In this document: in pieces, positions 1 to 64,000 of the stretch
How the letters are laid out: each line of letters starts with the position of its first letter
How positions within the stretch are numbered: the first letter of the stretch is position 1
NCBI GenBank assembly: GCA_001600695.1
Contig: BCKQ01000013.1
Location: 188,045-252,044 of the forward strand
DNA from: Ascoidea asiatica JCM 7603
Lineage: Eukaryota; Fungi; Ascomycota
Direction: 5' to 3'
Length of the DNA stretch: 64,000 nucleotides
Translations under genes and position numbers: made by a program
Notes under the pieces: model-generated
Told to the model about the DNA's origin: nothing
Seen by the model: the letters and a program-made list of their open reading frames with translations, nothing else
Databases searched by the model: none

Positions 1-1034
1 GGAACAACTTTGATTGGAGATTTAACTAAACCTCTGGTAAAGAAATCAATAGCTTCTCTAGTATCAGCTCTATTTCCAACATATGAACCTCTAATTTCAA
101 TAGATTTAACAACATGAGAGAAAACTTCTGAACGACAGACTGCACCAGCTGGTAAACCAACTAAAACAACAACACCTGTTGGTCTAACAAATTCACAAGA
201 TTGAGAAATTGCTTTATCAGAAACAGAAACATTAATGACACCATGTGGACCACCTTGAGTTGCTTCTTGAATTGCAGCAACAATATCTTTTTCTTTAGCA
301 AAATCAATAAATGTTTCAGCACCTAAAGATTTAACCATTGCTTCTTTATCAGCACCAGTATCAATTGCAAGAACTCTATAACCCATGGCAGTTGCATATT
401 GAACAGCTAATGAACCTAATCCTCCACCAGCACCAGAAACAGCTAACCATTGACCTTGAGCTGCACCAGCAGTTTTAATTGCTTTATAAACAGTAACACC
501 AGCACATAAAATTGGTGCAATTTCAGCTAAGTCAGTATCTTTTGGGATTTTTGCAGCTTGAACAGCATCTGCAGTTGCATATTGTTGAAATGAACCATCA
601 TGAGTATAACCAGATAAATCAGCTTGAAGACAATTTGGTTCATGACCTTTTTCACAAAATTCACATGACATACATGAACCATTTAACCATTTAATACCAG
701 CATAATCACCAAGTTCAAAATTTTTAACTTCAGAACCTTTTGCAACTACAACACCTGCACCTTCATGACCACCAACTAAAGGTAATTTTGTAGCTAAAGG
801 CCAATCACCTTTCCAAGCATGTAAATCAGTATGACAAACACCAGAATATTTAACATTAATTAAAATTTCATTTGGTTTTGGAGTTGGAACTGGAATATCT
901 TTATATAATAATGGACCACCATTAGTTTCAAATATAACAGCTTTTTGAGTGGTTGGAATAGCTAATCTTCTAGCTAAAGAAGTTGAAAAATATCTTGGAG
1001 TTGAAAATTTTAAGGCAAGTGACTGTCTAAACAT
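1..1034 (-). CDS. ADH3: Zn-dependent alcohol dehydrogenase with mitochondrial presequence (ADH3-type); 3' end runs off the window
   Basis: Manual translation from ATG at 1034: [36 protein letters not shown]...[15 protein letters not shown]...GGHEGAG...[15 protein letters not shown]...GAGGGLG...[10 protein letters not shown]. The 24-aa leader is Arg/Ser-rich and acid-free. Not in the ORF track because the stop lies outside the window. Confidence 0.95.
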
Positions 1035-2388
1035 TTTGAATTATTTTAAAGTTATAAATGTAAATTAAGATAATTAATGAAGTTAATAATAATAATAATA
1101 AATAATCTGATTAATATATTTGTTTTCTTTTTCTTAATGCTTGAGAAAAATGATTAATTACTAATTGATTATATTGAATGAAGTAAAAGAACTAATAAAA
1201 AAAAAAGAAATAGTTTAATCTTTAAATTATGGGGAATCCTGAGATATATATATTCAGTATTTGAGCTAAACAAATCTAAAAAAGAAAGAGGAAAGAGTAG
1301 AACAGTTGGCTGGAAATAATCCTAGGTAAGTTATTAGTGGTAAAAGAGATGCAGTTACGTAAAATCAATAACTGAATTCAATAGTTCTTGCAAGCTTCCA
1401 AATAAACTCAAAAATGAAGTGCACCTAACAAAAATTGGGCTGGGTTCCACTCCGTTTATCTGCATTGTTAGATCTATCGGAGCACTCTAGTGGGGCTCTC
1501 CGCGACCTTCCCGTTAGCTGGCCGGATTATCTGCGACACTCTTTCTATCTGGACTTGAACTTTAGATTTCCTCGACAACGATCGATTGTTTTTGGTTGCA
1601 AGGTAAATCCTGTTAGTAAGGGTAATTTGTATTTATGTGGGTGTGTGCAGCTCCATACAGCCCAGCTTTGAGCTCGGCACAAACTGAGAGAGTCCGAGCA
1701 GCCAAACCCCAGGTTTGACTGGGTGTTTCGTCCGTTCTCCTCGGACTACGGTTTTGAGTGCATGAACCGTCTTTCGGAGTGTTCCCAAGAGGCATAACTA
1801 AAGAGTTTCGAGTAAATCTGGCGCAAAAGTGAGCGGAGCTGCTGGTTATTGCACACCCTAATTGGGCTTTCTATTTCTATATTTCGGAGAGTATAATACT
1901 TTCCAATATATAAACAATATAATTTGTGTTCGAATAGTAATAATATTTGATGAGTTATTATTACTATTCAATTCATGGAGTTTCTTTCAATTTTTCAGGA
2001 ATTTTTTAACTAAAATTGTTAATAATGGTTACATATCTAATCCGAGAGATTGAATCCATTTTCTCGATTGAATTCATGAATCAATTAAAACATATTCATC
2101 TTTTTATAAATTTCTCTCTTACCTATTAGTAACACTTTTGAAAAAAGACAATAAATACTTGAAGAAGATTATCTGATAGGTAAGGCTGAAAACTGCCCCG
2201 CAATAAAAGTCTTTCAAAGAGAATTTAATCCCGAAAAGAAAAGGAATTTGTTAATGATCCCAAAAGACTAAAATCCTTTTATCACTTTTTCAATAAAAGA
2301 TTGATAATTTGATTCTAATTTGAAATCACACGTAATTAACAAATATCAATTTATTAATAAATTAATTTAAGTTATGTAACTTTAATCG

Positions 2389-3228
2389 CCAATCAATTAA
2401 AGTTGATTTAAATTATGGATTGGCTGAAAAGCACCCCCCTAAAAGTAAGATATGAAATGCCATATAAAAGTCCGAAGATATATGCGATTCTGACCAATAA
2501 AATCTGTCTATTTTCCTTTAATTGCAAAAATAACTTAAACGGGGTGGTTTTAAAATTCCAAATTCACAACATTACAAAAAATATTATACTAACATTGCCT
2601 TCTTTATACTGTTTGAAAATCATTTTGGTCCTATAAAACTATTAATTAATGGTTTATCTTTGAAAATTTAATTATTTATAATTTATTTTAACTAAATTCT
2701 ACTTAAAATTCATCCAATTTTACTCGACCAAAAATATTCAAGTGTGTAAATAATCTGCAAATATTTAATTCAAAAACATTTGATTGGAAAACAGAATTGG
2801 CGAATCCTGTTTTTGATATTCCTGTTTAATAAAAAAAAATCCAAGCTTGAATTAAAACTATCTTACCAAAAACATGAAACTTTCCATTTAATTATCTTGA
2901 AATTTATTTTTATAAATGAGGGGTAATTGTTTTATATCCGTAATTCAATTTAAGATCCGTTAAATTTATTATTTTCTGTAAACTTATATAAGTTGAGTGA
3001 ATTCTTCGAAATTTGAGTAATAATCTCTAACTTTGATTTTTTTCTTGAAAGAAGAAGCAGTTTGTATTGTTTCTATCAACTACTTTCTTGCTCAATTTGT
3101 CTCCTATCACTCTCATGACTAATAAGTATAACGTTATTATTTCAAAGCTATTCTTTAACAATTTTTTGTAATTAAATCGTAATACAATTCAGTAATTCCA
3201 AGATGATATTCCTGTTGCCAGCCAATGA
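2389..3228. promoter_or_regulatory. Cluster of CCAAT/ATTGG boxes (Hap2/3/4/5-type) in the divergent ADH3 / cytochrome c intergenic region
   Basis: CCAAT or ATTGG near 2389, 2419, 2493, 2714, 2783, 2796 and 3223; fits two respiratory or mitochondrial genes. Confidence 0.45.
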
Positions 3229-3995
3229 ACTGCTCTCAATTCTCCCATTACTCATCGACTAATCATACGACAAAGCTCAAAACGGTTTTGTGACCGAGTT
3301 TTCCCGTTAAGCAGATCAAATTTCTCTGAACCTCCCCTGTTTAATCCGGACCTGTCTTATGTCAACTCCTGTTTATTTTAAAGTATGTCAAAAAAGAACT
3401 TTCAAATATTATTTCAATAATTTTCAATAAAACACTACAAACCACTTTACAAAAAACATTAACATTAGAGCTATAAAAGGCTCCACCGGTATGATCCTAA
3501 AATTTCAAATAAATGATTAAAATATTTGTTTAATTAAAGGGTATTTTTTTTTATTTTTTATTTAAAGAAAAATTTATGAAGATAATGATAATAAAGTGGG
3601 ACCGAATTTTAAAAAGTGCCTTTTTTATTCTCTTATTTTTTAAAGTCACCAGACGTCATGGTGTTATGTCCAAATAACTATTCATCTAAATGAATTAAAT
3701 TTCTTATTGAATTCAAATATTTGACTAATTTAATAATTATTCTTTTAAATTCTTGAAATATTTTCTCAAATGAATAAAATTAGTCATTTTACACTACTTA
3801 ACTTAGCTTAACTATTACTTTCAAATTTTAATAGTAATCAATAACCGAAAAAATTTATTGATAGTAATTAACTCAATTAATATGATTAGAATCAACAATA
3901 TTAATGTTATCAGCCATATTAATCTTATCGGATTATGTTTGTAGTAAGAAAAATTTAAATTAATATTAACATTTTATATTATAATAATCATATTA

Positions 3996-4478
3996 ATGGC
4001 ATTTGGAAATTGGTTTTCAAAATCAAAAGATTCTTCAAAGTCTAATAAAAATGATACCCCTGAAATTGAAAAAATTGAATCTTTTAATAAAAATTTGAAT
4101 GAATCTGAGATTATTAAAACTCAAGAAATTAATGAATTGAATGATATTGATAATGAAGCATTATCTAAAGGTGCTCATATTTTCAAAACAAGATGTTTAC
4201 AATGTCACACAAGTAATCAAAATTTAAATATTCATAAAGCTGGTCCAAATTTATATAAAATTATTAATAAAAAAATAGGTTCTTTATCAAGTTATAAATA
4301 TAGTGAATCTTTATTAAATTTTAAAAACGAAAATATTGAATTTACTTGGTCAAAAGTAAATATGAATGATTTTTTAAAAAAACCGAAAACTTTTATTCCT
4401 GGAACTAAAATGGGATTTCAAGGTTTATCTAAAGCAAAAGATAGAAAAAATTTAATTTATTATCTTGAAAATAATTAA
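3996..4478 (+). CDS. Divergent cytochrome c with ~50-aa N-terminal extension
   Basis: KGAHIFKTRCLQCH (CxxCH heme site), HKAGPNL, Trp59, IPGTKM (axial Met80), KDRKNLIYYL. Confidence 0.9.
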   Translation: MAFGNWFSKSKDSSKSNKNDTPEIEKIESFNKNLNESEIIKTQEINELNDIDNEALSKGAHIFKTRCLQCHTSNQNLNIHKAGPNLYKIINKKIGSLSSYKYSESLLNFKNENIEFTWSKVNMNDFLKKPKTFIPGTKMGFQGLSKAKDRKNLIYYLENN

Positions 4479-4741
4479 TTTATAAGTTGCTTAATTTTCT
4501 CAAATTGGCTTGGGACTTTCTTGTCAATTTCATTGCAACCATTGTAGGATAATATAATAAATGAAATCAATCTTAAAGAAACTCTATAAAATTTATTTAA
4601 TTCAGTATATCTTGTAACTTTACATGTTCTACATATTGTATATATTTGTTAATATATGAATTATTTTATTCATTCTACGAACTCATTAAAGTTTGGTATT
4701 AACTATATTTAGTATGCTGTATATTATTTCACTATTGATCA

Positions 4742-7700
4742 TTATTCTTTAGATATTACAACCTTTCTTTTTATCTTCTTCCTTTTAACTTTAACTTTTT
4801 TAACGGTTTTTTGCCCGGTTTCATCCACACTGATATTTGTATTTGTATCTGTAATTGAATTTGAATTTGAGTTTTTATTCATTTCATTAGATTTTCCTTC
4901 TTTTAATATTTTCTTAACCCGAATTTTTTTTTTTGGTTTTAATGGAATACTGGATTCTTGTAAATTATGCCTTATTTTTTCAATTTCATTTTCAATAATT
5001 GTATCTCCAGGTTCATCATCATCCATAGGACTAGTAATATCAAAATTATCTAAAGCAGAAGATTCATTAATTAATTTTTTATTGGATTTTCTATGACCAT
5101 TTTGACGTACAAAACTTGATGTTCTTGATTTCTTTTCATGTTTCTTACGAGTTTTAGCTTTTAATCCAGGAATATCTTCTTCAGCTAAAATTATTAATGG
5201 TTTCTTAATTTTTTTTACAGTACTTGGTGTTGAATATAATGATGATGGCATACCTAAATTATTCGAATTATTATTTTTTGGAGGAGAATTTATTAATAAA
5301 GATTCTTGAGAATTTCCATTACCATTATCATTTTTAATATTAATATTATTATTTTCTTTTTCATTTGGTTTATCATCTGATATATAATATGGATTATACT
5401 TTTGTTTTTCTAATCTTTCTTTTCTTTTTCTTTCTAAATCAAAACTAGTTTCCATTACTACACCTTCAACTCCTTTTTTCCATTTATTATCTGAATATTT
5501 ATTATTGAATCCATTTTCATTCATATTATTATTATTATAATCATCATCTTCATCATCTGTATCACTATCAGAATCACTAAAGTAATCAGATTGATCAGAA
5601 TCTAAATATTTCAAATAATAATCAGATTCTTCAGAATTTTCATTTTGATAATGACCAGGTAATTCACTTAATTCAATTTTTTTATTCAATTTCAAAAATT
5701 CAGGGCTCTCAATTCTTTTTTGAGATTTTTTTGCAATTGGTACTAAATCATATGAATTAAAAAAAGATGGTAAAACATTTGTTAATAAAAAAGGTAAATC
5801 ATCAATGTTCTTATTATCATTATTTTCCTCATTATTTTCCTTATTATTTTCCTCACTTTTTGATTCGTTATTTGGTTCATTAAGAGCCTCTTTTAATAAT
5901 TTTAAAAATTCATAAAATTCCATTGATCTTTCTTGAATTTCAAAACAATTTGAATATGATAAATTATTGAAAAAATCTAGAACTAGATTTAAATTAAAAA
6001 AAATTTGTTCTTTAGTAATAGTATTAATTTCATTTAAAGTATTATTATCAATATTTATATGATCATTTTCATTTAAAGGTGAATTATCATCATTATCATC
6101 ATCGTTATCATTAATATAATTTTTATTTGAAAGATTTGAGAAAATTTTAACTAAAGTAATGATTAAATTTTGAAATATATTTTCAATTGTTTGATTTTTA
6201 TTTAAATTATCAAAATCAAAATTTAAATGAATATAATCATTAGTGATATTATTATTATTATTATTAATACTTTCACTAATACTATTGATATTAAATTTAT
6301 TATCATTATTATTAGAATTATTTAAAAAATTTGGATTATATAAATGAATTAAATTTGAAATTAAATTTTTAATATTTTCAAATTTTAATAAATTTGAATA
6401 TTCACCTAATGACCAAATTAATTCAGGTAATAAATTTAATAAATTTAATTTAATTTTTTCATTTAAAATAAATTTTAAAATATAATCATTTAAAATTTCA
6501 ATTCTTAAACTTGGAATTTTTATAATTAAATTTCTTAAAGTTAAAGATAAATTATAAGCTAAATTATTTGAATTAAAAGAATTTGAAATTGATAAAATAC
6601 TTATTAAATCATTTAATACAGTTAAAAACCAATTAAAATCAGGTATATTTAAATAATTATCTTTTGTACAAGATATTAAAATTTTATTTATAATTTGAAT
6701 TTTAAAATTATTTGGTAAATTTATTTGATTTTTATTTAAATTTTCTTGTTGAGATAATGGAATTGAATTTTGATTTAAATTTAAAGAAGAAGAATTAGAA
6801 ATTGTTGAAGATGATGTTGTTGTTGATATTGGAGTTGGAGGTGGTGGAATTAATTGAAACATTAAATTACCAATTATTGAAATAATATTTTTTTCATCAA
6901 TTATTGAATCAATTAAATTTAAAGCTTGTTGTCTAATTGATAAATCAGGATGATTTAAAGAAAATAAAATATTTTTTTCATGAATTTTTATTAAATTTTT
7001 AAAATTTTTTAAAGAAAATTGATTTAATAATAATAAACCAACAAATAATAAATTTGGATCTTTAAAAGTATTTATAGATTGATTTTGATTTTGATTTTGA
7101 TTAAAGAAGAAATTAATTTTTAATATTAAATTTTTTGCAATTTTTATATCTTCAAAATCTTGATAATCTAACATATTACTTTTTATAATACAAGAAATAC
7201 CTTCATAAATTATTGAAGAAGCATTAGTTGTATTTATAAGATTTAAAATTAAAGGTAATAATTTTAATTTTAATCTTGGTTCAATTTTATTTAAAGAAGT
7301 AAATAATTTAAATAATCTTATTAACATCCAATGATTATTTGAATTTTTTAAAAGGTTAAATAATTGAGGAGCTAAATAAAGATAATTTTTTGGATTTTTT
7401 TTTGATAATTCTGAAATTACAGTAATTAATGAAGAAATTACTGAATTATCATTTTCTATATTATTATCTAATTTTTCAAATAATCTTTTATAAGTAAATT
7501 TTAAAGATTGTGGATAATTTAAGAAAATTTTATATAAACATAAAATTGATTTTTTTCTAATATATGGATTTGAATGATTAATCATTTTAATAATATCATC
7601 AATTAATTCAATTGCTAAATTTTTATTAACAATTGAAGAAATACCATTTAAAGCTAAAGAAATAATTAAAAAATTTTTTGAATTTAAATCTTTTTTAAAT

Positions 7701-8077
7701 AAATTTGTAACTAAAATTAAAATATCTTTATCATTTTTAAAACTTTCTATAGAAGCTAAATAACCAACTCTTTTTTGTTGAAATTTTGAAGAAGACATAA
7801 TTTCTAAGATATTAAAATTTGCAAAATTCATATTAAAACCAAACATTTGTAAATAAGTTAATTTTAATATTGACATTGTTTTAATATTTAAATCATTTGA
7901 TTTTAATTCTTTTTTACAATCTATAATTACATTATTTAAAAAATTTAATAAAATTTCATGATTTGAATTATGTGATCTAATTCCTTTAATTAAATCATTT
8001 AAAGATTTTTCAAAAAAAATTCCAAATGGTCTTAATCTTGCTTTAACTTCATCTCTTGGTTGTAAAGATAATGACAT
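4742..8077 (-). CDS. APL5: AP-3 complex delta adaptin
   Basis: N-terminus RLRPFGIFFEKSLNDLIKGIRS, FQQKRVGYLA, EIQERS, FNSYDLVPIAKKSQKRI; acidic and Lys-rich C-terminus. Confidence 0.95.
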   Translation of the reverse strand: MSLSLQPRDEVKARLRPFGIFFEKSLNDLIKGIRSHNSNHEILLNFLNNVIIDCKKELKSNDLNIKTMSILKLTYLQMFGFNMNFANFNILEIMSSSKFQQKRVGYLASIESFKNDKDILILVTNLFKKDLNSKNFLIISLALNGISSIVNKNLAIELIDDIIKMINHSNPYIRKKSILCLYKIFLNYPQSLKFTYKRLFEKLDNNIENDNSVISSLITVISELSKKNPKNYLYLAPQLFNLLKNSNNHWMLIRLFKLFTSLNKIEPRLKLKLLPLILNLINTTNASSIIYEGISCIIKSNMLDYQDFEDIKIAKNLILKINFFFNQNQNQNQSINTFKDPNLLFVGLLLLNQFSLKNFKNLIKIHEKNILFSLNHPDLSIRQQALNLIDSIIDEKNIISIIGNLMFQLIPPPPTPISTTTSSSTISNSSSLNLNQNSIPLSQQENLNKNQINLPNNFKIQIINKILISCTKDNYLNIPDFNWFLTVLNDLISILSISNSFNSNNLAYNLSLTLRNLIIKIPSLRIEILNDYILKFILNEKIKLNLLNLLPELIWSLGEYSNLLKFENIKNLISNLIHLYNPNFLNNSNNNDNKFNINSISESINNNNNNITNDYIHLNFDFDNLNKNQTIENIFQNLIITLVKIFSNLSNKNYINDNDDDNDDNSPLNENDHINIDNNTLNEINTITKEQIFFNLNLVLDFFNNLSYSNCFEIQERSMEFYEFLKLLKEALNEPNNESKSEENNKENNEENNDNKNIDDLPFLLTNVLPSFFNSYDLVPIAKKSQKRIESPEFLKLNKKIELSELPGHYQNENSEESDYYLKYLDSDQSDYFSDSDSDTDDEDDDYNNNNMNENGFNNKYSDNKWKKGVEGVVMETSFDLERKRKERLEKQKYNPYYISDDKPNEKENNNINIKNDNGNGNSQESLLINSPPKNNNSNNLGMPSSLYSTPSTVKKIKKPLIILAEEDIPGLKAKTRKKHEKKSRTSSFVRQNGHRKSNKKLINESSALDNFDITSPMDDDEPGDTIIENEIEKIRHNLQESSIPLKPKKKIRVKKILKEGKSNEMNKNSNSNSITDTNTNISVDETGQKTVKKVKVKRKKIKRKVVISKE

Positions 8078-8437
8078 TTTTAATTATATTAATATTTATT
8101 GATATTAGATCAAATCCAGAAATTCAAAAAAGAAATGAATCTAATGAATCAAATAAACTAATTTAAATGGATTGATTGATTAATCTGAATGATTTAAATA
8201 ACTTGAATAGATTGAATAGATTGAATATAAAAGAAATAAATAAATAAAGAAATAAATAGGATTAAATGAAATAGAATTGAATGAAATAGGATGGATGCAT
8301 TGGAATTAAACAATAGAAGTAAAATAATAATAATAATAAAGAGAAACTAACTAAAGTCGAATCACGTGGGTTATTATATTGCAGGCACTGTACTGTGCAA
8401 AAAGGTAGTATTCTGCTTTATGATGCACAGCTGCATT

Positions 8438-8558
8438 AGACCCGCACTGTTGGTAAGCCAAGAGCACCCACAAAACTGGTCTCGACAAGAAGTACCGCAA
8501 TTATGGATTCAAAATACAGACCCCAAAATCAAAGTATAAACCCCGTTTCAGGGGTCTG
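8438..8558 (+). promoter_or_regulatory. Four copies of the CC-N8-GGT(CTC) motif in the APL5/OXR1 divergent promoter
   Basis: AGACCC-gcactgtt-GGTAAG (8438), GCACCC-acaaaact-GGTCTC (8464), AGTACC-gcaattat-GGATTC (8491), CCCC-gtttcagg-GGTCTG (8541). Confidence 0.75.
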
Positions 8559-9238
8559 GAAATAAGCAATATTTATGAGATTTGATTGCTTTTGCTGTGA
8601 ATGGAGAATAAAGAATAAAGAAAGAAGGAAAAAGGAAAAAGGAAAAAGGAAGAAGGCAATAAAGAAATAAGTGAATAATTAAATGATTATATGATTATTT
8701 GAATGAATTGGATTAAATAATCAATTGAACTGAATGAATTGAATAGAATAAATCTCTAGTTTCTATAAGACTAAAGGCCAATTGATCAGATTCTTAGAGT
8801 CACTGCGTAATCAGAAATAATATTATTAATAATAATTATAATAATAATAATAATTATATCAGAACATGAGTCCTGGATGAATAACTGTAACTCCTTAATT
8901 CAAAAAAAAACATTGTTAAAAACATACTTGAATCAATTGAATATATCCATCTCAATCAATCAATTAATCAATTAATCAATAAATTGAACAATAAATTGAA
9001 CAATCAAACAATTGAACAATTATTAAAGCAGATCATCTTTCATTTTTACTTATTCTCTGTACTATTAAGCGTAATGAATTAAGCTTAAGCTTAATGACAA
9101 CTAATCTTACACTAACTTTATTAATTTTACATTCACATCTCATTCCACTATCCAATTCTTGTTATCACATTTTCAATTGAAGAAGAAAAAAATTAATTTA
9201 TTTTAAACACATTTTACCTTTTTAGTTTACTTATCATA

Positions 9239-10537
9239 ATGACAACAAATAATACAAATAATACAAATATTATAAGCAATATAAACAATATAAACAATAG
9301 CAATAGCAATAGCAATAGCAATAGCAATAATAATAATAATAATATTATAACAACTTCAATTTCAAATCCAATTCAAATTTATTCTTCTGATACTGAAAGT
9401 GAATCAAATTCAGATATTGAAAATAATTATTCAATTAGAAATTCAATAAAAAAAAATTTAAAGAATATAACTGGTAAAAATTTTAGATCTTTTTCATTTT
9501 CAAATAATTTACCAACAATTTCAAATAATACAAATAATATTAACAAAAATAATTTAAATAATTACAAATTTAATTCAAATTCAGATTCTAATTTAAATAA
9601 AAATTTAAAAAAAAGATCAACTTCAGATTCATTATCTATAAAATTTAAAAATTCAAAATTATTTAATTCAATCTTAACTACAAATAAATCAATCATCAAT
9701 ACTCCAATTAACTTAGATAATAATAATAATAATAATAATTTAGATTCTATAATGTCATTTGATCAAATACCTTTAAATAATATTAATCTTTTAGGTTATA
9801 ATTTAAAAACTAAAAATAGATTATTAAATAATGATTTAGCTGAAGAAATTAGAAATTTTTTATCTTCAAGATTACAATTATATTCAAATTGGCAATTAAT
9901 TTATTCTTTAGAACAACATGGTTCTTCTTTAAATACTTTATATAATAATTCAAAACCTGATTTTAATTATAATAATTATAAAAATTCAAATTTTTTTCAT
10001 GATCCTTTAAAAAATTCAAAAATTATTGATAATGATTATTTTTCAAATTCTTTTAAAAAATTTAATAATAATAATAATACTATAATAAATAATCATAAAA
10101 AAAATTTAGGTTTTCTTTTAATTATTAAAGATTCAAATAAAAATATTTTTGGAGCTTTTTCTAATGAAAATTTTCATATTTCTGATAATAATTCAAAATT
10201 TTATGGTAATGGAGATTGTTTTTTATGGAAATGTAAATTTACAAAATCTTTAAATCATAATAATAATGAAAAAGATAATAATTTAGAAGAAGATAATAAT
10301 AAATTACATTTACAATTTAATGCATTTCCATATACAGGATTAAATAATTTTATAATATATTCAACAAAAGAATTTTTATCAATGGGAGTTTCAAATGGTC
10401 ATTATGGTTTATGGATTGATAATAATTTAATTAATGGAATTTCAGATAAATCTTTAACATTTGGTAATGAACCATTAAGTGATTCTGGAATAAAATTTAA
10501 AATTAATGCTTTAGAAGTTTGGAAAATTGGTAGTTAA
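9239..10537 (+). CDS. OXR1: Oxidation resistance protein 1 (TLDc domain)
   Basis: WQLIYSLEQHGSSLNTLY, IFGAFSNE, FYGNGDCFLWK, GHYGLWID, TFGNEPLS, LEVWKIG. Confidence 0.93.
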   Translation: MTTNNTNNTNIISNINNINNSNSNSNSNSNNNNNNIITTSISNPIQIYSSDTESESNSDIENNYSIRNSIKKNLKNITGKNFRSFSFSNNLPTISNNTNNINKNNLNNYKFNSNSDSNLNKNLKKRSTSDSLSIKFKNSKLFNSILTTNKSIINTPINLDNNNNNNNLDSIMSFDQIPLNNINLLGYNLKTKNRLLNNDLAEEIRNFLSSRLQLYSNWQLIYSLEQHGSSLNTLYNNSKPDFNYNNYKNSNFFHDPLKNSKIIDNDYFSNSFKKFNNNNNTIINNHKKNLGFLLIIKDSNKNIFGAFSNENFHISDNNSKFYGNGDCFLWKCKFTKSLNHNNNEKDNNLEEDNNKLHLQFNAFPYTGLNNFIIYSTKEFLSMGVSNGHYGLWIDNNLINGISDKSLTFGNEPLSDSGIKFKINALEVWKIGS

Positions 10538-10621
10538 TTTATATTTATTATAAAATTCATTCATTTTTTTATATTATATTATATTCATTATATATATATA
10601 TTAGTACTTAGTTAAGTTTAA

Positions 10622-11545
10622 TTAAGTATTATTGGATAATAATTTTAAATCATCTTTATTCATATTATTATATCTATTTATAATTAAATCTTTTGATTGA
10701 TTAAATTCAATTGGATATGATTTTTCAAATTTATTTTCTAAATCTTTTAAATGTTTCTCAGACCATTTTAAATTTTTTTTAATTTTTTTAATTAAATTTA
10801 TATAATTATTATTAATATTATTAAAATTTTCAATATTATTAATATCATTATTATTATTATTATTATTACTAATGTTATTATTATTATTAATATTATTAAT
10901 ATTAATTGAATTTAAATTTGAAGAAAAATTATTATTAATTAAATTTAATTTTAAAATTATTTTTTTTTGTAAAGATTTTAATTCAATTGTTTTATTTTTT
11001 ACTAAACCTGAAGTTTGAGCTTGTTTAACTAAAGCTTTATCCATTAAATTATTATCATTTAATAAAGAATTATTTATTGAAGTTAATAAATATTCAATTG
11101 AATTAAATGTATTTAAATAATTATCTTGAGAATAATTACTTGAAGATTCTGCATATGATGAAGAAGATATTGAAATATCTGAATCATCATAATTTCCATA
11201 ATTATTATGATTATTATTACTATTGTTATTATTGTTATTATTATTATTAATATTTGAATTTTTGGAAGAATCATTAAAAGTTAAGTCAATTTTATCAACA
11301 GTCAATAAATCATTATTTGATTTATTTGATACATTAGATAAATTATTATTTATATTTGATCTGGATAATTCAGAAGATTCATATAAACTTGAAGGAACTG
11401 CAAATACCTGAGAACTTATACTTGGTACTCTTGATCTATTACTAGTTGCAGATGTTGAATTTGAAGAACCAGAAACATTGTTTATATTAGTTCCTGAAGA
11501 AGAAGGAATATCACTCAGAAGATTGTCTAGATTAAGATAGTCCAT
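10622..11545 (-). CDS. KXD1: KxDL-domain protein (BLOC-1/BORC subunit)
   Basis: DKALVKQAQTSGLVKNKTIELKSLQ ... KKIKKNLKWSEK ... YPIEFNQSKDLI matches the yeast Kxd1 C-terminal domain. Confidence 0.8.
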   Translation of the reverse strand: MDYLNLDNLLSDIPSSSGTNINNVSGSSNSTSATSNRSRVPSISSQVFAVPSSLYESSELSRSNINNNLSNVSNKSNNDLLTVDKIDLTFNDSSKNSNINNNNNNNNNSNNNHNNYGNYDDSDISISSSSYAESSSNYSQDNYLNTFNSIEYLLTSINNSLLNDNNLMDKALVKQAQTSGLVKNKTIELKSLQKKIILKLNLINNNFSSNLNSININNINNNNNISNNNNNNNDINNIENFNNINNNYINLIKKIKKNLKWSEKHLKDLENKFEKSYPIEFNQSKDLIINRYNNMNKDDLKLLSNNT

Positions 11546-11752
11546 TTGAAATCATCAGATTTTATCACCATAAACACCATAAGCATCACCATTATCATCA
11601 TCATCAAGACCAACACTGATTCCATTTCTACTTGTAAATTATCTCTTTTATAAGCCATAAGAAATTAGAAATAAACCTTTATTCACTTTCCAATTTCCAC
11701 TTTCCCACACAGCAATAAAAACTGTTAACAGCAAAATAAACAATTAAAAAGA

Positions 11753-11801
11753 ACACCCGCAAAACTGGTCTCGTGTCTAATTATTCCATTGTTGTGGGTC
11801 T
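11753..11801 (+). promoter_or_regulatory. Two CC-N8-GG motif copies upstream of KXD1
   Basis: ACACCC-gcaaaact-GGTCTC (11753-11772); TCC-attgttgt-GGGTCT (11785-11801). Confidence 0.7.
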
Positions 11802-11901
11802 GCCTTTGCATGCCTTTGTATGCATTGATCTGCATTTCTTATTTTGAATATATCTTTTTTTATTCATATTCTTACTTCATCTATTATATATTTGATATAA
11901 A

Positions 11902-12889
11902 ATGCTTTCAAATAATTATAATCATAATAATAATCATAATAATAATCATAATAATAACAATAATATAATGATGAAAGAACAAATATAAAAAGAAAAAGTA
12001 GTGAATCAAAAAACCCTTTAAGAAGAATAAAAAAAGAAAATCAAATGAATCTAATAATACCAATGGTTTAAGAACCGAATTACCAGATGAATTTGTAAAT
12101 GAATCTGTAAATGATCACCTGAACCATTTACAGACTAATTTGAATGATAATCATCCAACAGTATTAGAAAATGAAAGAGAAAGTGAAAGAGAACTAGATT
12201 CACTTCAAACAGAAGTAGAAAATCCAGCTGGTAAATTGTCTTTAAAAGATCCTCAAATTTCAGGTGATCGTATAACTGCACCCACTTCTTCAAAAAGGCC
12301 CTTATCGCATACTATTGATCCTAATAATATTTCTCCTAATCGAACTATTAATAATACAGAAGTAATGGCTGGAAAGCTGAGAAAATTGGCTTTGCATGAT
12401 ATAAATATATCACAAGCTAAAGGTTTTACAAGATTTACAGAACCAATTGTCAAAAGAATAAATAAATATTTTAAAAAAAATAATTTATTGAAGTATTCAA
12501 TTAACTTGAATAATCAACGTGCTGATCAAATTCCTTCAAGCTCTTCAAGTTCTTCACTTTGCTTGTTTAATCAATTTTATAATAAAAATGGTAAAAATAG
12601 TAACAATTGTAAAAATGGTAATAATACTAACAATGGTATTAATTTTCACAGAAATATTAATCAAAAGTCTCCTGTGACTCAACCTTTTCAAAATACTAAT
12701 AATCACTTTGATAATTTTTATAGAATTGGAAATTATAATGGACTTAATCCTCATTATGAAATTTATTCCTTTGCTATTCCTTATTATGGAAATTTCAATC
12801 CACCTAGTTTTTATTATAGAGGTATTCCTTATCCTAGAAATTATATAAGAGTTAATACTTTAATAATTGAAATTATCTTTCAAGTATGA
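11902..12889 (+). pseudogene. Frameshifted ORF of unknown function (pseudogene or homopolymer assembly errors)
   Basis: The frame of track ORF 12140..12889 is open from 12005 but has no ATG near its start. ATG 11902 (MLSNNYNHNNN...) joins it only through two frameshifts in AAT/poly-A tracts. Confidence 0.5.
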
Positions 12890-12914
12890 TTTATAACAAT
12901 AGACATTATTATGT

Positions 12915-13090
12915 ATATGAAAGAAATATCTATATTAAATGATACCTTCACCTAATACAAAACCCATTTTTATCTTTTTCAAAGGGTCTTGAAGTCTTTC
13001 AAGTTGGTTATTACAAGTTGTTGATAAAGATTTTGATCTTGGAAAACTAGTTTAAATATAAATTAAAATTTAAGTTGCTCCAGCTACTGC
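12915..13090 (-). pseudogene. Decayed internal fragment of CEM1 (inverted copy of ~34935-35120)
   Basis: Reverse complement shares exact blocks with CEM1: CAAGATCAAAATCTTTATCAAC (13020-13041 vs 34988-35009) and GGTTTTGTATTAGGTGAAGGT (12944-12964 vs 35065-35085). It contains indels and a stop. Confidence 0.9.
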
Positions 13091-14193
13091 AGTCCAAAAC
13101 AACAAACAACATTCACTTCAGAAAGTTCAGCAAATTTCCCTCATGTTTAATAGAATTTTCTTTGAATTCAAACAATTTATTTTGATGTTAGTTCCAATAA
13201 TTTAAGTAACTTTAATAGTTTCCTCGTTCATAATAAAAAATTAACATTGTTTCTTTTAATTTCCTTTATTTAGTTAGCCAAAATCTTAAAATTTAAAAGA
13301 TTTTTTTTTTTAAAATGAATCGGTTTTCAATTTGATTTGGACTTCAAAAACAATACTTAAATCAATCATATTCTAATAAAATTCACCCTGTTGTATGAGA
13401 TTTTTTTAATACTTTTAGAGTTCTTAGTGTTTACCAAATCTTGGCTTATTATCGATTATTAAATTTGATGATAAATTTACTTATAAAATTATCTTCAGCT
13501 TCACTAATAAATTCAGCTATAGACTTATAATTATATTTAGTGTTTTTCTTAAGTTTTTAACTCCATAATAATATTATTTCGTGATATAACAAACTATCTA
13601 TAGCTTTAAGTTATGTTAATCCACTCTAATTTTTAAAATTACAGAAGTTCTTTAAAAAGCTAAGTTGGAATACTATCAGGAAGAAATATCTCTTTTGAAA
13701 AAAACTTGAAATACTTCAGTGTTTATTGTTTTAACTCACTGAAAAGTCATTAAAGTCTTAATTTAACAAGAAGATGCAAAAGTAAGAGTATCTTGTTATG
13801 TCAAATGCATGAAAAAAAAATTAAGTGTAAGTGAATTAAAGTGAATTGAAACGATATAAAAATACTAAACTATGCTATAAATGTTATTAAATTATAATAA
13901 TTTTAATAACTTTTGAAAATGATTAACTGAATAACCAAATTGATTAACCAATCAATAATAATAAAAAAAAGAACCTAACTAACACATTTCTAAAAAAATT
14001 TAAAAAAAAGGACAAAAAAATAAATATTGAGTAACAAAATAACAATCATAACTAACTAAACAAAACAAAACATATAAATATAAACAAAAAAAAAAAAAAA
14101 AAACAAAACATATCAATATAAACAAAAAAAAACAAAACAAAAACAACAAAAACAATAAAAATTTATAATTTAATCATCACTTTTGAATTTTAC

Positions 14194-15816
14194 TTAAAAA
14201 CAATCATCTTCATAGTATTGATTACAAAATATTCTCATTTCATTATATTCTTCTTTAATTTTTTCAAATGCAATTTTTGACAATATTCCCCATTTAAGAT
14301 AATTTTTTTCTTTTTTTCTTTTACTTCTTTTATTTTTTGTATTTTTTTTATCATCTTCCACTTCCTCTTCATCATCAACTTCATCTTCTTCTTTCTCATT
14401 CTGATTCTCTTCTATGAAAATGAATTCTTCCTCTTCTGTTTCTTCCAATATTTTTTTCAACTCTTCAATGCTTTTCTTTTCTAAATCATCTTCATAAAGA
14501 TCTTCATCATCACTATTATAATCTTCAAAATCATCAAGATCATCTTTGTAATTATCATTACCTTCATCATCAGTTTTATCATCATAGTCATCATCATAGT
14601 CATCATTTAGATCATCATTTTCATTATCATTTTCAAAGTTTGGTGATTGATTTTCTTCACTTTTATTGTCCTCTCCACCATCTTCACTTTCTTTTTGTCC
14701 AAATTTAGCTGTGTATTGATTGAAATCTTTTCCATCATTAAGGTAATCTAGATCAAGTAATCCAGGATATTTATCATTAATTCTTTTTAATAAATAATTA
14801 TTTGCAGAATTATTTAAACTAAAATGAAATGAATCAATATTAATAAATTGTCCATAAAATTGCAATTTTTCACAATTTACTTGAAATAATGCTAAACCTA
14901 ATGCTGATGATGATCCTTTAATATAATGTGCAAGTGATGATAATTTTGAAAATAATTTTTTAAATGTGTTTAATTTCATTAATTCAATTTGAAAAATTAA
15001 AAAAGTTTTTTCATTTTTAGTATATTGATTATCTTCTTCAATTTCAAAATTTGAATAAAATTCTTCCTCTTTTTCATTATTTCTTTTTTTTTTATTACCA
15101 AGATTTTCAAATTTTTCAAATTTTGCATCTAAAATATATGAATCAAATTCTTTTTCAATAAATTTTAAAAAAAAATCTTCATCTAGTACAATTCTACTAT
15201 AATTATATGAATCTTTAGAATCTATAGGTTCTGGAAAATTTGAAAATAAATTTGAATTCAAATCTAGGTTTTTGAAATTTTTATTAATTAAATTAATTGA
15301 ATTATCATTGGAAGTTGATAATTTTTTAATTATTTGATATTTTTCATTCATATAAATATCAATTTTTTCAAAAAGTTTAATGAGTAATAAATTAATTTGT
15401 TTAAAAGATGTTAAAGCTTGTAAAAAAAACAAATAAAATAAATTTCTTGAAAAGTAAGAATCTGAATCGTCCATTGCTAAAATTTCATTTAAAAATGTCC
15501 AATCTATAGAATCAGGATTATGATAAACAATTTTTTCATCATCATCATCATCATCATATTCTTCATCAGATTCATTATTTATGTTTGTAATTGGTTCTAC
15601 ATCTTTATTACTTGCAATATCCGAAAATGGATCAATGAATCTTCCTGGTGCCAGACTCATAAGGATTCTTTCCATTTCTGTATTATAGTCACTTTGAATA
15701 TTTCTACCAATTTCTAGATCATCTTTCATTTTTGAACCATTATTTCTACTGGATTCATAATTATTAATCTGGGAAGAATTATTTGAATTGGTATTGGTTG
15801 ACATTGAGGTTGACAT
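14194..15816 (-). CDS. YPD1: Histidine phosphotransfer (HPt) protein, Ypd1-like, with large insertions
   Basis: IDWTFLNEILAMDDSDSYFS...FFLQA; LSSLAHYIKGSSSALGL...CEKLQFYG (phospho-His motif); C-terminal helix AFEKIKEEYNEMRIFCNQYY. Confidence 0.85.
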   Translation of the reverse strand: MSTSMSTNTNSNNSSQINNYESSRNNGSKMKDDLEIGRNIQSDYNTEMERILMSLAPGRFIDPFSDIASNKDVEPITNINNESDEEYDDDDDDEKIVYHNPDSIDWTFLNEILAMDDSDSYFSRNLFYLFFLQALTSFKQINLLLIKLFEKIDIYMNEKYQIIKKLSTSNDNSINLINKNFKNLDLNSNLFSNFPEPIDSKDSYNYSRIVLDEDFFLKFIEKEFDSYILDAKFEKFENLGNKKKRNNEKEEEFYSNFEIEEDNQYTKNEKTFLIFQIELMKLNTFKKLFSKLSSLAHYIKGSSSALGLALFQVNCEKLQFYGQFINIDSFHFSLNNSANNYLLKRINDKYPGLLDLDYLNDGKDFNQYTAKFGQKESEDGGEDNKSEENQSPNFENDNENDDLNDDYDDDYDDKTDDEGNDNYKDDLDDFEDYNSDDEDLYEDDLEKKSIEELKKILEETEEEEFIFIEENQNEKEEDEVDDEEEVEDDKKNTKNKRSKRKKEKNYLKWGILSKIAFEKIKEEYNEMRIFCNQYYEDDCF

Positions 15817-18406
15817 TGTTGTGAAATTAAAGATGAATTTTAAGAAACTATGAACAAAAAAAGGTTAAATAAAATAAAGGAAATTAAATCAGAAATAAAT
15901 TCTAAATTAAAATATTTGATGATAAGTTAAAATAATATAATATATAATGACAAGATAATATGAAAATATAATATAGTGAAAAATTTCTAGGAATTTTAAT
16001 GAAACTTATATAAATAAATATTATATCTAAGTTGTTATGTAATTGTGTAATTGAAGTAATAAGTAATAATTAATGAGTTAAGAGTGTTTGAGTAATTGAA
16101 TACTCAAATATTTGAATAAAAAGACTTCGTATAAAAGAAAGATTATTCTATAAGTTTTTTTAATTGAAAAGCTGCTCTTATCAAGTGCTATTTTAACAAG
16201 AAACAAATGTCAGACAGATAAATAATTTAAAACGATGATTATGAGTGAGGTAATTAAATTCAAATTGAATTTCTTTATCCAATTATTGAACGACAAGTTG
16301 ATAAATAGGTAGACCAATTGATTTTGAGAACCGAGTGAATATTTAAAGGTTTGAGTAAAAAAATAGAATGTCCTCCTTGAAGAGCTTTAGTTTGATTTTT
16401 GATTGAATGATTATAAATTTGTTATTGGGAAAATGTGAGAATACTTCTTATAAGAAAAAATGGAATATCACAATCAGTTACTAATATTAGTACTTTTTTT
16501 GTAATGAGTTGTAATATTTGAGTAAATGTTGATGATATAAGAATATTATTGATGTTATTGGAATTATTGAAATATAGAGAAAATTTACCAATGTTCCATA
16601 GAAATGAAATGAAATTTGAATTCGAATGGTTGATTTGAATTTAAATATGATTTTACCACTAAGTTTACTGGCTCAGTAAATAAGATTATTTAGATAATTT
16701 GAGTATCAAGAATGAAATATTAAATAGTAATTATATAATTTAACCTAAAGTGAAAATTAAATACGAATAGAAGTTAAATAGAAATAAATAAGGAGAAGTA
16801 GAATCAAGTGGAAAAAAAAAAAAAAAAAAAGTAAAATAGAAGTGAATAAATGTTTTCAAATGTGGATTTTTAAAATTATTTATATATAAAATTCTTTATA
16901 TCAGAGTAATTTAAAGTAAATCAGTATTTATATTACAATAATATTGTGAGAATATTGTGAGAGTTACTTTTATGAAGTCAGCAGTACATTGAATGACTTT
17001 GGATTTGATTAACGAAATTCTCTTTGTTTTTTTTAAAAATCTCAAAAAATCAAAGTACAAGGAAAAATGGAATAGAAAAAAGGGTAAAAAAAATTGAATT
17101 AGTTAATTCATAATGAAATTCTTCTCGAAATATTTCTTTTGATCTTTGAATAATATTGTAGTGATTAGTGAGATTGTAAATTGATATTAAATATGTTAAA
17201 AAAAGAGCTCGTATCAAACATAAAATTAATCAATGAAATAACTGATTACTGTCGTAGTTTTAGTGAATTAATTAATAATTTTATGTACGATTACAATAAT
17301 CAATAATTAATAAAGTAACAAGTTATGATGAAATTGAGAAAATTAAAGGTGAGAATTATAATATTGATGTGAATTGTGTAAATTGAGAATTATTTTGTAC
17401 GAATGTTTTGATAAATTTATAAAATAAATATTGTAACATTACATTAAATAAATTTTGAGATTAAGTTGAGATAATAATTATCTTTCTTATTGATTAAATG
17501 GTATGGTTTACGATACGAATCGGGGATTTTTTTATTATACTTGTACTGTACAATGAATTAAAACTGAATTGAAAGTGAATTAAAAGTGAATTTGAAGAGT
17601 TAATAAAGTGACATGATTGAATAATTTTTACAAAATTTAAGAAAATAATAGTATTAGTTTGAATAATCTTATTCATCTTAGGTCAATTAATATAATTTAT
17701 AAGTAATTATAAATATTTTTATTTATTGAAAGTACGACAAAAAATTTAATTTAAAAAAAATCAATTATAGAATATATAATCTTCATAGAAATAAATTATG
17801 AACTTTATAATTTATATTTCTTATTGAAGATATCCTTAATACAATACACAATAAGTGAATTCAAATGAAACCTTGGGTATGGTAGTAATTGTGATTTAAA
17901 ATGATAATATGAAACAACTTATTATAGAAATTAATAAGATTGAGAGTAAAGTATTATTGTAATGAAATTCATATCATAAGATTTTTTTTTTTGCTCAATA
18001 ATCTTATCTTTAGAAAGAGAATCAAATTGATATTTTTTTTTGAACTAAACTAATAAATTCCTTTTTTCAAATGCTTGTAAATTTGTAATATATTCTTCAA
18101 TTGCAAAATAAAAAATTTATATGTTTTAATTGAGGATTTTCAAAGATCAAAGTTCAGGCCGGTGGAGGAGCGCCCAATTACGTAATAAAAACAGGGCCAA
18201 ACTTCAACGTGTGTGCATTATTTTACAGTTTATCACAGAGCGTGACTGTGCAGTGCTGATACTAAAAGTAGTTGCAAGCGGCGGTGGAACATATGTGTGT
18301 TTAGGCACTAAGTTCTGCAGCTAAAATGCATAGACTATGTTCCAAAAACACTGGCTGAAAGCAAGGTCACTGTATTTTGGTGAGGCCGGATGCGGTAGAG
18401 AAAGTT

Positions 18407-18423
18407 ACCGGAAATTTTCCGGT
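18407..18423. promoter_or_regulatory. 17-bp palindrome ACCGGAAA-T-TTTCCGGT, possible Zn2Cys6 dimer site
   Basis: Perfect 8-bp inverted arms containing CGG triplets, inside GC island 18140-18520. Confidence 0.4.
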
Positions 18424-20147
18424 GTGTGTTGAGGTAAGAGAATAACGTTTTCTTAACCACAAAAACGGTCAGCCCACTGTACATAGACTAACTTAAAAGT
18501 ACATGCTCGTATCGACATATATGGATATTTTCAGTTGTGAGTATTTTCATATTAATTTTATAAATATCAATCAATATTTCGCTTGATTTTAATCAAGGAA
18601 ATAAATCAATTAGGTTTGTTACGTTTTTTAGGTTTGTTTGTTGACAAAGGTTGAGAATTTCCTTGAAAGTATCACAAGCATTTTTTTTTTTTTTTTTAAA
18701 TTGGCTTGTTTTTATTAGAAATTTTAAAAGAAGCATGAAAGTTAAGAAAATTAAAAAAGTTAAGAAAGTTAAGAAAGTTAAGTAAGAGAAAATAGCCGAT
18801 TTGATTAAGATATGAGGTTTTAATCTCTTGGGATAACCTGAAATTGATATTTATTCAGTTTTGTAGCCGGCCGGGAGAGATTCATACGTCATAGATTTCA
18901 TTTCATTTGATTTCTTCTTTTTTAAAAAAAATAAAAATTGTAAGAATTCAAACACTTGATTAACAATCGGCGTTTCAGAGACTCGTTTAAGATAAGATTA
19001 TTTTCTGAGATAAAAGATAAAATAATAAAATAAACAAAATGATATTTATTAATATTAGACTCTCGTTTTCAATACGTGTTGGGTTCAAATTTATCCGATT
19101 TACTTGAAGAATCCTTCTTTATCAGACTAAAATCAGCTCCTAAAACGGAGAGGTTACTTTTGAAGATTTTGATAAGCTTATTCATTTGATTATTTTAAAA
19201 AATGATAAGTCATTAATAAGTTCATTACGTATGACAGTCCATTAGCTTCAACTATTGATATGTTCATCACTTGCTTTTTCAATACCAAATACTAATTTTC
19301 GTTTTCTCTTTCCAAATTGCACTTTTTCTAGAACTTACTTTATCACAATAATCAACTTCAACGTTGTGAGATTCCTACAGTAGTTATCTCAAATACCTTT
19401 TTTTCTTTCACACTTGAACCTTTTGAATCTCCATGAATTCAAAAAACCAACAAAGCTAACGACCCTGATATTTTTACAAATATCGGTTTTGTTTTTGCTG
19501 CTTGCGATTCGGCCCAAGAAATAAGATCAGTGTGATCTTTCCATTACCATCCGCACGGGTCCGCAACGTGCTCATCTCCCATGTTTTAGACTGCCACAGC
19601 CGCTGTCTCGCTGGAATGTGCTGTTTCAGAATGCTGGAAGCGCGGAGACATGCTGCTTTTCACGATTTTTACGATTTTCCGTATTTACCCGTGTTTTTCC
19701 GTTTAGTCCAGCCTAAAGTAATCAACCTGCGCCACATCCACTCCACTGTTCCCCACTGCCCCTCGCCTGCACCTGCAGCGGTCACTTTTTGTCCCATTCA
19801 AAAGCCGTTAATCCGCGCTAATCCGCGCTGGCTTGTTCGGTGCTTGGCCGAGACGACCAAAAACTTTCCGGGGTTTTTTTTTCCTGCCTGCCAGCCGCCA
19901 ACGCGTCTAGCAATTATTTTTTTCAACTACTGCTGCTACCGACGCCGTTTTCACGGGTCTCCTTTTTGATATATTCAATTATAAATTAGTCGAGGTTTAA
20001 TTTCAAGAAAGTATATAAAGATCAAAATATTAATATATTTATCTATTTATCTATTTATCTATTTATCTATTTATCTATTGATTGTATTACAATAATAATT
20101 GAAAATATAATTGATAATCTCAATATTATTAACAAAAATAAAAAAAA

Positions 20148-21203
20148 ATGTTTTGGTTTTCATCTTTAAATATAACTCCAATTGAAAATTTAGAAAAAAT
20201 TATAGAATTTTCATATACAAATGATTCATATTTTATTTCTGAAAAAGATTTAATTAAAAAAAATGATTCAATTTCAAATAATAATTTATTAAATTATGTA
20301 AATTTATTTAATTATCCTATTTTCAATACAATTTTTCAATCAAAAAAGATTTTAATTGTTAAAAAACCTGAAAATGATAATGAAAATGATAATGAAAACA
20401 ATAATAAAGAATATTTAAAACCAGAATTAACTCCAAAAGTATTGAAGAAATTAATTAATGATAATGAAATTGGAGATGCAATTGAAATTGATGATGAAAT
20501 TGATGATGAAATTGATGATGAAATTAAAATTGATCAAAATAAATATTTTATTGAAATTAATGGTGAAAAAATAGATCCAGTTGAATATATTTTTAATCCA
20601 GAAAAATTTAATTATTTATTAATTTCAAATAATTTAAATAATAATTTAATTAAAAAAAAATTAAAAAAATTTATAGATTTAATTGAAGAAAAAAATAAAA
20701 TTATAAAAAATTTAAAAATTGAATCAAATAAGAAATTTAAAATGAAATTTAAAATAAAATTTAATAAGGATTCTGAAATTATTCAAAATGAGCAAAATAT
20801 CAAAATAAATTCAAATAAATTAATCTCATTCAATGAAGAAGTCAAAGTTAATACAAAAATTTCATCAATTTCATCAATTTCATCAATTTCATCAATTTCA
20901 TCATTTTCTAATTTCTTATCTATAAATTTCACGAAATTAATAACTAAAATTGATTTACATCATAAAAATAATAATGATAATTTAATTCAAAATAAAGAAA
21001 AAATTACCTCAATCGAAAATTGCAAAATCAAAGGTAAAGATAAAAGTAAAGATAAAAGTAAAGATAAAAGTAAAGACAAAAGCAAGACTCTTCAGTTGTT
21101 AAATACTCAAAAAGATTTATCAAATTTAAATAAACCTTTACCTCCACTTCCAAGTAATTTCAAAATCTTTAAAAATTATATCAATTTTTTCTTTCAGTAT
21201 TAA
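20148..21203 (+). CDS. Hypothetical protein with C-terminal NKPLPPLP (SH3-ligand-like) motif
   Basis: 351-aa ORF with host-like codon usage, TATATAAA at ~20013 and an A-rich start context; no domain recognised. Confidence 0.65.
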   Translation: MFWFSSLNITPIENLEKIIEFSYTNDSYFISEKDLIKKNDSISNNNLLNYVNLFNYPIFNTIFQSKKILIVKKPENDNENDNENNNKEYLKPELTPKVLKKLINDNEIGDAIEIDDEIDDEIDDEIKIDQNKYFIEINGEKIDPVEYIFNPEKFNYLLISNNLNNNLIKKKLKKFIDLIEEKNKIIKNLKIESNKKFKMKFKIKFNKDSEIIQNEQNIKINSNKLISFNEEVKVNTKISSISSISSISSISSFSNFLSINFTKLITKIDLHHKNNNDNLIQNKEKITSIENCKIKGKDKSKDKSKDKSKDKSKTLQLLNTQKDLSNLNKPLPPLPSNFKIFKNYINFFFQY

Positions 21204-21504
21204 AAACTTTAAAAAAACAAATTTATTTATTATTTCTTATCTTTTTCTATATAGTTTTTTTTCTTTTGACTTCTTTTGACTTCTTTTGACTTTTTTTTCT
21301 TTAAAATTTAGTTTATATTTTATATTATACATTTTATTCAAATCTTTTTTTTTTCGTTTCATTTCATTTCATTTCAATTCAATTCAAATACTGTTTGTAT
21401 ACTTTCAAATAAATGTATAATTATAGTCATGATGAAGATTCTTGAATTATTTATATTTGTTTATTGTTAAAGTTCAGACCCTTTGATTATTTCTAGAAAT
21501 GAAA

Positions 21505-21723
21505 AAGAGAACCCGCGAAGTTGGTCTCACTCCTAGAATAACCGTGATCATGGTCTCATAGACAAGTACCGCTATTATGGTCTCACCAACAAGTTCCATG
21601 ATATTGGTCTCGTGAAGAAGTACCATGCTATTGGTCTCATGAAGAAGTACCATGCTATTGGTCTCATTTATAAAAGTACCCTGTTGTTGGTCTCAAGCAA
21701 AAGGTTTCCACCATAACGGTAGA
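21505..21723 (+). repeat. Tandem array of 8 units (27-29 bp) of AAGTACC-N8-GGTCTC with variable spacers
   Basis: GGTCTC at 21523, 21552, 21579, 21606, 21633, 21660 and 21689, plus a degenerate GGTAGA at 21718; each is preceded by [A/C/T]CC exactly 8 bp upstream. Confidence 0.95.
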
Positions 21724-21728
21724 GAAAG

Positions 21729-21783
21729 ATCACCACGGGCAAGAAGATAAAAGATGGTCAAATAAAAGATGGTTTTCTTGCTT
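21729..21783 (+). repeat. Dispersed element, inverted copy of ~43812-43890
   Basis: Exact 20-mer ATCACCACGGGCAAGAAGAT (21729-21748 = reverse complement of 43871-43890), followed in both copies by AAGA[T/A]GGTC-type repeats and TCTTGCTT. Confidence 0.85.
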
Positions 21784-21803
21784 CTTGTTTCTTGTTTGTT
21801 TTT

Positions 21804-21857
21804 ACGCGTTCGGCGCTTGACCAGTCACGTGTCCTATACAAAAGATCCAAAACGCGT
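21804..21857. promoter_or_regulatory. Two MCB elements (ACGCGT) and a Cbf1-type E-box upstream of PDS5
   Basis: ACGCGT at 21804 and 21852, GTCACGTG at ~21824; cohesin genes are typical MBF (G1/S) targets. Confidence 0.75.
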
Positions 21858-22026
21858 TATTCATTCTTATTTTTATTTCTTATTTATTTATTTACTTCTT
21901 TCTTTTCTTTCTTATTTATTTGTTTATCTTCTTCTCTTTCATCTATTTCACCATCTTTATCATCCCTTTATTCAATCAATCAATCAATCAATTAATTAAT
22001 CAATCAATAAATAAATCAATACAAGA

Positions 22027-25000
22027 ATGGAATCAATAATAGATTCAACTACTGATTTTGATTCAAATCTAGATTCAATCTCTCAATCAAATATCAATAC
22101 TGATTCAATTGAAAATATAGATTCAAATATTGAATCAAATATTGAATCAAATATTGAAACAAATATTGAAACAAATATTGAAACAAATATTGAAACAAAA
22201 AAATCATTAAGAAATTTAAAATTTAATGAAAATTTAAATTCAACAATAAATTATAAAATTTCAAATAAATTAATTTTAAAAAGATTAAAATTATTATTTG
22301 AAGAATTAAAAACTTTTGATCAAGATAATATAAATTTAAATTCATTAAATAATTTAAAATTAAATTTATTTAATTTATTATTAAATAATTTAAATTTTAT
22401 TAATAATTTTAATAATTATTCAATTTTAATTTATATTTCTTTAAATTTTTCTGAAATTTTAAGAATTTATGCTCCAAATTCTCCATATAATTCAATTCAA
22501 TTAAATTTAATTTTTAAATCTTTTATAAAAAATTTTATAAATCTTTCAATTCTTTCAAATAAATATAATAATACTTTAAATAAAGATAATGAAATTTCAT
22601 ATTTAAATCAATATTTATATTTAATTAAAAATTTATCTGATTATAAAATTATAATTTTAATAACTGATTTAAATTATTCAATTTCAAAAAATTTAATAAT
22701 AAATTTATTTAATTCATTTTATATAAATTTAAAAAATTTTAAATTTAATTTAATTTTCATTAATAAAATCTCAATTCTTTTAAATATAATTATTAATGAA
22801 ATTAATAAAATTCCATTAAAAATTTTAAATTTATTATTAAATTCTTTAATTAATGATAATAATAATTTAATTCAAAATACTTTTAATTATACAAATTTTA
22901 TTTGTAATTCAAATATTATAAAATTATCTCCAATTTTAAATAAATTTATCTCAAATTCAATTAATAATAATTCAAATTTAAATATAAATGATAAAATTTT
23001 TAAAAAAATTAATAATTTATATATTAAAATTTATAAATTTATACCAGATTTATTATATTCAATTATAAATATTTTAAATAATAATTTATCAAATTTAAAT
23101 ATTAATAATAGAATTTTTTCAATAGAAATTTTAACAAATTTAATTTTATCAATAAATATAAATTCAAAATTTAATTTATTAATTAAATTTAATCAAATTT
23201 TTAAAAATTTCTTAAAAAAATCTTTTGATATTTCAATAATTATAAAAATTAAATTTATAAAAAATTTATTTAAAATTTTTAAATTTAATAAATTAAATAA
23301 TGATTTTTTCTTTTATAAAAAATTTTATTTAATAATTTTAAATTATTTAATAAATTTAAATGATAATTTAAAAAATTTAACTTTAAATTTAATTTATAAA
23401 TATTTTTTACCAAATTTATTTTTTATAAAATTTAATTATAATATTTTAATTATGAATATTTTAAAAAATTTATTAAGATCTAAAAATCATAAAATTAGAA
23501 CTATTATTATTCAAATTTTATCTACTTTATATGATTATCATTTCAATGATTTAATATCTTTTGATCAAGATATTACTCCAGATACTCAAGAGATTCAAGA
23601 AAATAAAGAAAATAAAGAAAATAAAGAAAATAAAGAAAATGAAAGTGATAATGATAATGATCATATTCAAGAAATCAAAGACATCAACGACATCAACGAC
23701 AACAACCATGACGATAATGATATAAATAAAAGATATAATATTAAACAATTAATTGGTTGGATTCCAGAAAATATTTTAAATCTTATGTATATTAATAATA
23801 TTGAAATTAATTATTTAGTTGATAAATTTTTAATTGAAAAAATTTTCACAATTCAATCAAATAATGAAATTCGTGTAAGAAGAATTTTATATATCTTTAA
23901 AAATTTAAATAAAAAATCAAAAAATTCATTTATTGCTTTAAATAAACGTCAAATTCAATTATCAAAAATTTTTAAAATTTTTTTAAAATTATCTGAAAAT
24001 TTTAATGGTGGTAATTTAAAAAATTTAACTTTAAAAAATGATTTAATTTTAAAAATTAATAATGTTATAAATTGGTTATGTGTACAAATTCCAAAAGATT
24101 TAAATACTTTTAATATTTTAAATTTTTTCATTTATTTAAATAATAAAAGAATTTATCATCTTATAAATTTATTAATTTCAACTGAAAGTAATTATGAAAC
24201 TATAAAAAATTCATTGAAAGAACTTTTTAATAGATTAAATGATCCAAATTTAATATCAAATTATAATTCAAAAAATCCAAATAATAAATTTAATATAAAT
24301 TCAATTGATTTAATTAAAAATTTTAAAATTTTTATGTATAGATCTTCATTATTTTTTTTTAATAAAAGTAATTTATCAATAATTATGTCAATTTCAAAAA
24401 ATTATAATGATAATCTTAATAAAATTGCAAATGTTTTAATTCAAGAAATTTCAAATATTTTACCAATTGTATTTCAAAATCATATTCATGAATTAAATAA
24501 TATTATTATAAATAAATCTCCAAATAAATTAAATAATAATTTTAAAAATTATTCTGAAATAAATTTACAAACAATTAAAACTTCTTTTCATTTTTTTAAA
24601 AAATATTCTGATTTTTTACCAAATGATGAAACTTATTTTATTAGTTTAAAAAATTTCTCAAAATTTGGTACTCCATTAGAATCAAAATATTCTATAAAAA
24701 TTTTATCACTTTCAAAGAAAAAAGAAAATTTATTATCTTCAATTTTTAATGATATTTATCCCTTGGAATATAATAATTCAAATTTTATAACTCATTTATC
24801 TGCAATTACAGAAATTTTTTTACATGAACCTTTAATTGTTGAACCTGAAGCAAGTGATATAACTTCATATTTAATTAAAAATATTTTATTAGAAAATAAA
24901 AGAAATTTAGATATTGATGATATTAAAAATAATAAATTAGATAAACAAAATTCAAATTTAATTACAATTGAAGAAATGGAAAAAGGTTTTCATAAAAATT

Positions 25001-26628
25001 GTTATGCAAAAGTTTTTACTTTAAAACTTTTTGTAAATAGATTAAAATCTTTAGAAAATAGTTCAACTGCAGAAGAATTAGGTGCCATGGTACTTAAACT
25101 TTTAATTTCTTTAATAAGTAATGGTGGAGAAATTGTACCTTCAAAATCAAAAAGTTTTCCAACTCCATTAAATTATCAAACAACTTTAAGATTAACTTCA
25201 GGTTTAATGATTTTAAAACTTGTTAAATTACCTATATATAGTAAAATGGTAAAACCAGTAACAACAAATAGATTAATTTATTTAATTCAAGATGAAAATA
25301 TTGATGTAAGACGTGAATTTATTACAAAATTAAAAAAATATATAAATAATGAAGAAATTTCTGAAAGATTTTTACCATTAATTTATTTTATGGCTCATGA
25401 ACCTAATGAAATTTTAAAAAATGATATAAAAACTTGGATTAGATCTTCATTTCAAAGAAAATTATTAAGTAAAGATGATAAAAAAGATATAAAATTTGAA
25501 AAAAGTTTTGTAAGAATGTTAAATATGATTACTCATCATCATGAATTTATTGATTTAATTGAAAAAGCTAAAAATTTAAATTTTGATATAGAAGAAAATG
25601 ATAATGAAATTAATAAAGAAAATAAAATTTTTGAAATTAAAAAAGAAAAAAAATCTCATTCTGAACAAGGTTTATTTGAAGCATATAGTTTTGCAATGGC
25701 ATATATAACATTTTATTTAGATGTAATTGCAACTGCAGAAAATATATCATTATTATATTATTTTTGTAATAGAATAAAACAATATAGAGATGCATTAATT
25801 CCTTCAGAAAATTATGAAAAAAAAAATCCACCAGATTCAACATTTAATCTTTATAGAATTTCAGAATTAGGTTGTATGATAATTAAATCATTATCAAATC
25901 ATAAAGGATGGATTTTACAAACTTGGCCAGGTAAAATTCAATTATTTGCAGATTTATTTAGTCCAATGAAATCATCATCTGAAGCACAAAAAATAGCTTC
26001 AAGAATTTTTATTCAAGAATCTCTTGTTAAAAAATTACAAGAATATATTGAATTAGAAGTTCATAAAATGACATCAAGTAAAAAGAAAAAAACAGTAATA
26101 TCAAGTTTAAAAAATTCAAATGAAAAAAAATCAAAAATAAATACAAAATTTGAAAAAAATGAGAAATCAGAGAAATCAGAGAAATCAGAGAAATCAGAGA
26201 AATCCAAATCTTTAAAAAGGGGTAGAAAGAAAAATTCGGATAATAAAAGTTCATATTCTGGGAAAAGGGGGAAAAAAATGAAAGTTGACCAACCTCTCAG
26301 ACGTAGTTCTCGAAATAGAAAAGTTGTTAATTATGGAGGAGAATCTGATGAAGAAGATGAAAGTGAGGAAGAATTAGAAGAAGAATTAAAAGAAGAATCA
26401 GGATCAGAATCAGGATCAGAATCAGGATCAGGATCAGAAGAAGAAAAGGAATCACATAATAAAGAAGATACGGAAGATACAGATGATTTACAAAACATAG
26501 GAAATATAAATGATATAGAAGATGTAGAAGATGTAGAGGATGTAGAAAATATGGATGATATAGGAGATGTAGGAGATATAAGTGATATAGAAAATATGAG
26601 TGATATGGGAGATATAGAAGATATATGA
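22027..26628 (+). CDS. PDS5: Sister chromatid cohesion protein Pds5
   Basis: EILRIYAPNSPY, IGWIPENILNLMYINN, FGTPLESKYSIKIL, LKLFVNRL, QDENIDVRREFITKL, AENISLLYY..RIKQYRD, LYRISEL, WPGKIQLFADLF. Confidence 0.93.
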   Translation: MESIIDSTTDFDSNLDSISQSNINTDSIENIDSNIESNIESNIETNIETNIETNIETKKSLRNLKFNENLNSTINYKISNKLILKRLKLLFEELKTFDQDNINLNSLNNLKLNLFNLLLNNLNFINNFNNYSILIYISLNFSEILRIYAPNSPYNSIQLNLIFKSFIKNFINLSILSNKYNNTLNKDNEISYLNQYLYLIKNLSDYKIIILITDLNYSISKNLIINLFNSFYINLKNFKFNLIFINKISILLNIIINEINKIPLKILNLLLNSLINDNNNLIQNTFNYTNFICNSNIIKLSPILNKFISNSINNNSNLNINDKIFKKINNLYIKIYKFIPDLLYSIINILNNNLSNLNINNRIFSIEILTNLILSININSKFNLLIKFNQIFKNFLKKSFDISIIIKIKFIKNLFKIFKFNKLNNDFFFYKKFYLIILNYLINLNDNLKNLTLNLIYKYFLPNLFFIKFNYNILIMNILKNLLRSKNHKIRTIIIQILSTLYDYHFNDLISFDQDITPDTQEIQENKENKENKENKENESDNDNDHIQEIKDINDINDNNHDDNDINKRYNIKQLIGWIPENILNLMYINNIEINYLVDKFLIEKIFTIQSNNEIRVRRILYIFKNLNKKSKNSFIALNKRQIQLSKIFKIFLKLSENFNGGNLKNLTLKNDLILKINNVINWLCVQIPKDLNTFNILNFFIYLNNKRIYHLINLLISTESNYETIKNSLKELFNRLNDPNLISNYNSKNPNNKFNINSIDLIKNFKIFMYRSSLFFFNKSNLSIIMSISKNYNDNLNKIANVLIQEISNILPIVFQNHIHELNNIIINKSPNKLNNNFKNYSEINLQTIKTSFHFFKKYSDFLPNDETYFISLKNFSKFGTPLESKYSIKILSLSKKKENLLSSIFNDIYPLEYNNSNFITHLSAITEIFLHEPLIVEPEASDITSYLIKNILLENKRNLDIDDIKNNKLDKQNSNLITIEEMEKGFHKNCYAKVFTLKLFVNRLKSLENSSTAEELGAMVLKLLISLISNGGEIVPSKSKSFPTPLNYQTTLRLTSGLMILKLVKLPIYSKMVKPVTTNRLIYLIQDENIDVRREFITKLKKYINNEEISERFLPLIYFMAHEPNEILKNDIKTWIRSSFQRKLLSKDDKKDIKFEKSFVRMLNMITHHHEFIDLIEKAKNLNFDIEENDNEINKENKIFEIKKEKKSHSEQGLFEAYSFAMAYITFYLDVIATAENISLLYYFCNRIKQYRDALIPSENYEKKNPPDSTFNLYRISELGCMIIKSLSNHKGWILQTWPGKIQLFADLFSPMKSSSEAQKIASRIFIQESLVKKLQEYIELEVHKMTSSKKKKTVISSLKNSNEKKSKINTKFEKNEKSEKSEKSEKSEKSKSLKRGRKKNSDNKSSYSGKRGKKMKVDQPLRRSSRNRKVVNYGGESDEEDESEEELEEELKEESGSESGSESGSGSEEEKESHNKEDTEDTDDLQNIGNINDIEDVEDVEDVENMDDIGDVGDISDIENMSDMGDIEDI

Positions 26629-27266
26629 GATATAGAAGATATATGAGAAGAAGGAATACATAAAGATAAAGAAGATAGTGATGGTAATGAAGATTTAGAT
26701 TCTCTTAAGATGTATATTAATTTTTTTTTTATAATTAGATTTTTTTTTTTTTTTGGCTTTTATCAAATTTTTATGTTTATATTTTACATTATTTCTTTTA
26801 CTTTTCATAATTTCAATTTTTTTTTTTTCTGTTTATATTTTGCTATATTTTAAGGATTGTATTTAATCTACAAGAAAAGGAAAAAATAAATTCTCTTTTA
26901 TATTATTATTTATTACTTATTTACTTATTACTAATAACTATATTTAAAATTCCATTATATTATTACTCTTTGTTGGTTGGATTATTAGTAAATATTTTAT
27001 AAATTTTTGAAAACACATACATGTATTGTGAATTAAGTTTCTATTTCAAAAAATTGAATTATTTTAGCAAATCATTTGAATTATTCTTTGATTATTTCTT
27101 ATTTCTTATTTCTTATTTCTTATTTCTTATATTTATATTCTTATATTTATAACTAGCATTTAATATTAGTTTGAATTTAACACCAAAATTTTTTTTAAAA
27201 AAACATATTAAAAAAAAACCATCAAAAATTTTTTATTATTTTAAAAAAAAAGAAAGATTATAAAGT

Positions 27267-27728
27267 TTAAGTTGAAGTAGTTGTTGTAGTTTCTGGAGTT
27301 TCTTCATTAGTTGAAGGAGTTCTAACAAAGTAATTTCTAACAGAAAGATTCATTCTATCAAAAGAATGTAAAGTTCTTAAACCAAAATCATCTAATCTAT
27401 CAATTGTATTTTTACCAACTTCACCAGTATGAGTTCTAACATATTGAAAAGAAGGATTAATAAAAGGATGAGCAGTTTTAATAATATTACCAAGACCCCA
27501 ATAAGTTTCAACATGTTCCATTGTTAAAGATCTTATAACAGGATTTGATTGTTCATTAACTTCTTCAACAGAAGGGATTTCAAGAGCAGGAGCTGTAGAA
27601 GGTTCAGGAGCAGCAACAACTGGAGCATCAGGAGTAGTCATTTCTGAAGAATTATTATTATTATTATTATTATTATTAGAAGAAGAAGAAGAAGAGTTCA
27701 ATTGTCTAAAAAAAGAACGAATTGGCAT
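27267..27728 (-). CDS. Small protein resembling the N-terminal part of fungal perilipin-like (Pet10/Sps4/CAP20) proteins
   Basis: S..MEHVETY...DRLDDFGLRTLHSFD resembles the family pattern 'S..HL..YP...LD.FGD..L..(V/F)D'; codon usage looks like a real gene. Confidence 0.5.
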   Translation of the reverse strand: MPIRSFFRQLNSSSSSSNNNNNNNNNSSEMTTPDAPVVAAPEPSTAPALEIPSVEEVNEQSNPVIRSLTMEHVETYWGLGNIIKTAHPFINPSFQYVRTHTGEVGKNTIDRLDDFGLRTLHSFDRMNLSVRNYFVRTPSTNEETPETTTTTST

Positions 27729-28641
27729 ATTAGGATTTGAAATTTGTAAAAATAAAATTAAATTTGAATTTGATTGAATTAAATTATATAATCTTTTACT
27801 TCTTTCTTGTTCTTTTTCTATAATAATTTGTTTAATTAATCTAATTGAAGAAGATATTTGATGTAAACTTCTTAAAGTATTAATTGGAAATGTAATAATA
27901 GTACTAGTAATATTAAAAAGTGGAGGAATTAATTGTATAATACTTAAAACAACAAGATTACTTATTTTGAAGAATTATTAAAGAAATAATAAAAATAAAA
28001 TTGTAGATAAACTAAAAACAAATAGAAATAGAAAGTAAATGATATTATTATTATTATATTATTATGTTATAATGTTATAATGTTATAATGTTATAATGAT
28101 TATTTTATTTATTATACTCTCAAATTTTATTTTGGTTAACCAATTATTTTATAATATGTGATCGATGATAAAAGACAAAGAGAGAGAAGAAGAAGAAGAA
28201 GAAGAAGAAGAAAGAAATAAAAAAATAAAAGAATGACCAAGAGAAAACAACATATTTATAAACCAAAAAAGAAGAATGAATCATTGAATATTTGAATATT
28301 TCAATCTTTGTTTGATTGAATTGTTGGAAATGAGTCTTTTGAGCAACTTTTGGAATATGTTTTTGTGTCAGGGAGCTAAATTTCAGAGGACAAAGAGAAG
28401 AAAGTCAGGAATCTCCACTGTCTTTGATAGTCTTTGACTGTCTTTGATAGTCTTTGTGCTTGTGGTGGTTTGGTTGGATTTGGTGCATTTGGTGCATTTG
28501 GTGAAAGAAGCACAAAAGGACAATTTTTGAAAGTGACGAAGATTCAAAAGAAGCAGAAGAAATGAAAATAATAAAAACAATAACAATAAAAATAACAATA
28601 ACAATGTTGATGTTTCGTTTTTTCGCGTCTGGTTATCGGAA

Positions 28642-28665
28642 AAGAAGTACCGTGTTTCTGGTCTC
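28642..28665 (+). promoter_or_regulatory. Single consensus motif copy
   Basis: AAGAAGTACC-gtgtttct-GGTCTC. Confidence 0.75.
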
Positions 28666-28915
28666 TTTTTTGAAGTTTCACAATTTCACAATTTTCGATA
28701 ATAAACAATGAAATAAATGAAATAAATGAAATAAACAATGAAATAGATGAAATAAATAGAGGATATTTCAATATTATAATAGAGAATAGTTTAATTTAGA
28801 TTAAATAATTCATTGAAGAATTGAAAATCATTTCATTATATAGTGTATATGCTTCATGATAAAAAACAAGATAAGAAAAAGAAATAAAAATAAAGAAAAT
28901 TTGAGAAAAAATGAA

Positions 28916-30664
28916 TTATATATTTTCTTTTGAGGAATGAATTAAATTTGTAATTGAGATTAAATTTGGATCTGGATTTAATTCACCTAATGAAGAATTA
29001 TATAAAATTATATTATTTTTTCTTGAATCTTTTTTTTCTTGATTTTTATAAAACCATAAAACAATAAAACTAAAAATTATTAAAATTATTGCAAATGTTG
29101 CAGTTGTTGAATAACCAATTAAATATCTTGGACCATTAATAGTTGGCCATATAAGTCTATCAATCCAAATTGTTGTTGATTGAGAAATAATAAAAATAGT
29201 TAACCAAGAAATTGCTCTTTCTTGTGGATTATGTCTTAAAATATCATTAATCCAAGCACAAACTGTTGGTGATGAAGCCCAACCTGCAAATTGAATAGAA
29301 AATGCAAACCATTTTAAATTATTATTAACATTCCAAATACTTAAAATTAAATTTCCAATAAAATTAATAATTTGAATTAAAATTATACCACCATATCTAC
29401 ATCTACATAAATCACCAATTAATGAACAAATTCCAATTAATAAAATTCCAACTGCTGGACTTATAGTTGTTAAATTATTTAATTTTGTTGTATTAAATTT
29501 TTTAAGAGATTTTAACCATAATGCATAACCATTACCTGGATGATTAGTATTATTAAAAGTACATGTATAAAAAAAAAATAGAATATAAATTTGCCAAGTT
29601 GTTAAAATTTTTTTCCAAATTTTTTTATCAAAAAATTTTTGAGATTTTCTTGGTGGTGGTATAATATTTGCTTTTTTTAATCTACCTCTTGCAATTTTTA
29701 TTTCTTCATCTGTTAAAAATAATGAATAACATTTATTTGGAGTTCCTGGTAATAAAAAAAATCCAATAATTCCAATTGGTAAAGTTACAATTGAACTTAT
29801 AATAAACATCCATCTCCAACCTGAAATACCATTAACATCATTTAAATGTTTATGAACTGAAGCTTGAAATAAACCTGAAGACATAGTACCAATCATTTGA
29901 CCAAAATAATGAAATGCACCTCTTCTTGATAATTCACCAGGTAAATACCATGAACCAAATAAATATTGAGTTGTAGTAAAAAAACCAGATTCAAATAAAC
30001 CAACAAAAAATCTATATACCATTACATCTCCTGTTTTCTTTGATTTATATTGTGCTAAAGTAAAACAACCCCAACCAAGATCCATAAATGGTAAAATAAA
30101 ATGAATTGGCCATCTTGGTAATATATACATAAAAGGTATTTGAAATATTACTACAGCTATATTAAAAATAGTAATTATATTAATATAATCATTACCTTTC
30201 ATATTTATTTCTTCTTTCATTCCAGATACATAAGCATTTGCAATATTATTTGCATCTAAAGCTCTAACCCAATAAACAATAAAAACATAAAATGTAATTA
30301 AAAAATCTAATTTCCAAATTAATTTTTTTTCTGCATTTGAAGTACCTTTATCAAACCATTGAAACCATTTATGTTTTTCTCTTGAAAATTTATTTAATCT
30401 AAATTCATATTCATCAAAAAATTTCCACCATTTTCTATTTGAAATATCTCTATATTCAATTTCTTCACCTTTTAAATTAAATTTATCTATATTTATTTTA
30501 TCTAAAGATTCTAAAGATGATTCAATATTAATATTATCATTTGAATTATCATTTGAATTAATATTTTGTAATTTAAAAAAATCATGAGAATCTTCATAAT
30601 CTTCAACTTCTCTAATTTTAATTGGTAAAAATTTTGCTAATTTATCTATAAAACTTTCAGACAT
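28916..30664 (-). CDS. SEO1: MFS permease of the Dal5/allantoate family, Seo1-like
   Basis: EYRDISNRKWWKFFDEYEFR, KWFQWFDKGTS.AEKKLIWKLD, NAYVSGMKEE, GSWY...EL.RR, GISGWRWMF. Confidence 0.88.
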   Translation of the reverse strand: MSESFIDKLAKFLPIKIREVEDYEDSHDFFKLQNINSNDNSNDNINIESSLESLDKINIDKFNLKGEEIEYRDISNRKWWKFFDEYEFRLNKFSREKHKWFQWFDKGTSNAEKKLIWKLDFLITFYVFIVYWVRALDANNIANAYVSGMKEEINMKGNDYINIITIFNIAVVIFQIPFMYILPRWPIHFILPFMDLGWGCFTLAQYKSKKTGDVMVYRFFVGLFESGFFTTTQYLFGSWYLPGELSRRGAFHYFGQMIGTMSSGLFQASVHKHLNDVNGISGWRWMFIISSIVTLPIGIIGFFLLPGTPNKCYSLFLTDEEIKIARGRLKKANIIPPPRKSQKFFDKKIWKKILTTWQIYILFFFYTCTFNNTNHPGNGYALWLKSLKKFNTTKLNNLTTISPAVGILLIGICSLIGDLCRCRYGGIILIQIINFIGNLILSIWNVNNNLKWFAFSIQFAGWASSPTVCAWINDILRHNPQERAISWLTIFIISQSTTIWIDRLIWPTINGPRYLIGYSTTATFAIILIIFSFIVLWFYKNQEKKDSRKNNIILYNSSLGELNPDPNLISITNLIHSSKENI

Positions 30665-31186
30665 TTTTATAATTAATTATATTATATTATATTATATTAT
30701 ATTATATTATATTATATTATATATATATTATTGAAAAATAAAGTAATTAATATAAAAAAAAAGATGATTAAATTAGGTAATATTCAATTCATTTTATATT
30801 TCATTTTAAATTTCATTTTAAATTTCATTATATATATTTCATTTTAAGTTATAAATTTAATTAAATTTCAATATAGAAAAAATTTTCATTATGATAAAAT
30901 TTTAAAAGCTAGATTAAAATGAATTAAGAATTTTGATTGCACTTAATCATGATTATTTCCATCATTTTTTTCATTTTTTTTGTTATTTTTTGTTATTTTT
31001 TGTTATTCAAGTTCAAGCAATTGCCAAACTTTAAAGAATTGTATTTTTGCAGCCGATAAATATTGATTGTAAAGGTATTTTGAAGTATATTTGTAATATA
31101 GAAGAGTTGAATATCCCATTGGAAAAGGGCTGTGGTGAAAACTTCAGTTTAGTTTATTGTGAAAAGCTAAATAAAATAGGAAGAAA

Positions 31187-31222
<36 letters not shown>

Positions 31223-31369
31223 GAATTAAATGACTGAATAAATGAACCAAGAATATTCACACATTATTCACCAGAAGTAATTAAGTATATAATGATTCAA
31301 TTTATTATCAATATTTCATTGAAATTGAATATTTGAGATATAATCTAGGATATTATCACTCACTTCTCA

Positions 31370-31557
31370 CTTCCCTCTTCTTCCCTCTTCTTCCCTCTTC
31401 TTCATTATCTTATTCAGTATCTTATTCAGTTACTCTTCTTCTTCCCTCTTCTCCATTATCTTCTTCAGTTCTTCTTCATTATCTTATTCATTATCTTCTT
31501 CTTCTTCTTCATTATCTTATTCATTATCTTCTTCTTCTTCCCTCTTCTTCTCTCTTT
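31370..31557. repeat. Degenerate pyrimidine-rich (CTT / CATTATCTT) tandem repeat
   Basis: Repeats of CTTCCCTCTT and CATTATCTTATTCATTATCTTCTTCTT. Confidence 0.8.
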
Positions 31558-31607
31558 TTCATTGTTAATTCTTTTTTATTTTCTTTTAACCACAAAAACA
31601 AGCAGAA

Positions 31608-31631
31608 AAGAAGACCCGTGAAAGTGGTCTC
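31608..31631 (+). promoter_or_regulatory. Single consensus motif copy
   Basis: AAGAAGACCC-gtgaaagt-GGTCTC. Confidence 0.75.
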
Positions 31632-31796
31632 GTTCCGGTTTCGGATTTTATATTATATTATATTGTATTATATTGTATTATATTATATTATATATTATAT
31701 TATTATATTCCATTGAAGAGTCAATCTACAATTTATGAATTAGAATATTAAAAATGAAAAATATTAATTAAAGAATATATATATATAAATATTATA

Positions 31797-33665
31797 TTAC
31801 CATAAACTAAGTAATTGATCTTCTTCATCTTCTTCATCAAATTTTTTTTGTTTTTTAATAAATTTTTTTTCTTCTTTTAATAATCTTTTATTATATTTCT
31901 CAATTAAATTTTTTTTAATATTTTTATTTAAAATTGGATATTTTTTAAATAATAATAAAATTTGTTTTGAACAATTTCTTCTAAATGAATGTCTAATAAT
32001 TGAAGAAAAATATTTTTGAAAAATTTCTGAATAAATTTCTGGTTTTTTAATAAATAATTTATAAATTATTGGTAATTCATTAATTAATTTTGATAATAAA
32101 CAATTTTTATTTAAAAAATCATATCTTAATACATAAATTTTTATAATTAAATAATCATTTCTTTTAATTTCTTTATTATCAATTATTAAAATTTTAAAAA
32201 AATTCCATAATTCATTCATTAATATTAATCTTTTTTCTTTTAAATCTTTTAAATCTTTTAAATCTTTTAAATCTTTTAATGATTTTTCAAAAATTATATT
32301 TTTTGGTAATGAAGTTAAATTTGCCCATTTAAATAAACTTATCCACATTTTTGAAGATTCTTTATTATTAAAATTTAATTTTTTTTTATAAAATTTTTTA
32401 AAATTTATTAAATATAATAAACCTTCATAAAATAAATCATTATATGAAAATGAAGTAATAATTGAAGTAAGAATTTTAAAATTTATTTCATTATCAAAAT
32501 TTATATCTTTTGTTGTGATATTTAAATTTGAATCAATATTCCAATAATGTTTAATATAATCTCTTAAAATTTTAATATTTCCAACTTTTCCAATACTTGT
32601 AATTATAAAAGAATGTGTTAATAAATTTGGTTTAATTTTTGGTTTTGAATTTTGAAAATTTTCTAATAATATACTAAAATTTTTATTTAAATTATCATTT
32701 TCTTCTTGATTATAATTATAATGATAATGATAATGATGATGATTATCAATTGGAGTAAAAAAAGAAATTTTTTTAAAATTTTTATAATTCCAAAATTGTG
32801 GTAAATTATTTGATAAATATTGAAATTTTAAATTCCAAAAATATAAATCTAAATTAATATTATTTAAATCTAATAAATTAAAAATTTCATTAATTTTTTT
32901 AAAATTTTCATTATCACCATAAAATTTTATTAATTTTTTATATGAATTTAATGGATAAATTAATGAATTATTTGAATTTGAATTTGAATTTGAATTTGAA
33001 ATTTTTGATTTTAATTCATAAAAATTCATAAGATTTAAAATCATTTTATAATATTCATTTGAAAAAGATTTAAGTGATAATGAATAAGATTTATTAATTT
33101 TATAATTAATTTTTGATAAATTTAATAATTTTGTTTGTTTACCAATAAATTTTGAAATTAATTTTAATAATAATTTATTATTAAAATCATTAAAAAAAAT
33201 TAAATTAAAAATATTATTAATTTCCATAAATTTATTTAAATTAATTAAATTATTTAATAATAATAAAATATTATGATTTGGTTTTTTTAAATATAAATAA
33301 TAATTAATTTTTTTTAAAATTTCAATTCTTGTTTTTTCATCATTTATATTAATATCTAAAATTATATTTGTAATTGAATTTTTAGGAATTTTTATAATTT
33401 TATTATTTATAAAATAATTTTTAATTTTATCATTATCACTATTAATATTAATATTATTATTAATATTATTATTATTATTATTATTATTTATATTAATATC
33501 TTTAATTTGAGAATTGGAATTAGAATTGGAATTAGAAGATTCAAAAGATGAATGATCTAAAAAATTTGAAGGATTTAAAATTGTTGAAATGAATTTTTTA
33601 TTTTGAAAAAGTAAAATATTATTTATATGTTTTTTACAAACATTAAAATTATTAGTTATATACAT
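31797..33665 (-). CDS. AEP2: Mitochondrial ATPase expression protein 2 (ATP13 domain, PPR-like)
   Basis: KPNLLTHSFIITSIGKVGNI..YIKHYWNID..ILTSIITSFSYND..F.K.Y..MWISLFKWA; presequence-like N-terminus. Confidence 0.7.
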   Translation of the reverse strand: MYITNNFNVCKKHINNILLFQNKKFISTILNPSNFLDHSSFESSNSNSNSNSQIKDININNNNNNNNINNNININSDNDKIKNYFINNKIIKIPKNSITNIILDININDEKTRIEILKKINYYLYLKKPNHNILLLLNNLINLNKFMEINNIFNLIFFNDFNNKLLLKLISKFIGKQTKLLNLSKINYKINKSYSLSLKSFSNEYYKMILNLMNFYELKSKISNSNSNSNSNNSLIYPLNSYKKLIKFYGDNENFKKINEIFNLLDLNNINLDLYFWNLKFQYLSNNLPQFWNYKNFKKISFFTPIDNHHHYHYHYNYNQEENDNLNKNFSILLENFQNSKPKIKPNLLTHSFIITSIGKVGNIKILRDYIKHYWNIDSNLNITTKDINFDNEINFKILTSIITSFSYNDLFYEGLLYLINFKKFYKKKLNFNNKESSKMWISLFKWANLTSLPKNIIFEKSLKDLKDLKDLKDLKEKRLILMNELWNFFKILIIDNKEIKRNDYLIIKIYVLRYDFLNKNCLLSKLINELPIIYKLFIKKPEIYSEIFQKYFSSIIRHSFRRNCSKQILLLFKKYPILNKNIKKNLIEKYNKRLLKEEKKFIKKQKKFDEEDEEDQLLSLW

Positions 33666-34311
33666 TTCTGTTTATTTATTATATTATATTATATTATATT
33701 ATATTATTCATTAGTTTTATCATAAGTATTTATATTGATTATATATTTTCATAGTAATATTTTTATAAGTAAAATTTTATTCAATTTACACCTTCTTTTA
33801 TTGAAATATTGAAATATTGAAATATTGAAATATTGAAGAAGTCGCTTTTCATTGGCCAGACGGAAAGCAGTGAGATTTGGCGGGAAGCGAGAAAATGAGA
33901 AGAAACAGAAACAGAAACACTTTCTCTTGTCTGTTGTCTGTTGGAGAGTGATACAATTATGGTTATAAAGATGGTTGTATTGATGGTTATAATGATGGTT
34001 GTAAAGATAGTTGTGGGTAGAGATGGAGATGAAGAGATGGTGTTGTTGGAGTTGGTGCTTTTTGTTGTTTGTTTTTTGGTTTTGTGTTGGGTGGCGTGCA
34101 GACCCCTTTTACTCCAGGGGTTGGGAGAGGAACAAGGGCCGGACCTCTGTTCGGGGGTTTGGCCATTTAAACCTTCTTTTTTTTTAATTCAATGCAATCG
34201 AAACTGGCACTGGAAATAATTGAATAATGAAGGAGTGAATAATGGAGGAGTGAAGGAGTGGAGGATGAAGGAAGCTATTTATAATACATTCTATATTCTA
34301 TTTCTAATTAA

Positions 34312-35646
34312 ATGAGTGGTAGAAGAGTGGTGGTTACTGGTCTTGGATTAGTTACTCCATTAGGTGTTGGTGTTAAAACTTCTTGGAATAATTTAATATC
34401 TGGTAAAAGTGGTATAATTTCAACATTAGATTTAGATAATTTATCAGATTTAGAAAAAATTCAATATTCAAAAATTCCAAGTAAAGTTGTTGGTAGAGTA
34501 CCAAGAGGTGATATATCTGAATTTAAATGGAATATTAATAATCATTTAAATTTAATTTCTGATCCAAAAAGATTTGCTTTATTTTCTCAATATGCTTTAA
34601 TTGCAACAAATGAAGCTTTAATTGATTCAAATTGGTTACCAATTAATAATAATTTAAATGAAAATGATTTATTAAATACTGGTGTTTGTGTTGGTTCATG
34701 TATTGGAAGTTTTGAAGATTTATATATAAATTCAATAAATTTTTTTAATAAAGGTTATAAATCTATTAAACCATTATTTATACCAAGATTTTTAAATAAT
34801 ATGGCTTCTGGTGCAATTTCAATAAAATTTGGTTTTAAAGGTCCAATACATTCTGTTTCAACTGCTTGTGCAACTGGTTCAAATTCAATTGGTGATGCTA
34901 TGAGATTTATTAAAGATGATTATTGTGATATAATTATAGCAGGTGCAAGTGAATCTTTAATTCATCCATTAACTTTAGCTGCTTTTTCAAGATCAAAATC
35001 TTTATCAACTAATTTTAATAATAATCCAAAATTAGCTTCAAGACCTTTTGATAAAGATAGAAATGGTTTTGTATTAGGTGAAGGTTCTGGAATTTTAATT
35101 TTAGAAGAATTAAATCATGCTTTAAAAAGAAATGTAAAAAAAATATATGCTGAAATTATTGGTTATGGTTTAAGTGGTGATGGTTATCATATAACTTCAC
35201 CTTCACCAAATGGTAATGGTGCAAAAAGAGCAATGTTATCAGCTTTAAAAAATTCAAATTTATTAAATAATCTTGAAAAAATTAATTATATTAATGCTCA
35301 TGCAACTTCAACAAAATTAGGTGATTATGCAGAAAATTCTGCAATTTATTCAATTTTTAAAAATTATTCAAAAAATATTTTAATCTCAAGTACAAAAAGT
35401 TCAATTGGTCATTTATTAGGTGCTTCAGGTTCTGTTGAATCAATTTTTACAATTTTATCAATTTTTTATGGAATTTTACCTCCAACTTTAAATTTAGAAA
35501 ATATTTCTAATGATGAAAAAAATGAATTTATTTTTAATTATATACCAAAAATTTCAATTAAAAAAAATATAAATTATGCTTTAAATAATAGTTTTGGTTT
35601 TGGTGGTGTTAATGCTTCTTTATGTTTTAAAAAATATATTCCATAA
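34312..35646 (+). CDS. CEM1: Mitochondrial beta-ketoacyl-ACP synthase
   Basis: RRVVVTGLGLVTPLG, STACATG (catalytic Cys), SRPFDKDRNGFVLGEG, NAHATST, KSSIGHLLGASG, NSFGFGGVN. Confidence 0.97.
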   Translation: MSGRRVVVTGLGLVTPLGVGVKTSWNNLISGKSGIISTLDLDNLSDLEKIQYSKIPSKVVGRVPRGDISEFKWNINNHLNLISDPKRFALFSQYALIATNEALIDSNWLPINNNLNENDLLNTGVCVGSCIGSFEDLYINSINFFNKGYKSIKPLFIPRFLNNMASGAISIKFGFKGPIHSVSTACATGSNSIGDAMRFIKDDYCDIIIAGASESLIHPLTLAAFSRSKSLSTNFNNNPKLASRPFDKDRNGFVLGEGSGILILEELNHALKRNVKKIYAEIIGYGLSGDGYHITSPSPNGNGAKRAMLSALKNSNLLNNLEKINYINAHATSTKLGDYAENSAIYSIFKNYSKNILISSTKSSIGHLLGASGSVESIFTILSIFYGILPPTLNLENISNDEKNEFIFNYIPKISIKKNINYALNNSFGFGGVNASLCFKKYIP

Positions 35647-35958
35647 TTACATACTACTTATATTAAAATTATTTAAATAATGTATATATATGAATTTAAA
35701 ATTAATACATTGCTATTACCTATAATAAATTAACACTCAACACTTAAATTAAAAATAAATTAAAAAAAAAGAGAATGAATCTGAGAATACTTGACAAATA
35801 TTTCAATTTCAATTTCAATCAATGATTTAATTTTTTATGAAATTTTAATTTTAATTGCACTTTGATAAAGAAAGATTATAAAAAAAAAAGAATAAAGATG
35901 ATGACAATTATAAACCAAAAGAGATGAAGAAGAAGATGATGATGATGATGATGATTAT

Positions 35959-38100
35959 TTAGCAGTTTTTTGAAACATCTTTCAAGGAGTTTATTTCAGC
36001 TTTCAATTCTTGAATTTCATCTGTGAAAGTTTTAGATAAATTATTGATTGTAAAAGCAAGATTTGAAACAACTTCTTCAAGTTTAATAACTTTTTCATTT
36101 GCTATTAAAGAGTAATCTACTGGATTTATTGGAAAAGTTTGTGTTTGAGGATTAAATTTTTGAAAAATTTGATTTTGATTTTGATTATTATTAAAATATA
36201 CTGGAGGTATTTGTACTCCTAATCCATGAATTGGAGGTGACTGATTTGAAGTTCCTCGAATTGGAGGTATTTGAACTGGAGAATTTTGAACAGGTTGTTG
36301 TTGTTGTTGTTGTTGTTGTTGAAGTGGTGGTAAAGGTTGACCATATAAATTTAACATTGGAGAAGTAGAATTTTGATATGATTGTAGATATTGTATTTGT
36401 TTAATTTGAAGCATTTTCGGTATTTGTTGAAATTGAGGAGTTCTGGAAGTAGGAAGAACTTCAATAGTAGATAATGTTTGTGATAAATCTGTTTCTGAAG
36501 GTATTTCTTGATTTTGAGATATTTGTTGAATATCAATTCCTGGTGGATGAAATTGAGAAATTTTAAATTCATTTTTATTTTCTTTTGGACTAACTTTTGT
36601 TAAACGATTAGATTTATTTTTTGAAATTATTGGATTAATTGAAAATTTTTTATATTTAGGTTTATAAGGTATAAAAAGTCTACCAGCAGGTTTATTAGAT
36701 TTAAAAGATTTATTAATATCTTTATTTAAATTTTCATCATTACTATCATTACTATCATTATTAGTATTATCAAAATTTAAATCTTTATTATAATTAATTG
36801 AAGGTTCAATAATTGAAATAGGATTTATGTGTGAAATTTCAGAATTAGAAGAATTTTCATTTTCTAATGCTTTCAAAGCTGTATTTATAATATCTTTATT
36901 TTCTTTATTTTCTTTATTTTCTTTATTATCTCTTTCATCTTTATTTTCATTTGTAATGTTGTCATTAGATTTATCTACATTTTTATCTACATTTTTATCT
37001 ACATTTTTATTTTTATTTATCTTTAATATATTATCAATTTCAGAATAATTATTAATATTTTCTTTAGTTATTTTTATATCATCAGTAGTATTATTAATTT
37101 CATTCTTTTGATTGATTTCATTACTAATAAATTTTGATTTTTTTTTATTTGAATTTTCTTTAATTTGATCTATTTCCATATCATTTTCAATTAAATTTTG
37201 AATTTTATTTTCTTTTTTTGATATTACAGATGATAAATTATCAAATTTTCTTTTATTATTTATAAAATTATTATTATCATGATTATTATTATTATTATTA
37301 TTATTTTTATCAAGTTCATCAATTAGGATCTTATAAGGATTTTTTTCTGTAAGATTTTTATAATCATTGAAAATTTCTTTAGTAATTTTATGAATTTCAT
37401 TAATGATATTATCATTGATATTATCATTGTCATTATTATTATTATTATTATTATTATCATTATTAATATTCAGATTTTGAATATTTAAAAAACAATTATG
37501 AATCTCAAGTTTAATTTTTTTAATAATTGATTGTAAATTAATAAATTTATTTGAATTAATTATTGAAAATTGATTAAAATGATTATTAAATTCAAATATT
37601 ATTGATTTATAAGATTCAAATACATCATTTTCATTTTTATTTAATTTATATGGTTTAAATTTTAAAAATAATTTTAAAAAATATAATCTTTCTGAATTTG
37701 AATTTATTATAAAAGATAATTTATAATTATTTATTATTTCTTTATCATTTATAGATAATTGATCATGTTTATTTAAAATTGATTTCAATGGATTAATTAA
37801 TGTTGATTTAACAATTGGAGATATTGATTTATTTGAGGAGATGAATTGTAATTTACCTTTATTTTCAATTATATTTTCATGATTACTATTTATAAATGCA
37901 TGATTTAAATTCACATTTGGAGTATTATTAGAATTAGAATGAGGTATGTAACTTGAACTGCTATTACTATTACTATTACTATTGTTATTATTATTGTTAT
38001 TGTTATTGGAAATGAATCTTCTATGGTTTGCTCTATCGTTTATTGAGAAAGTAAATAATCTATCACTTAAGAACTTATTAGTGCTGCTATTAGTAACCAT
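35959..38100 (-). CDS. Hypothetical low-complexity protein with Q/P-rich region and C-terminal coiled coil
   Basis: Likely start is ATG 38100 (MVTNSSTNKF). The track's extension to 38427 starts at GTG and crosses a GC-rich promoter island and microsatellites. Confidence 0.7.
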   Translation of the reverse strand: MVTNSSTNKFLSDRLFTFSINDRANHRRFISNNNNNNNNNSNSNSNSSSSYIPHSNSNNTPNVNLNHAFINSNHENIIENKGKLQFISSNKSISPIVKSTLINPLKSILNKHDQLSINDKEIINNYKLSFIINSNSERLYFLKLFLKFKPYKLNKNENDVFESYKSIIFEFNNHFNQFSIINSNKFINLQSIIKKIKLEIHNCFLNIQNLNINNDNNNNNNNNDNDNINDNIINEIHKITKEIFNDYKNLTEKNPYKILIDELDKNNNNNNNNHDNNNFINNKRKFDNLSSVISKKENKIQNLIENDMEIDQIKENSNKKKSKFISNEINQKNEINNTTDDIKITKENINNYSEIDNILKINKNKNVDKNVDKNVDKSNDNITNENKDERDNKENKENKENKDIINTALKALENENSSNSEISHINPISIIEPSINYNKDLNFDNTNNDSNDSNDENLNKDINKSFKSNKPAGRLFIPYKPKYKKFSINPIISKNKSNRLTKVSPKENKNEFKISQFHPPGIDIQQISQNQEIPSETDLSQTLSTIEVLPTSRTPQFQQIPKMLQIKQIQYLQSYQNSTSPMLNLYGQPLPPLQQQQQQQQQPVQNSPVQIPPIRGTSNQSPPIHGLGVQIPPVYFNNNQNQNQIFQKFNPQTQTFPINPVDYSLIANEKVIKLEEVVSNLAFTINNLSKTFTDEIQELKAEINSLKDVSKNC

Positions 38101-38404
38101 GATTCCAAGATGCTGATGACGATGCTGATGCTGATGCTGATGAAGAAGAAGAAGAAGAAGACAACAGTGATGATTGAGAAGAAGACCCTTTAATTTGAAT
38201 TGCAATTGCAGCTTTTCTCTTCTTTCTGCTGCTGCTCCAGCTCCAGCTTCTTCAAATTCTCGTTTCTGGGCTTTGCTCGGCTTCAGCAGCGGCCCAAAGA
38301 GGAATTGCCTGAAGGGGAATTGCCCGAAGAGGAGTGGCGTGTGTTTATGTAGATAGCAGCATGTAAGCACAGCACCTGTGTGAGGTGATACACACGTTTG
38401 CATA

Positions 38405-38439
38405 TTACCCAAACGGGCAGTGGTCACCCAAATAGGCAG
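38405..38439. promoter_or_regulatory. Tandem Mcm1-like (CC-N6-GG) sites
   Basis: TTACCCAAACGGGCAG and TCACCCAAATAGGCAG, 19 bp apart, in a divergent promoter. Confidence 0.5.
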
Positions 38440-38665
38440 TATCCAATTGCAATTTTCTTGTTAACCAAACAAAACAAAGCAAATGAACTTTTTGAAGTGA
38501 AAATAATAAAAAAAAGTATAAGAATAAGAATAATAAAAGAATAAGAATAATGATGATAATTGAGAAGAAACTTCTTTTATTCAGTGAGAATTATAAGAAT
38601 AATAATAAGAAATAGAAATAAAATATATAATAAAGATAGTCAAGGATAGTTTAAAGAATAGAAAA

Positions 38666-39864
38666 ATGTTTAAAAAATGTATTACTTCAACTTATTTAGG
38701 TCCAATTACTAAAATTAAATCAAATTTTAATTTAACTAATAATCAGATTAAAAGAAATATTAATATTTATAATTCCATTAATTTAAAAAGTAATTTAAAA
38801 AGTAATTTACAATCAAATTTAATTTTAAATTCTTTTATAAGATTCAATTCAAATATTTCTTCAAATAAAAATAATGAATTTGAAAAATTAAAAATTGGTT
38901 CAAATTTACCAAATTTATCATTATCTATATTACCAATTACAAATTATTTAAAAAATCAAAAAAATGAATCAAAAAAATTAAATTTAATTAATTATTTAAA
39001 TTCAGAAATTTCAAATAATTTAATAAATAATAATTTTAAAAAAGATCCAATTGAATTTTTTATAAAATCAGAAATTTTAAAAGAAATTAAATTAAATAAT
39101 GAATTACCAAAATTAATTATATATATATTTGAATTAAAAAATAAAAATTTATTAATTGAATCTTTAGAATCTTATAAAATTATTGAAAATTTTTTAAATA
39201 ATTTTAATATTAAATTCTTAGCTATTACTAAAATTAATAAATTTAATGAAAAAATTAATGAAAATAATGAAAATGAAGAAAATGAAGAAAATGAAGAAAT
39301 TTTATTAGAAATTTCAAAATTAAATTTAAATTTTCCAATTTTAAATGATTCAAAAAATTTATTTATTAAAAAATTAGATACAATTGAAAATAAATTAATT
39401 GATTCAAATAATTTTGGTAAAAATTTAATTTTAATTAATAAAAATTTTAAAATTATTCAAATTAATTCTTATGATTTTAATAAATATATTCATTTACCAG
39501 AATTATTAACAACAATATATTCAACAATAGTAATAAATTTAAAAATTAATTATCCAATTTTTTATAAAGATTCTATATTTAATACAGATAATTTTTTAAA
39601 AAAAAATTATCATCCATTAAATGGTAATTCTGGTTTTACAAAATCTTTAAATGATAATAAAATTGGTAATATAAATGAAGTTGGTTATAAATTAGGTTTT
39701 CAAACTGGTAGATTTTTTATATTTTTTTTAATTTCTTTAGTTTTTTTAGAAATTATTGATTTTATTTTTGTTTTAAATAATAAAGATCTTATAAAACAAA
39801 AACAAGAAGAACGTGAGAAATTGATGAAAAATAAGAAAAATCAAAATATAAATAATACTACTAG

Positions 39865-39898
<34 letters not shown>

Positions 39899-40033
39899 GA
39901 TAATTATAATGAATATAAAGATAAAGATAAAGATGAATTTGGATTTTCAAATGAATTTAATGGAAATTCTTTAGATAATAATCAAGAAAATTATGATTAT
40001 GATAGATATAATAATAATAATATAAGTAAATAA
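38666..40033 (+). CDS. Putative mitochondrial membrane protein with a degenerate peroxiredoxin (AhpC/TSA) fold
   Basis: Presequence ending IRFNS; LKIGSNLPNLSL; LIIYIF; NIKFLAIT; LNFPILNDSKNLFIKKL; KNLILINKNFKI..INSY...LPELLTTIYS; TM segment FFIFFLISLVFLEIIDFIFVL. Confidence 0.6.
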
Positions 40034-40204
40034 GTAAATAAGAATAGATATTATTTATTTTTATTTTATAAAAAAGAGATGAATAAGTTAATAAGTAAAT
40101 AAATGAAATCAAAGAGATGAAGAATAAAATGTAATAATATAATAAGAGAGATAAAGTATAAAGTAAATAAAATCATAAATGAAGTAAAAATATAAGATAA
40201 AATA

Positions 40205-40930
40205 TTAAAAGGATAATTTATTTAGATTAAGATTAAGAGAATGAAATTGAATTCTTAATCTATAAGTTGAAGGTAATTTTGGAATTATACCAATTAAACA
40301 TAAAATTGAATTAATTATAAAAAATTTTAAATTATAATTAGCATAATGAGTTGAAATTAAGAATAATGAAAATGGAACTAAATATAAAAATTTTTTATTT
40401 TTTGATAATGAAAATTCACCATTATTATTAATATCAATATCAATTTGTTCCCACATTGTTAAATTATCAAAAACTCCATTATTATTTAAACAATTTTGAA
40501 AAGGAGTACCTTTAATTTGATGAAACATAATATATGAACCAATGATATAAATAAAATTTGTTGAAGTCCAAGATAATTGAATTTTTAAAGAATCAGATAA
40601 ATAAAATTTTGGAATTAAATTAAAAAATAAAGTAAAAATTAATTTTAATAAAATTAAAATAACAATATGAATACACCAAGCACCTTTTGAATCAATCCAA
40701 CTTACATTTAAATTTATTAAAGAATTTTGATCATTTAATTCATCTAAAGATTCTAATTCTAAATGAGATATTGAAATTAATGAAGATGATCTTTTTCTAT
40801 TTTTTGAAAAATTATTTAAATTATTTGAACCTATAGTATCTAAATTATTTATATCATTCATACTTGTTATACTATTTCTATGAGAATGTTTGATATTATT
40901 AAACATTTTATCATTATTAATTGAATTCAT
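40205..40930 (-). CDS. ORM1: ORMDL-family sphingolipid homeostasis protein (Orm1/Orm2)
   Basis: RKRSSSLISISH, DQNSLINLNVSW...KGAW.IH, YIMFHQIKGTPF, FDNLTMWEQID, LISTHY, PKLP; start reassigned to ATG 40930 (track start is TTG). Confidence 0.9.
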   Translation of the reverse strand: MNSINNDKMFNNIKHSHRNSITSMNDINNLDTIGSNNLNNFSKNRKRSSSLISISHLELESLDELNDQNSLINLNVSWIDSKGAWCIHIVILILLKLIFTLFFNLIPKFYLSDSLKIQLSWTSTNFIYIIGSYIMFHQIKGTPFQNCLNNNGVFDNLTMWEQIDIDINNNGEFSLSKNKKFLYLVPFSLFLISTHYANYNLKFFIINSILCLIGIIPKLPSTYRLRIQFHSLNLNLNKLSF

Positions 40931-41590
40931 TTTATAAATATTAGTAAGTTTGAAATTTGAAGTTTGAATTTGAATATAAATTTGATTTAAAGAAGACAAT
41001 TAAACCTATTTATATTGAAATTAGTTTTTTAATTTTGATAAATAATTGAGAATATAATTTATTTAAGATAAATTAAATCAGTATAATTAACAGTTGATTT
41101 ATAATAGAATATTAGTTGAGTTTTAATGACAAAGAATAGAGAAATGGAAAATAAGAGAATAAGAAAGAGAAGTTATCGTATTGATATTGAATCACTTAAG
41201 GGATATGAATTTGGATATCCTTTAGAATAGATAGATATAGATTGATATATAGATATAGATAGAAAGATAGAAAGATAGATATAGAAATATAAAGAGAGTC
41301 TGTATTAAAATATGAAGTTGTAAATAATGACAGAATATTCTTTGTATTTATACTCCATCCAGTAAATATTTAGATTCAGAGCTTAAAAAATATTATTTTT
41401 GAATTTGATTTGGATTTGATTTGAGTTGATTTGAGTTCATTTGCATTTTAAAATTCACCGCCACTTTTATTCACTCACAAACAGATCCTGCCACGGTGGC
41501 GGATGCGGTGTCACGCGGATAGACGGTTCCAGAAAGAAAAGAAAAGAATCTGTCACATGCAAATTTAAGAAAAATAAAATAAAAAAAAAG

Positions 41591-41640
41591 AAGAAGCACC
41601 AGGTTCATGGTCTCTCAGTCGGATCCGCAGAGCTGGTGTA
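41591..41640 (+). promoter_or_regulatory. Two motif copies in the ORM / 41933-ORF divergent promoter
   Basis: AAGAAGCACC-aggttcat-GGTCTC and GGATCC-gcagagct-GGTGTA, 26 bp apart. Confidence 0.7.
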
Positions 41641-41932
41641 TGCATGGTCATGTTTGTACTACATTGAGTGCCGTCAAGCAGCGTCGTATTGACTTACGGT
41701 GCGTACTTCCTGATTTGGAGTTACGGTCAATTCTGGTAAAATCACATGCCCTCCGAGGGTGTTTAACCCCCCGGTGTTTGACTTTATTTTTTCTGTTGAC
41801 TTTTGATTGTTGACTTTGGTGGATTTGAATTCAAAAATATTTAATTTAGTTGATTCAATATCAATTCATTACTTTTATTCACCTCAAATTCATTCACATA
41901 ATACACAAGTACACAAGTACATAAGTACAATA

Positions 41933-42898
41933 ATGGTATTGCATAACTCAAAATGGGATAAAAAAGCTAAGAAACAATATCTTCGAAAACATAAAATATT
42001 AGAATCTGAAGAAAATGGTGAACAATCAAATTCAACAATTAAATTAAATAAACATAAAAATAATAATAATAATAATAATAATAGAAACAATAAGTTTGAG
42101 AATATAATTAACTCAAAGGAATCTTCATTGAAAACTTCAACTTTTGATCAAACTACTAATGAATTTGAAGAATTTTTAATACCGGAACAAAATCGTCCAT
42201 TACTTGAAAATTTGAATATATCTTCAAATATAAATGATAATGAAGAATTTATAAATTATGTAAAATTATCAAAAACAAAATTAAAAGAAAATAATTTAAA
42301 TTCATTATTAGATAATAAAATTAATAAAAATTTAAAAGATGAAAATAATTTAAATAAATTATCTTTTTCAAAATTAAGAGAAATTTCAAATATTAATAAT
42401 ATTAATAATAATAATATCAAAGTTAATAATAATAATAATGATAATAATAAAAAAAATGAAATAATTTTTAAAAATAGAAATGATTTATTATCTAAAATTG
42501 ATCAAGATTTAATTAATAAAAAAATTGAAAAACAAAAATTTATAAAAAATTTACGTGAAAAATATCAAAATAATAATATTAATAATAGTAGTAATATAAT
42601 AAAATTAAATTTTAATAATTCTTTAATTGAAAAACAAAATTATTTTAATCAATTAGAAAAAAAAAAAGAAGATGATTATATAAATAATATTCTTTCAAAT
42701 TCTTTAAATAATATTAATATTAATAATAAATCAAATTTTGAATTAGATTTAAATGAATTATTATTATCAAATAATCAAAGTAATAATCAAAGTAATAATA
42801 ATAATATAGAATTAAGTAAATATAATGAAAAAAGTGAAAAAAATAAAGTTGAAAATCAAAATAATTTCTTAGATTCTTTACTTAATGATAATTTATAA
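41933..42898 (+). CDS. Uncharacterised protein
   Basis: Start reassigned to ATG 41933 (MVLHNSKWDKKAKKQYLRKH); basic N-terminus and a C-terminal FLDSLL motif. Confidence 0.7.
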   Translation: MVLHNSKWDKKAKKQYLRKHKILESEENGEQSNSTIKLNKHKNNNNNNNNRNNKFENIINSKESSLKTSTFDQTTNEFEEFLIPEQNRPLLENLNISSNINDNEEFINYVKLSKTKLKENNLNSLLDNKINKNLKDENNLNKLSFSKLREISNINNINNNNIKVNNNNNDNNKKNEIIFKNRNDLLSKIDQDLINKKIEKQKFIKNLREKYQNNNINNSSNIIKLNFNNSLIEKQNYFNQLEKKKEDDYINNILSNSLNNININNKSNFELDLNELLLSNNQSNNQSNNNNIELSKYNEKSEKNKVENQNNFLDSLLNDNL

Positions 42899-42917
42899 TA
42901 TATTATTTTATTTTCAA

Positions 42918-43694
42918 TTAACAAAATTTCTTAAAACAAACTTGTAAGATTTTTAAAATAATATTATTAACCTCATCATTATTGTTATTACCATTATTAT
43001 TATTATTTTGTTGTTGTTGTTGTTGATATGGAGTATTGGGTTTATTGTAATTATTAATATTATTAGAAGTATTAACATTAGTATTATCTCCAAAATATTT
43101 ATAATCATAATTTCTTGAAGTTATAGTATTAATATCATTAGCATTAATATTAGTAATATCAATAATTAAAACTCCAGAATTTTTTGGATTTAAATAATAA
43201 GAAATATTTAAATCTTTACAAAATTTTTCAATTTCTGGTTTAATTTTATTTATATTATTTTTTGAATGTTTACCTTTTCCAATAATAATTTTAAAATTAT
43301 TATCAATATCATTTTGAAAACCATTTAAAATTTCAAATTTTATTCTTTTTTTAATAAATATTAAACTTTCTTTAATATATAAACCATGTAAATCAATTTC
43401 ATTAATTTTACTATCATTATTATTTTTTATAAAAACATAATTTGCAGCTTCTTCATTTTTTAATTTACTTAAATTTGAAAATTCTTTAGCTTTTAATTTA
43501 TTTCCATTTTTAAATAAATTTTGAGATTTTTTTGATAATTTTCTTGCATCATTTCTTAAAATTTTATATTTTTCATCATTTGAATGATTATAAAATTTAT
43601 TTTTATTATTATTATTATAATTTTCAACTTCTTTAGGATCATCATCTTCTCCCAAATAAAAACCTGTTTCACCACCATAGTACTCTTCACTCAT
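42918..43694 (-). CDS. DUF1771 + Smr domain protein (Ypl199c-like)
   Basis: LRNDA..SQNLFKNGNK.KAKEFS..EEAANYVF..NN..EIDLHGLYIKE..IIIGKGKHS..KIKP..NSGVLII. Confidence 0.88.
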   Translation of the reverse strand: MSEEYYGGETGFYLGEDDDPKEVENYNNNNKNKFYNHSNDEKYKILRNDARKLSKKSQNLFKNGNKLKAKEFSNLSKLKNEEAANYVFIKNNNDSKINEIDLHGLYIKESLIFIKKRIKFEILNGFQNDIDNNFKIIIGKGKHSKNNINKIKPEIEKFCKDLNISYYLNPKNSGVLIIDITNINANDINTITSRNYDYKYFGDNTNVNTSNNINNYNKPNTPYQQQQQQNNNNNGNNNNDEVNNIILKILQVCFKKFC

Positions 43695-43740
43695 TTCAAA
43701 TAAACCAAATATAATAATAACTAATATTTCACACTAAATC

Positions 43741-43890
43741 AAATCAAATGAATGACTAATTTGAATAACAATCCTTCAATAGTATTAGAAAATGAAAGAG
43801 AAGAACTAAATAAAAGCAAGACCATCTCAGACCATCTCAGACCTTCTCAGACCTTCTCAGACCTTCTTTGATCTTCTTGCCCGTGGTGAT
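43741..43890. repeat. Composite dispersed repeat: 43754-43808 resembles 12133-12197 (direct); five 10-bp AGACC[A/T]TCTC-type units; 43871-43890 equals 21729-21748 (inverted)
   Basis: GACTAATTTGAAT..AATC....A.AGTATTAGAAAATGAAAGAGAA shared with 12133 onward; exact 20-mer shared with 21729. Confidence 0.8.
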
Positions 43891-44242
43891 TGTGAAGTTG
43901 AGTGTCTTCTCTCCACGCCACCCACTTTCCACTTTCCTTTTTTTAATAACTCGGCTAGTGGTTACTGAGCCGCATTTGCTTTAAATAAGCAATAAAGGCT
44001 GGACTTGTGGCTGTGTGTAGATCTCGTTCCTTCATTTCCATTTCCATTTCCATTTCTATTCCAATTTCAGATCTTCTTCTTGCTTTTGTTGTTTCTTCTT
44101 TTGAATCTTCTTTTGAATCTTCCTTTGCTTGTTCAAAAGTCACTAAGAAGTATCAAGTAATTGGTAAGAAGTAGGAAGTAAGAACTAGGAAGCAAGAAGT
44201 AGAAGGTGATAGATAGTAGATAATAGATAATAGAATAAAATA

Positions 44243-44740
44243 ATGGTTAATTCAATTCATATAAATAATAGAAATAAAAATAAAAGAGAATCAAGAAGAG
44301 AATCAAGAAGAGAATCAAGAAGATTTACAAATAATAATAATAATATTAATGTTTCTTTTAAATTGAATAATGATGAAATTAATCCTTCTTTAATAATTAA
44401 AATTATTTATAATCCAAATAATACTTTATTTAAAGATATAATGGATTCTAAAGATTCTAAAGATTCTAAAGATACTAAAGATACTAAAGATATTAAAGAT
44501 GGAAAGGATAATATAAAGAGTATTAATATAAAGAATAATAATATAAGAATAACAAGATCAAGATCAAATTCAACTTTACCTATTCCTTTTAAAGATTCAA
44601 TTAATAAAGAATTAACTATTAATGAATCTAAAGAACCTAAAGAACCTAAAGAATCTGAAGAAATAAATAATATTGATATTGATATAATTGGTGAAATTGG
44701 TATAACTGGTTTTCCATTAAGTACTTGTCCTCCAATAAAT

Positions 44741-44805
<65 letters not shown>

Positions 44806-45407
44806 CGCTGATACTTTAAATTTAAATAATTTAAATAATTTAAAAGAATTAAATTTTAAAAAAAATTTAAAAACTAAAAATTCAAAAAAATTAACTAAAA
44901 TTTCAAATTTAAGATATTCTCAATCAAATAATTTATTACCAATAAAAAAATTATTTCATGAAAATTTTCAAAATGATTATTTAAATAATTATGTTATTAA
45001 AAATTTTATAAAAAATGAATTTACTTTATTAGATAAATATTCTCATCTTAATGATAAATCAAATAATAAATCCTCTAATAATAAAGATAATGATGATTTT
45101 TGTTCAGTTTGTGGTGAACCTGGTTATTTTATATGTTGTGAAAATTGTCCAAAATCTTTTCATTTTACTTGTTGTTATCCACCTTATGATAAAAATTCTT
45201 TACCAAAAGGTATTTGGTATTGTAAAGAATGTAAAATTAAAAAAATTTCTATTCAAAATTTAAATAATTTATATTTTAAAAATTTTAATAAATTTGGTGG
45301 AATTTTTAAAAATTTATTAATTAATATTGAAAAAATTAATCCAATAAATTTTAATTTACCAAAAAAATTATTATCTTCTTTTAAAGATATTAATATTATT
45401 AATAATG

Positions 45408-45439
<32 letters not shown>

Positions 45440-46009
45440 TTGGAAAATTGTTGTTATAAATGTGGAAAATTTGGTAAATTAAATAAAAATTTAATAATTT
45501 GTAATTTTTGTAATTTATTTTGGCATCTTGATTGTTTAAATCCTCCATTAACTTCAATAATAAAATTTAAAAATAAATCTTGGAAATGTCCTTTACATAT
45601 AGATGATTTATTACCTTTTAAGAAAAAAAATAAAATTCTTAAAAAATCAATTTCAATTATTCCAAATTCAAGATTTTTTAAAAATAATGGTAATATTGAA
45701 ATTTTAAATATTGAAGATGAAAATAATTTATATAATAATAATAATAATAATAATATTAATAATAATATTAATACAATTTTAGATAATAATTTTAATACTA
45801 AAAATGGTATTTCTTCAAATTATTCAAAACAAATGTTAAAATTAATTAAAAATAATGATAAAATTATTTATAAAATTCCTGAAAGATTAATTATCCTTGA
45901 TTTCATCTCAACTATTAATAATAATAAAAATATTCATTTATTTAATTTATTTAAAAATTATAATAATTTAAATTTAAATATCATTAATCAATTTTTAAAT
46001 GATCTTAAA

Positions 46010-46051
<42 letters not shown>

Positions 46052-46408
46052 GAAGAATATTTAAATAAATTTGAAGCTATAATTTCTTTAATGGAACTTA
46101 AAATTAATGGTGATAATAAAAATCATTTAATTACTTCTAAAAAAGATGTAAATGATTTTTTAAATGAATTAAATTTTAAAAAAAATAAAAAAAAATTATT
46201 ATCTAATTTTAATACTAACCAAAATATTAATCAAAATAATTTAGATAATATAAATAATATAAATAATATAAATAATATAAATAATACAGAAGACAATCTT
46301 AATGATGATGAAATTCAATTATTATTAAATTTGAAAGATTTAATTAAAAAAAAGAAAAACAGTAAAGAGAAAATTCTAAAATTTCTAGATTTTGATAAAT
46401 CACTTTAA
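44243..46408 (+). CDS. RCO1: Rpd3S subunit with two PHD fingers
   Basis: NDDFCSVCGEPGYFICCENCPKSFHFTCCYPP..WYCKEC; INPINFNLP; CYKC..CNFC..WHLDCLNPP..WKCPLH; NNGNIEI. Confidence 0.88.
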
Positions 46409-46721
46409 TCTCTCTTTCCCTTTAATCTCTCTTTCCCTTTAATCTTTAGTCATTAATCTTTAATTACTAAGTGTATATTCAATTCAAATAACTTATTTAC
46501 ATTCATTTCCTATTCTTTCTATTCTTCTTACCCTTATTATCATTCTTATTCCTTTTCTCTTATTCTATATTTTGTACAATAATCAATATCAATAAATTCA
46601 TAAGAACCTTTTAAACCTTCATTATTTTAATTTTGATAATTTTGTAATTTTGAATTACTATATCGGGAAACCGTACACGGCAGTACTACTTACCGTTAAG
46701 CACCTTAGAGTACGTCTAATA

Positions 46722-46753
46722 TTACCCGATTCGGTTCTGCCCGATTCGGTCTC
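46722..46753. promoter_or_regulatory. Duplicated CCCGATTCGGT (Reb1-like TTACCCG / Mcm1-like CC-N6-GG), with RRPE-like GAAAATTTT nearby at ~46778
   Basis: 11-bp direct repeat at 46725 and 46740, upstream of a ribosome-associated gene. Confidence 0.45.
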
Positions 46754-46952
46754 ATTTTCTCAAAAGTCAATTCAAAAGAAAATTTTCTACTTTGTGAAAT
46801 CTGCGATTGAATTTATCCTTAAACATATTTGAATTCTTCTCTTTATTTAAACTTACATTATTTTTATAAAGAAAGAAATCTCTTATTTTATAATATTTTA
46901 AATAATTTATAGAAACTCTTTTTAAATACAATTCAATTATTTATCAATCAAA

Positions 46953-48149
46953 ATGTCAAAAGAAGTAAAAGAATCTAAACAAGATTATTCAATTAATAAT
47001 TCTGATGTTATTTCAAAATATCGTACTGCAGGTGATATTTCTTTAAAAGTTTTAAATGAAATTAAAAAATTATGTATTCCAGGTTCAAATATTTTTGAAA
47101 TTTGTGTATTTGGTGATGAATTAATTGAAGATGAATGTTCTAAAATTTATAATAGTAAAAAAAATAAAGTTAATTCAAAAGGTATTGCATTTCCAGTAAC
47201 AATTTCTCCAAATAATATTGCAGCTCATTTAACTCCAATTACAAGTGATGATAAAGATTCAAATTTAATTTTAAAAAAAAATGATTTAGTTAAAATTCAA
47301 TTAGGTACACAAATTGATGGTTTTGCTTCAATTTTATCTGATTCTTTTGTTATTGGTTTAGATAAAAATGAAAAAATTACTGGTAAAATTGCTGATGTTA
47401 TTGCTGCTGCATATTATTCAACTGAAGCTGCTTTAAGAACAATTAAAGAAAATAAAAAAAATTTTGATGTAACTTCAATTATTAATAAAGTTTCAAAATC
47501 TTTTGAATGTACTCCATTAGAAGGTATGCTTTCTCATAATCAAGAACGTAATGTTTTAGATGGTCCAAAAGAAATTATTATTAATCCAAATGAATCACAA
47601 AGAGCTTCTGTTGTACCTGTTAATTTTAAAGTTGGTGAAGTTTATGGTTTAGATATTTTAATTTCTACAAGTAAAGATGGTAAAGTTAAAGAAACTGATA
47701 TTAAAACTGCCATTTATAAAATAACTGGTACAAATTATTCTTTAAAATTAAAAGCTTCTCATAAAGTTTTAGCTGAAATTAAAAAGAAAGCTTCTGTTTT
47801 TCCATTTTCTTCTCGTAATTTAGATGATCCAGTAAAAGGTAGAATGGGTTTAATAGAATGTGTAAATCATAATGTTATTAATGCTTATGATGTTATGGCT
47901 GAAAAAGAAGATGAAATAATTGCTCAATTTTATACTACTGTAGCTTTAACTAAAAATGGTCTTGTTAAATTAGCTTCTTCTAATTTTGATATTAATCAAG
48001 TTGATACTAAATTTAAAATTACTGATGAAAAAATCTTAGAACTTTTATCAACTCCTTTAAAAACTAATAAAAAAAATAAAAAGAAGAAGACTAAATCTGA
48101 ATCTGATTCAAAAGTTGAAACAAAAGTCGAACAAACTCCAGCTAAATAA
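46953..48149 (+). CDS. Curved-DNA-binding protein Cdb4 / Ebp1 (PA2G4) homologue, inactive M24 peptidase fold
   Basis: VISKYRTAGDI, KGIAFPVTISPNN, DLVKIQLGTQIDGF, PLEGMLSH, EVYGLDILIST, FPFSSR, MGLIECVNH, AQFYTTV; Lys-rich tail. Confidence 0.9.
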   Translation: MSKEVKESKQDYSINNSDVISKYRTAGDISLKVLNEIKKLCIPGSNIFEICVFGDELIEDECSKIYNSKKNKVNSKGIAFPVTISPNNIAAHLTPITSDDKDSNLILKKNDLVKIQLGTQIDGFASILSDSFVIGLDKNEKITGKIADVIAAAYYSTEAALRTIKENKKNFDVTSIINKVSKSFECTPLEGMLSHNQERNVLDGPKEIIINPNESQRASVVPVNFKVGEVYGLDILISTSKDGKVKETDIKTAIYKITGTNYSLKLKASHKVLAEIKKKASVFPFSSRNLDDPVKGRMGLIECVNHNVINAYDVMAEKEDEIIAQFYTTVALTKNGLVKLASSNFDINQVDTKFKITDEKILELLSTPLKTNKKNKKKKTKSESDSKVETKVEQTPAK

Positions 48150-48259
48150 TTTTAAATCTTCTTTAAACTCTTTAAAGTAATAAATTGTCAATGAAATGTC
48201 TTTTTTTTTTTCAAATAATTATAAAAATAAAAATTGTAGTCACCCATATACTCATTTAT

Positions 48260-50848
48260 TTATTTTCTTATATTTTTTAATTCTAAAATTTTTTTAGAAT
48301 CTGGAACACTCAGAAGTGCTTTCGATATTATAGAATCTATATTTGATTTATTTTGAGAATTTCTTATTTCAAATTGAATTTTTTCATACCAAATATCTTC
48401 ATCTAAAGGAATCTTTAATAAAGCTCTATCAAGTACAGATCTTGCTCTAATGATATTTTTTTCTTTAAATTCAACTAATTTCGAAAATAATATCCAAATT
48501 TTTGAAGATTTTGGACATTTACGACATCCATCTCTATAAGTTAATCTTGCATTATTAAAATCTTTTTGATCTTCATATATTTGTCCTTGTTGTATATAAA
48601 ATTCAGAATAATCATCAAATTTTAATAAAGCTTTTTTAACAAAATTTAATGCTTCATTTTCTCTATTCATAATTTTTTCAAATTCTATACTTTTTACCCA
48701 AATTTCTGGTTTATTTATTTTCAAACGAGCTTCTTCAAGAGTAATCTTTAAATCTTCATATAATTTATTTTCCATTTCTAATTTTATTATTGCTAACCAA
48801 ATTTCACTGGAATCTGGTAATATTAATAATGCTCTTTTTAATATTGTTTTAGATTTCATTACATCTCCATCTGTCCAAATATCTTTAGCATATCTTAACC
48901 AAAACTCAGTGAAATTTGGATTAGAATTAACAGAATCTTCATATATTTTATAAAGAGTATCTTTAGAATTATGTTCTTTTGCAATAATTATCAATTGTCT
49001 CCATATTGAGATTTCTTCTTTATATTTACTTAAAATAAATCTTAATATTGTTTCTGCAGAGATATAATTAGAAGAATTAAGACAATATTCAATATCATCT
49101 TGTAATAAATCAATGAATTCATCTTTTGATAAAACATTTGAGTTATTTGAATTTAAATTATTAGAAAGCTGATTACTTTCTTTATTTATGTTTTGGTCAA
49201 AATTAAGACCTAATGTTATAGTATTATTTACAATAACTTTTGTAGTATTTGGAAAATGTTCATTTTCACATATTATAGCTTGATGTAACCATTCTTTTCT
49301 TGAAGTTTTATTTTCATGTTCAATCAATTTCAAAAAACCAGTTTTAAATATATCTTCAATTTTCCCAATTATAATCTCAAAAGATTTATTTGAAATTTCT
49401 TTTTCTTCTAATTTACAAATTTCAATTAAAAGTTTTTCTGAACTTGGAATTTTTTCTAAAGCTTTATTAAGTATTTTTTTCTTTGATTCATAATCCTTTT
49501 GTAAATTATATAAATCAAACCATAAATTAACAGATTTAGGTAATAATTGTAATGAACCATTTAATAATTTTATTTTATCAATATCTTCAGTTTCAAGATC
49601 AATTGCAATTTTCCATAAATTATAATTGTATTTCAATTGACTTAAAGCTTTTCTTATTATTCTTTTTTTATCAAAAATTTCAGTTTCAAGATTATAAGCT
49701 TTTAACCAAAGTTTTTCACTTTTTGGATTATAATTTAAAGCTTCTAAAATAATTTTTTTACAAATTTGATTATTATTTAAATTTATATTTATATTTTCAA
49801 TCCAAATATTTTCATCTTTTCTACATAAACTACAACCTTTCGATAATAATTTTTTTGCTTCTTTAAAATTTTTTGCTTGAATTTCAATTTTTGCACTTGA
49901 AATCCAATATGAAGGATTAAATTGATCTCTTTTTCTTAAAGATTTTAATATTAATCTTGATTTATTTACATCTCTTATTGCTTGATCATCAAATAAAATT
50001 GAAGAGTCATTATTAAAGTTATCATTATTATCTATATTTAATGAATTATTTGAAAATGGATTACGATCTTTATCCAATCTTTCACTAAGCAATTTGACTC
50101 TAGCTTTAGTTAATTTAGTAAAATCAGTTTTTTGATCAATATAATTTAGATCATTCTCATCATTTTCATTCTCTGAATTATTTTTTTCATTATTATTAAA
50201 ATCAGAAGTAAAATCTGAGTTAAAATCATTTAAATTTTCTTCCGGATTTATCATATAATCAGATTCATTTTGATTTCTTAAACCATTTAAAACAGAATCA
50301 GAAACTGCATAAAATCTTTGTTGAGATTGTCTTTCTAATCTTTCTCTTTTATTTCTTTTTGTTAAATCACCAGGTTCTGGTAAATTTAACCATTCATCTT
50401 CAGTAACAGTTGATAAAGCTCTTTTTAAATCTTGAAATTGAGAATTTATATCATTTGGATCAGTTTCTTCTTGAGTTTTAATTTCAATTTGATTTCTTTT
50501 ACGTTTTTTATTAGAATTTAATTTATTAAAATTTATTGATCTTAATGTTTTTTTATCTTTTAATCTTTTATCTAAACTTTCATAAATTAAATCAGCTTCT
50601 TCATCTTCTTTGTCTATAATATTGGAGGATAATAATCCATTTTCATCAGCATCTTGAAACTCAGAATCTGAAGAATCATTGTTATCATTGTTATTATTAT
50701 TAATGTTATTGTTATTATTATTCTCAAAACCATGAGTAGTTTTTAAAGAACCTAAATCAGATCTTGTAGTGAAACCAGCAGCTCCTCTTCCAATACCTGC
50801 TACATACCCCTTTGGAGCAGGCATATTAAGGAAATTCTTTCGATCCAT
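48260..50848 (-). CDS. PRP6: U4/U6.U5 tri-snRNP splicing factor Prp6
   Basis: FLNMPAPKGYVAGIGRGAAGFTTRSDLG, DEEADLIY, QFQDLKRALSTVTEDEWLNLPEPGDLT, followed by HAT/TPR repeats. Confidence 0.95.
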   Translation of the reverse strand: MDRKNFLNMPAPKGYVAGIGRGAAGFTTRSDLGSLKTTHGFENNNNNNINNNNNDNNDSSDSEFQDADENGLLSSNIIDKEDEEADLIYESLDKRLKDKKTLRSINFNKLNSNKKRKRNQIEIKTQEETDPNDINSQFQDLKRALSTVTEDEWLNLPEPGDLTKRNKRERLERQSQQRFYAVSDSVLNGLRNQNESDYMINPEENLNDFNSDFTSDFNNNEKNNSENENDENDLNYIDQKTDFTKLTKARVKLLSERLDKDRNPFSNNSLNIDNNDNFNNDSSILFDDQAIRDVNKSRLILKSLRKRDQFNPSYWISSAKIEIQAKNFKEAKKLLSKGCSLCRKDENIWIENININLNNNQICKKIILEALNYNPKSEKLWLKAYNLETEIFDKKRIIRKALSQLKYNYNLWKIAIDLETEDIDKIKLLNGSLQLLPKSVNLWFDLYNLQKDYESKKKILNKALEKIPSSEKLLIEICKLEEKEISNKSFEIIIGKIEDIFKTGFLKLIEHENKTSRKEWLHQAIICENEHFPNTTKVIVNNTITLGLNFDQNINKESNQLSNNLNSNNSNVLSKDEFIDLLQDDIEYCLNSSNYISAETILRFILSKYKEEISIWRQLIIIAKEHNSKDTLYKIYEDSVNSNPNFTEFWLRYAKDIWTDGDVMKSKTILKRALLILPDSSEIWLAIIKLEMENKLYEDLKITLEEARLKINKPEIWVKSIEFEKIMNRENEALNFVKKALLKFDDYSEFYIQQGQIYEDQKDFNNARLTYRDGCRKCPKSSKIWILFSKLVEFKEKNIIRARSVLDRALLKIPLDEDIWYEKIQFEIRNSQNKSNIDSIISKALLSVPDSKKILELKNIRK

Positions 50849-51223
50849 CTTTTCTTTTGGTTATCAAATATATATTCTTTATTTGGATGTCTTGATTATA
50901 ATTTAACTTATAAATATTTAATAAAAGTTTATAACTTGCTCAAGTCTTTTAAAAAAAAAACATTTACAGCTATTTCCATTTAAAGTTAGAAAATCGAAAT
51001 ATTTGAAAACACAGCGGTAAGCGGCTCAGTTCATTAAATTGTTAATAAATACAAAAGAAGATAACGAAGAAGTTCGAGTTTATGAAGAGAATATTTATTA
51101 ATATTATTTAGACTATAAAGAGAGAATTGAAATCGTTGATAAAGAATTAATAAAAGAGAAAAAGAAAGAGAGGGAACTTTTAAGTATATATATATATATA
51201 TATATAAGTCAATGAAAAAAAGA

Positions 51224-53833
51224 TTATATAACGTTATTAATGTTTGGTAAAGAGATTTGATTAATGTATTGTAATTTTTGAAAATCTTTAAAATTTGGAT
51301 CATTTAAGAAATTGAATAAAATAATATCATTAATAATTAAATTTGAGATTAATCTTTGAGAGTTTATTGAAATTTTATTATCTAAAACAAAACTCATAAT
51401 TAATCTTGAAACGTATAAAAATTTATTTGTATTTGAAAAATTTAAAATATCATAAGTTATTGAATCATTTTGAAAGTTAGGAATATAATTATTGTAATTT
51501 TGATTTAAAGTAGGGTTGGGATTTTGATTTTGATTTTGATTTGTATGTAAATTTTGATTTTGATTTTGATTTTGATTTTGATATTGATATTGAAATTGAT
51601 ATTGATTTTGAAATTGATATTGATATTGATATTGATTTTGATTTTGATATTGATATTGATTTTGATTTTGATTTGATGATAAAACTAAAGATTGTGAATT
51701 ATTTATGATATTATTATTTGGAGAAGAATTGAATTGAATACCATTATTATTTAGCATATCATTATTTAAATTATCAATAATATATTGTTCTCTTTTAATA
51801 TTTAAATTATTTTTTGGTTTACCAAATTTAACTTGACCATTATTATAAGATAAAACAGATAAAGGATTATCATTATTATTATTATCATTATTATTATTAT
51901 TTGGCATATTATTTAAATCAATAAAATTAGTATTTTCAGTGTATTGATTTGGATTATATTGATTTTCAATATATTGATTTTGATTTTGATTTTGAATTGG
52001 GATTTCATTTCCATTATTATTATTATTATTATTATTTTTATTAATATTTTCATATTCATTCATATTTTCATTATTATTATCATTACTATTATTATAATCA
52101 TAATCAATTGAATTTTGAATGGTATCACCATAATAATTATAATTATTTGAAATTATATTATCTTTAGCTTTAATTAAAAATTTATGAAAAATTATAAGAT
52201 AATCACAAGCATGTGGTATACAAAATTTTTTAAACCAAGATTTTTTTTGTTGAAATTTTTTATAAATTAAATAATTTTCTTTATTTAATTTATTTTTTTT
52301 TCTTAAATTAATAATATTTGAATTTGGTTTTAATTGTAAATTTATATTAATATCATTTAAATCATTATCATTTAATAAATCATCATTTGAACTAATATTA
52401 TTAAAATTTTGTGGATAAAAATTTTTTAAATTTTTAAAAAAATTTTCAACTTCATAATTTTCTAAATTAAATGAATTTTTTTTATAATTCCAATTTAAAA
52501 ATAAAGAAAAAGAATTTAAAATAAAAAATTTCCAATATTTATATTCATCTTTTAAAATTTTAAAATGTTTTTTTAATTTTGATTTATGAAATTTATTAAC
52601 TTTTGCTTTTAATGGAAAATTTAAATTTAAATTTTTTGTTATAAAATTCCAAGAATTTAAAGAAAGGTAACATTCATCAATATTTAAATTTAAATTTTTT
52701 TTTAAAAATTTTATATTTTGAGGATTATTAAATTCATTAATTAATAAAGTTATAAAAAGGTTATTCATTTCTTTTGACCATTTTGAAGCATCAATTTGAG
52801 TTCTATCTCTTTTTTTATAAGTTCTAGTTGTAGTTTTAGTAATTTTTGAAATTTTTGGTGGTATTGAATTTGATAATTTTTCTAATTTTACTTCATTAAC
52901 TTCATTACTTACTTCATTACTTCCTTCATTACTTACATCATTACTTACTTCTTTACTTACATCATTACTTACTTCATGACTCTGACTATCATTATCTATT
53001 TGCTTATCGTTATCGTTTTCGTTTTCGTTTTCGTTATCATTATCATTATCTAATTGATTAACATTATTTAATTGATTATCAGTATCTAATTGAGAATGAG
53101 ATTGAGATAGTGGAACAGGTGAATTATTTAATGAATTACCTAATGAAGTATTATTTAGGTTATCATCTGCAATATCATTTTCATTTTCATTATCATTATG
53201 AATATCATTATGAATATCATTAGGAGTATTATCTTCGATATCATTTTCAATATCATTTTCGATATCATTTGAATTGATATTAGAGATATTAATTAAATTA
53301 TCATTAGAATCATTAATTGGAATATTAATTGGAATAATATTTTGATTATCGAGATTAGATTGATTTAAATCAATATTTAATTCATTATCTAATTCATTAT
53401 TTAATTCATTATTTAAGTCATTATTTAATTGATTATCTACATCATTATTTGAATTATTTTTTGAATCATTATTTAATTCATTTGAGATTGTATTTAAATC
53501 AGATTCATTTAAATCATCATAATTTGAAGGAATTGAATCATTTAAAGAATTTGAAAGTTTTGAAAGTTTTGAAAGTTTTGAAATTTTTGAAGGTTTTACA
53601 CTCTTTGTAGATTTTGAAATTTTTGAAGTCTTTGAAGGTTTTGTAATCTTTGATTTTGTAGGTTTTGTAACTTTTGATGTCTTTGTAGTAGTAGTGGTAG
53701 TAGAAGTAGTCTTTGTAGTTTTTGAAGGTCTTGAAGATCTTGTAGATCTTGTTGTCTTTGTAGGTTTTACAATCTTTGTAGGTCTTGTATTTGGTCTTGA
53801 ATAATTTTTAGATAATTCTAAAGAATCTGACAT
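51224..53833 (-). CDS. Low-complexity protein with a central Myb/SANT-like (Myb_DNA-bind_3 / Harbinger ORF1-type) DNA-binding domain
   Basis: KWSKEMNNLFITLLINE...SWNFITKNLN..F..SKLKKHFKILKDEYKYWK...WN (~52470-52786); K/S/T-rich N-terminus, QN/QY repeats and a small helical C-terminal domain. Confidence 0.65.
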   Translation of the reverse strand: MSDSLELSKNYSRPNTRPTKIVKPTKTTRSTRSSRPSKTTKTTSTTTTTTKTSKVTKPTKSKITKPSKTSKISKSTKSVKPSKISKLSKLSKLSNSLNDSIPSNYDDLNESDLNTISNELNNDSKNNSNNDVDNQLNNDLNNELNNELDNELNIDLNQSNLDNQNIIPINIPINDSNDNLINISNINSNDIENDIENDIEDNTPNDIHNDIHNDNENENDIADDNLNNTSLGNSLNNSPVPLSQSHSQLDTDNQLNNVNQLDNDNDNENENENDNDKQIDNDSQSHEVSNDVSKEVSNDVSNEGSNEVSNEVNEVKLEKLSNSIPPKISKITKTTTRTYKKRDRTQIDASKWSKEMNNLFITLLINEFNNPQNIKFLKKNLNLNIDECYLSLNSWNFITKNLNLNFPLKAKVNKFHKSKLKKHFKILKDEYKYWKFFILNSFSLFLNWNYKKNSFNLENYEVENFFKNLKNFYPQNFNNISSNDDLLNDNDLNDININLQLKPNSNIINLRKKNKLNKENYLIYKKFQQKKSWFKKFCIPHACDYLIIFHKFLIKAKDNIISNNYNYYGDTIQNSIDYDYNNSNDNNNENMNEYENINKNNNNNNNNGNEIPIQNQNQNQYIENQYNPNQYTENTNFIDLNNMPNNNNNDNNNNDNPLSVLSYNNGQVKFGKPKNNLNIKREQYIIDNLNNDMLNNNGIQFNSSPNNNIINNSQSLVLSSNQNQNQYQYQNQNQYQYQYQFQNQYQFQYQYQNQNQNQNQNLHTNQNQNQNPNPTLNQNYNNYIPNFQNDSITYDILNFSNTNKFLYVSRLIMSFVLDNKISINSQRLISNLIINDIILFNFLNDPNFKDFQKLQYINQISLPNINNVI

Positions 53834-54407
53834 TATGATATAAATATGAATATAAATAAGTAATACAAAATGGAGATTGTAAGAGATTAAGAAGTATAAG
53901 CGGTATAAGAAATATAAAGAATATAAAAAAGTAGATAATAAAGAATAAAGAATGAAATATAAAAGTATTGAAATGAATGTAGAATGAAAATAGATATAAA
54001 AAAAGAAGAGAAAAAAAGTAAAAAAAAGAGGAAATTGGAGATTATTTAAGGAATTTGAAATTAGAATGAAGAATCAGAATCAAAATCAGAAGTAAAAGCA
54101 GTTTTAGAAGACAAACAATGAAAAATGCGGTAAATTCATCTGAAAACACAGCAGAAATTGAGAATTGAGGAAAGAGGAAAGAGGAAATAAAACAGTAAGT
54201 TTAGAAGCGAAGAGTGACTCGTGCGCGATCGCCGGCAGAACTGAAATTCGGTGGCAAGAAAACATAAAAAGAAGAAAAAGAAGAAAAAGAAGAAAAAGAA
54301 CTCGAAACACGGGCAGCAGATTCTGGTGCAACAAAATTGAACAAGATTCTTGCTGCTGCACTTGAAACACCGGGAAAAAGATGTGGTGGCGTGAGGGAGT
54401 GGCTCAG

Positions 54408-54582
54408 AGAAGACCCGACATTATGGGGTTACACACGTCACATGATAAGAAATGCCATGTGATTAAGAGCTGACAAGTTAATGGTCTTGTAGGTGTCATG
54501 TGATAATGGCTACCAAGTTAATGGTCTTATTTATGTCACATGATTGGAACATCCGTTAAAATGGCTTTGCTTATGTCATGCC
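54408..54582 (+). repeat. 40-bp-period composite array: E-box-like G[T/C]CA[C/T][A/G]TGAT plus the CC-N8-GGT motif
   Basis: E-box-like words at 54437, 54454, 54495, 54535 and 54575 (partial); ATGGTCTT/ATGGCTTT at 54481, 54521 and 54561; AGAAGACCC-gacattat-GGG at 54408. Confidence 0.85.
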
Positions 54583-55178
54583 TATACTGTCCTGAAATGT
54601 CTTGTGACTCTGGCCTAAATCCGACACTCTTGCCCTGTAATAGTTCAGGGAGTGTCCCATCGCAGGGGGGTTTCAAAGTGTTTGGTGGTGTGTTTGCAGA
54701 TTTGGCAGTGGTGACAGTGGTGACAGTAGCAGTGGTAGCAGTGTAAATGATAGTGTAACTGTGGTATTCCAGTGTTGAATTATTGTTTTGTATTGAACTG
54801 GCTAATTTACCGTAACTTTACTTTTCTTCAATCAATCTTCATTTATTTTCTTTATATTTGATTTTTATACCTTTATTCCTTATTAAATTCCATATTTATT
54901 TCTTAATTCTTCTTTATTTCTTTATTAATTTGCCCATTTGCTAATTTATCATTTCCTTCTGGGCTGTTATTCAATCTTCATTATATTCATTATTCATTAT
55001 TCATTATTCATTATTCATTATTCATTATCTTATCAATTAAACAATTAATTTCATATATTATTTATCCCTCGCTATTTTATATATATTATATGTAAATATA
55101 CATCCCGCCAATAAAAAAAAATTAAAAAATATAAATAAGAAATATAAATAAATAAATAAGAAAATAAGAAAATAAATA

Positions 55179-55676
55179 ATGGATTCTGAAGGTCTTAATC
55201 AACTAATAACTGCTTTAAGTTTAATTCATAATCCAAGAACTTCAAATGATGAAAGACATCAAGCTCAATTTTTTTTAGATAATGTTAAAAATGAAGATAA
55301 TTCTCCAATTTGGGGTTATCAATTAAGTCAAAAAAATAATAATTTAAATAATTCAATAATTAGACATTTTGGTTTAACACTTTTACAAAATTCAATAAAA
55401 TTAAATATTGACCTTTTAAATAATAAAGATATTAAAAATTTTGATAATATTAATGAAAAATTATTAACTTTAAGAAATTGGATTATTGATTTATCTTTAA
55501 ATATTCGATTTGATGATCCAAATTATTTTAAAGAAAAATTAGCTTTTCTTTGGGTACTTATAGCTAAAAATATTTGGGGTTCATATCTTGAATTACCAAA
55601 TTTATTAAATAATAATTCTTTTACAAAATTTGAAATTAATCAAATTATTCAAAATAAATTAAATTCTTTTTCTTCA

Positions 55677-55713
<37 letters not shown>

Positions 55714-56081
55714 TTAATATTAAAGGTTTAAATTATCAAAATTTAATTAATGGTTGGTATAATATGGATAATGATTTAATAAAATTATGGAATTTAAATA
55801 AATTTACAAGAGAATTAAATTTAATTATTTTTAAAACTTTATTTGAAGATATTTATATTATTGAAGATCCAATTTCAAATTTAAGATCAAATATTTTAAA
55901 TTTACTTTGTACTGAATTAATTTCTTCAAATTTTATAATTAATAAATTTTATGATTCAAATTATTTAATATCTTTAATAAAATCAAATTTAAATAAAAAT
56001 GGTTGGTTAAATATTTGGTCTAATTTTTTAAATTTATGTTTAAAAAAATTAAATTCAAATTATAATGAATTTATTTTCATA

Positions 56082-56115
<34 letters not shown>

Positions 56116-56737
56116 GTAATAAAGAAGATGGTGATCATAATAATAATAATAATGATGATGAAAATAATGAAAATAATGATGAAGAATATGATCATGATTA
56201 TGATTCTAATGATATTGATGATAATATTAATGATACTTTAATTGATAATTTATCTGAAGATGATTGTATAAATTTTATTATAAAAATATTATCAACTTTA
56301 AAATCTTGTTTACATTGGATTTTACCAATAAATTTAATTAAAAATAATATACTTAATAGAATTATAAATTCATTATTAACAAATAATATTCAAATAAAAA
56401 TTTTATCTGTTGATTGTTTACATGCTTTATTAACAAGAAATTTTTTAAATTTAATAGAATTTAATAATATTATTGGTAATATTTTTAATAAATTTGGTAT
56501 TCAAATTTTAAATAATGTTTATGATTCAATTAATAATCAAATAATTTTAGAAAATTATTCAATAAATTCAAATTATTCAATTAATGAAAATTATTATTCA
56601 TTTTTAAAAAAATTAGTTGAAATGTCTGTTGGTTTATCTTCTTATCTTTCAACTTCATATCCTGATGGAATTATAAATGATTCTCCTTCAACAATTTTAA
56701 CAAATAATTTATCAAATAATTTACAAATCTCAGATAC

Positions 56738-56769
<32 letters not shown>

Positions 56770-59516
56770 GTAATAATAGTAATAATAGTAATAATAGTAA
56801 TAACAATAACCATAGTAATAATAATAACCTAATTAACAATAATAATAGTCAAACTTTTTTATCAAATGGTAAAAATTCTTTTAGATTACCAAAAAATTCA
56901 GATATCTTAGGTTATTTAAAATTAATTTTAAAAACAACAAATAATGATTCATTAATAATTTCTGGACTTTCATTAAATTTTTGGGTTTCAATGTTAAGAA
57001 TTGATATAATTTCAAATGAAAATACTCCATTTTTTAAATTATTACCTGATTTATTAGAAATTGTTTCAATAAGATGTTTAAATTTTTCTGATTTATTTGA
57101 ACAACAAGAAATTAATGATGATTATAATTATAATAATTTAAATAAAATTAATTCAATTAATCAAATTTTTAAAATTCCAATTTGTAAAAAATTTATGGAT
57201 ATTGATTTTGATTCAACTCCTGAAATTAATACATTTTTATCAAATTATTCAAAATATTTAGAAGATATTATTAGAATTATAATTTGTAAAAAACCAAAAG
57301 ATGGTTTAATTTGGTTACAAAATAGATTAAATTTATTTTATTCAAATCAATTTGGTATAAATTGTTTAAATCAATCAAAATTATATTTAAATAAAAAAAT
57401 TGATTTATCTTATTTTTGGGGTTTTCAACAATTTGTTTTAATTGAAGCAACTGTTAAAGGTATTTCACGTTGGAAAATTTGGTATGATAATTCAAAAATG
57501 GATAAAATTTTAAAATTAAATGAATTAAATGATTTAGTTCAAAATTTATGTGAAAAATTATTAATTTTAGATTTAAAAGATTTAATGTTATTAAGAAAAC
57601 AAATTCAAACTTTAGTTCAATTTACTCCATTATTAAAAGATTCAAATTCAAATTTAATGTTAAAAGTTTTAGAAAAAATTTTAACAATTTCAACTTTTGA
57701 AATACCTGAAAATGCAAGTGATGAAGAAAGAGAATTAGTTAGAGATTTAAGAATAACTTGTGGTACGGAATTAAATAGATTAGCTTATATGATTCCAGAA
57801 AGTTTAAAAGAAATTTTAAATGATTTAGAAAATGTAATTTCAAATATTTTATTATCAAAAAAAGTTTCTGAACATGAATCTGTTGCATTTAAATCATTTT
57901 TATTAATTGTTTCTCAAAGATCTTCATTACCAGAAAATGAAAAAATTGAAAAATTTATAAAAATTGTTGAACCTGAATTATCTGCTTGGAATGATCCTGC
58001 TACCATGAAAGGTTTATCAGATTTACCATGGTTTATGGAAAGATTAGGTATTGTAAAAATTGCAGAATATTTTAAAAAAAGAGGTATTAATGGTAAAGCA
58101 GATCTTTTTACAATTGAAATGGATGATGAAGGTAGAGCTTTAAAAGCAGAATTAAATGAACATTGGAGTAAAATTTTTCCAATTAGAGCTACAAGAATTT
58201 TTGTTCAATATACTATTGAAAAATTGTCTCATACATCTCAAGATTATTTATCTTTATTAACTTTATGGAAACCAAGAATTCAACCAATTTTACCATATAT
58301 TTTACAATTAATTGCACAAATTCAAAGTTATCATAATCCAGAAAATTGGAAAGATTTACCAATTGAAGTTCAATCTTTTGTTAAAGATAGTTGTACAGAA
58401 AGATTTTGGCAAATTGGTATATCAACACAATCAAGAGATATTTTTGTTTCAGAAAGTGTTAAAGCAATGCATACATTAAGAGATTTTGCAGATTCTGTTG
58501 GTCATATTGTTAGATATACAAGAGAATATGCATTTTTAGCAATTGCTTCAATTACTCAATTAGAAGGTACATTATATGAAATACCTGGAATTGGACAATT
58601 ATTATGGAAAGCAGTAGCGTCAGATTCTGCAGGAGTTACTCTTCATTCTTGGAGACATATGATTAATTTATCATTACGTAATGTTGTTAAAAATTGTCCA
58701 GTTGAATATGTTAATAGATTTATGGGAGAATTATTACCATTAGCATTACCATCAATTGATGAATTATTATATAGAAAATGGGAAAAAGTTTATATTGATG
58801 GAATTCAATTAGTTGGTAATGAAGATGATGATACATTATCAGAAGAAATGATGCAAGAACATTTATTAAGACAATTAACAGCAGTTGTTGATAGATTATT
58901 AATTGATTTAGTTGGACAATTAAGTTCAAAACAAGCATTAACAGAAACTCAAATTGCTATAAGAGAATATATATTTGATAATAATAAAGCAGTTTTAGGA
59001 AATTTTTTACAATTATTAATTCATATGATTGGTTATAAAGATACAAAATGTTCATATAATGCAATTTTAGTTTTTAGAAATTGTTTTAAAGATATATTAT
59101 TAAAAGATGAAGAAGTTGATAAATGGATTTGTAATGAATTATTTACAATATTAAATTCAATATTAAATGAAAGTTATTTTCAAGATATTCATTCAGAATC
59201 TGGATATTTATTTACAGAAGTTTATATGTTATTAAGAAGTAAATATGAATTTCCTGCATATATTTTAACAGAAATTTTACAAGTTGATGATAAAATGATT
59301 AAAGAAATGGAAACATTAATGGGATCAAGTAAATCTTTAAAACAAAGAAAAGCATGTTTAACTCAATTAATAATTGCAAATAATGAAACAGTTCAAAAAC
59401 AAGAAAGAAAAAGAATATTGGCAGGAAGAAATCGTAAAAAACTTGAAACAGATTTAATGAATGCAAGTATTCATGAAGAAAATGGTGGTGGTGTATTAGG
59501 TAATTTATTTGATTAA
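55179..59516 (+). CDS. MSN5: Karyopherin Msn5 (exportin-5)
   Basis: ALSLIHNPRTSNDERHQAQFFLD..SPIWGYQL, IRHFGLTLL, LRKQIQTLVQF, CGTELNRLAY, LPWFMERLGI, FPIRATRIF, EEMMQEHLLRQLT. Confidence 0.95.
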
Positions 59517-61294
59517 ATTTATTGAATTGATTAAGTTTTCTTGATATTACAAAATATAACCTTCAAAGTTTTAAATTTCAAAATAAAGTAAAAAAAATTT
59601 TGGAATTTTTTTGTATGGTTCTATTATTTATTCATTGAATAATTCGATGTAAAGGTAATTCCAAAAAAAGGATATTTTTTTTCTCTCTCCATGAATTTCT
59701 TTATTATAATATATTATTTGATTTTTTTTCATTGTTTGTTGTTGTTATTATTGTTATTGTTGTTGTTGTTAGTTTGTTTTTTTTCTTTTCTTTGCCAGTT
59801 TTTATTATTTTTTATTAATTTTTATTAAATGATTTCCGTTCGTTGTTATCTATTTTGTTAAAGATATTTTAAATCCTTTGAAGGAAAACCTTTACTAGAA
59901 CTATAGAAGGAATTGAAAAGGTTTCAAAAGTTTTGATATCCACATATTCAGTTGCTTTTCTATTTATTTTGTTCAATTGCTGCTTATTGTTTGTTGTAAA
60001 TAATACAATAATCTTGAATTTGAATTTAAATTAAAATAGAAACTAAAGCTAAACCAGAAATAAAAAGAAGACAATTAATATTATAGAAGAGAAGAAAGAA
60101 AGAAAGAGAAAAAAAATTGTATTTGTACTTTATGAAAAAAGCGTGTTAAAATAAAAATAAATAAAAATTGCTCACATTTATCAGACTAATTAATAAAAGC
60201 AGATCTAGAATAGATTTTGTTGACATTTGTATATTTATTTATATAGTTGAATAGTTGAATAGTTGTAGTTAGTAAAATAAAAATAAAAAAAATAAATATT
60301 TAAGAGCATAATAATAAATAGAAGCTTGAAATGAAAACTTATTGAAGAATTGTTTCCTCAACAATCTCGAGTTTGAAATAAACCTTTAAAGTAAAACAGA
60401 GTAAAAAGAAGTTAGAGTTATCAGCACAGGAGTAATTTGGAAGCCATAGTCGAAGAATCAAACTAACTTTGAATAAATTCAATCACTTTTATCTTTTATT
60501 TCTTTTATTTCTTTATTTCTTTATTTCTGATTAATTTTATTATTTCTCGCTCAAAGAATGCTTTGAGTAACAAGTTTTTGCCTCTGAGAGCTTTCATTGG
60601 CCACGAATTGCTGCAAATTCTCGTCTTTGGAAGTTGCTGATAAGAAAAAAAGCTGGAAAAGGAACCATTTTTGATTTTTTTTGATTAATTTTGATTATTT
60701 TTGATTATTTTTGATTAATTTAGATTAAATCAGATTATTTTAGTCAAATTATTTCAATTTTAGTTGGATCATGATTCAAGATAGCTTCTGATATGAATGA
60801 GAAGAACTCAAGCAAGATCAAAGGAACTCAATTCAATACTAGACCAATTTAAGATTATAATTTAGGAAAGCATTGGAGAAATGGCCCCCTATGCTCAAAA
60901 GTAGATTTTATTATTGATATCTTTATAATTATCGATGTTTTCACATTTAAAATCTATTCAATTGCAAACTCACAGCTGTAATTGAATTGGTTCTTAAAGC
61001 TTTTTATCGGGTAAATATATTTTATTATTTCATATATCTTTTATTAGATATCTGATAAAAATTGGGTGTAAATAAATGAAATCTATTGAAGATATAATAG
61101 AACAGTATCAAGTATGATATATGAATCTATAAATATATAAATGTAAATGATTCTTCAAATTTTTATATTGGTTTGCAATGATTATCAAATTTTAAACAAT
61201 AATAATAGTTAATTTCATATTCATATTCATATTTATATTCATATTCTCACAATAATTCATTCATATCAATAATATTATAAAACATATTCAAATA

Positions 61295-62491
61295 ATGCCA
61301 GCTTTAACTTCAGAAGTAATTAATGGAAATCTTGATAATTCAGTTCCATCTTATGTTTATGATGAAATTGTTGTACCATTATTAAATGAGATCTTAAAGA
61401 AACCAAATTTTAATCCAAATCTTAAATTTGATTTTAATAAGCATGTTATTTTTAATCCAGAAACTGATTTTGAAAAATATAAATCAATTTCATTATCAGA
61501 TATTAATATTAATCATCCAGAAGCTGTTTCAAATTTTGGTTTTACAAAAGCATTTCCATTATTTAGTGAAGAAGCTGTTGATATGATGAGATTTGAAATT
61601 TTTAAAAAAGAAATATTTAATAATTATGGTAGATTAGCAAATTTAACAAAATTTAAAGGTATTGATGTTCAAATTGGTGGTTATACAAATTTAACACCAT
61701 TTACATTAGAAGCAACAACAAATTTTAAAGTTATGGAAATTTTTAATAAATATGCAGAAATTGAATTATCACATATGATTCCATATGAAATTGCTTCAAT
61801 AAATTTTGGTATAAAAACATTTGAACAAGTTGAAGATGAAAAAAAAAATAAAGAAATTTATTTAGCTAAAAATAAAGCAATTTTTGATAAAGAATCTGAT
61901 TTTGTTAGAGGTTGGCATTGTGATTCAAATAGTTTTAGTTTAATTGTAATGTTATCAGATACAAAAGAAATGATTGGTGGTGAAACAGCTCTTGAAACTG
62001 GTAATGGAGATATTTTAAAAGTTGATAATTATCAAAAAGGTTGGGCATCTTTAGTTCAAGCACATTGTATTAATCATATTGCTTTAAAACCATATTGTTC
62101 AATGGAAAGAATTACAGCAATTTCTGCATTTAGACCAAAAAATTCATTAATTAAAGAACCAACAGTTTTAACAACAATTAAACCATCAATTTTACCAAGA
62201 AGTAGATATAATGATTATTATCCAGAATGGATGAATTATAGATTAGATATTATTTCAGATAGAATTAAATGGTTAAAAGAAAAAGTTAATAAAGATAAAG
62301 AAATTGGTAAAGATTTTAATCAAATTGAAATTATTAATTATATGGAAGATTTATCAAATTATTCTAAAGCAACTTGGAGAGAATTTGAAGTTGTTGATGA
62401 AGGTAAATATCATCAACCACCAAAAAAGAAATTTATTGAAAATTGGGAAACTTCAAATGTAAGTGAAAAAGTTTTAGATTTTAATTATTAA
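61295..62491 (+). CDS. Fungal Fe(II)/2-oxoglutarate dioxygenase-fold protein of unknown substrate
   Basis: FPLFSEEAV..MR.E, WHCDS (HxD), MLSD..MIGGETAL, distal His in INHIA, ERIT..FRP; GATA (GATAA/TTATC) sites upstream. Confidence 0.8.
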   Translation: MPALTSEVINGNLDNSVPSYVYDEIVVPLLNEILKKPNFNPNLKFDFNKHVIFNPETDFEKYKSISLSDININHPEAVSNFGFTKAFPLFSEEAVDMMRFEIFKKEIFNNYGRLANLTKFKGIDVQIGGYTNLTPFTLEATTNFKVMEIFNKYAEIELSHMIPYEIASINFGIKTFEQVEDEKKNKEIYLAKNKAIFDKESDFVRGWHCDSNSFSLIVMLSDTKEMIGGETALETGNGDILKVDNYQKGWASLVQAHCINHIALKPYCSMERITAISAFRPKNSLIKEPTVLTTIKPSILPRSRYNDYYPEWMNYRLDIISDRIKWLKEKVNKDKEIGKDFNQIEIINYMEDLSNYSKATWREFEVVDEGKYHQPPKKKFIENWETSNVSEKVLDFNY

Positions 62492-62592
62492 ATTGCAAAA
62501 AAAAGATAGTTATATATTATAAATTAATGGTATACATACATAAATTTATATATATATATATATAGTGTAATGAATAATTTAGAAAATAAGTA

Positions 62593-63414
62593 TTAAATTG
62601 GAGGTAAATGTTTTTCAACAAAATTAACAATATCAGAAATTTCTTCATCATTAATTTGATGTTGCATACCTGGATAACTTTTTAAAGTTAAATTTTTAAG
62701 ACCAATTTTATTTTTAAAAAAATCAAAAGATTCTTTAGCATAATTAAAATTTATCATTTTATCATTTGTACCATGAAAATGAATTAATGGAGTTTCTATA
62801 TTTTTTGAATTAACTTTTTCATTTAATAAAATTGGCATAAGTTTTGCAAAACCAGAACATGAAATTAAACCAGCTAATTTATAATCACTAAGTATAGATA
62901 ATGAATAAGTTAAAGAACCACCTTGAGAAAATCCACCGATAATTATTCTATCTGAAGAAATTTTATCAATAGTAATTAAATCTTTAATAATTTTATTAAT
63001 TTCAGAAATTGAAGATAAATAACCTTTTGTATCATCTTTTGAAGTTGAAGAACCAAATTGATAAATATCAAACCAACTTGACATTTTATAACCATTATTT
63101 GCAGTTATTGGAATTTCATTTGCCTGTGGAAAAATAAATTTAATATGTTTACCATTTTCTTTTGAACTTATAATTTGTGATAAAAATTTAAAAGAAGATG
63201 CATGATCACCTAAACCATGAATAAATATAAAAGCAGCAGTTGCTTTATTTACTGAATCTATAGTTATTTTTGAAATTGTCATTGGTGAATAAGTTTTTGA
63301 ATTTAAATCTATATTTGTATTTATATTAGAATTGGAATAATAATTGGAATAATAAAGGAATAAAGAGAAGAATAATACAAAAACAGAAACAAAGTTGAAG
63401 ATTCTATTAGCCAT
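62593..63414 (-). CDS. Acyl-protein thioesterase 1 / lysophospholipase (YLR118C-like) with N-terminal hydrophobic extension
   Basis: IFIHGLGD, IKFIFPQA..ITANNGYKMSSWFDI, GGFSQGG, HGTND, YPGMQH. Confidence 0.92.
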   Translation of the reverse strand: MANRIFNFVSVFVLFFSLFLYYSNYYSNSNINTNIDLNSKTYSPMTISKITIDSVNKATAAFIFIHGLGDHASSFKFLSQIISSKENGKHIKFIFPQANEIPITANNGYKMSSWFDIYQFGSSTSKDDTKGYLSSISEINKIIKDLITIDKISSDRIIIGGFSQGGSLTYSLSILSDYKLAGLISCSGFAKLMPILLNEKVNSKNIETPLIHFHGTNDKMINFNYAKESFDFFKNKIGLKNLTLKSYPGMQHQINDEEISDIVNFVEKHLPPI

Positions 63415-63819
63415 TAATTGAATTATAATTGAATTATAGTAATCTCACATATCTATTTCTTCTACTTTCTTGTTGGAGATTCTTCTCTTCCTTTATATCA
63501 ATCTCTTATTGTTATTGAATATTTTGATTACTTCCAAATTCGGGCAGTGAATAAATAACAATGCAAAGAGTGCAAAACGAGAAGGTTTTACTGGGCCAAT
63601 TGGCGGTGGATGCTGACGTAAGCGCAGCACTAAACGAACCAAAGGGAGTATATTTGGAGTATATTTGGAGTATATTTGGAATATATTGAATATATTTAAT
63701 ATATTAGTGAGATTTAGTAAGAAGAAGAAGAAGAAATTAGTAATGAAAGAAAGAAATTAGTAATGATGAAGTAATCAGGCAGACAATGAACTATATAATA
63801 AAGAAGCAGAAATGGTTGA

Positions 63820-64000
63820 TCAGCTTAGTATTGGAGCCAAATATTTTTGCCAGAGAGCAGGAACAATATCTGGACACCAATCTGATTGTGAATGATGAGA
63901 CTGGACACAGACGTAGAAGTTGCCCTGGTAAACAACCATATCATTTCTTGAATATCTCAAACCAACTTGCCAATCTTGCATTGTTCCATGAGGAGAGTTT
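63820..64000 (-). CDS. CBM12 / ChiA1-type chitin-binding domain (3' end of a gene, or a 53-aa ORF from ATG 63981)
   Basis: Manual translation ...NSPHGTMQDWQVGLRYSRNDMVVYQGNFYVCVQSHHSQSDWCPDIVPALWQKYLAPILS*; matches W...Y...VxYxG..Y.C.Q.H.S...W.P..VPALW. Confidence 0.88.
   Translation of the reverse strand, partial: NSPHGTMQDWQVGLRYSRNDMVVYQGNFYVCVQSHHSQSDWCPDIVPALWQKYLAPILS

What the first reader, a model, noticed from the sequence alone, without database searches (positions are those of the whole stretch)
8438..54570. Strong motif copies share one chromosomal polarity regardless of gene direction
Seen: the AAGAAG..CC arm is always on the left and the GGTCT[C/T] arm on the right of the + strand at 7 loci (8.5, 11.8, 21.6, 28.6, 31.6, 41.6 and 54.5 kb). 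These loci lie before + genes (PDS5), before - genes (27267 ORF, SEO1) and in divergent promoters. I noticed no GAGACC on the + strand by eye. Possible exceptions are the ambiguous weak copies (11785, 19546, 19944, 34143) and the half-sites at 43819-43866. Inference: if this holds, the motif is chromosome-polarised (toward a centromere, telomere or replication direction, conceptually like KOPS or Ter sites), which ordinary transcription-factor sites are not. The sample is small.
Basis: partly seen in the sequence, partly recalled or inferred. Interest (0 to 1): 0.7.

Follow-up and report, generated by a model that had tools for sequence, protein, structure and literature searches.

The report
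Yeast promoter motif, polarity unproven
A real 24-base DNA motif sits in about half of the promoter regions of this stretch of an Ascoidea-like yeast genome and is likely the landing site of a gene-regulating protein; most copies face one way, but one good copy faces the other way, so a chromosome-wide direction is possible and not shown.

Summary
The motif is real: AAGAAGnnCC-N7-TGGTCTC, 13 matches against 0.36 expected. The window comes from an Ascoidea-like yeast. The six strong loci (8.5, 11.8, 21.6, 28.6, 31.6, 41.6 kb) are all on the + strand (6:0, p=0.03). The tally is therefore 7:1 (p=0.07). The nearest gene start does not explain the orientation (5:3). All 8 loci lie in promoter-containing intergenic DNA, none in coding or convergent DNA, and all 8 Cbf1-type E-boxes lie within 150 bp of a copy. 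That is the pattern of a promoter-factor site. Best reading: the site of an unidentified general regulatory factor, with the one-strand run a small-sample fluctuation. True chromosome or replication polarity keeps about 12%. No genome was available, so the deciding genome-wide test was not run.

The parts
8460..8510 (+). Two head-to-tail motif copies (8460-8483, 8487-8510), divergent region between an adaptin gene (-) and a TLDc gene (+)
   Evidence: held-out score 26.1 bits
11749..11772 (+). Single strong copy, 212 bp from the start of a KxDL gene (-)
   Evidence: held-out 28.1 bits
19941..19964 (-). Minus-strand copy, the counter-example; 192 bp from the start of ORF 20148 (+)
   Evidence: held-out 17.1 bits on -, 0.2 on +; 19 of 24 identical to the 31608 copy; 4-5 of 300 shuffles; sequence identical in contigs of 3 runs
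21505..21694 (+). Array of 7 head-to-tail copies, period 27-29 bp, arms conserved and spacer variable, upstream of PDS5; a decayed eighth copy follows at 21700-21723
28642..28665 (+). Perfect consensus copy, 922 bp upstream of ORF 27267-27728 (-), 266 bp past the end of the MFS gene
   Evidence: held-out 29.0 bits
31608..31631 (+). Perfect consensus copy, 952 bp upstream of the MFS (SEO1-like) gene (-), 181 bp past the end of the ATP13-domain gene (-)
   Evidence: held-out 28.0 bits
41591..41614 (+). Perfect consensus copy, divergent region between an ORMDL gene (-) and ORF 41933 (+)
   Evidence: held-out 21.9 bits
54465..54528 (+). Two weak copies inside a 40-bp repeat unit, interleaved with E-boxes; not distinguishable from chance by matrix score alone
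8361..8368 (.). Cbf1-type E-box (RTCACRTG, pattern recalled) 107 bp from the 8.5 kb copy
21824..21831 (.). Cbf1-type E-box 145 bp from the array
41552..41748 (.). Two Cbf1-type E-boxes (41552, 41741) flanking the 41.6 kb copy
54437..54542 (.). Four Cbf1-type E-boxes (54437, 54456, 54497, 54535)

Best explanation
The motif is likely the binding site of an abundant, lineage-specific general regulatory factor that would keep promoters open in this Ascoidea-like yeast, and the run of same-strand copies is likely a small-sample fluctuation. Shown: a 24-bp asymmetric two-armed motif with a free spacer, 8 loci, all in promoter-containing intergenic DNA, often beside Cbf1-type E-boxes, once as a 7-copy head-to-tail array, 7 loci on + and 1 on -. 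Inferred: a protein reads both arms across the spacer; it works in either direction relative to its gene (sense before PDS5, antisense before three other genes); it likely helps clear nucleosomes together with Cbf1, as Abf1, Reb1 and Cbf1 do in other yeasts. The protein is not identified.
For: 8 of 15 promoter-containing intergenic regions hold the motif, 0 of 9 convergent regions, and no hit of 12 bits or more lies in ORFs, which are 65% of the window; chance of 8 of 8 in the 30% promoter-containing DNA is 6e-5. All 8 RTCACRTG boxes of the window (4 loci) are within 150 bp of a copy; p about 0.01 against GC-rich promoter positions. In the array the CC and TGG columns are kept in 7-8 of 8 copies while most spacer columns are kept in 4-6 of 8, as expected for selection on protein contacts. 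A significant minus copy exists. Yeast lineages far from S. cerevisiae are proposed to use other general factors with other sites (PMC2897762, passages). Cbf1 and its sites are reported in the sister genus Saccharomycopsis (PMC11217035, passages).
Against: The six strongest loci are all + (p=0.031), and all four divergent loci are +. GGTCTC/GAGACC is the most strand-biased of 621 intergenic hexamer pairs tested (8:0 loci, p=0.008), although a p this small is expected among 621 tests. No binding, nucleosome or expression data were available. The motif matches no yeast factor site that I recall; no motif library was searched.
Confidence: 0.65

Rival explanations
1. The same protein site is polar, and selection orients strong copies to fork direction or to the chromosome arm (a one-way block or loader for forks, cohesin or condensin). 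Weak copies such as 19941-19964 escape the rule.
For: 6 of 6 strong loci on +, over 33 kb, whatever the gene direction; nearest-start rule fails, 5:3; head-to-tail arrays show the site is read with a direction locally; Bayes factor 8-24 for 6:0.
Against: A significant minus copy lies 1.5 kb from the largest plus array; Bayes factor falls to 2.4-6.1 with it. No copies in ORFs or convergent regions. Base skews in the window follow no clear replication pattern. Two paper searches listed no such system in yeasts (titles and abstract starts only).
Confidence: 0.12
2. The site is oriented to its target gene, with the AAGAAG arm facing the gene it regulates, as Rap1 sites are mostly oriented at ribosomal protein promoters. 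The + run then follows from which genes are targets.
For: 3 of the 4 loci with one plausible target are antisense (19.9, 28.6, 31.6 kb), and the other 4 loci have an antisense target available. Rap1 precedent: bioRxiv 10.1101/266072, passage.
Against: The PDS5 array is sense. By nearest start the split is 5:3. Compatibility at divergent loci is automatic and is no support. True transcription starts are unknown.
Confidence: 0.13
3. The copies are relics of a mobile element, a telomere-like repeat or a recombinase site, spread with a strand preference.
For: Pseudo-palindromic core with an 8-bp spacer between CC and GG; tandem array with 27-bp period.
Against: The window self-comparison listed no similarity between the motif loci; spacers differ between copies; no Rfam or tRNA hit in the window; a two-copy pattern is absent from the viral and prokaryote collections. 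I found no published Ascoidea telomere repeat to compare.
Confidence: 0.05

Closest known systems
Yeast general regulatory factor sites (Abf1, Reb1, Rap1, Cbf1; PMC2897762, passages)
   Same: Abundant, confined to promoter regions of unrelated genes, in GC-richer patches; two arms with a free spacer as in the Abf1 site (recalled); found beside Cbf1-type E-boxes.
   Different: The sequence matches none of the consensus sites that I recall; it is longer (24 bp, 22-29 bits held out) and forms head-to-tail arrays of 27-29 bp period; binding is untested.
Bacterial KOPS and Ter sites (recalled, no paper read)
   Same: Asymmetric motif with most copies on one strand, independent of gene direction, in this window.
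   Different: KOPS are spread through coding DNA as well and switch strand at fixed chromosome points (recalled). Here copies avoid ORFs, one good copy is reversed, and no switch point can be mapped.
Rap1 sites at ribosomal protein promoters (bioRxiv 10.1101/266072 passage; PMC6602560 passages)
   Same: An asymmetric general-factor site with an orientation bias.
   Different: Rap1's bias is relative to the transcription start; here the split by nearest start is 5:3.
C. elegans condensin recruitment (rex) sites (search listing only)
   Same: Clustered motif copies, possible link to chromosome architecture.
   Different: X-specific dosage compensation in an animal; no evidence here for any SMC role.

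Membership tests
Yeast general regulatory factor site | Concentrated in promoter regions, absent from coding and terminator-only DNA | tested here: met
   8 of 15 promoter-containing regions, 0 of 9 convergent, none of 12 bits or more in ORFs
Yeast general regulatory factor site | Found at many functionally unrelated genes | tested here: met
   Neighbours carry adaptin, TLDc, KxDL, PDS5, MFS, ORMDL and exportin-5 domains
Yeast general regulatory factor site | Bound by a protein and depleted of nucleosomes in vivo | not testable with these tools
   No binding or nucleosome data
Yeast general regulatory factor site | Matches the consensus of a known factor (Abf1, Reb1, Rap1, Cbf1, Mcm1, Tbf1) | tested here: inconclusive
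   Compared by eye with recalled consensus sites only, no match; no motif library on hand
Chromosome-polarised motif (KOPS/Ter-like) | One orientation over long stretches regardless of gene direction | tested here: inconclusive
   6:0 strong, 7:1 overall, p=0.03-0.07
Chromosome-polarised motif (KOPS/Ter-like) | Orientation switches at an origin, terminus or centromere | not testable with these tools
   No genome held; window skews uninformative
Chromosome-polarised motif (KOPS-like) | Not confined to promoters (recalled for KOPS) | tested here: not met
   No copies in the 65% of the window that is ORF
Interstitial telomeric repeat | Matches the species' telomere repeat | not testable with these tools
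   No Ascoidea repeat found in the passages read; no chromosome end in hand

The most novel reading that the evidence does not exclude
Ascoidea yeasts carry an abundant 24-bp protein-binding site whose strong copies point one way along each replichore or chromosome arm: a eukaryotic KOPS-like direction code placed in promoters, steering forks or SMC loop extrusion.
Probability: 0.12. Interest if true: 0.85.

Novelty: new member of a known kind. Interest (0 to 1): 0.3.

Why it matters
If the ordinary reading holds, this is a candidate general regulatory site in a yeast order whose promoter code is little studied; at 8 loci per 64 kb it would extrapolate to a few thousand loci per genome. If polarity held genome-wide it would be a direction-coded chromosome motif in a yeast, for which my two searches listed no precedent. 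The test is cheap: one matrix scan of the assembly.

Tried and rejected
No whole genome is held, so no runs test. A metagenome scan for the consensus gave 119 stretches; 80 were listed, each with one match, and only 2 of the 80 were under 36% GC: taken as chance hits and not used. A two-copy pattern gave 0 hits in viral and prokaryote collections. Earlier scan notes: nothing for this genome, this sequence or relatives; two archaeal skew notes were irrelevant. No RNA holder listed. Base skews: fourfold sites hold too few G or C, intergenic skew changes sign from region to region. No tRNA or Rfam hit. Only the stretch 19000-20660 was laid on public contigs; the other loci were not checked against reads, and the contig with the minus copy ends at a microsatellite at 20029-20085, so its orientation to the array rests on the window's assembly. 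The protein atlas gave no answer for the Myb/SANT-like protein. Roadblock-terminator idea: three copies lie 181-310 bp past a stop codon, but one is sense and two are antisense to the incoming gene, so no consistent rule. Point-centromere idea: E-boxes are present, but they are at four ordinary promoter regions, and the sister genus is reported to have regional centromeres (PMC13148404, passages). Paper searches listed no description of this motif; none searched for the motif's letters, and no supplements were read.

Full report
Setting. The window is 21.6% GC and holds 24 ATG-started ORFs of 120 aa or more. The peptidase-M24 protein at 46953-48149 is 77% identical to an Ascoidea rubescens protein, its best hit among 712, so the source is an Ascoidea-like budding yeast. 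No whole genome is held, so everything below rests on 64 kb.

The motif is real. The consensus AAGAAGnnCC-N7-TGGTCTC with up to 3 mismatches has 13 matches against 0.36 expected, and 0 of 100 shuffles reach that. Each of six loci, scored with a matrix built without it, reaches 21.9-29.0 bits on + and at most 6.9 on -. The best score in a shuffled window averages about 12 bits, 95th percentile about 16. At 21.5 kb seven copies stand head to tail with a period of 27-29 bp; the arms are kept and the spacer drifts.

The polarity count. Seven of the 14 are one array, so this is 8 loci. One (46748) lacks the rest of the motif. One (19956) is the reverse complement of the left arm of a copy on the minus strand, 19941-19964. 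That copy shares 19 of 24 bases with the perfect copy at 31608. It scores 17.1 bits on - and 0.2 on + when held out, and an iterated search started from it alone recovers all six strong loci. With a matrix from the six strong loci it scores 17.9 bits, reached in 5, 4 and 4 of 300 shuffles at three block sizes. In fairness, the minus copy has 4 mismatches to the strict consensus and is missed by it, and one of four iterated searches (started from the array) did not pick it up. Its DNA is identical in contigs of three public runs from at most two samples, but those contigs end at a microsatellite 65 bp away, so its orientation to the neighbouring genes rests on the window's assembly. Ranked by score the loci read six +, one -, one weak +: 6:0 (p=0.031) or 7:1 (p=0.070). 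Among 621 intergenic hexamer pairs with 7 or more loci, GGTCTC/GAGACC is the most biased (p=0.008), no smaller than expected among that many tests. Bayes factors for 80-95% polarity over chance are 8-24 for 6:0 and 2.4-6.1 once the minus copy is counted; with my assumed prior of 2-5% the posterior is 5-24% with the minus copy.

Gene direction. By nearest start codon five loci are antisense and three sense. Of the four loci with one plausible target, three are antisense (19.9, 28.6, 31.6 kb) and the PDS5 array is sense. The ORF right of the 11.8 kb copy has no ATG for its first 120 codons and may not be a gene. Base skews give no replication direction.

Where the copies sit. All eight loci are in promoter-containing intergenic DNA, 30% of the window (chance 6e-5): 8 of 15 such regions, 0 of 9 convergent regions, and nothing of 12 bits or more in ORFs. 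All eight RTCACRTG boxes of the window (Cbf1-type; pattern recalled) lie within 150 bp of a copy, at four loci; p is about 0.01 against GC-rich promoter positions, and one of the four is the weak 54.5 kb locus. The neighbours are functionally unrelated.

Mechanism. Shown: the motif, its asymmetry, its arrays, its promoter restriction, its E-box neighbours, the 7:1 count. Inferred: a sequence-specific protein contacts both arms across a free spacer and helps keep promoters open, in either direction relative to the gene. Tsankov et al. [quoted passage not shown] Cbf1 and its sites are reported in Saccharomycopsis, the sister genus (PMC11217035; passages). Orientation bias to the transcription start is known for Rap1 (bioRxiv 10.1101/266072; passage), while Rap1's repression of divergent transcription is reported as orientation-independent (PMC6602560; passages). 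For Arabidopsis motifs no functional orientation effect was found (PMC4778318; abstract). I put 0.65 on a promoter-factor site with a chance run, 0.13 on orientation to the target gene, 0.12 on true chromosome or replichore polarity, 0.05 on a mobile or telomeric relic.

Comparison. It works like a yeast general regulatory factor site; membership is met for location and breadth, untested for binding. It fails one recalled feature of KOPS (presence in coding DNA), and the defining switch points cannot be tested here. Searches for polarised motifs in yeast or eukaryote chromosomes listed nothing comparable (listings only), and searches on Ascoidea listed no description of the motif. These searches were by words, not by the motif's letters, and cover open-access papers only; supplements were not read.

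Verdict. Real and apparently undescribed promoter motif; polarity suggestive for the six strongest loci but weakened by one good reversed copy and unproven. Interest 0.3; 0.85 if a genome-wide scan confirms polarity (probability about 0.12).

Noticed in passing
window 51224-53833 (-): The 869-aa ORF holds a Myb/SANT-like DNA-binding domain (PF12776, E=6e-4, just under the curated cut-off) with only 3 relatives among 1.84 billion representatives. One is Saccharomycopsis crataegensis DASC09_042260, two locus numbers from the relative of the gene at 46953 (DASC09_042280), which suggests kept gene order. Its promoter holds the weak motif and E-box array at 54.4-54.55 kb. A lineage-specific DNA-binding protein; no evidence links it to the motif.
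   Followed up: partly
window 12944-13087 (-): A decayed fragment of the ketoacyl-synthase gene at 34312-35646 (77% DNA identity over 150 bp).
   Followed up: partly
window 12005-12889 (+) and 43754-43802: An open frame of 294 codons with no ATG for its first 120 codons and no Pfam hit; 49 bp of it recur at 90% identity in the intergenic region at 43.75 kb. Possibly a repeat or a young gene.
   Followed up: no
window 54437-54580: A 40-bp unit, about three copies, that joins a half motif to a Cbf1-type E-box.
   Followed up: partly
window 15817-20147: A 4.3-kb region without a convincing protein gene, with two GC-rich patches (about 18.1-18.5 and 19.5-19.96 kb, up to 61% GC) and no Rfam or tRNA hit. 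Could hold an unrecognised RNA gene or a long regulatory region.
   Followed up: no
window ORFs: Fourfold-degenerate third positions are almost free of G and C (for example 8 of 296 in PDS5), while promoter patches reach 40-60% GC, so regulatory sites stand out sharply in this genome.
   Followed up: no

Follow-up and report, generated by a model that had tools for sequence, protein, structure and literature searches.

A two-part, asymmetric motif of 23 bp with rigid spacing was found in a 64-kb stretch of DNA from Ascoidea asiatica (hereafter the window) and throughout the genome of this species. It is a real, genome-wide element. Judged by its sequence, it is an undescribed, promoter-side element that is neither an Abf1 nor a Rap1 site by their defining consensus, and it is probably the binding site of an abundant, sequence-specific general regulatory factor of Ascoidea. 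Such a factor would serve this genus as Abf1, Reb1 and Rap1 serve baker's yeast. No description of the motif was found in a literature search. Few general regulatory factors of yeasts are known and their rise across thousands of promoters is poorly understood; their turnover between yeast lineages is already known. The window corresponds to positions 188045-252044 of contig 13 (C13) in a 20.3-Mb, 71-contig assembly (21.6% GC). Its CEM1, PDS5 and MSN5 products all have their closest named relatives in A. rubescens (66%, 47% and 77%, respectively). Note that an inverted fragment of CEM1 is found by self-comparison of the window (Table 1).

Definition of the motif

A weight matrix was trained on the intergenic DNA of C13:1-260000, strong sites being those that score above 15. 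It detects 57 sites in this DNA and 3 in the reversed sequence. The consensus derived from the matrix and from the genome-wide site list is A-G-R-A-(G/C)-W-M-C-C-R-Y-R-W-W-W-N-T-G-G-T-C-T-C, in which CC, T and GG are near-invariant. An earlier note, made from the window sequence, had described fixed AAGAAG and GGTCTC arms around a variable 8-bp spacer. This description requires correction in all three parts: the left arm is AGRAG-W-M, the spacer is constrained to R-Y-R-W-W-W-N-T, and the right arm varies, with GGCGTC (60 copies genome-wide versus 4 in the control), GGATTC and GGTTTC also in use.

The two arms are interdependent. Within C13:1-260000, CC is in register for 26 of 30 intergenic TGGTCTC sequences, while TGG is in register for 17 of 52 left arms at one offset only, versus 0-1 at shifted offsets. 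The arms are only pseudo-symmetric, so that a single two-domain protein fits as well as a dimer; the general regulatory factor proposed earlier is retained, but it need not be dimeric.

The window carries 18 strong sites and about 6 weak ones (Table 1), in agreement with the some 20 copies with a fixed 8-bp spacer reported at first. CC is found eight bases upstream of 12 of its 14 GGTCTC sequences, and AAGAAG..CC-Nn-GGTCTC occurs with n=8 only. Among the weak copies previously listed, those at 18456 and 34143 have matrix scores below 3 and do not hold; those at 19944 and 19546 are sites, starting at 19941 and 19543, but they read better on the minus strand.

Table 1. Motif copies and other features. 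Plain numbers are window positions; contigs (C) and further sequence loci (L) are named where they apply.
Feature	Position	Strand	Context
Two strong sites 27 bp apart (starts 8461, 8488)	8461..8510	+	Divergent promoter, AP-3 adaptin gene / TLDc gene
Diverged copies flanking this pair (weaker-site start 8536)	about 8435-8457 and 8536-8558		
CC-N8-GG with diverged right arm	8442 and 21708		
Strong single site	11750..11772	+	Upstream of KxDL gene
Weak neighbour of the KxDL-gene site	11782-11804	-	
Inverted CEM1 fragment, 77% identical	12944-13086 vs 34937-35085		22 kb from intact gene
Single strong site, score 15.7, missing from the earlier list	17867..17889	-	
Weak site, score 8.6	19543..19565	-	GC-rich island
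Strong site, GGCGTC right arm	19941..19963	-	~190 bp upstream of ORF at 20148
Seven strong head-to-tail sites, periods 29, 27, 27, 27, 27, 29	21506..21694	+	PDS5 promoter
Diverged eighth unit	about 21701-21723		After PDS5 array
Two MCB boxes (21804, 21852)	within 21804..21857		Between array and PDS5 start
Cbf1-type E-box	21824-21831		Between array and PDS5 start
Strong single site	28643..28665	+	260 bp beyond 3' end of MFS gene; about 930 bp upstream of ORF at 27728 (-)
Strong single site	31609..31631	+	175 bp beyond ATP13 3' end; about 950 bp upstream of MFS gene
Strong site and weak neighbour 26 bp on (starts 41592, 41618)	41592..41640	+	ORM gene divergent promoter
Myb/SANT-like (PF12776-type) gene, lineage-restricted	51224..53833; L028:14923-17076; L024:5263-6618	- (window)	Beside 40-bp MSN5 array (window)
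One weak (54408) and three strong sites (54466, 54506, 54546), 40-bp period	54408..54568	+	Divergent promoter, MSN5 / Myb/SANT gene
E-boxes	54437, 54456, 54497, 54535		Interleaved with MSN5 array
5.1-kb inverted duplicate, 99.9% identical	C13:87096-92178 (L009:7096-L010:2178) and C13:111178-116262 (L012:1178-6262)		
Decayed 2.5-kb element, two inverted copies	C13:3190-5655 and 43212-45727 (L001, L005)		
RNase H1 gene, C-terminal part	C13:185970-186225 (L019:5970-6225)	-	Region first scored convergent
Broken Mutator-like element	C7:840917-843038		
Broken Crypton-like remnants	C7:852687-854115; C15:229471-230346; C47:16410-17006		
Reb1 sites near the motif (examples)	C1:493658; C1:554085; C4:887532		Within about 60 bp of motif
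714-codon frame, two AFT-like domains	C3:1136060-1137727	+	
Rap1 DNA-binding-domain genes	C8:74867; C2:1676925	+; -	
Long intact GCR1_C frames	C2:2280974; C2:2284179; C1:742493		
CCR-N6-TGG sites of W. ciferrii	L025:9604, 9873, 12451		

Occurrence in the genome

The strict form CC-N7-TGGTCTC occurs 700 times in the genome (357 forward, 343 reverse) versus 21 times for the reversed-pattern control. The spacing that is one base shorter yields 62 matches, most of which are shadows of N8 sites beginning CCC; the sharp N8 peak of the spacer histogram anticipated in the earlier note is thus present genome-wide. The core CCRY-N5-TGG is found 4521 times, a count in which some palindromic sites are scored twice, versus 1509 in the control, an excess of ~3,000 distributed over both strands. 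CCR-N6-TGG is the top-ranked spaced dyad of intergenic DNA (p ~1e-26). Clusters occur once per 9 kb without strand polarity along contigs: the all-plus-strand picture first drawn (14:0 in the window) is local and vanished at the genome scale.

Genomic location

Positional statistics were obtained for 260 kb of contig 13 (C13:1-260000) with ORFs called in this analysis, and the figures of this section refer to that region unless stated otherwise. Sites are found in 10 of the 26 regions between divergent genes, in 13 of the 33 tandem ones and in 2 of the 26 convergent ones, the contrast between promoter-containing (23/59) and convergent regions (2/26) having p=0.004. About 40% of genes have an upstream site. 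Of the two convergent exceptions, one coincides with the truncated end of a 5.1-kb duplication and one is located upstream of an RNase H1 gene that was overlooked at first. Note that no long ATG-initiated frame covers the 5' part of this gene (intron or frameshift). Coding DNA is avoided, and the four matches within ORFs, all in short frames that coincide in part with the GC-rich island, are probably spurious. The intergenic location first reported is therefore borne out, as a promoter-side location that avoids coding and convergent regions. Sites show no preferred orientation towards the gene (7:6). They lie ~200 to 1,400 bp from the start codon and, within tandem regions, are frequently nearer to the 3' end of the upstream gene than to the next start. 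The motif had been taken to mark many GC-rich islands. It does mark many but not most of them: islands contain or adjoin 18 of 28 clusters, and a site is present in 17 of 45 islands. Cbf1-type E-boxes are found near 5 of 28 clusters where 1.6 are expected (~3-fold, p about 0.02-0.03), in line with a general regulatory factor.

This distribution bears on two alternatives. The first is an ordinary, abundant activator or repressor dedicated to a regulon, rather than a chromatin-organising general factor. The composite arrangement with E-boxes and MCB boxes would suit it, and arrays at particular promoters could be dose-dependent enhancers. It is nevertheless improbable, as about 40% of promoter regions carry the motif and their genes are unrelated. 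The downstream genes code for, among others, cohesin, an exportin, a Zn-cluster factor, an aminotransferase, a DEAD-box helicase, Tim54 and a PUF protein, in keeping with the functional unrelatedness noticed among neighbouring genes in the window. The second alternative, a non-transcriptional chromosome element such as a replication-origin helper, a roadblock terminator or a cohesin/condensin anchor, would account for the many tandem-region sites that lie 90-580 bp from the 3' end of the upstream gene and farther from the next start codon; known general factors also do these jobs (PMC12904797). It is given little credit, for the true convergent regions, in which two genes terminate, are devoid of the motif, and clusters have the density and lack of polarity described above. 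A binding site for a general regulatory factor remains the preferred reading.

Several Reb1 sites are found within about 60 bp of the motif (Table 1), and on contig 1 three of 11 Reb1 sites lie within 300 bp of it.

Arrays

Head-to-tail pairs of sites number 93 genome-wide versus 8 in controls, and 20 of 21 neighbouring sites on C13 are on the same strand. Their periods, counted by hand from the listed coordinates in a searched range of 24-32 bp only, are 24 (0 pairs), 25 (0), 26 (9), 27 (26), 28 (29), 29 (17), 30 (6), 31 (5) and 32 (1). A floor at 26 bp for a 23-bp motif suggests a protein footprint, and the peak at 27-28 bp in these sequences suggests contact between neighbours, that is, close-packed cooperative binding. 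Arms and period are kept within arrays while spacers and linkers drift. Spacers are more alike between neighbours than between different arrays (3.75 versus 2.36 of 7 positions), so that part of the arrays can be accounted for by local duplication, with no need for cooperativity. In the array at MSN5 the period is 40 bp and every gap holds an E-box, which is a composite-promoter design. The fixed 27-28-bp register would be an unusual and measurable signature of cooperative binding.

The sequences that flank arrays are mutually unrelated, and for the PDS5 array a single other array gives a match, confined to the units; the motif is therefore not a mobile element. An origin from a mobile element or LTR was rejected on the same grounds, the duplicated array of C13 belonging to a duplication of 5.1 kb that carries a gene. 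This inverted duplicate, with its gene and a six-unit array, is either a recent duplication or an assembly artefact; one of the copies has its gene broken into two frames.

A related proposal is that the motif is the recognition site of a recombinase or transposase, or the footprint of a Crypton or Mutator-like element. As in FRT and loxP, the arms are inverted around an asymmetric core of 8 bp, and broken Crypton-like and MULE remnants exist in the genome. The motif arms are, however, 7 bp long and unequal instead of 13-bp inverted repeats, the cores differ between copies, flanks share nothing, and recombination at thousands of active sites would disrupt genome order. Genome searches returned no Phage_integrase match; Flp was also unmatched, with an uninformative Flp control. 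Only NDC10_II-type remnants with stops were detected, and no intact recombinase gene. The tyrosine-recombinase reading, ranked as the weaker one from the start, is accordingly very improbable. The Mutator-like element (Table 1) consists of an AFT-like domain with stops followed by a MULE domain, and is flanked by a Reb1-type 9-mer in two inverted copies, probably its terminal repeats. The three Crypton-like remnants carry NDC10_II with stops, two of them beside GCR1_C. A decayed 2.5-kb element without long frame is present in two inverted, 78%-identical copies on contig 13, whose start resembles a gypsy-type RNase H fragment.

Least probable of all is that the motif derives from telomeric repeats, or that it is a structured RNA or an artefact of base composition. 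A telomeric origin would fit the Rap1-like left half and the co-oriented tandem arrays, but the listed contig ends have no runs of identical units. No Rfam or tRNA match was found, reversed-pattern and spacer controls are low, and the window stretch 20000-25900 is present in sequencing runs of two studies.

Comparison with known binding sites

Sixteen consensus strings were compared with the matrix, those of Abf1, Aft and HpRap1 being taken from papers. None of the 16 matches the whole matrix. The strings rejected as not fitting the whole motif include those of Abf1, Rap1, Mcm1, Zap1, Reb1, Tbf1, Cbf1, Gcr1, Rme1, Aft, GCM and the W-box; for Mcm1 (CC-N6-GG) and Zap1 (ACC-N5-GGT) the spacer histograms peak at 8. 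The absence of a match to known factors claimed earlier thus stands for the motif as a whole, but its left half approaches Rap1 and its spacing is that of Abf1.

Canonical Abf1 sites number 451 genome-wide versus 1808 in the reversed control, and 2 versus 11 in intergenic DNA. This control is inflated by CpG avoidance; there is still no sign of Abf1 enrichment. Canonical Rap1 sites are not enriched (5 versus 2). Reb1 (94 versus 14) and Cbf1 sites (27 versus 4) are, which indicates that the test can detect a motif in use. As Abf1 and Rap1 signals are not enriched, promoters are probably organised by another general regulatory protein.

The Abf1 site of Saccharomycetaceae is RTCRY-N5-ACGR (PMC5291244) and is read by a bipartite DNA-binding domain (PMC8708972). 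Its spacing is identical to that of the motif (two fixed bases, RY, five loose, three fixed) and it is likewise used in either orientation at unrelated promoters. The motif differs at three fixed bases (TC to CC, ACG to TGG), extends over 23 bp, additional flanks included, and occurs in phased arrays, and the Abf1 consensus misfits the matrix. A profile search of the genome with BAF1_ABF1 (PF04684) gave no match, its positive control being also silent.

The Rap1 site is ACACCCRYACAYY; Rap1 sites, among them those of the H. polymorpha paralogues HpRap1A and HpRap1B, consist of two halves in direct repeat (PMC6510891). Among the 16 strings, the Rap1 consensus, with its first nine letters, gives the best fit to the left half (p=0.01 uncorrected, not significant after 16 tests), followed by Rme1, GCM and Aft2. 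Co-oriented tandem sites are a further likeness. Where the left half is compared with the first half-site of Rap1 (ACACCCRY / ACATCCRY), G is commoner than C at position -3. The motif lacks a directly repeated second half-site, positions +5 to +8 being poorly constrained and rich in A/T. Its second fixed block is inverted and lies 5-7 bp farther out, and copies keep a 26-bp floor between them.

As blocks of the CACCC-R or ACCCGCA type, the Aft site BRCACCCB and the GCM site resemble the left half (p=0.10 and 0.06, respectively; PMC1702500, PMC4161868), and Rbf1 of C. albicans, of the WRKY-GCM1 family, binds a Rap1-type RPG box (PMC7000152). The known sites of Aft1/Aft2, Rbf1 and GCM are single short blocks without the inverted second arm of the motif. 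A search for the GCM family was blank, with an uninformative control. No member of the WRKY-GCM1 family is known to act as a genome-wide general factor.

Lineage-specific general regulatory factors are found elsewhere, namely Sap1 in fission yeast and Cbf1 and Tbf1 in Candida. Ascoidea would resemble these lineages in having its own abundant promoter-organising factor. The motif is unrelated to their sites in sequence, is longer, and forms close-packed arrays in ordinary promoters.

Conservation in related yeasts

In 34 kb of intergenic DNA of A. rubescens the pre-specified core is found at 14 loci, where other spacers give about 3 (P about 1e-5); the total includes 3 versus 0.25 in a locus added afterwards. 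The bare CC-N8-GG pattern, applied first, gave no peak. Left flanks of these core copies are often similar, and the TCTC arm is absent. No arrays were seen in the A. rubescens sequence examined, PDS5 included, nor in the orthologous PDS5 promoter of S. crataegensis. The core was not seen in small samples of S. crataegensis (17 kb), Pachysolen (7 kb) and one further yeast contig, so that the lineage-specificity first proposed agrees with the data. In W. ciferrii three CCR-N6-TGG sites occur in just 2.7 kb of intergenic DNA (Table 1). The drift of the right arm between the two Ascoidea species makes the origin of the factor testable, as do the Abf1-like spacing and the Rap1/Aft-like left half.

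Proposed mode of action and candidate binding proteins

Two DNA-reading domains, of one protein or of an asymmetric dimer, would contact the two arms with a footprint of ~26 bp. Neighbours would touch, giving a short run of bound proteins on some promoters. Binding would keep the promoter nucleosome-free and aid other factors; transcription running on from the upstream gene may also be stopped. The long, abundant and easily synthesised site offers a direct pull-down route to the protein.

Candidate genes were located by family searches that gave positions only (Table 1). The tentative first choice is an AFT/WRKY-GCM1-type protein, led by a 714-codon frame of contig 3 with two AFT-like (WRKY-GCM1) domains ~350 codons apart, in which no MULE catalytic domain was found. 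The WRKY-GCM1 family has repeatedly yielded factors from transposases, including Aft1/2 and Rbf1 (PMC1702500), and the layout of the frame recalls the split DNA-binding domain of Abf1 (PMC12904797). Some other protein would come next in likelihood. Less likely than this is one of two Rap1 paralogues, whose genes are present in a genome where canonical Rap1 sites are nearly absent; Rap1 duplication has been placed in the methylotroph clade only (PMC6510891). A GCR1_C protein and a multi-finger C2H2 protein are both doubtful binders. Three long intact GCR1_C frames exist, and some left arms of the motif read CWTCC; multi-finger C2H2 genes are also present in the genome. It is conceivable, at about the level of the first candidate, that the role of Abf1 and Rap1 has been taken over by a transposase-derived, two-domain WRKY-GCM1 protein or by a Rap1 paralogue whose second half-site is new, bound head-to-tail on the 27-28-bp arrays. 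If so, the spacing identical to that of Abf1 would point to a shared origin, and the system would show the birth of a general regulatory factor and the drift of its site.

The Myb/SANT gene of the window is the least likely of the named candidates. A nearly identical domain is present in A. rubescens and also in S. crataegensis, in whose 17-kb sample the motif was not seen, which makes the gene a weak candidate. The protein has just three relatives in a 50%-identity library of 1.8 billion representatives, one being from S. crataegensis, in whose copy PF12776 is recognised. It features a small conserved C-terminal domain, and its gene is found near ARX1 in all three species.

Follow-up and report, generated by a model that had tools for sequence, protein, structure and literature searches.

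A polar 24-bp promoter element, single and in head-to-tail arrays, as a putative general regulatory factor site in Ascoidea asiatica

Introduction

Upstream of the PDS5 gene of Ascoidea asiatica lies a head-to-tail array of short units that share fixed bases around a variable 8-bp core, which raises the question of what kind of element is repeated there and what would bind it. The original prediction, made from the window alone (the whole stretch of 64,000 nucleotides analysed here), had offered two readings, a cooperative loading platform for a protein multimer or the remains of transposon subterminal repeats. The wider interest lies in promoter architecture. Yeast lineages differ in the protein that opens their promoters, which draws attention to the way in which a general regulatory factor (GRF) originates together with its hundreds of sites. 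GRF repertoires are lineage-specific in yeasts (PMC2897762).

Materials and methods

The window lies on contig C13, and the genome searched comprised 20.3 Mb in 71 contigs. An array was defined as at least three exact GGTCTC hexamers. The site matrix was derived from 57 sites, and results for the whole genome are given as counts. Position relative to genes was evaluated at 18 placed loci, namely six in the window, the ten other arrays and two near the RAP1 gene on contig C8; three sites in short pieces at contig starts were left out. Translations used the standard table, and CUG is read differently in the Ascoidea clade.

Results

Structure and setting of the array upstream of PDS5

The array occupies an 823-bp gap with a 351-aa ORF on one side and PDS5 on the other, and consists of eight units, seven intact and the last one decayed, that follow each other with a period of 27-29 bp, 330-520 bp upstream of PDS5 (Table 1). 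The periods of 29, 27, 27, 27, 27, 29 and 29 bp, the coordinates and all eight 8-bp cores of the original prediction were re-derived unchanged, and GGTCTC was indeed present in seven of the eight units (units 1-7). Unit 8 stands at the right period, 29 bp after unit 7, with a matrix score below threshold. When the 823-bp intergenic region was simulated under a first-order Markov model, at least one strict unit occurred in 0.16% of trials, and seven were observed. Units 4-6 are 67-89% alike and represent a younger expansion of recent duplicates, and the remaining units are near background in their mutual similarity. The earlier description of conserved arms with variable cores stands as far as the fixed positions are concerned, which are kept, and fails for units 5 and 6, which are near-identical through recent duplication.

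Two MCB-type elements and a Cbf1-type E-box lie downstream of the array; the function of MCB-type elements is taken from the established knowledge of MBF. The GC content of the window is 21.6%, and its proteins are closest to those of Ascoidea rubescens (57% identity for ORM and 56% for PDS5). Elsewhere in the window, a 4.3-kb divergent gap (window:15817-20147) holds no convincing ORF, carries GC-rich islands at ~18150-18500 and ~19480-19960, and gave no Rfam, tRNA or telomere-template match. A 540-aa acidic protein encoded at window:14194-15816 on the minus strand has a motif resembling a histidine phosphotransfer (Ypd1-type) domain, with no Pfam match at 1e-3.

Several other identities of the array were considered and rejected. 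For a structured non-coding RNA there was no Rfam or tRNA match, and the folding z score, calculated for the plus strand only, was -0.54. An interstitial telomeric repeat is contradicted by the best match of the telomere unit to the array, which reached 11 of 17 positions and was equal to that of shuffles. A point centromere is contradicted by the presence of two arrays each on contigs C1 and C13, and no CCG-containing element was found between the E-box and the ATG.

An abundant promoter element

The array upstream of PDS5 represents a common site at its extreme, because the genome carries about 700 copies, most of them single; that the unit is a genome-wide promoter element had been overlooked in the original prediction. 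The pattern CC-N7-TGGTCTC occurs 700 times, compared with 21 occurrences of a reversed control pattern. The GGTCTC hexamer alone shows no enrichment genome-wide (2238 vs 2413), and the upstream CC and T accompany 31% of all 2238 hexamers. An A at position -7 is present in 544 of the 700 strict sites. From left to right, the matrix shows a degenerate, purine-rich side, CC without variation, a core that is almost free, and TGGTCTC, mostly with a purine after it. Between CC and GG, a spacer of 8 predominates (19 cases vs at most one at other lengths, except 9, which arises from CCC runs). The sequence defines a site of 24 bp with three predicted fixed contact points, A(-7), CC and TGGTCTC. It is polar since no perfect palindrome exists: GAGACC-N8-GGTCTC occurs zero times in the genome, and the two arms are not the mirror images they had been taken for. 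A preference for one strand was also discarded, as all strict sites of the window are on the plus strand yet the genome is balanced, with 357 forward and 343 reverse sites.

All 18 placed loci are intergenic and lie within 1 kb of a start codon, in comparison with an ORF fraction of 64% in the window, and the sites at these loci face the gene in some cases and face away from it in others. Of the 700 sites, 26 have a Cbf1-type box in the next 30 bp downstream, where about 4 would be expected by a rough estimate from window densities. Within the window (Table 1), the previously noted 27-bp pair at 8478-8505 is real, though its second unit is degenerate (score 21.5). In the 26-bp pair at 41609-41635, the second unit stays under the matrix threshold, which leaves that pair in doubt.

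Table 1 Copies of the element and neighbouring features in the window
Feature	Position	Strand	Setting
Intact unit and degenerate unit 27 bp on	8461..8511	+	Divergent promoter of adaptin and TLDc genes
Single unit	11750..11773	+	Divergent promoter
Degenerate unit	19940..19963	-	190 bp upstream of 351-aa ORF
Upstream ORF, 351 aa, no Pfam match	20148..21203	+	Ends 300 bp before array
Seven intact head-to-tail units, A-N6-CC-N7-TGGTCTC-R	21506..21695	+	Starts at 21506, 21535, 21562, 21589, 21616, 21643, 21672
Decayed unit 8	21701..21724	+	A(-7), CC and GGT kept; CTC lost
MCB-type element ACGCGT	21804..21809	not assigned	Downstream of array
Cbf1-type E-box TCACGTG	21825..21831	not assigned	Downstream of array
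Second MCB-type element	21852..21857	not assigned	Downstream of array
PDS5 gene, 1533 aa	22027..26628	+	Served by array promoter
Single unit, intergenic	28643..28666	+	920 bp upstream of next minus-strand ATG
Single unit, intergenic	31609..31632	+	950 bp upstream of MFS transporter ATG
Single unit	41592..41615	+	Divergent promoter of ORM gene
Weak unit amid four Cbf1-type boxes	54506..54529	+	Exportin-5 promoter

In the literature searched, no published description of the motif was found, and the site is apparently undescribed. Its sequence fits no Reb1, Mcm1, Tbf1 or Cbf1 site, and the Abf1 motif RTCRY-N5-ACG is absent from the window. For the ABF1 gene itself, the genome gave no PF04684 match, a weak test in which the controls were also silent.

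Arrays, spacing and selection

The suggested check for further arrays brought the total to 11, of four to seven units each, the one upstream of PDS5 being the longest. The genes adjoining them share no common function, and the identified neighbours include PGK1 (a six-unit array), an RTC4-domain gene, HSM3, a zinc-cluster factor, PTA1 and PDS5. In arrays found by GGTCTC alone, CC and A(-7) are each present in 45 of 47 units, and the fixed positions match those of the genome-wide site (Spearman 0.58, searched columns excluded). At the free positions, identity outside contig C13 is 0.374 within arrays and 0.364 between them (p 0.17). With the fixed positions kept and the free positions mostly at background, duplication would thus build or refresh the arrays and selection retain the fixed positions only. 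This agrees with the earlier suggestion of selection on protein-binding positions over neutral minisatellite decay.

The two arrays of contig C13, which may share a common origin, are the most alike pair (0.516 vs a median of 0.432), and their units can be aligned one to one. Another shift fits better than the in-register one, and 185 comparisons would be expected to give a top score of about this size. The sister of the PDS5 array has six units and lies on the opposite strand, 43 kb before the window (L013:1480-1640).

Among 51 same-strand pairs with periods of 18-48 bp, 40 fall at 27-29 bp and come from 20 separate clusters; no pair has a period of 18-26 bp, and inverted pairs amount to only 5 + 3. 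As 27-29 bp is just over the length of the 24-bp site and does not correspond to whole helical turns, the spacing suggests close packing of neighbours instead of same-face phasing. Longer periods (35-38 and 43-48 bp) provide few cases for helical phasing. In pairs with a period of 45-48 bp (C2:1321967, C4:262305, C7:28468), a Cbf1-type box is often found between both units. The original prediction of a cooperative multimer platform is consistent with the head-to-tail order and the fixed spacing, and cooperativity itself would follow from the spacing only; the spacing peak could also arise, without cooperativity, from duplication and a need for whole sites.

A metagenome scan for triple arrays yielded 120 loci, none of them below 35% GC and half with identical cores, which are ordinary tandem repeats.

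Conservation in relatives

In A. rubescens, a single strict site stands in the PGK1 promoter and faces the same way as the six-unit array of A. asiatica. The promoter of the orthologue of the C8 RAP1 gene carries one as well, likewise in the orientation seen in A. asiatica and, as there, beside E-boxes. The strict site is absent from the PDS5 promoter and from two ORM promoters of A. rubescens. Two of five orthologous regions would carry the site by chance with a probability of ~1e-4; the boundary of the RAP1-paralogue promoter was set after the site had been seen, and a wider one alters this value little. The other 104 kb of A. rubescens contain no strict site compared with 3.6 expected at A. 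asiatica density (P 0.03), which suggests that the site is rarer there. At PDS5, the upstream gene differs between the two species, and the A. rubescens promoter has two MCB-type elements, as in A. asiatica.

Further afield, Saccharomycopsis crataegensis has no strict site in 66 kb vs 2.3 expected at A. asiatica density, a weak test, and three PGK1 loci of further yeasts have none either. PGK1 promoters of two yeasts (L049:9791-9816 and L050:7556-7581) contain a look-alike ending in GGGCCC, with the same left side and spacer as the site, 200 bp before the ATG.

Discussion

A putative general regulatory factor site

The unit recurs about 700 times, is intergenic and near a start codon at all 18 placed loci, is polar, keeps a set spacing in arrays, and is present at two orthologous promoters of A. 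rubescens and absent from those of PDS5 and ORM; these are direct observations on the genomes. The best explanation is that a single sequence-specific promoter protein, serving as a GRF in this lineage, binds the unit, a reading to which we assign a probability of roughly 0.75. Such a protein would bind as a polar unit and, as Abf1, Reb1 and Rap1 do, would keep promoters free of nucleosomes. Tandem duplication of a site would create an array, which would be retained only where the copies pack at 27-29 bp, possibly in head-to-tail contact. At PDS5, the seven copies would cover ~190-200 bp, more than one nucleosome, and could leave open DNA upstream of the MCB-type and Cbf1-type elements. Perhaps this array also stops read-through from the upstream gene. 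We infer binding, nucleosome exclusion and cooperativity from the pattern of the sites. Against the reading stand the PDS5 and ORM promoters of A. rubescens, which lack the site, its apparent scarcity in the other A. rubescens DNA and the absence of a common function among the genes beside arrays.

In S. cerevisiae, Reb1 and Rap1 can halt transcription as roadblocks, and six of the 11 arrays lie directly after the 3' end of the upstream gene, as would suit a site whose main task is to terminate transcription in this way or to form a boundary between neighbouring genes. We nevertheless regard this as very unlikely, since six of 11 does not exceed the share expected for tandem regions and the other five, together with several single sites, are located in divergent promoters where there is nothing to terminate. 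A role of the unit as a replication-origin element, recognised by ORC or a helper, is hardly probable. One site per 29 kb is close to the density of yeast origins, the site is long and polar with spaced contact points, and some yeasts have GC-rich promoter origins; against this, the sites cluster in promoters beside Cbf1 boxes, few pairs are inverted, G or C occupies the fixed positions and the density is apparently far lower in A. rubescens.

Transposase binding sites often form direct arrays, and the binder could be a domesticated transposase, yet the flanks of the 11 arrays have only low-complexity matches in common, no transposase was found among the identified array neighbours, and no terminal inverted repeat surrounds the PDS5 array among the longest ones listed. 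With ~700 isolated sites and conservation at two orthologous promoters in addition, the proposed derivation from subterminal repeats of DNA transposons or from MITEs is largely refuted and retains very little probability. Two more readings can be considered refuted, that of a neutral minisatellite and that of a loxP/FRT-type recombinase target with two arms and an 8-bp core. The recent duplication of units 4-6 would suit the former and the length of the core the latter. However, the fixed positions follow the genome-wide site, true tandem repeats that fit the same pattern in the metagenome scan show near-identical cores, and a tyrosine-recombinase site is at odds with arms that are not inverted copies, the absence of any perfect palindrome and the degenerate left side.

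A candidate binder

The genome contains two RAP1 genes (L027:1368-4310 and L028:3179-5299). Of these, the copy on C2 is canonical. In the C8 copy, no BRCT domain was detectable, the C-terminal domain is weak and the linker is changed; among close matches, this copy is common only to A. rubescens. The promoter of the C8 copy (L027:970-1060) contains repeated modules of site plus E-box with a period of ~37 bp, which might point to self-regulation. As a tentative and on balance unlikely proposal, this divergent paralogue could be the binder of the unit, re-specified to two GG steps on opposite strands. In the C8 protein, as in its A. rubescens orthologue, the Myb1 helix is retained, and Phe and Lys occupy the Myb2 equivalents of Asn401 and Arg404, which are base-reading residues of Rap1 Myb1 (PMC7192608). 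Lys at this Myb2 position was found in one of 78 relatives, namely the A. rubescens orthologue. PGK1 is a classic Rap1 target, and in both Ascoidea species the site is present at PGK1 and in the paralogue's own promoter. A strict pattern of little power showed no enrichment of canonical Rap1 sites (2 vs 2). A precedent for Rap1 paralogues of distinct specificity exists in H. polymorpha (PMC6510891).

The geometry of the site argues against this assignment. The two half-sites that Rap1 reads are direct, 8 bp apart and on the same strand (PMC4416457), and the GG steps of the unit are on opposite strands and 10 bp apart. Alternatively, the changed Myb2 could suit the telomere repeat, which six contigs carry at their start (L030, L032, L033, L037, L042 and L043) as a 17-bp unit (C-strand CATCCAACATCAACTGT) with GATGT as its 5' half-site. 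Compared with C. albicans, the distance between the putative Rap1 half-sites of this repeat is one base shorter. A full history would be consistent with these observations, and we consider it speculative and rather improbable as a whole. In it, one of the two RAP1 copies produced by duplication in Ascoidea would have acquired a different Myb2 helix and linker, gained a polar 24-bp site with GG steps on opposite strands, retained its own promoter and PGK1 as targets, and spread in A. asiatica to ~700 promoters as a new GRF that also loads head-to-tail on 27-29-bp arrays.

Relation to known sites

The PDS5 array by itself matters little, being lineage-specific and one of eleven. The interest of the system lies in a site that is long, sharply defined, abundant in A. 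asiatica and seemingly rarer in A. rubescens, where it is conserved at two promoters. The packing distance is set by its natural arrays, and one candidate protein can be named.

Like the CArG box of Mcm1 (CC-N6-GG), the unit has CC and GG flanking an often A/T-rich core; unlike it, the core is 8 bp instead of 6, the site is polar and the TCTC tail is obligatory. The Tbf1-type motif of A. rubescens ribosomal-protein promoters is likewise a promoter motif in the same genus (PMC6173580), but its matrix reads YAGGGCT and is unrelated to the unit. With respect to the candidate binder, the closest parallel is Hansenula polymorpha, where HpRap1A and HpRap1B are encoded by two RAP1 genes in one genome and have diverged DNA-binding domains (PMC6510891). 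Both Hp proteins bind direct half-sites of the GGTGY type, however, whereas the geometry of the A. asiatica site is not Rap1-like and the C8 paralogue is a putative binder.

The site differs from known GRF sites in having no sequence match among them, in its greater length of 24 bp and in its head-to-tail arrays of 4-7 units at 27-29 bp. It resembles the Abf1 site in being bipartite with a free core. In common with yeast GRF sites in general (Abf1, Reb1, Rap1, Cbf1, Rsc3, and Sap1 of S. pombe), it occurs hundreds of times in both orientations, in promoters at the placed loci, with unrelated target genes, Cbf1 boxes nearby and a lineage-restricted use (PMC2897762).
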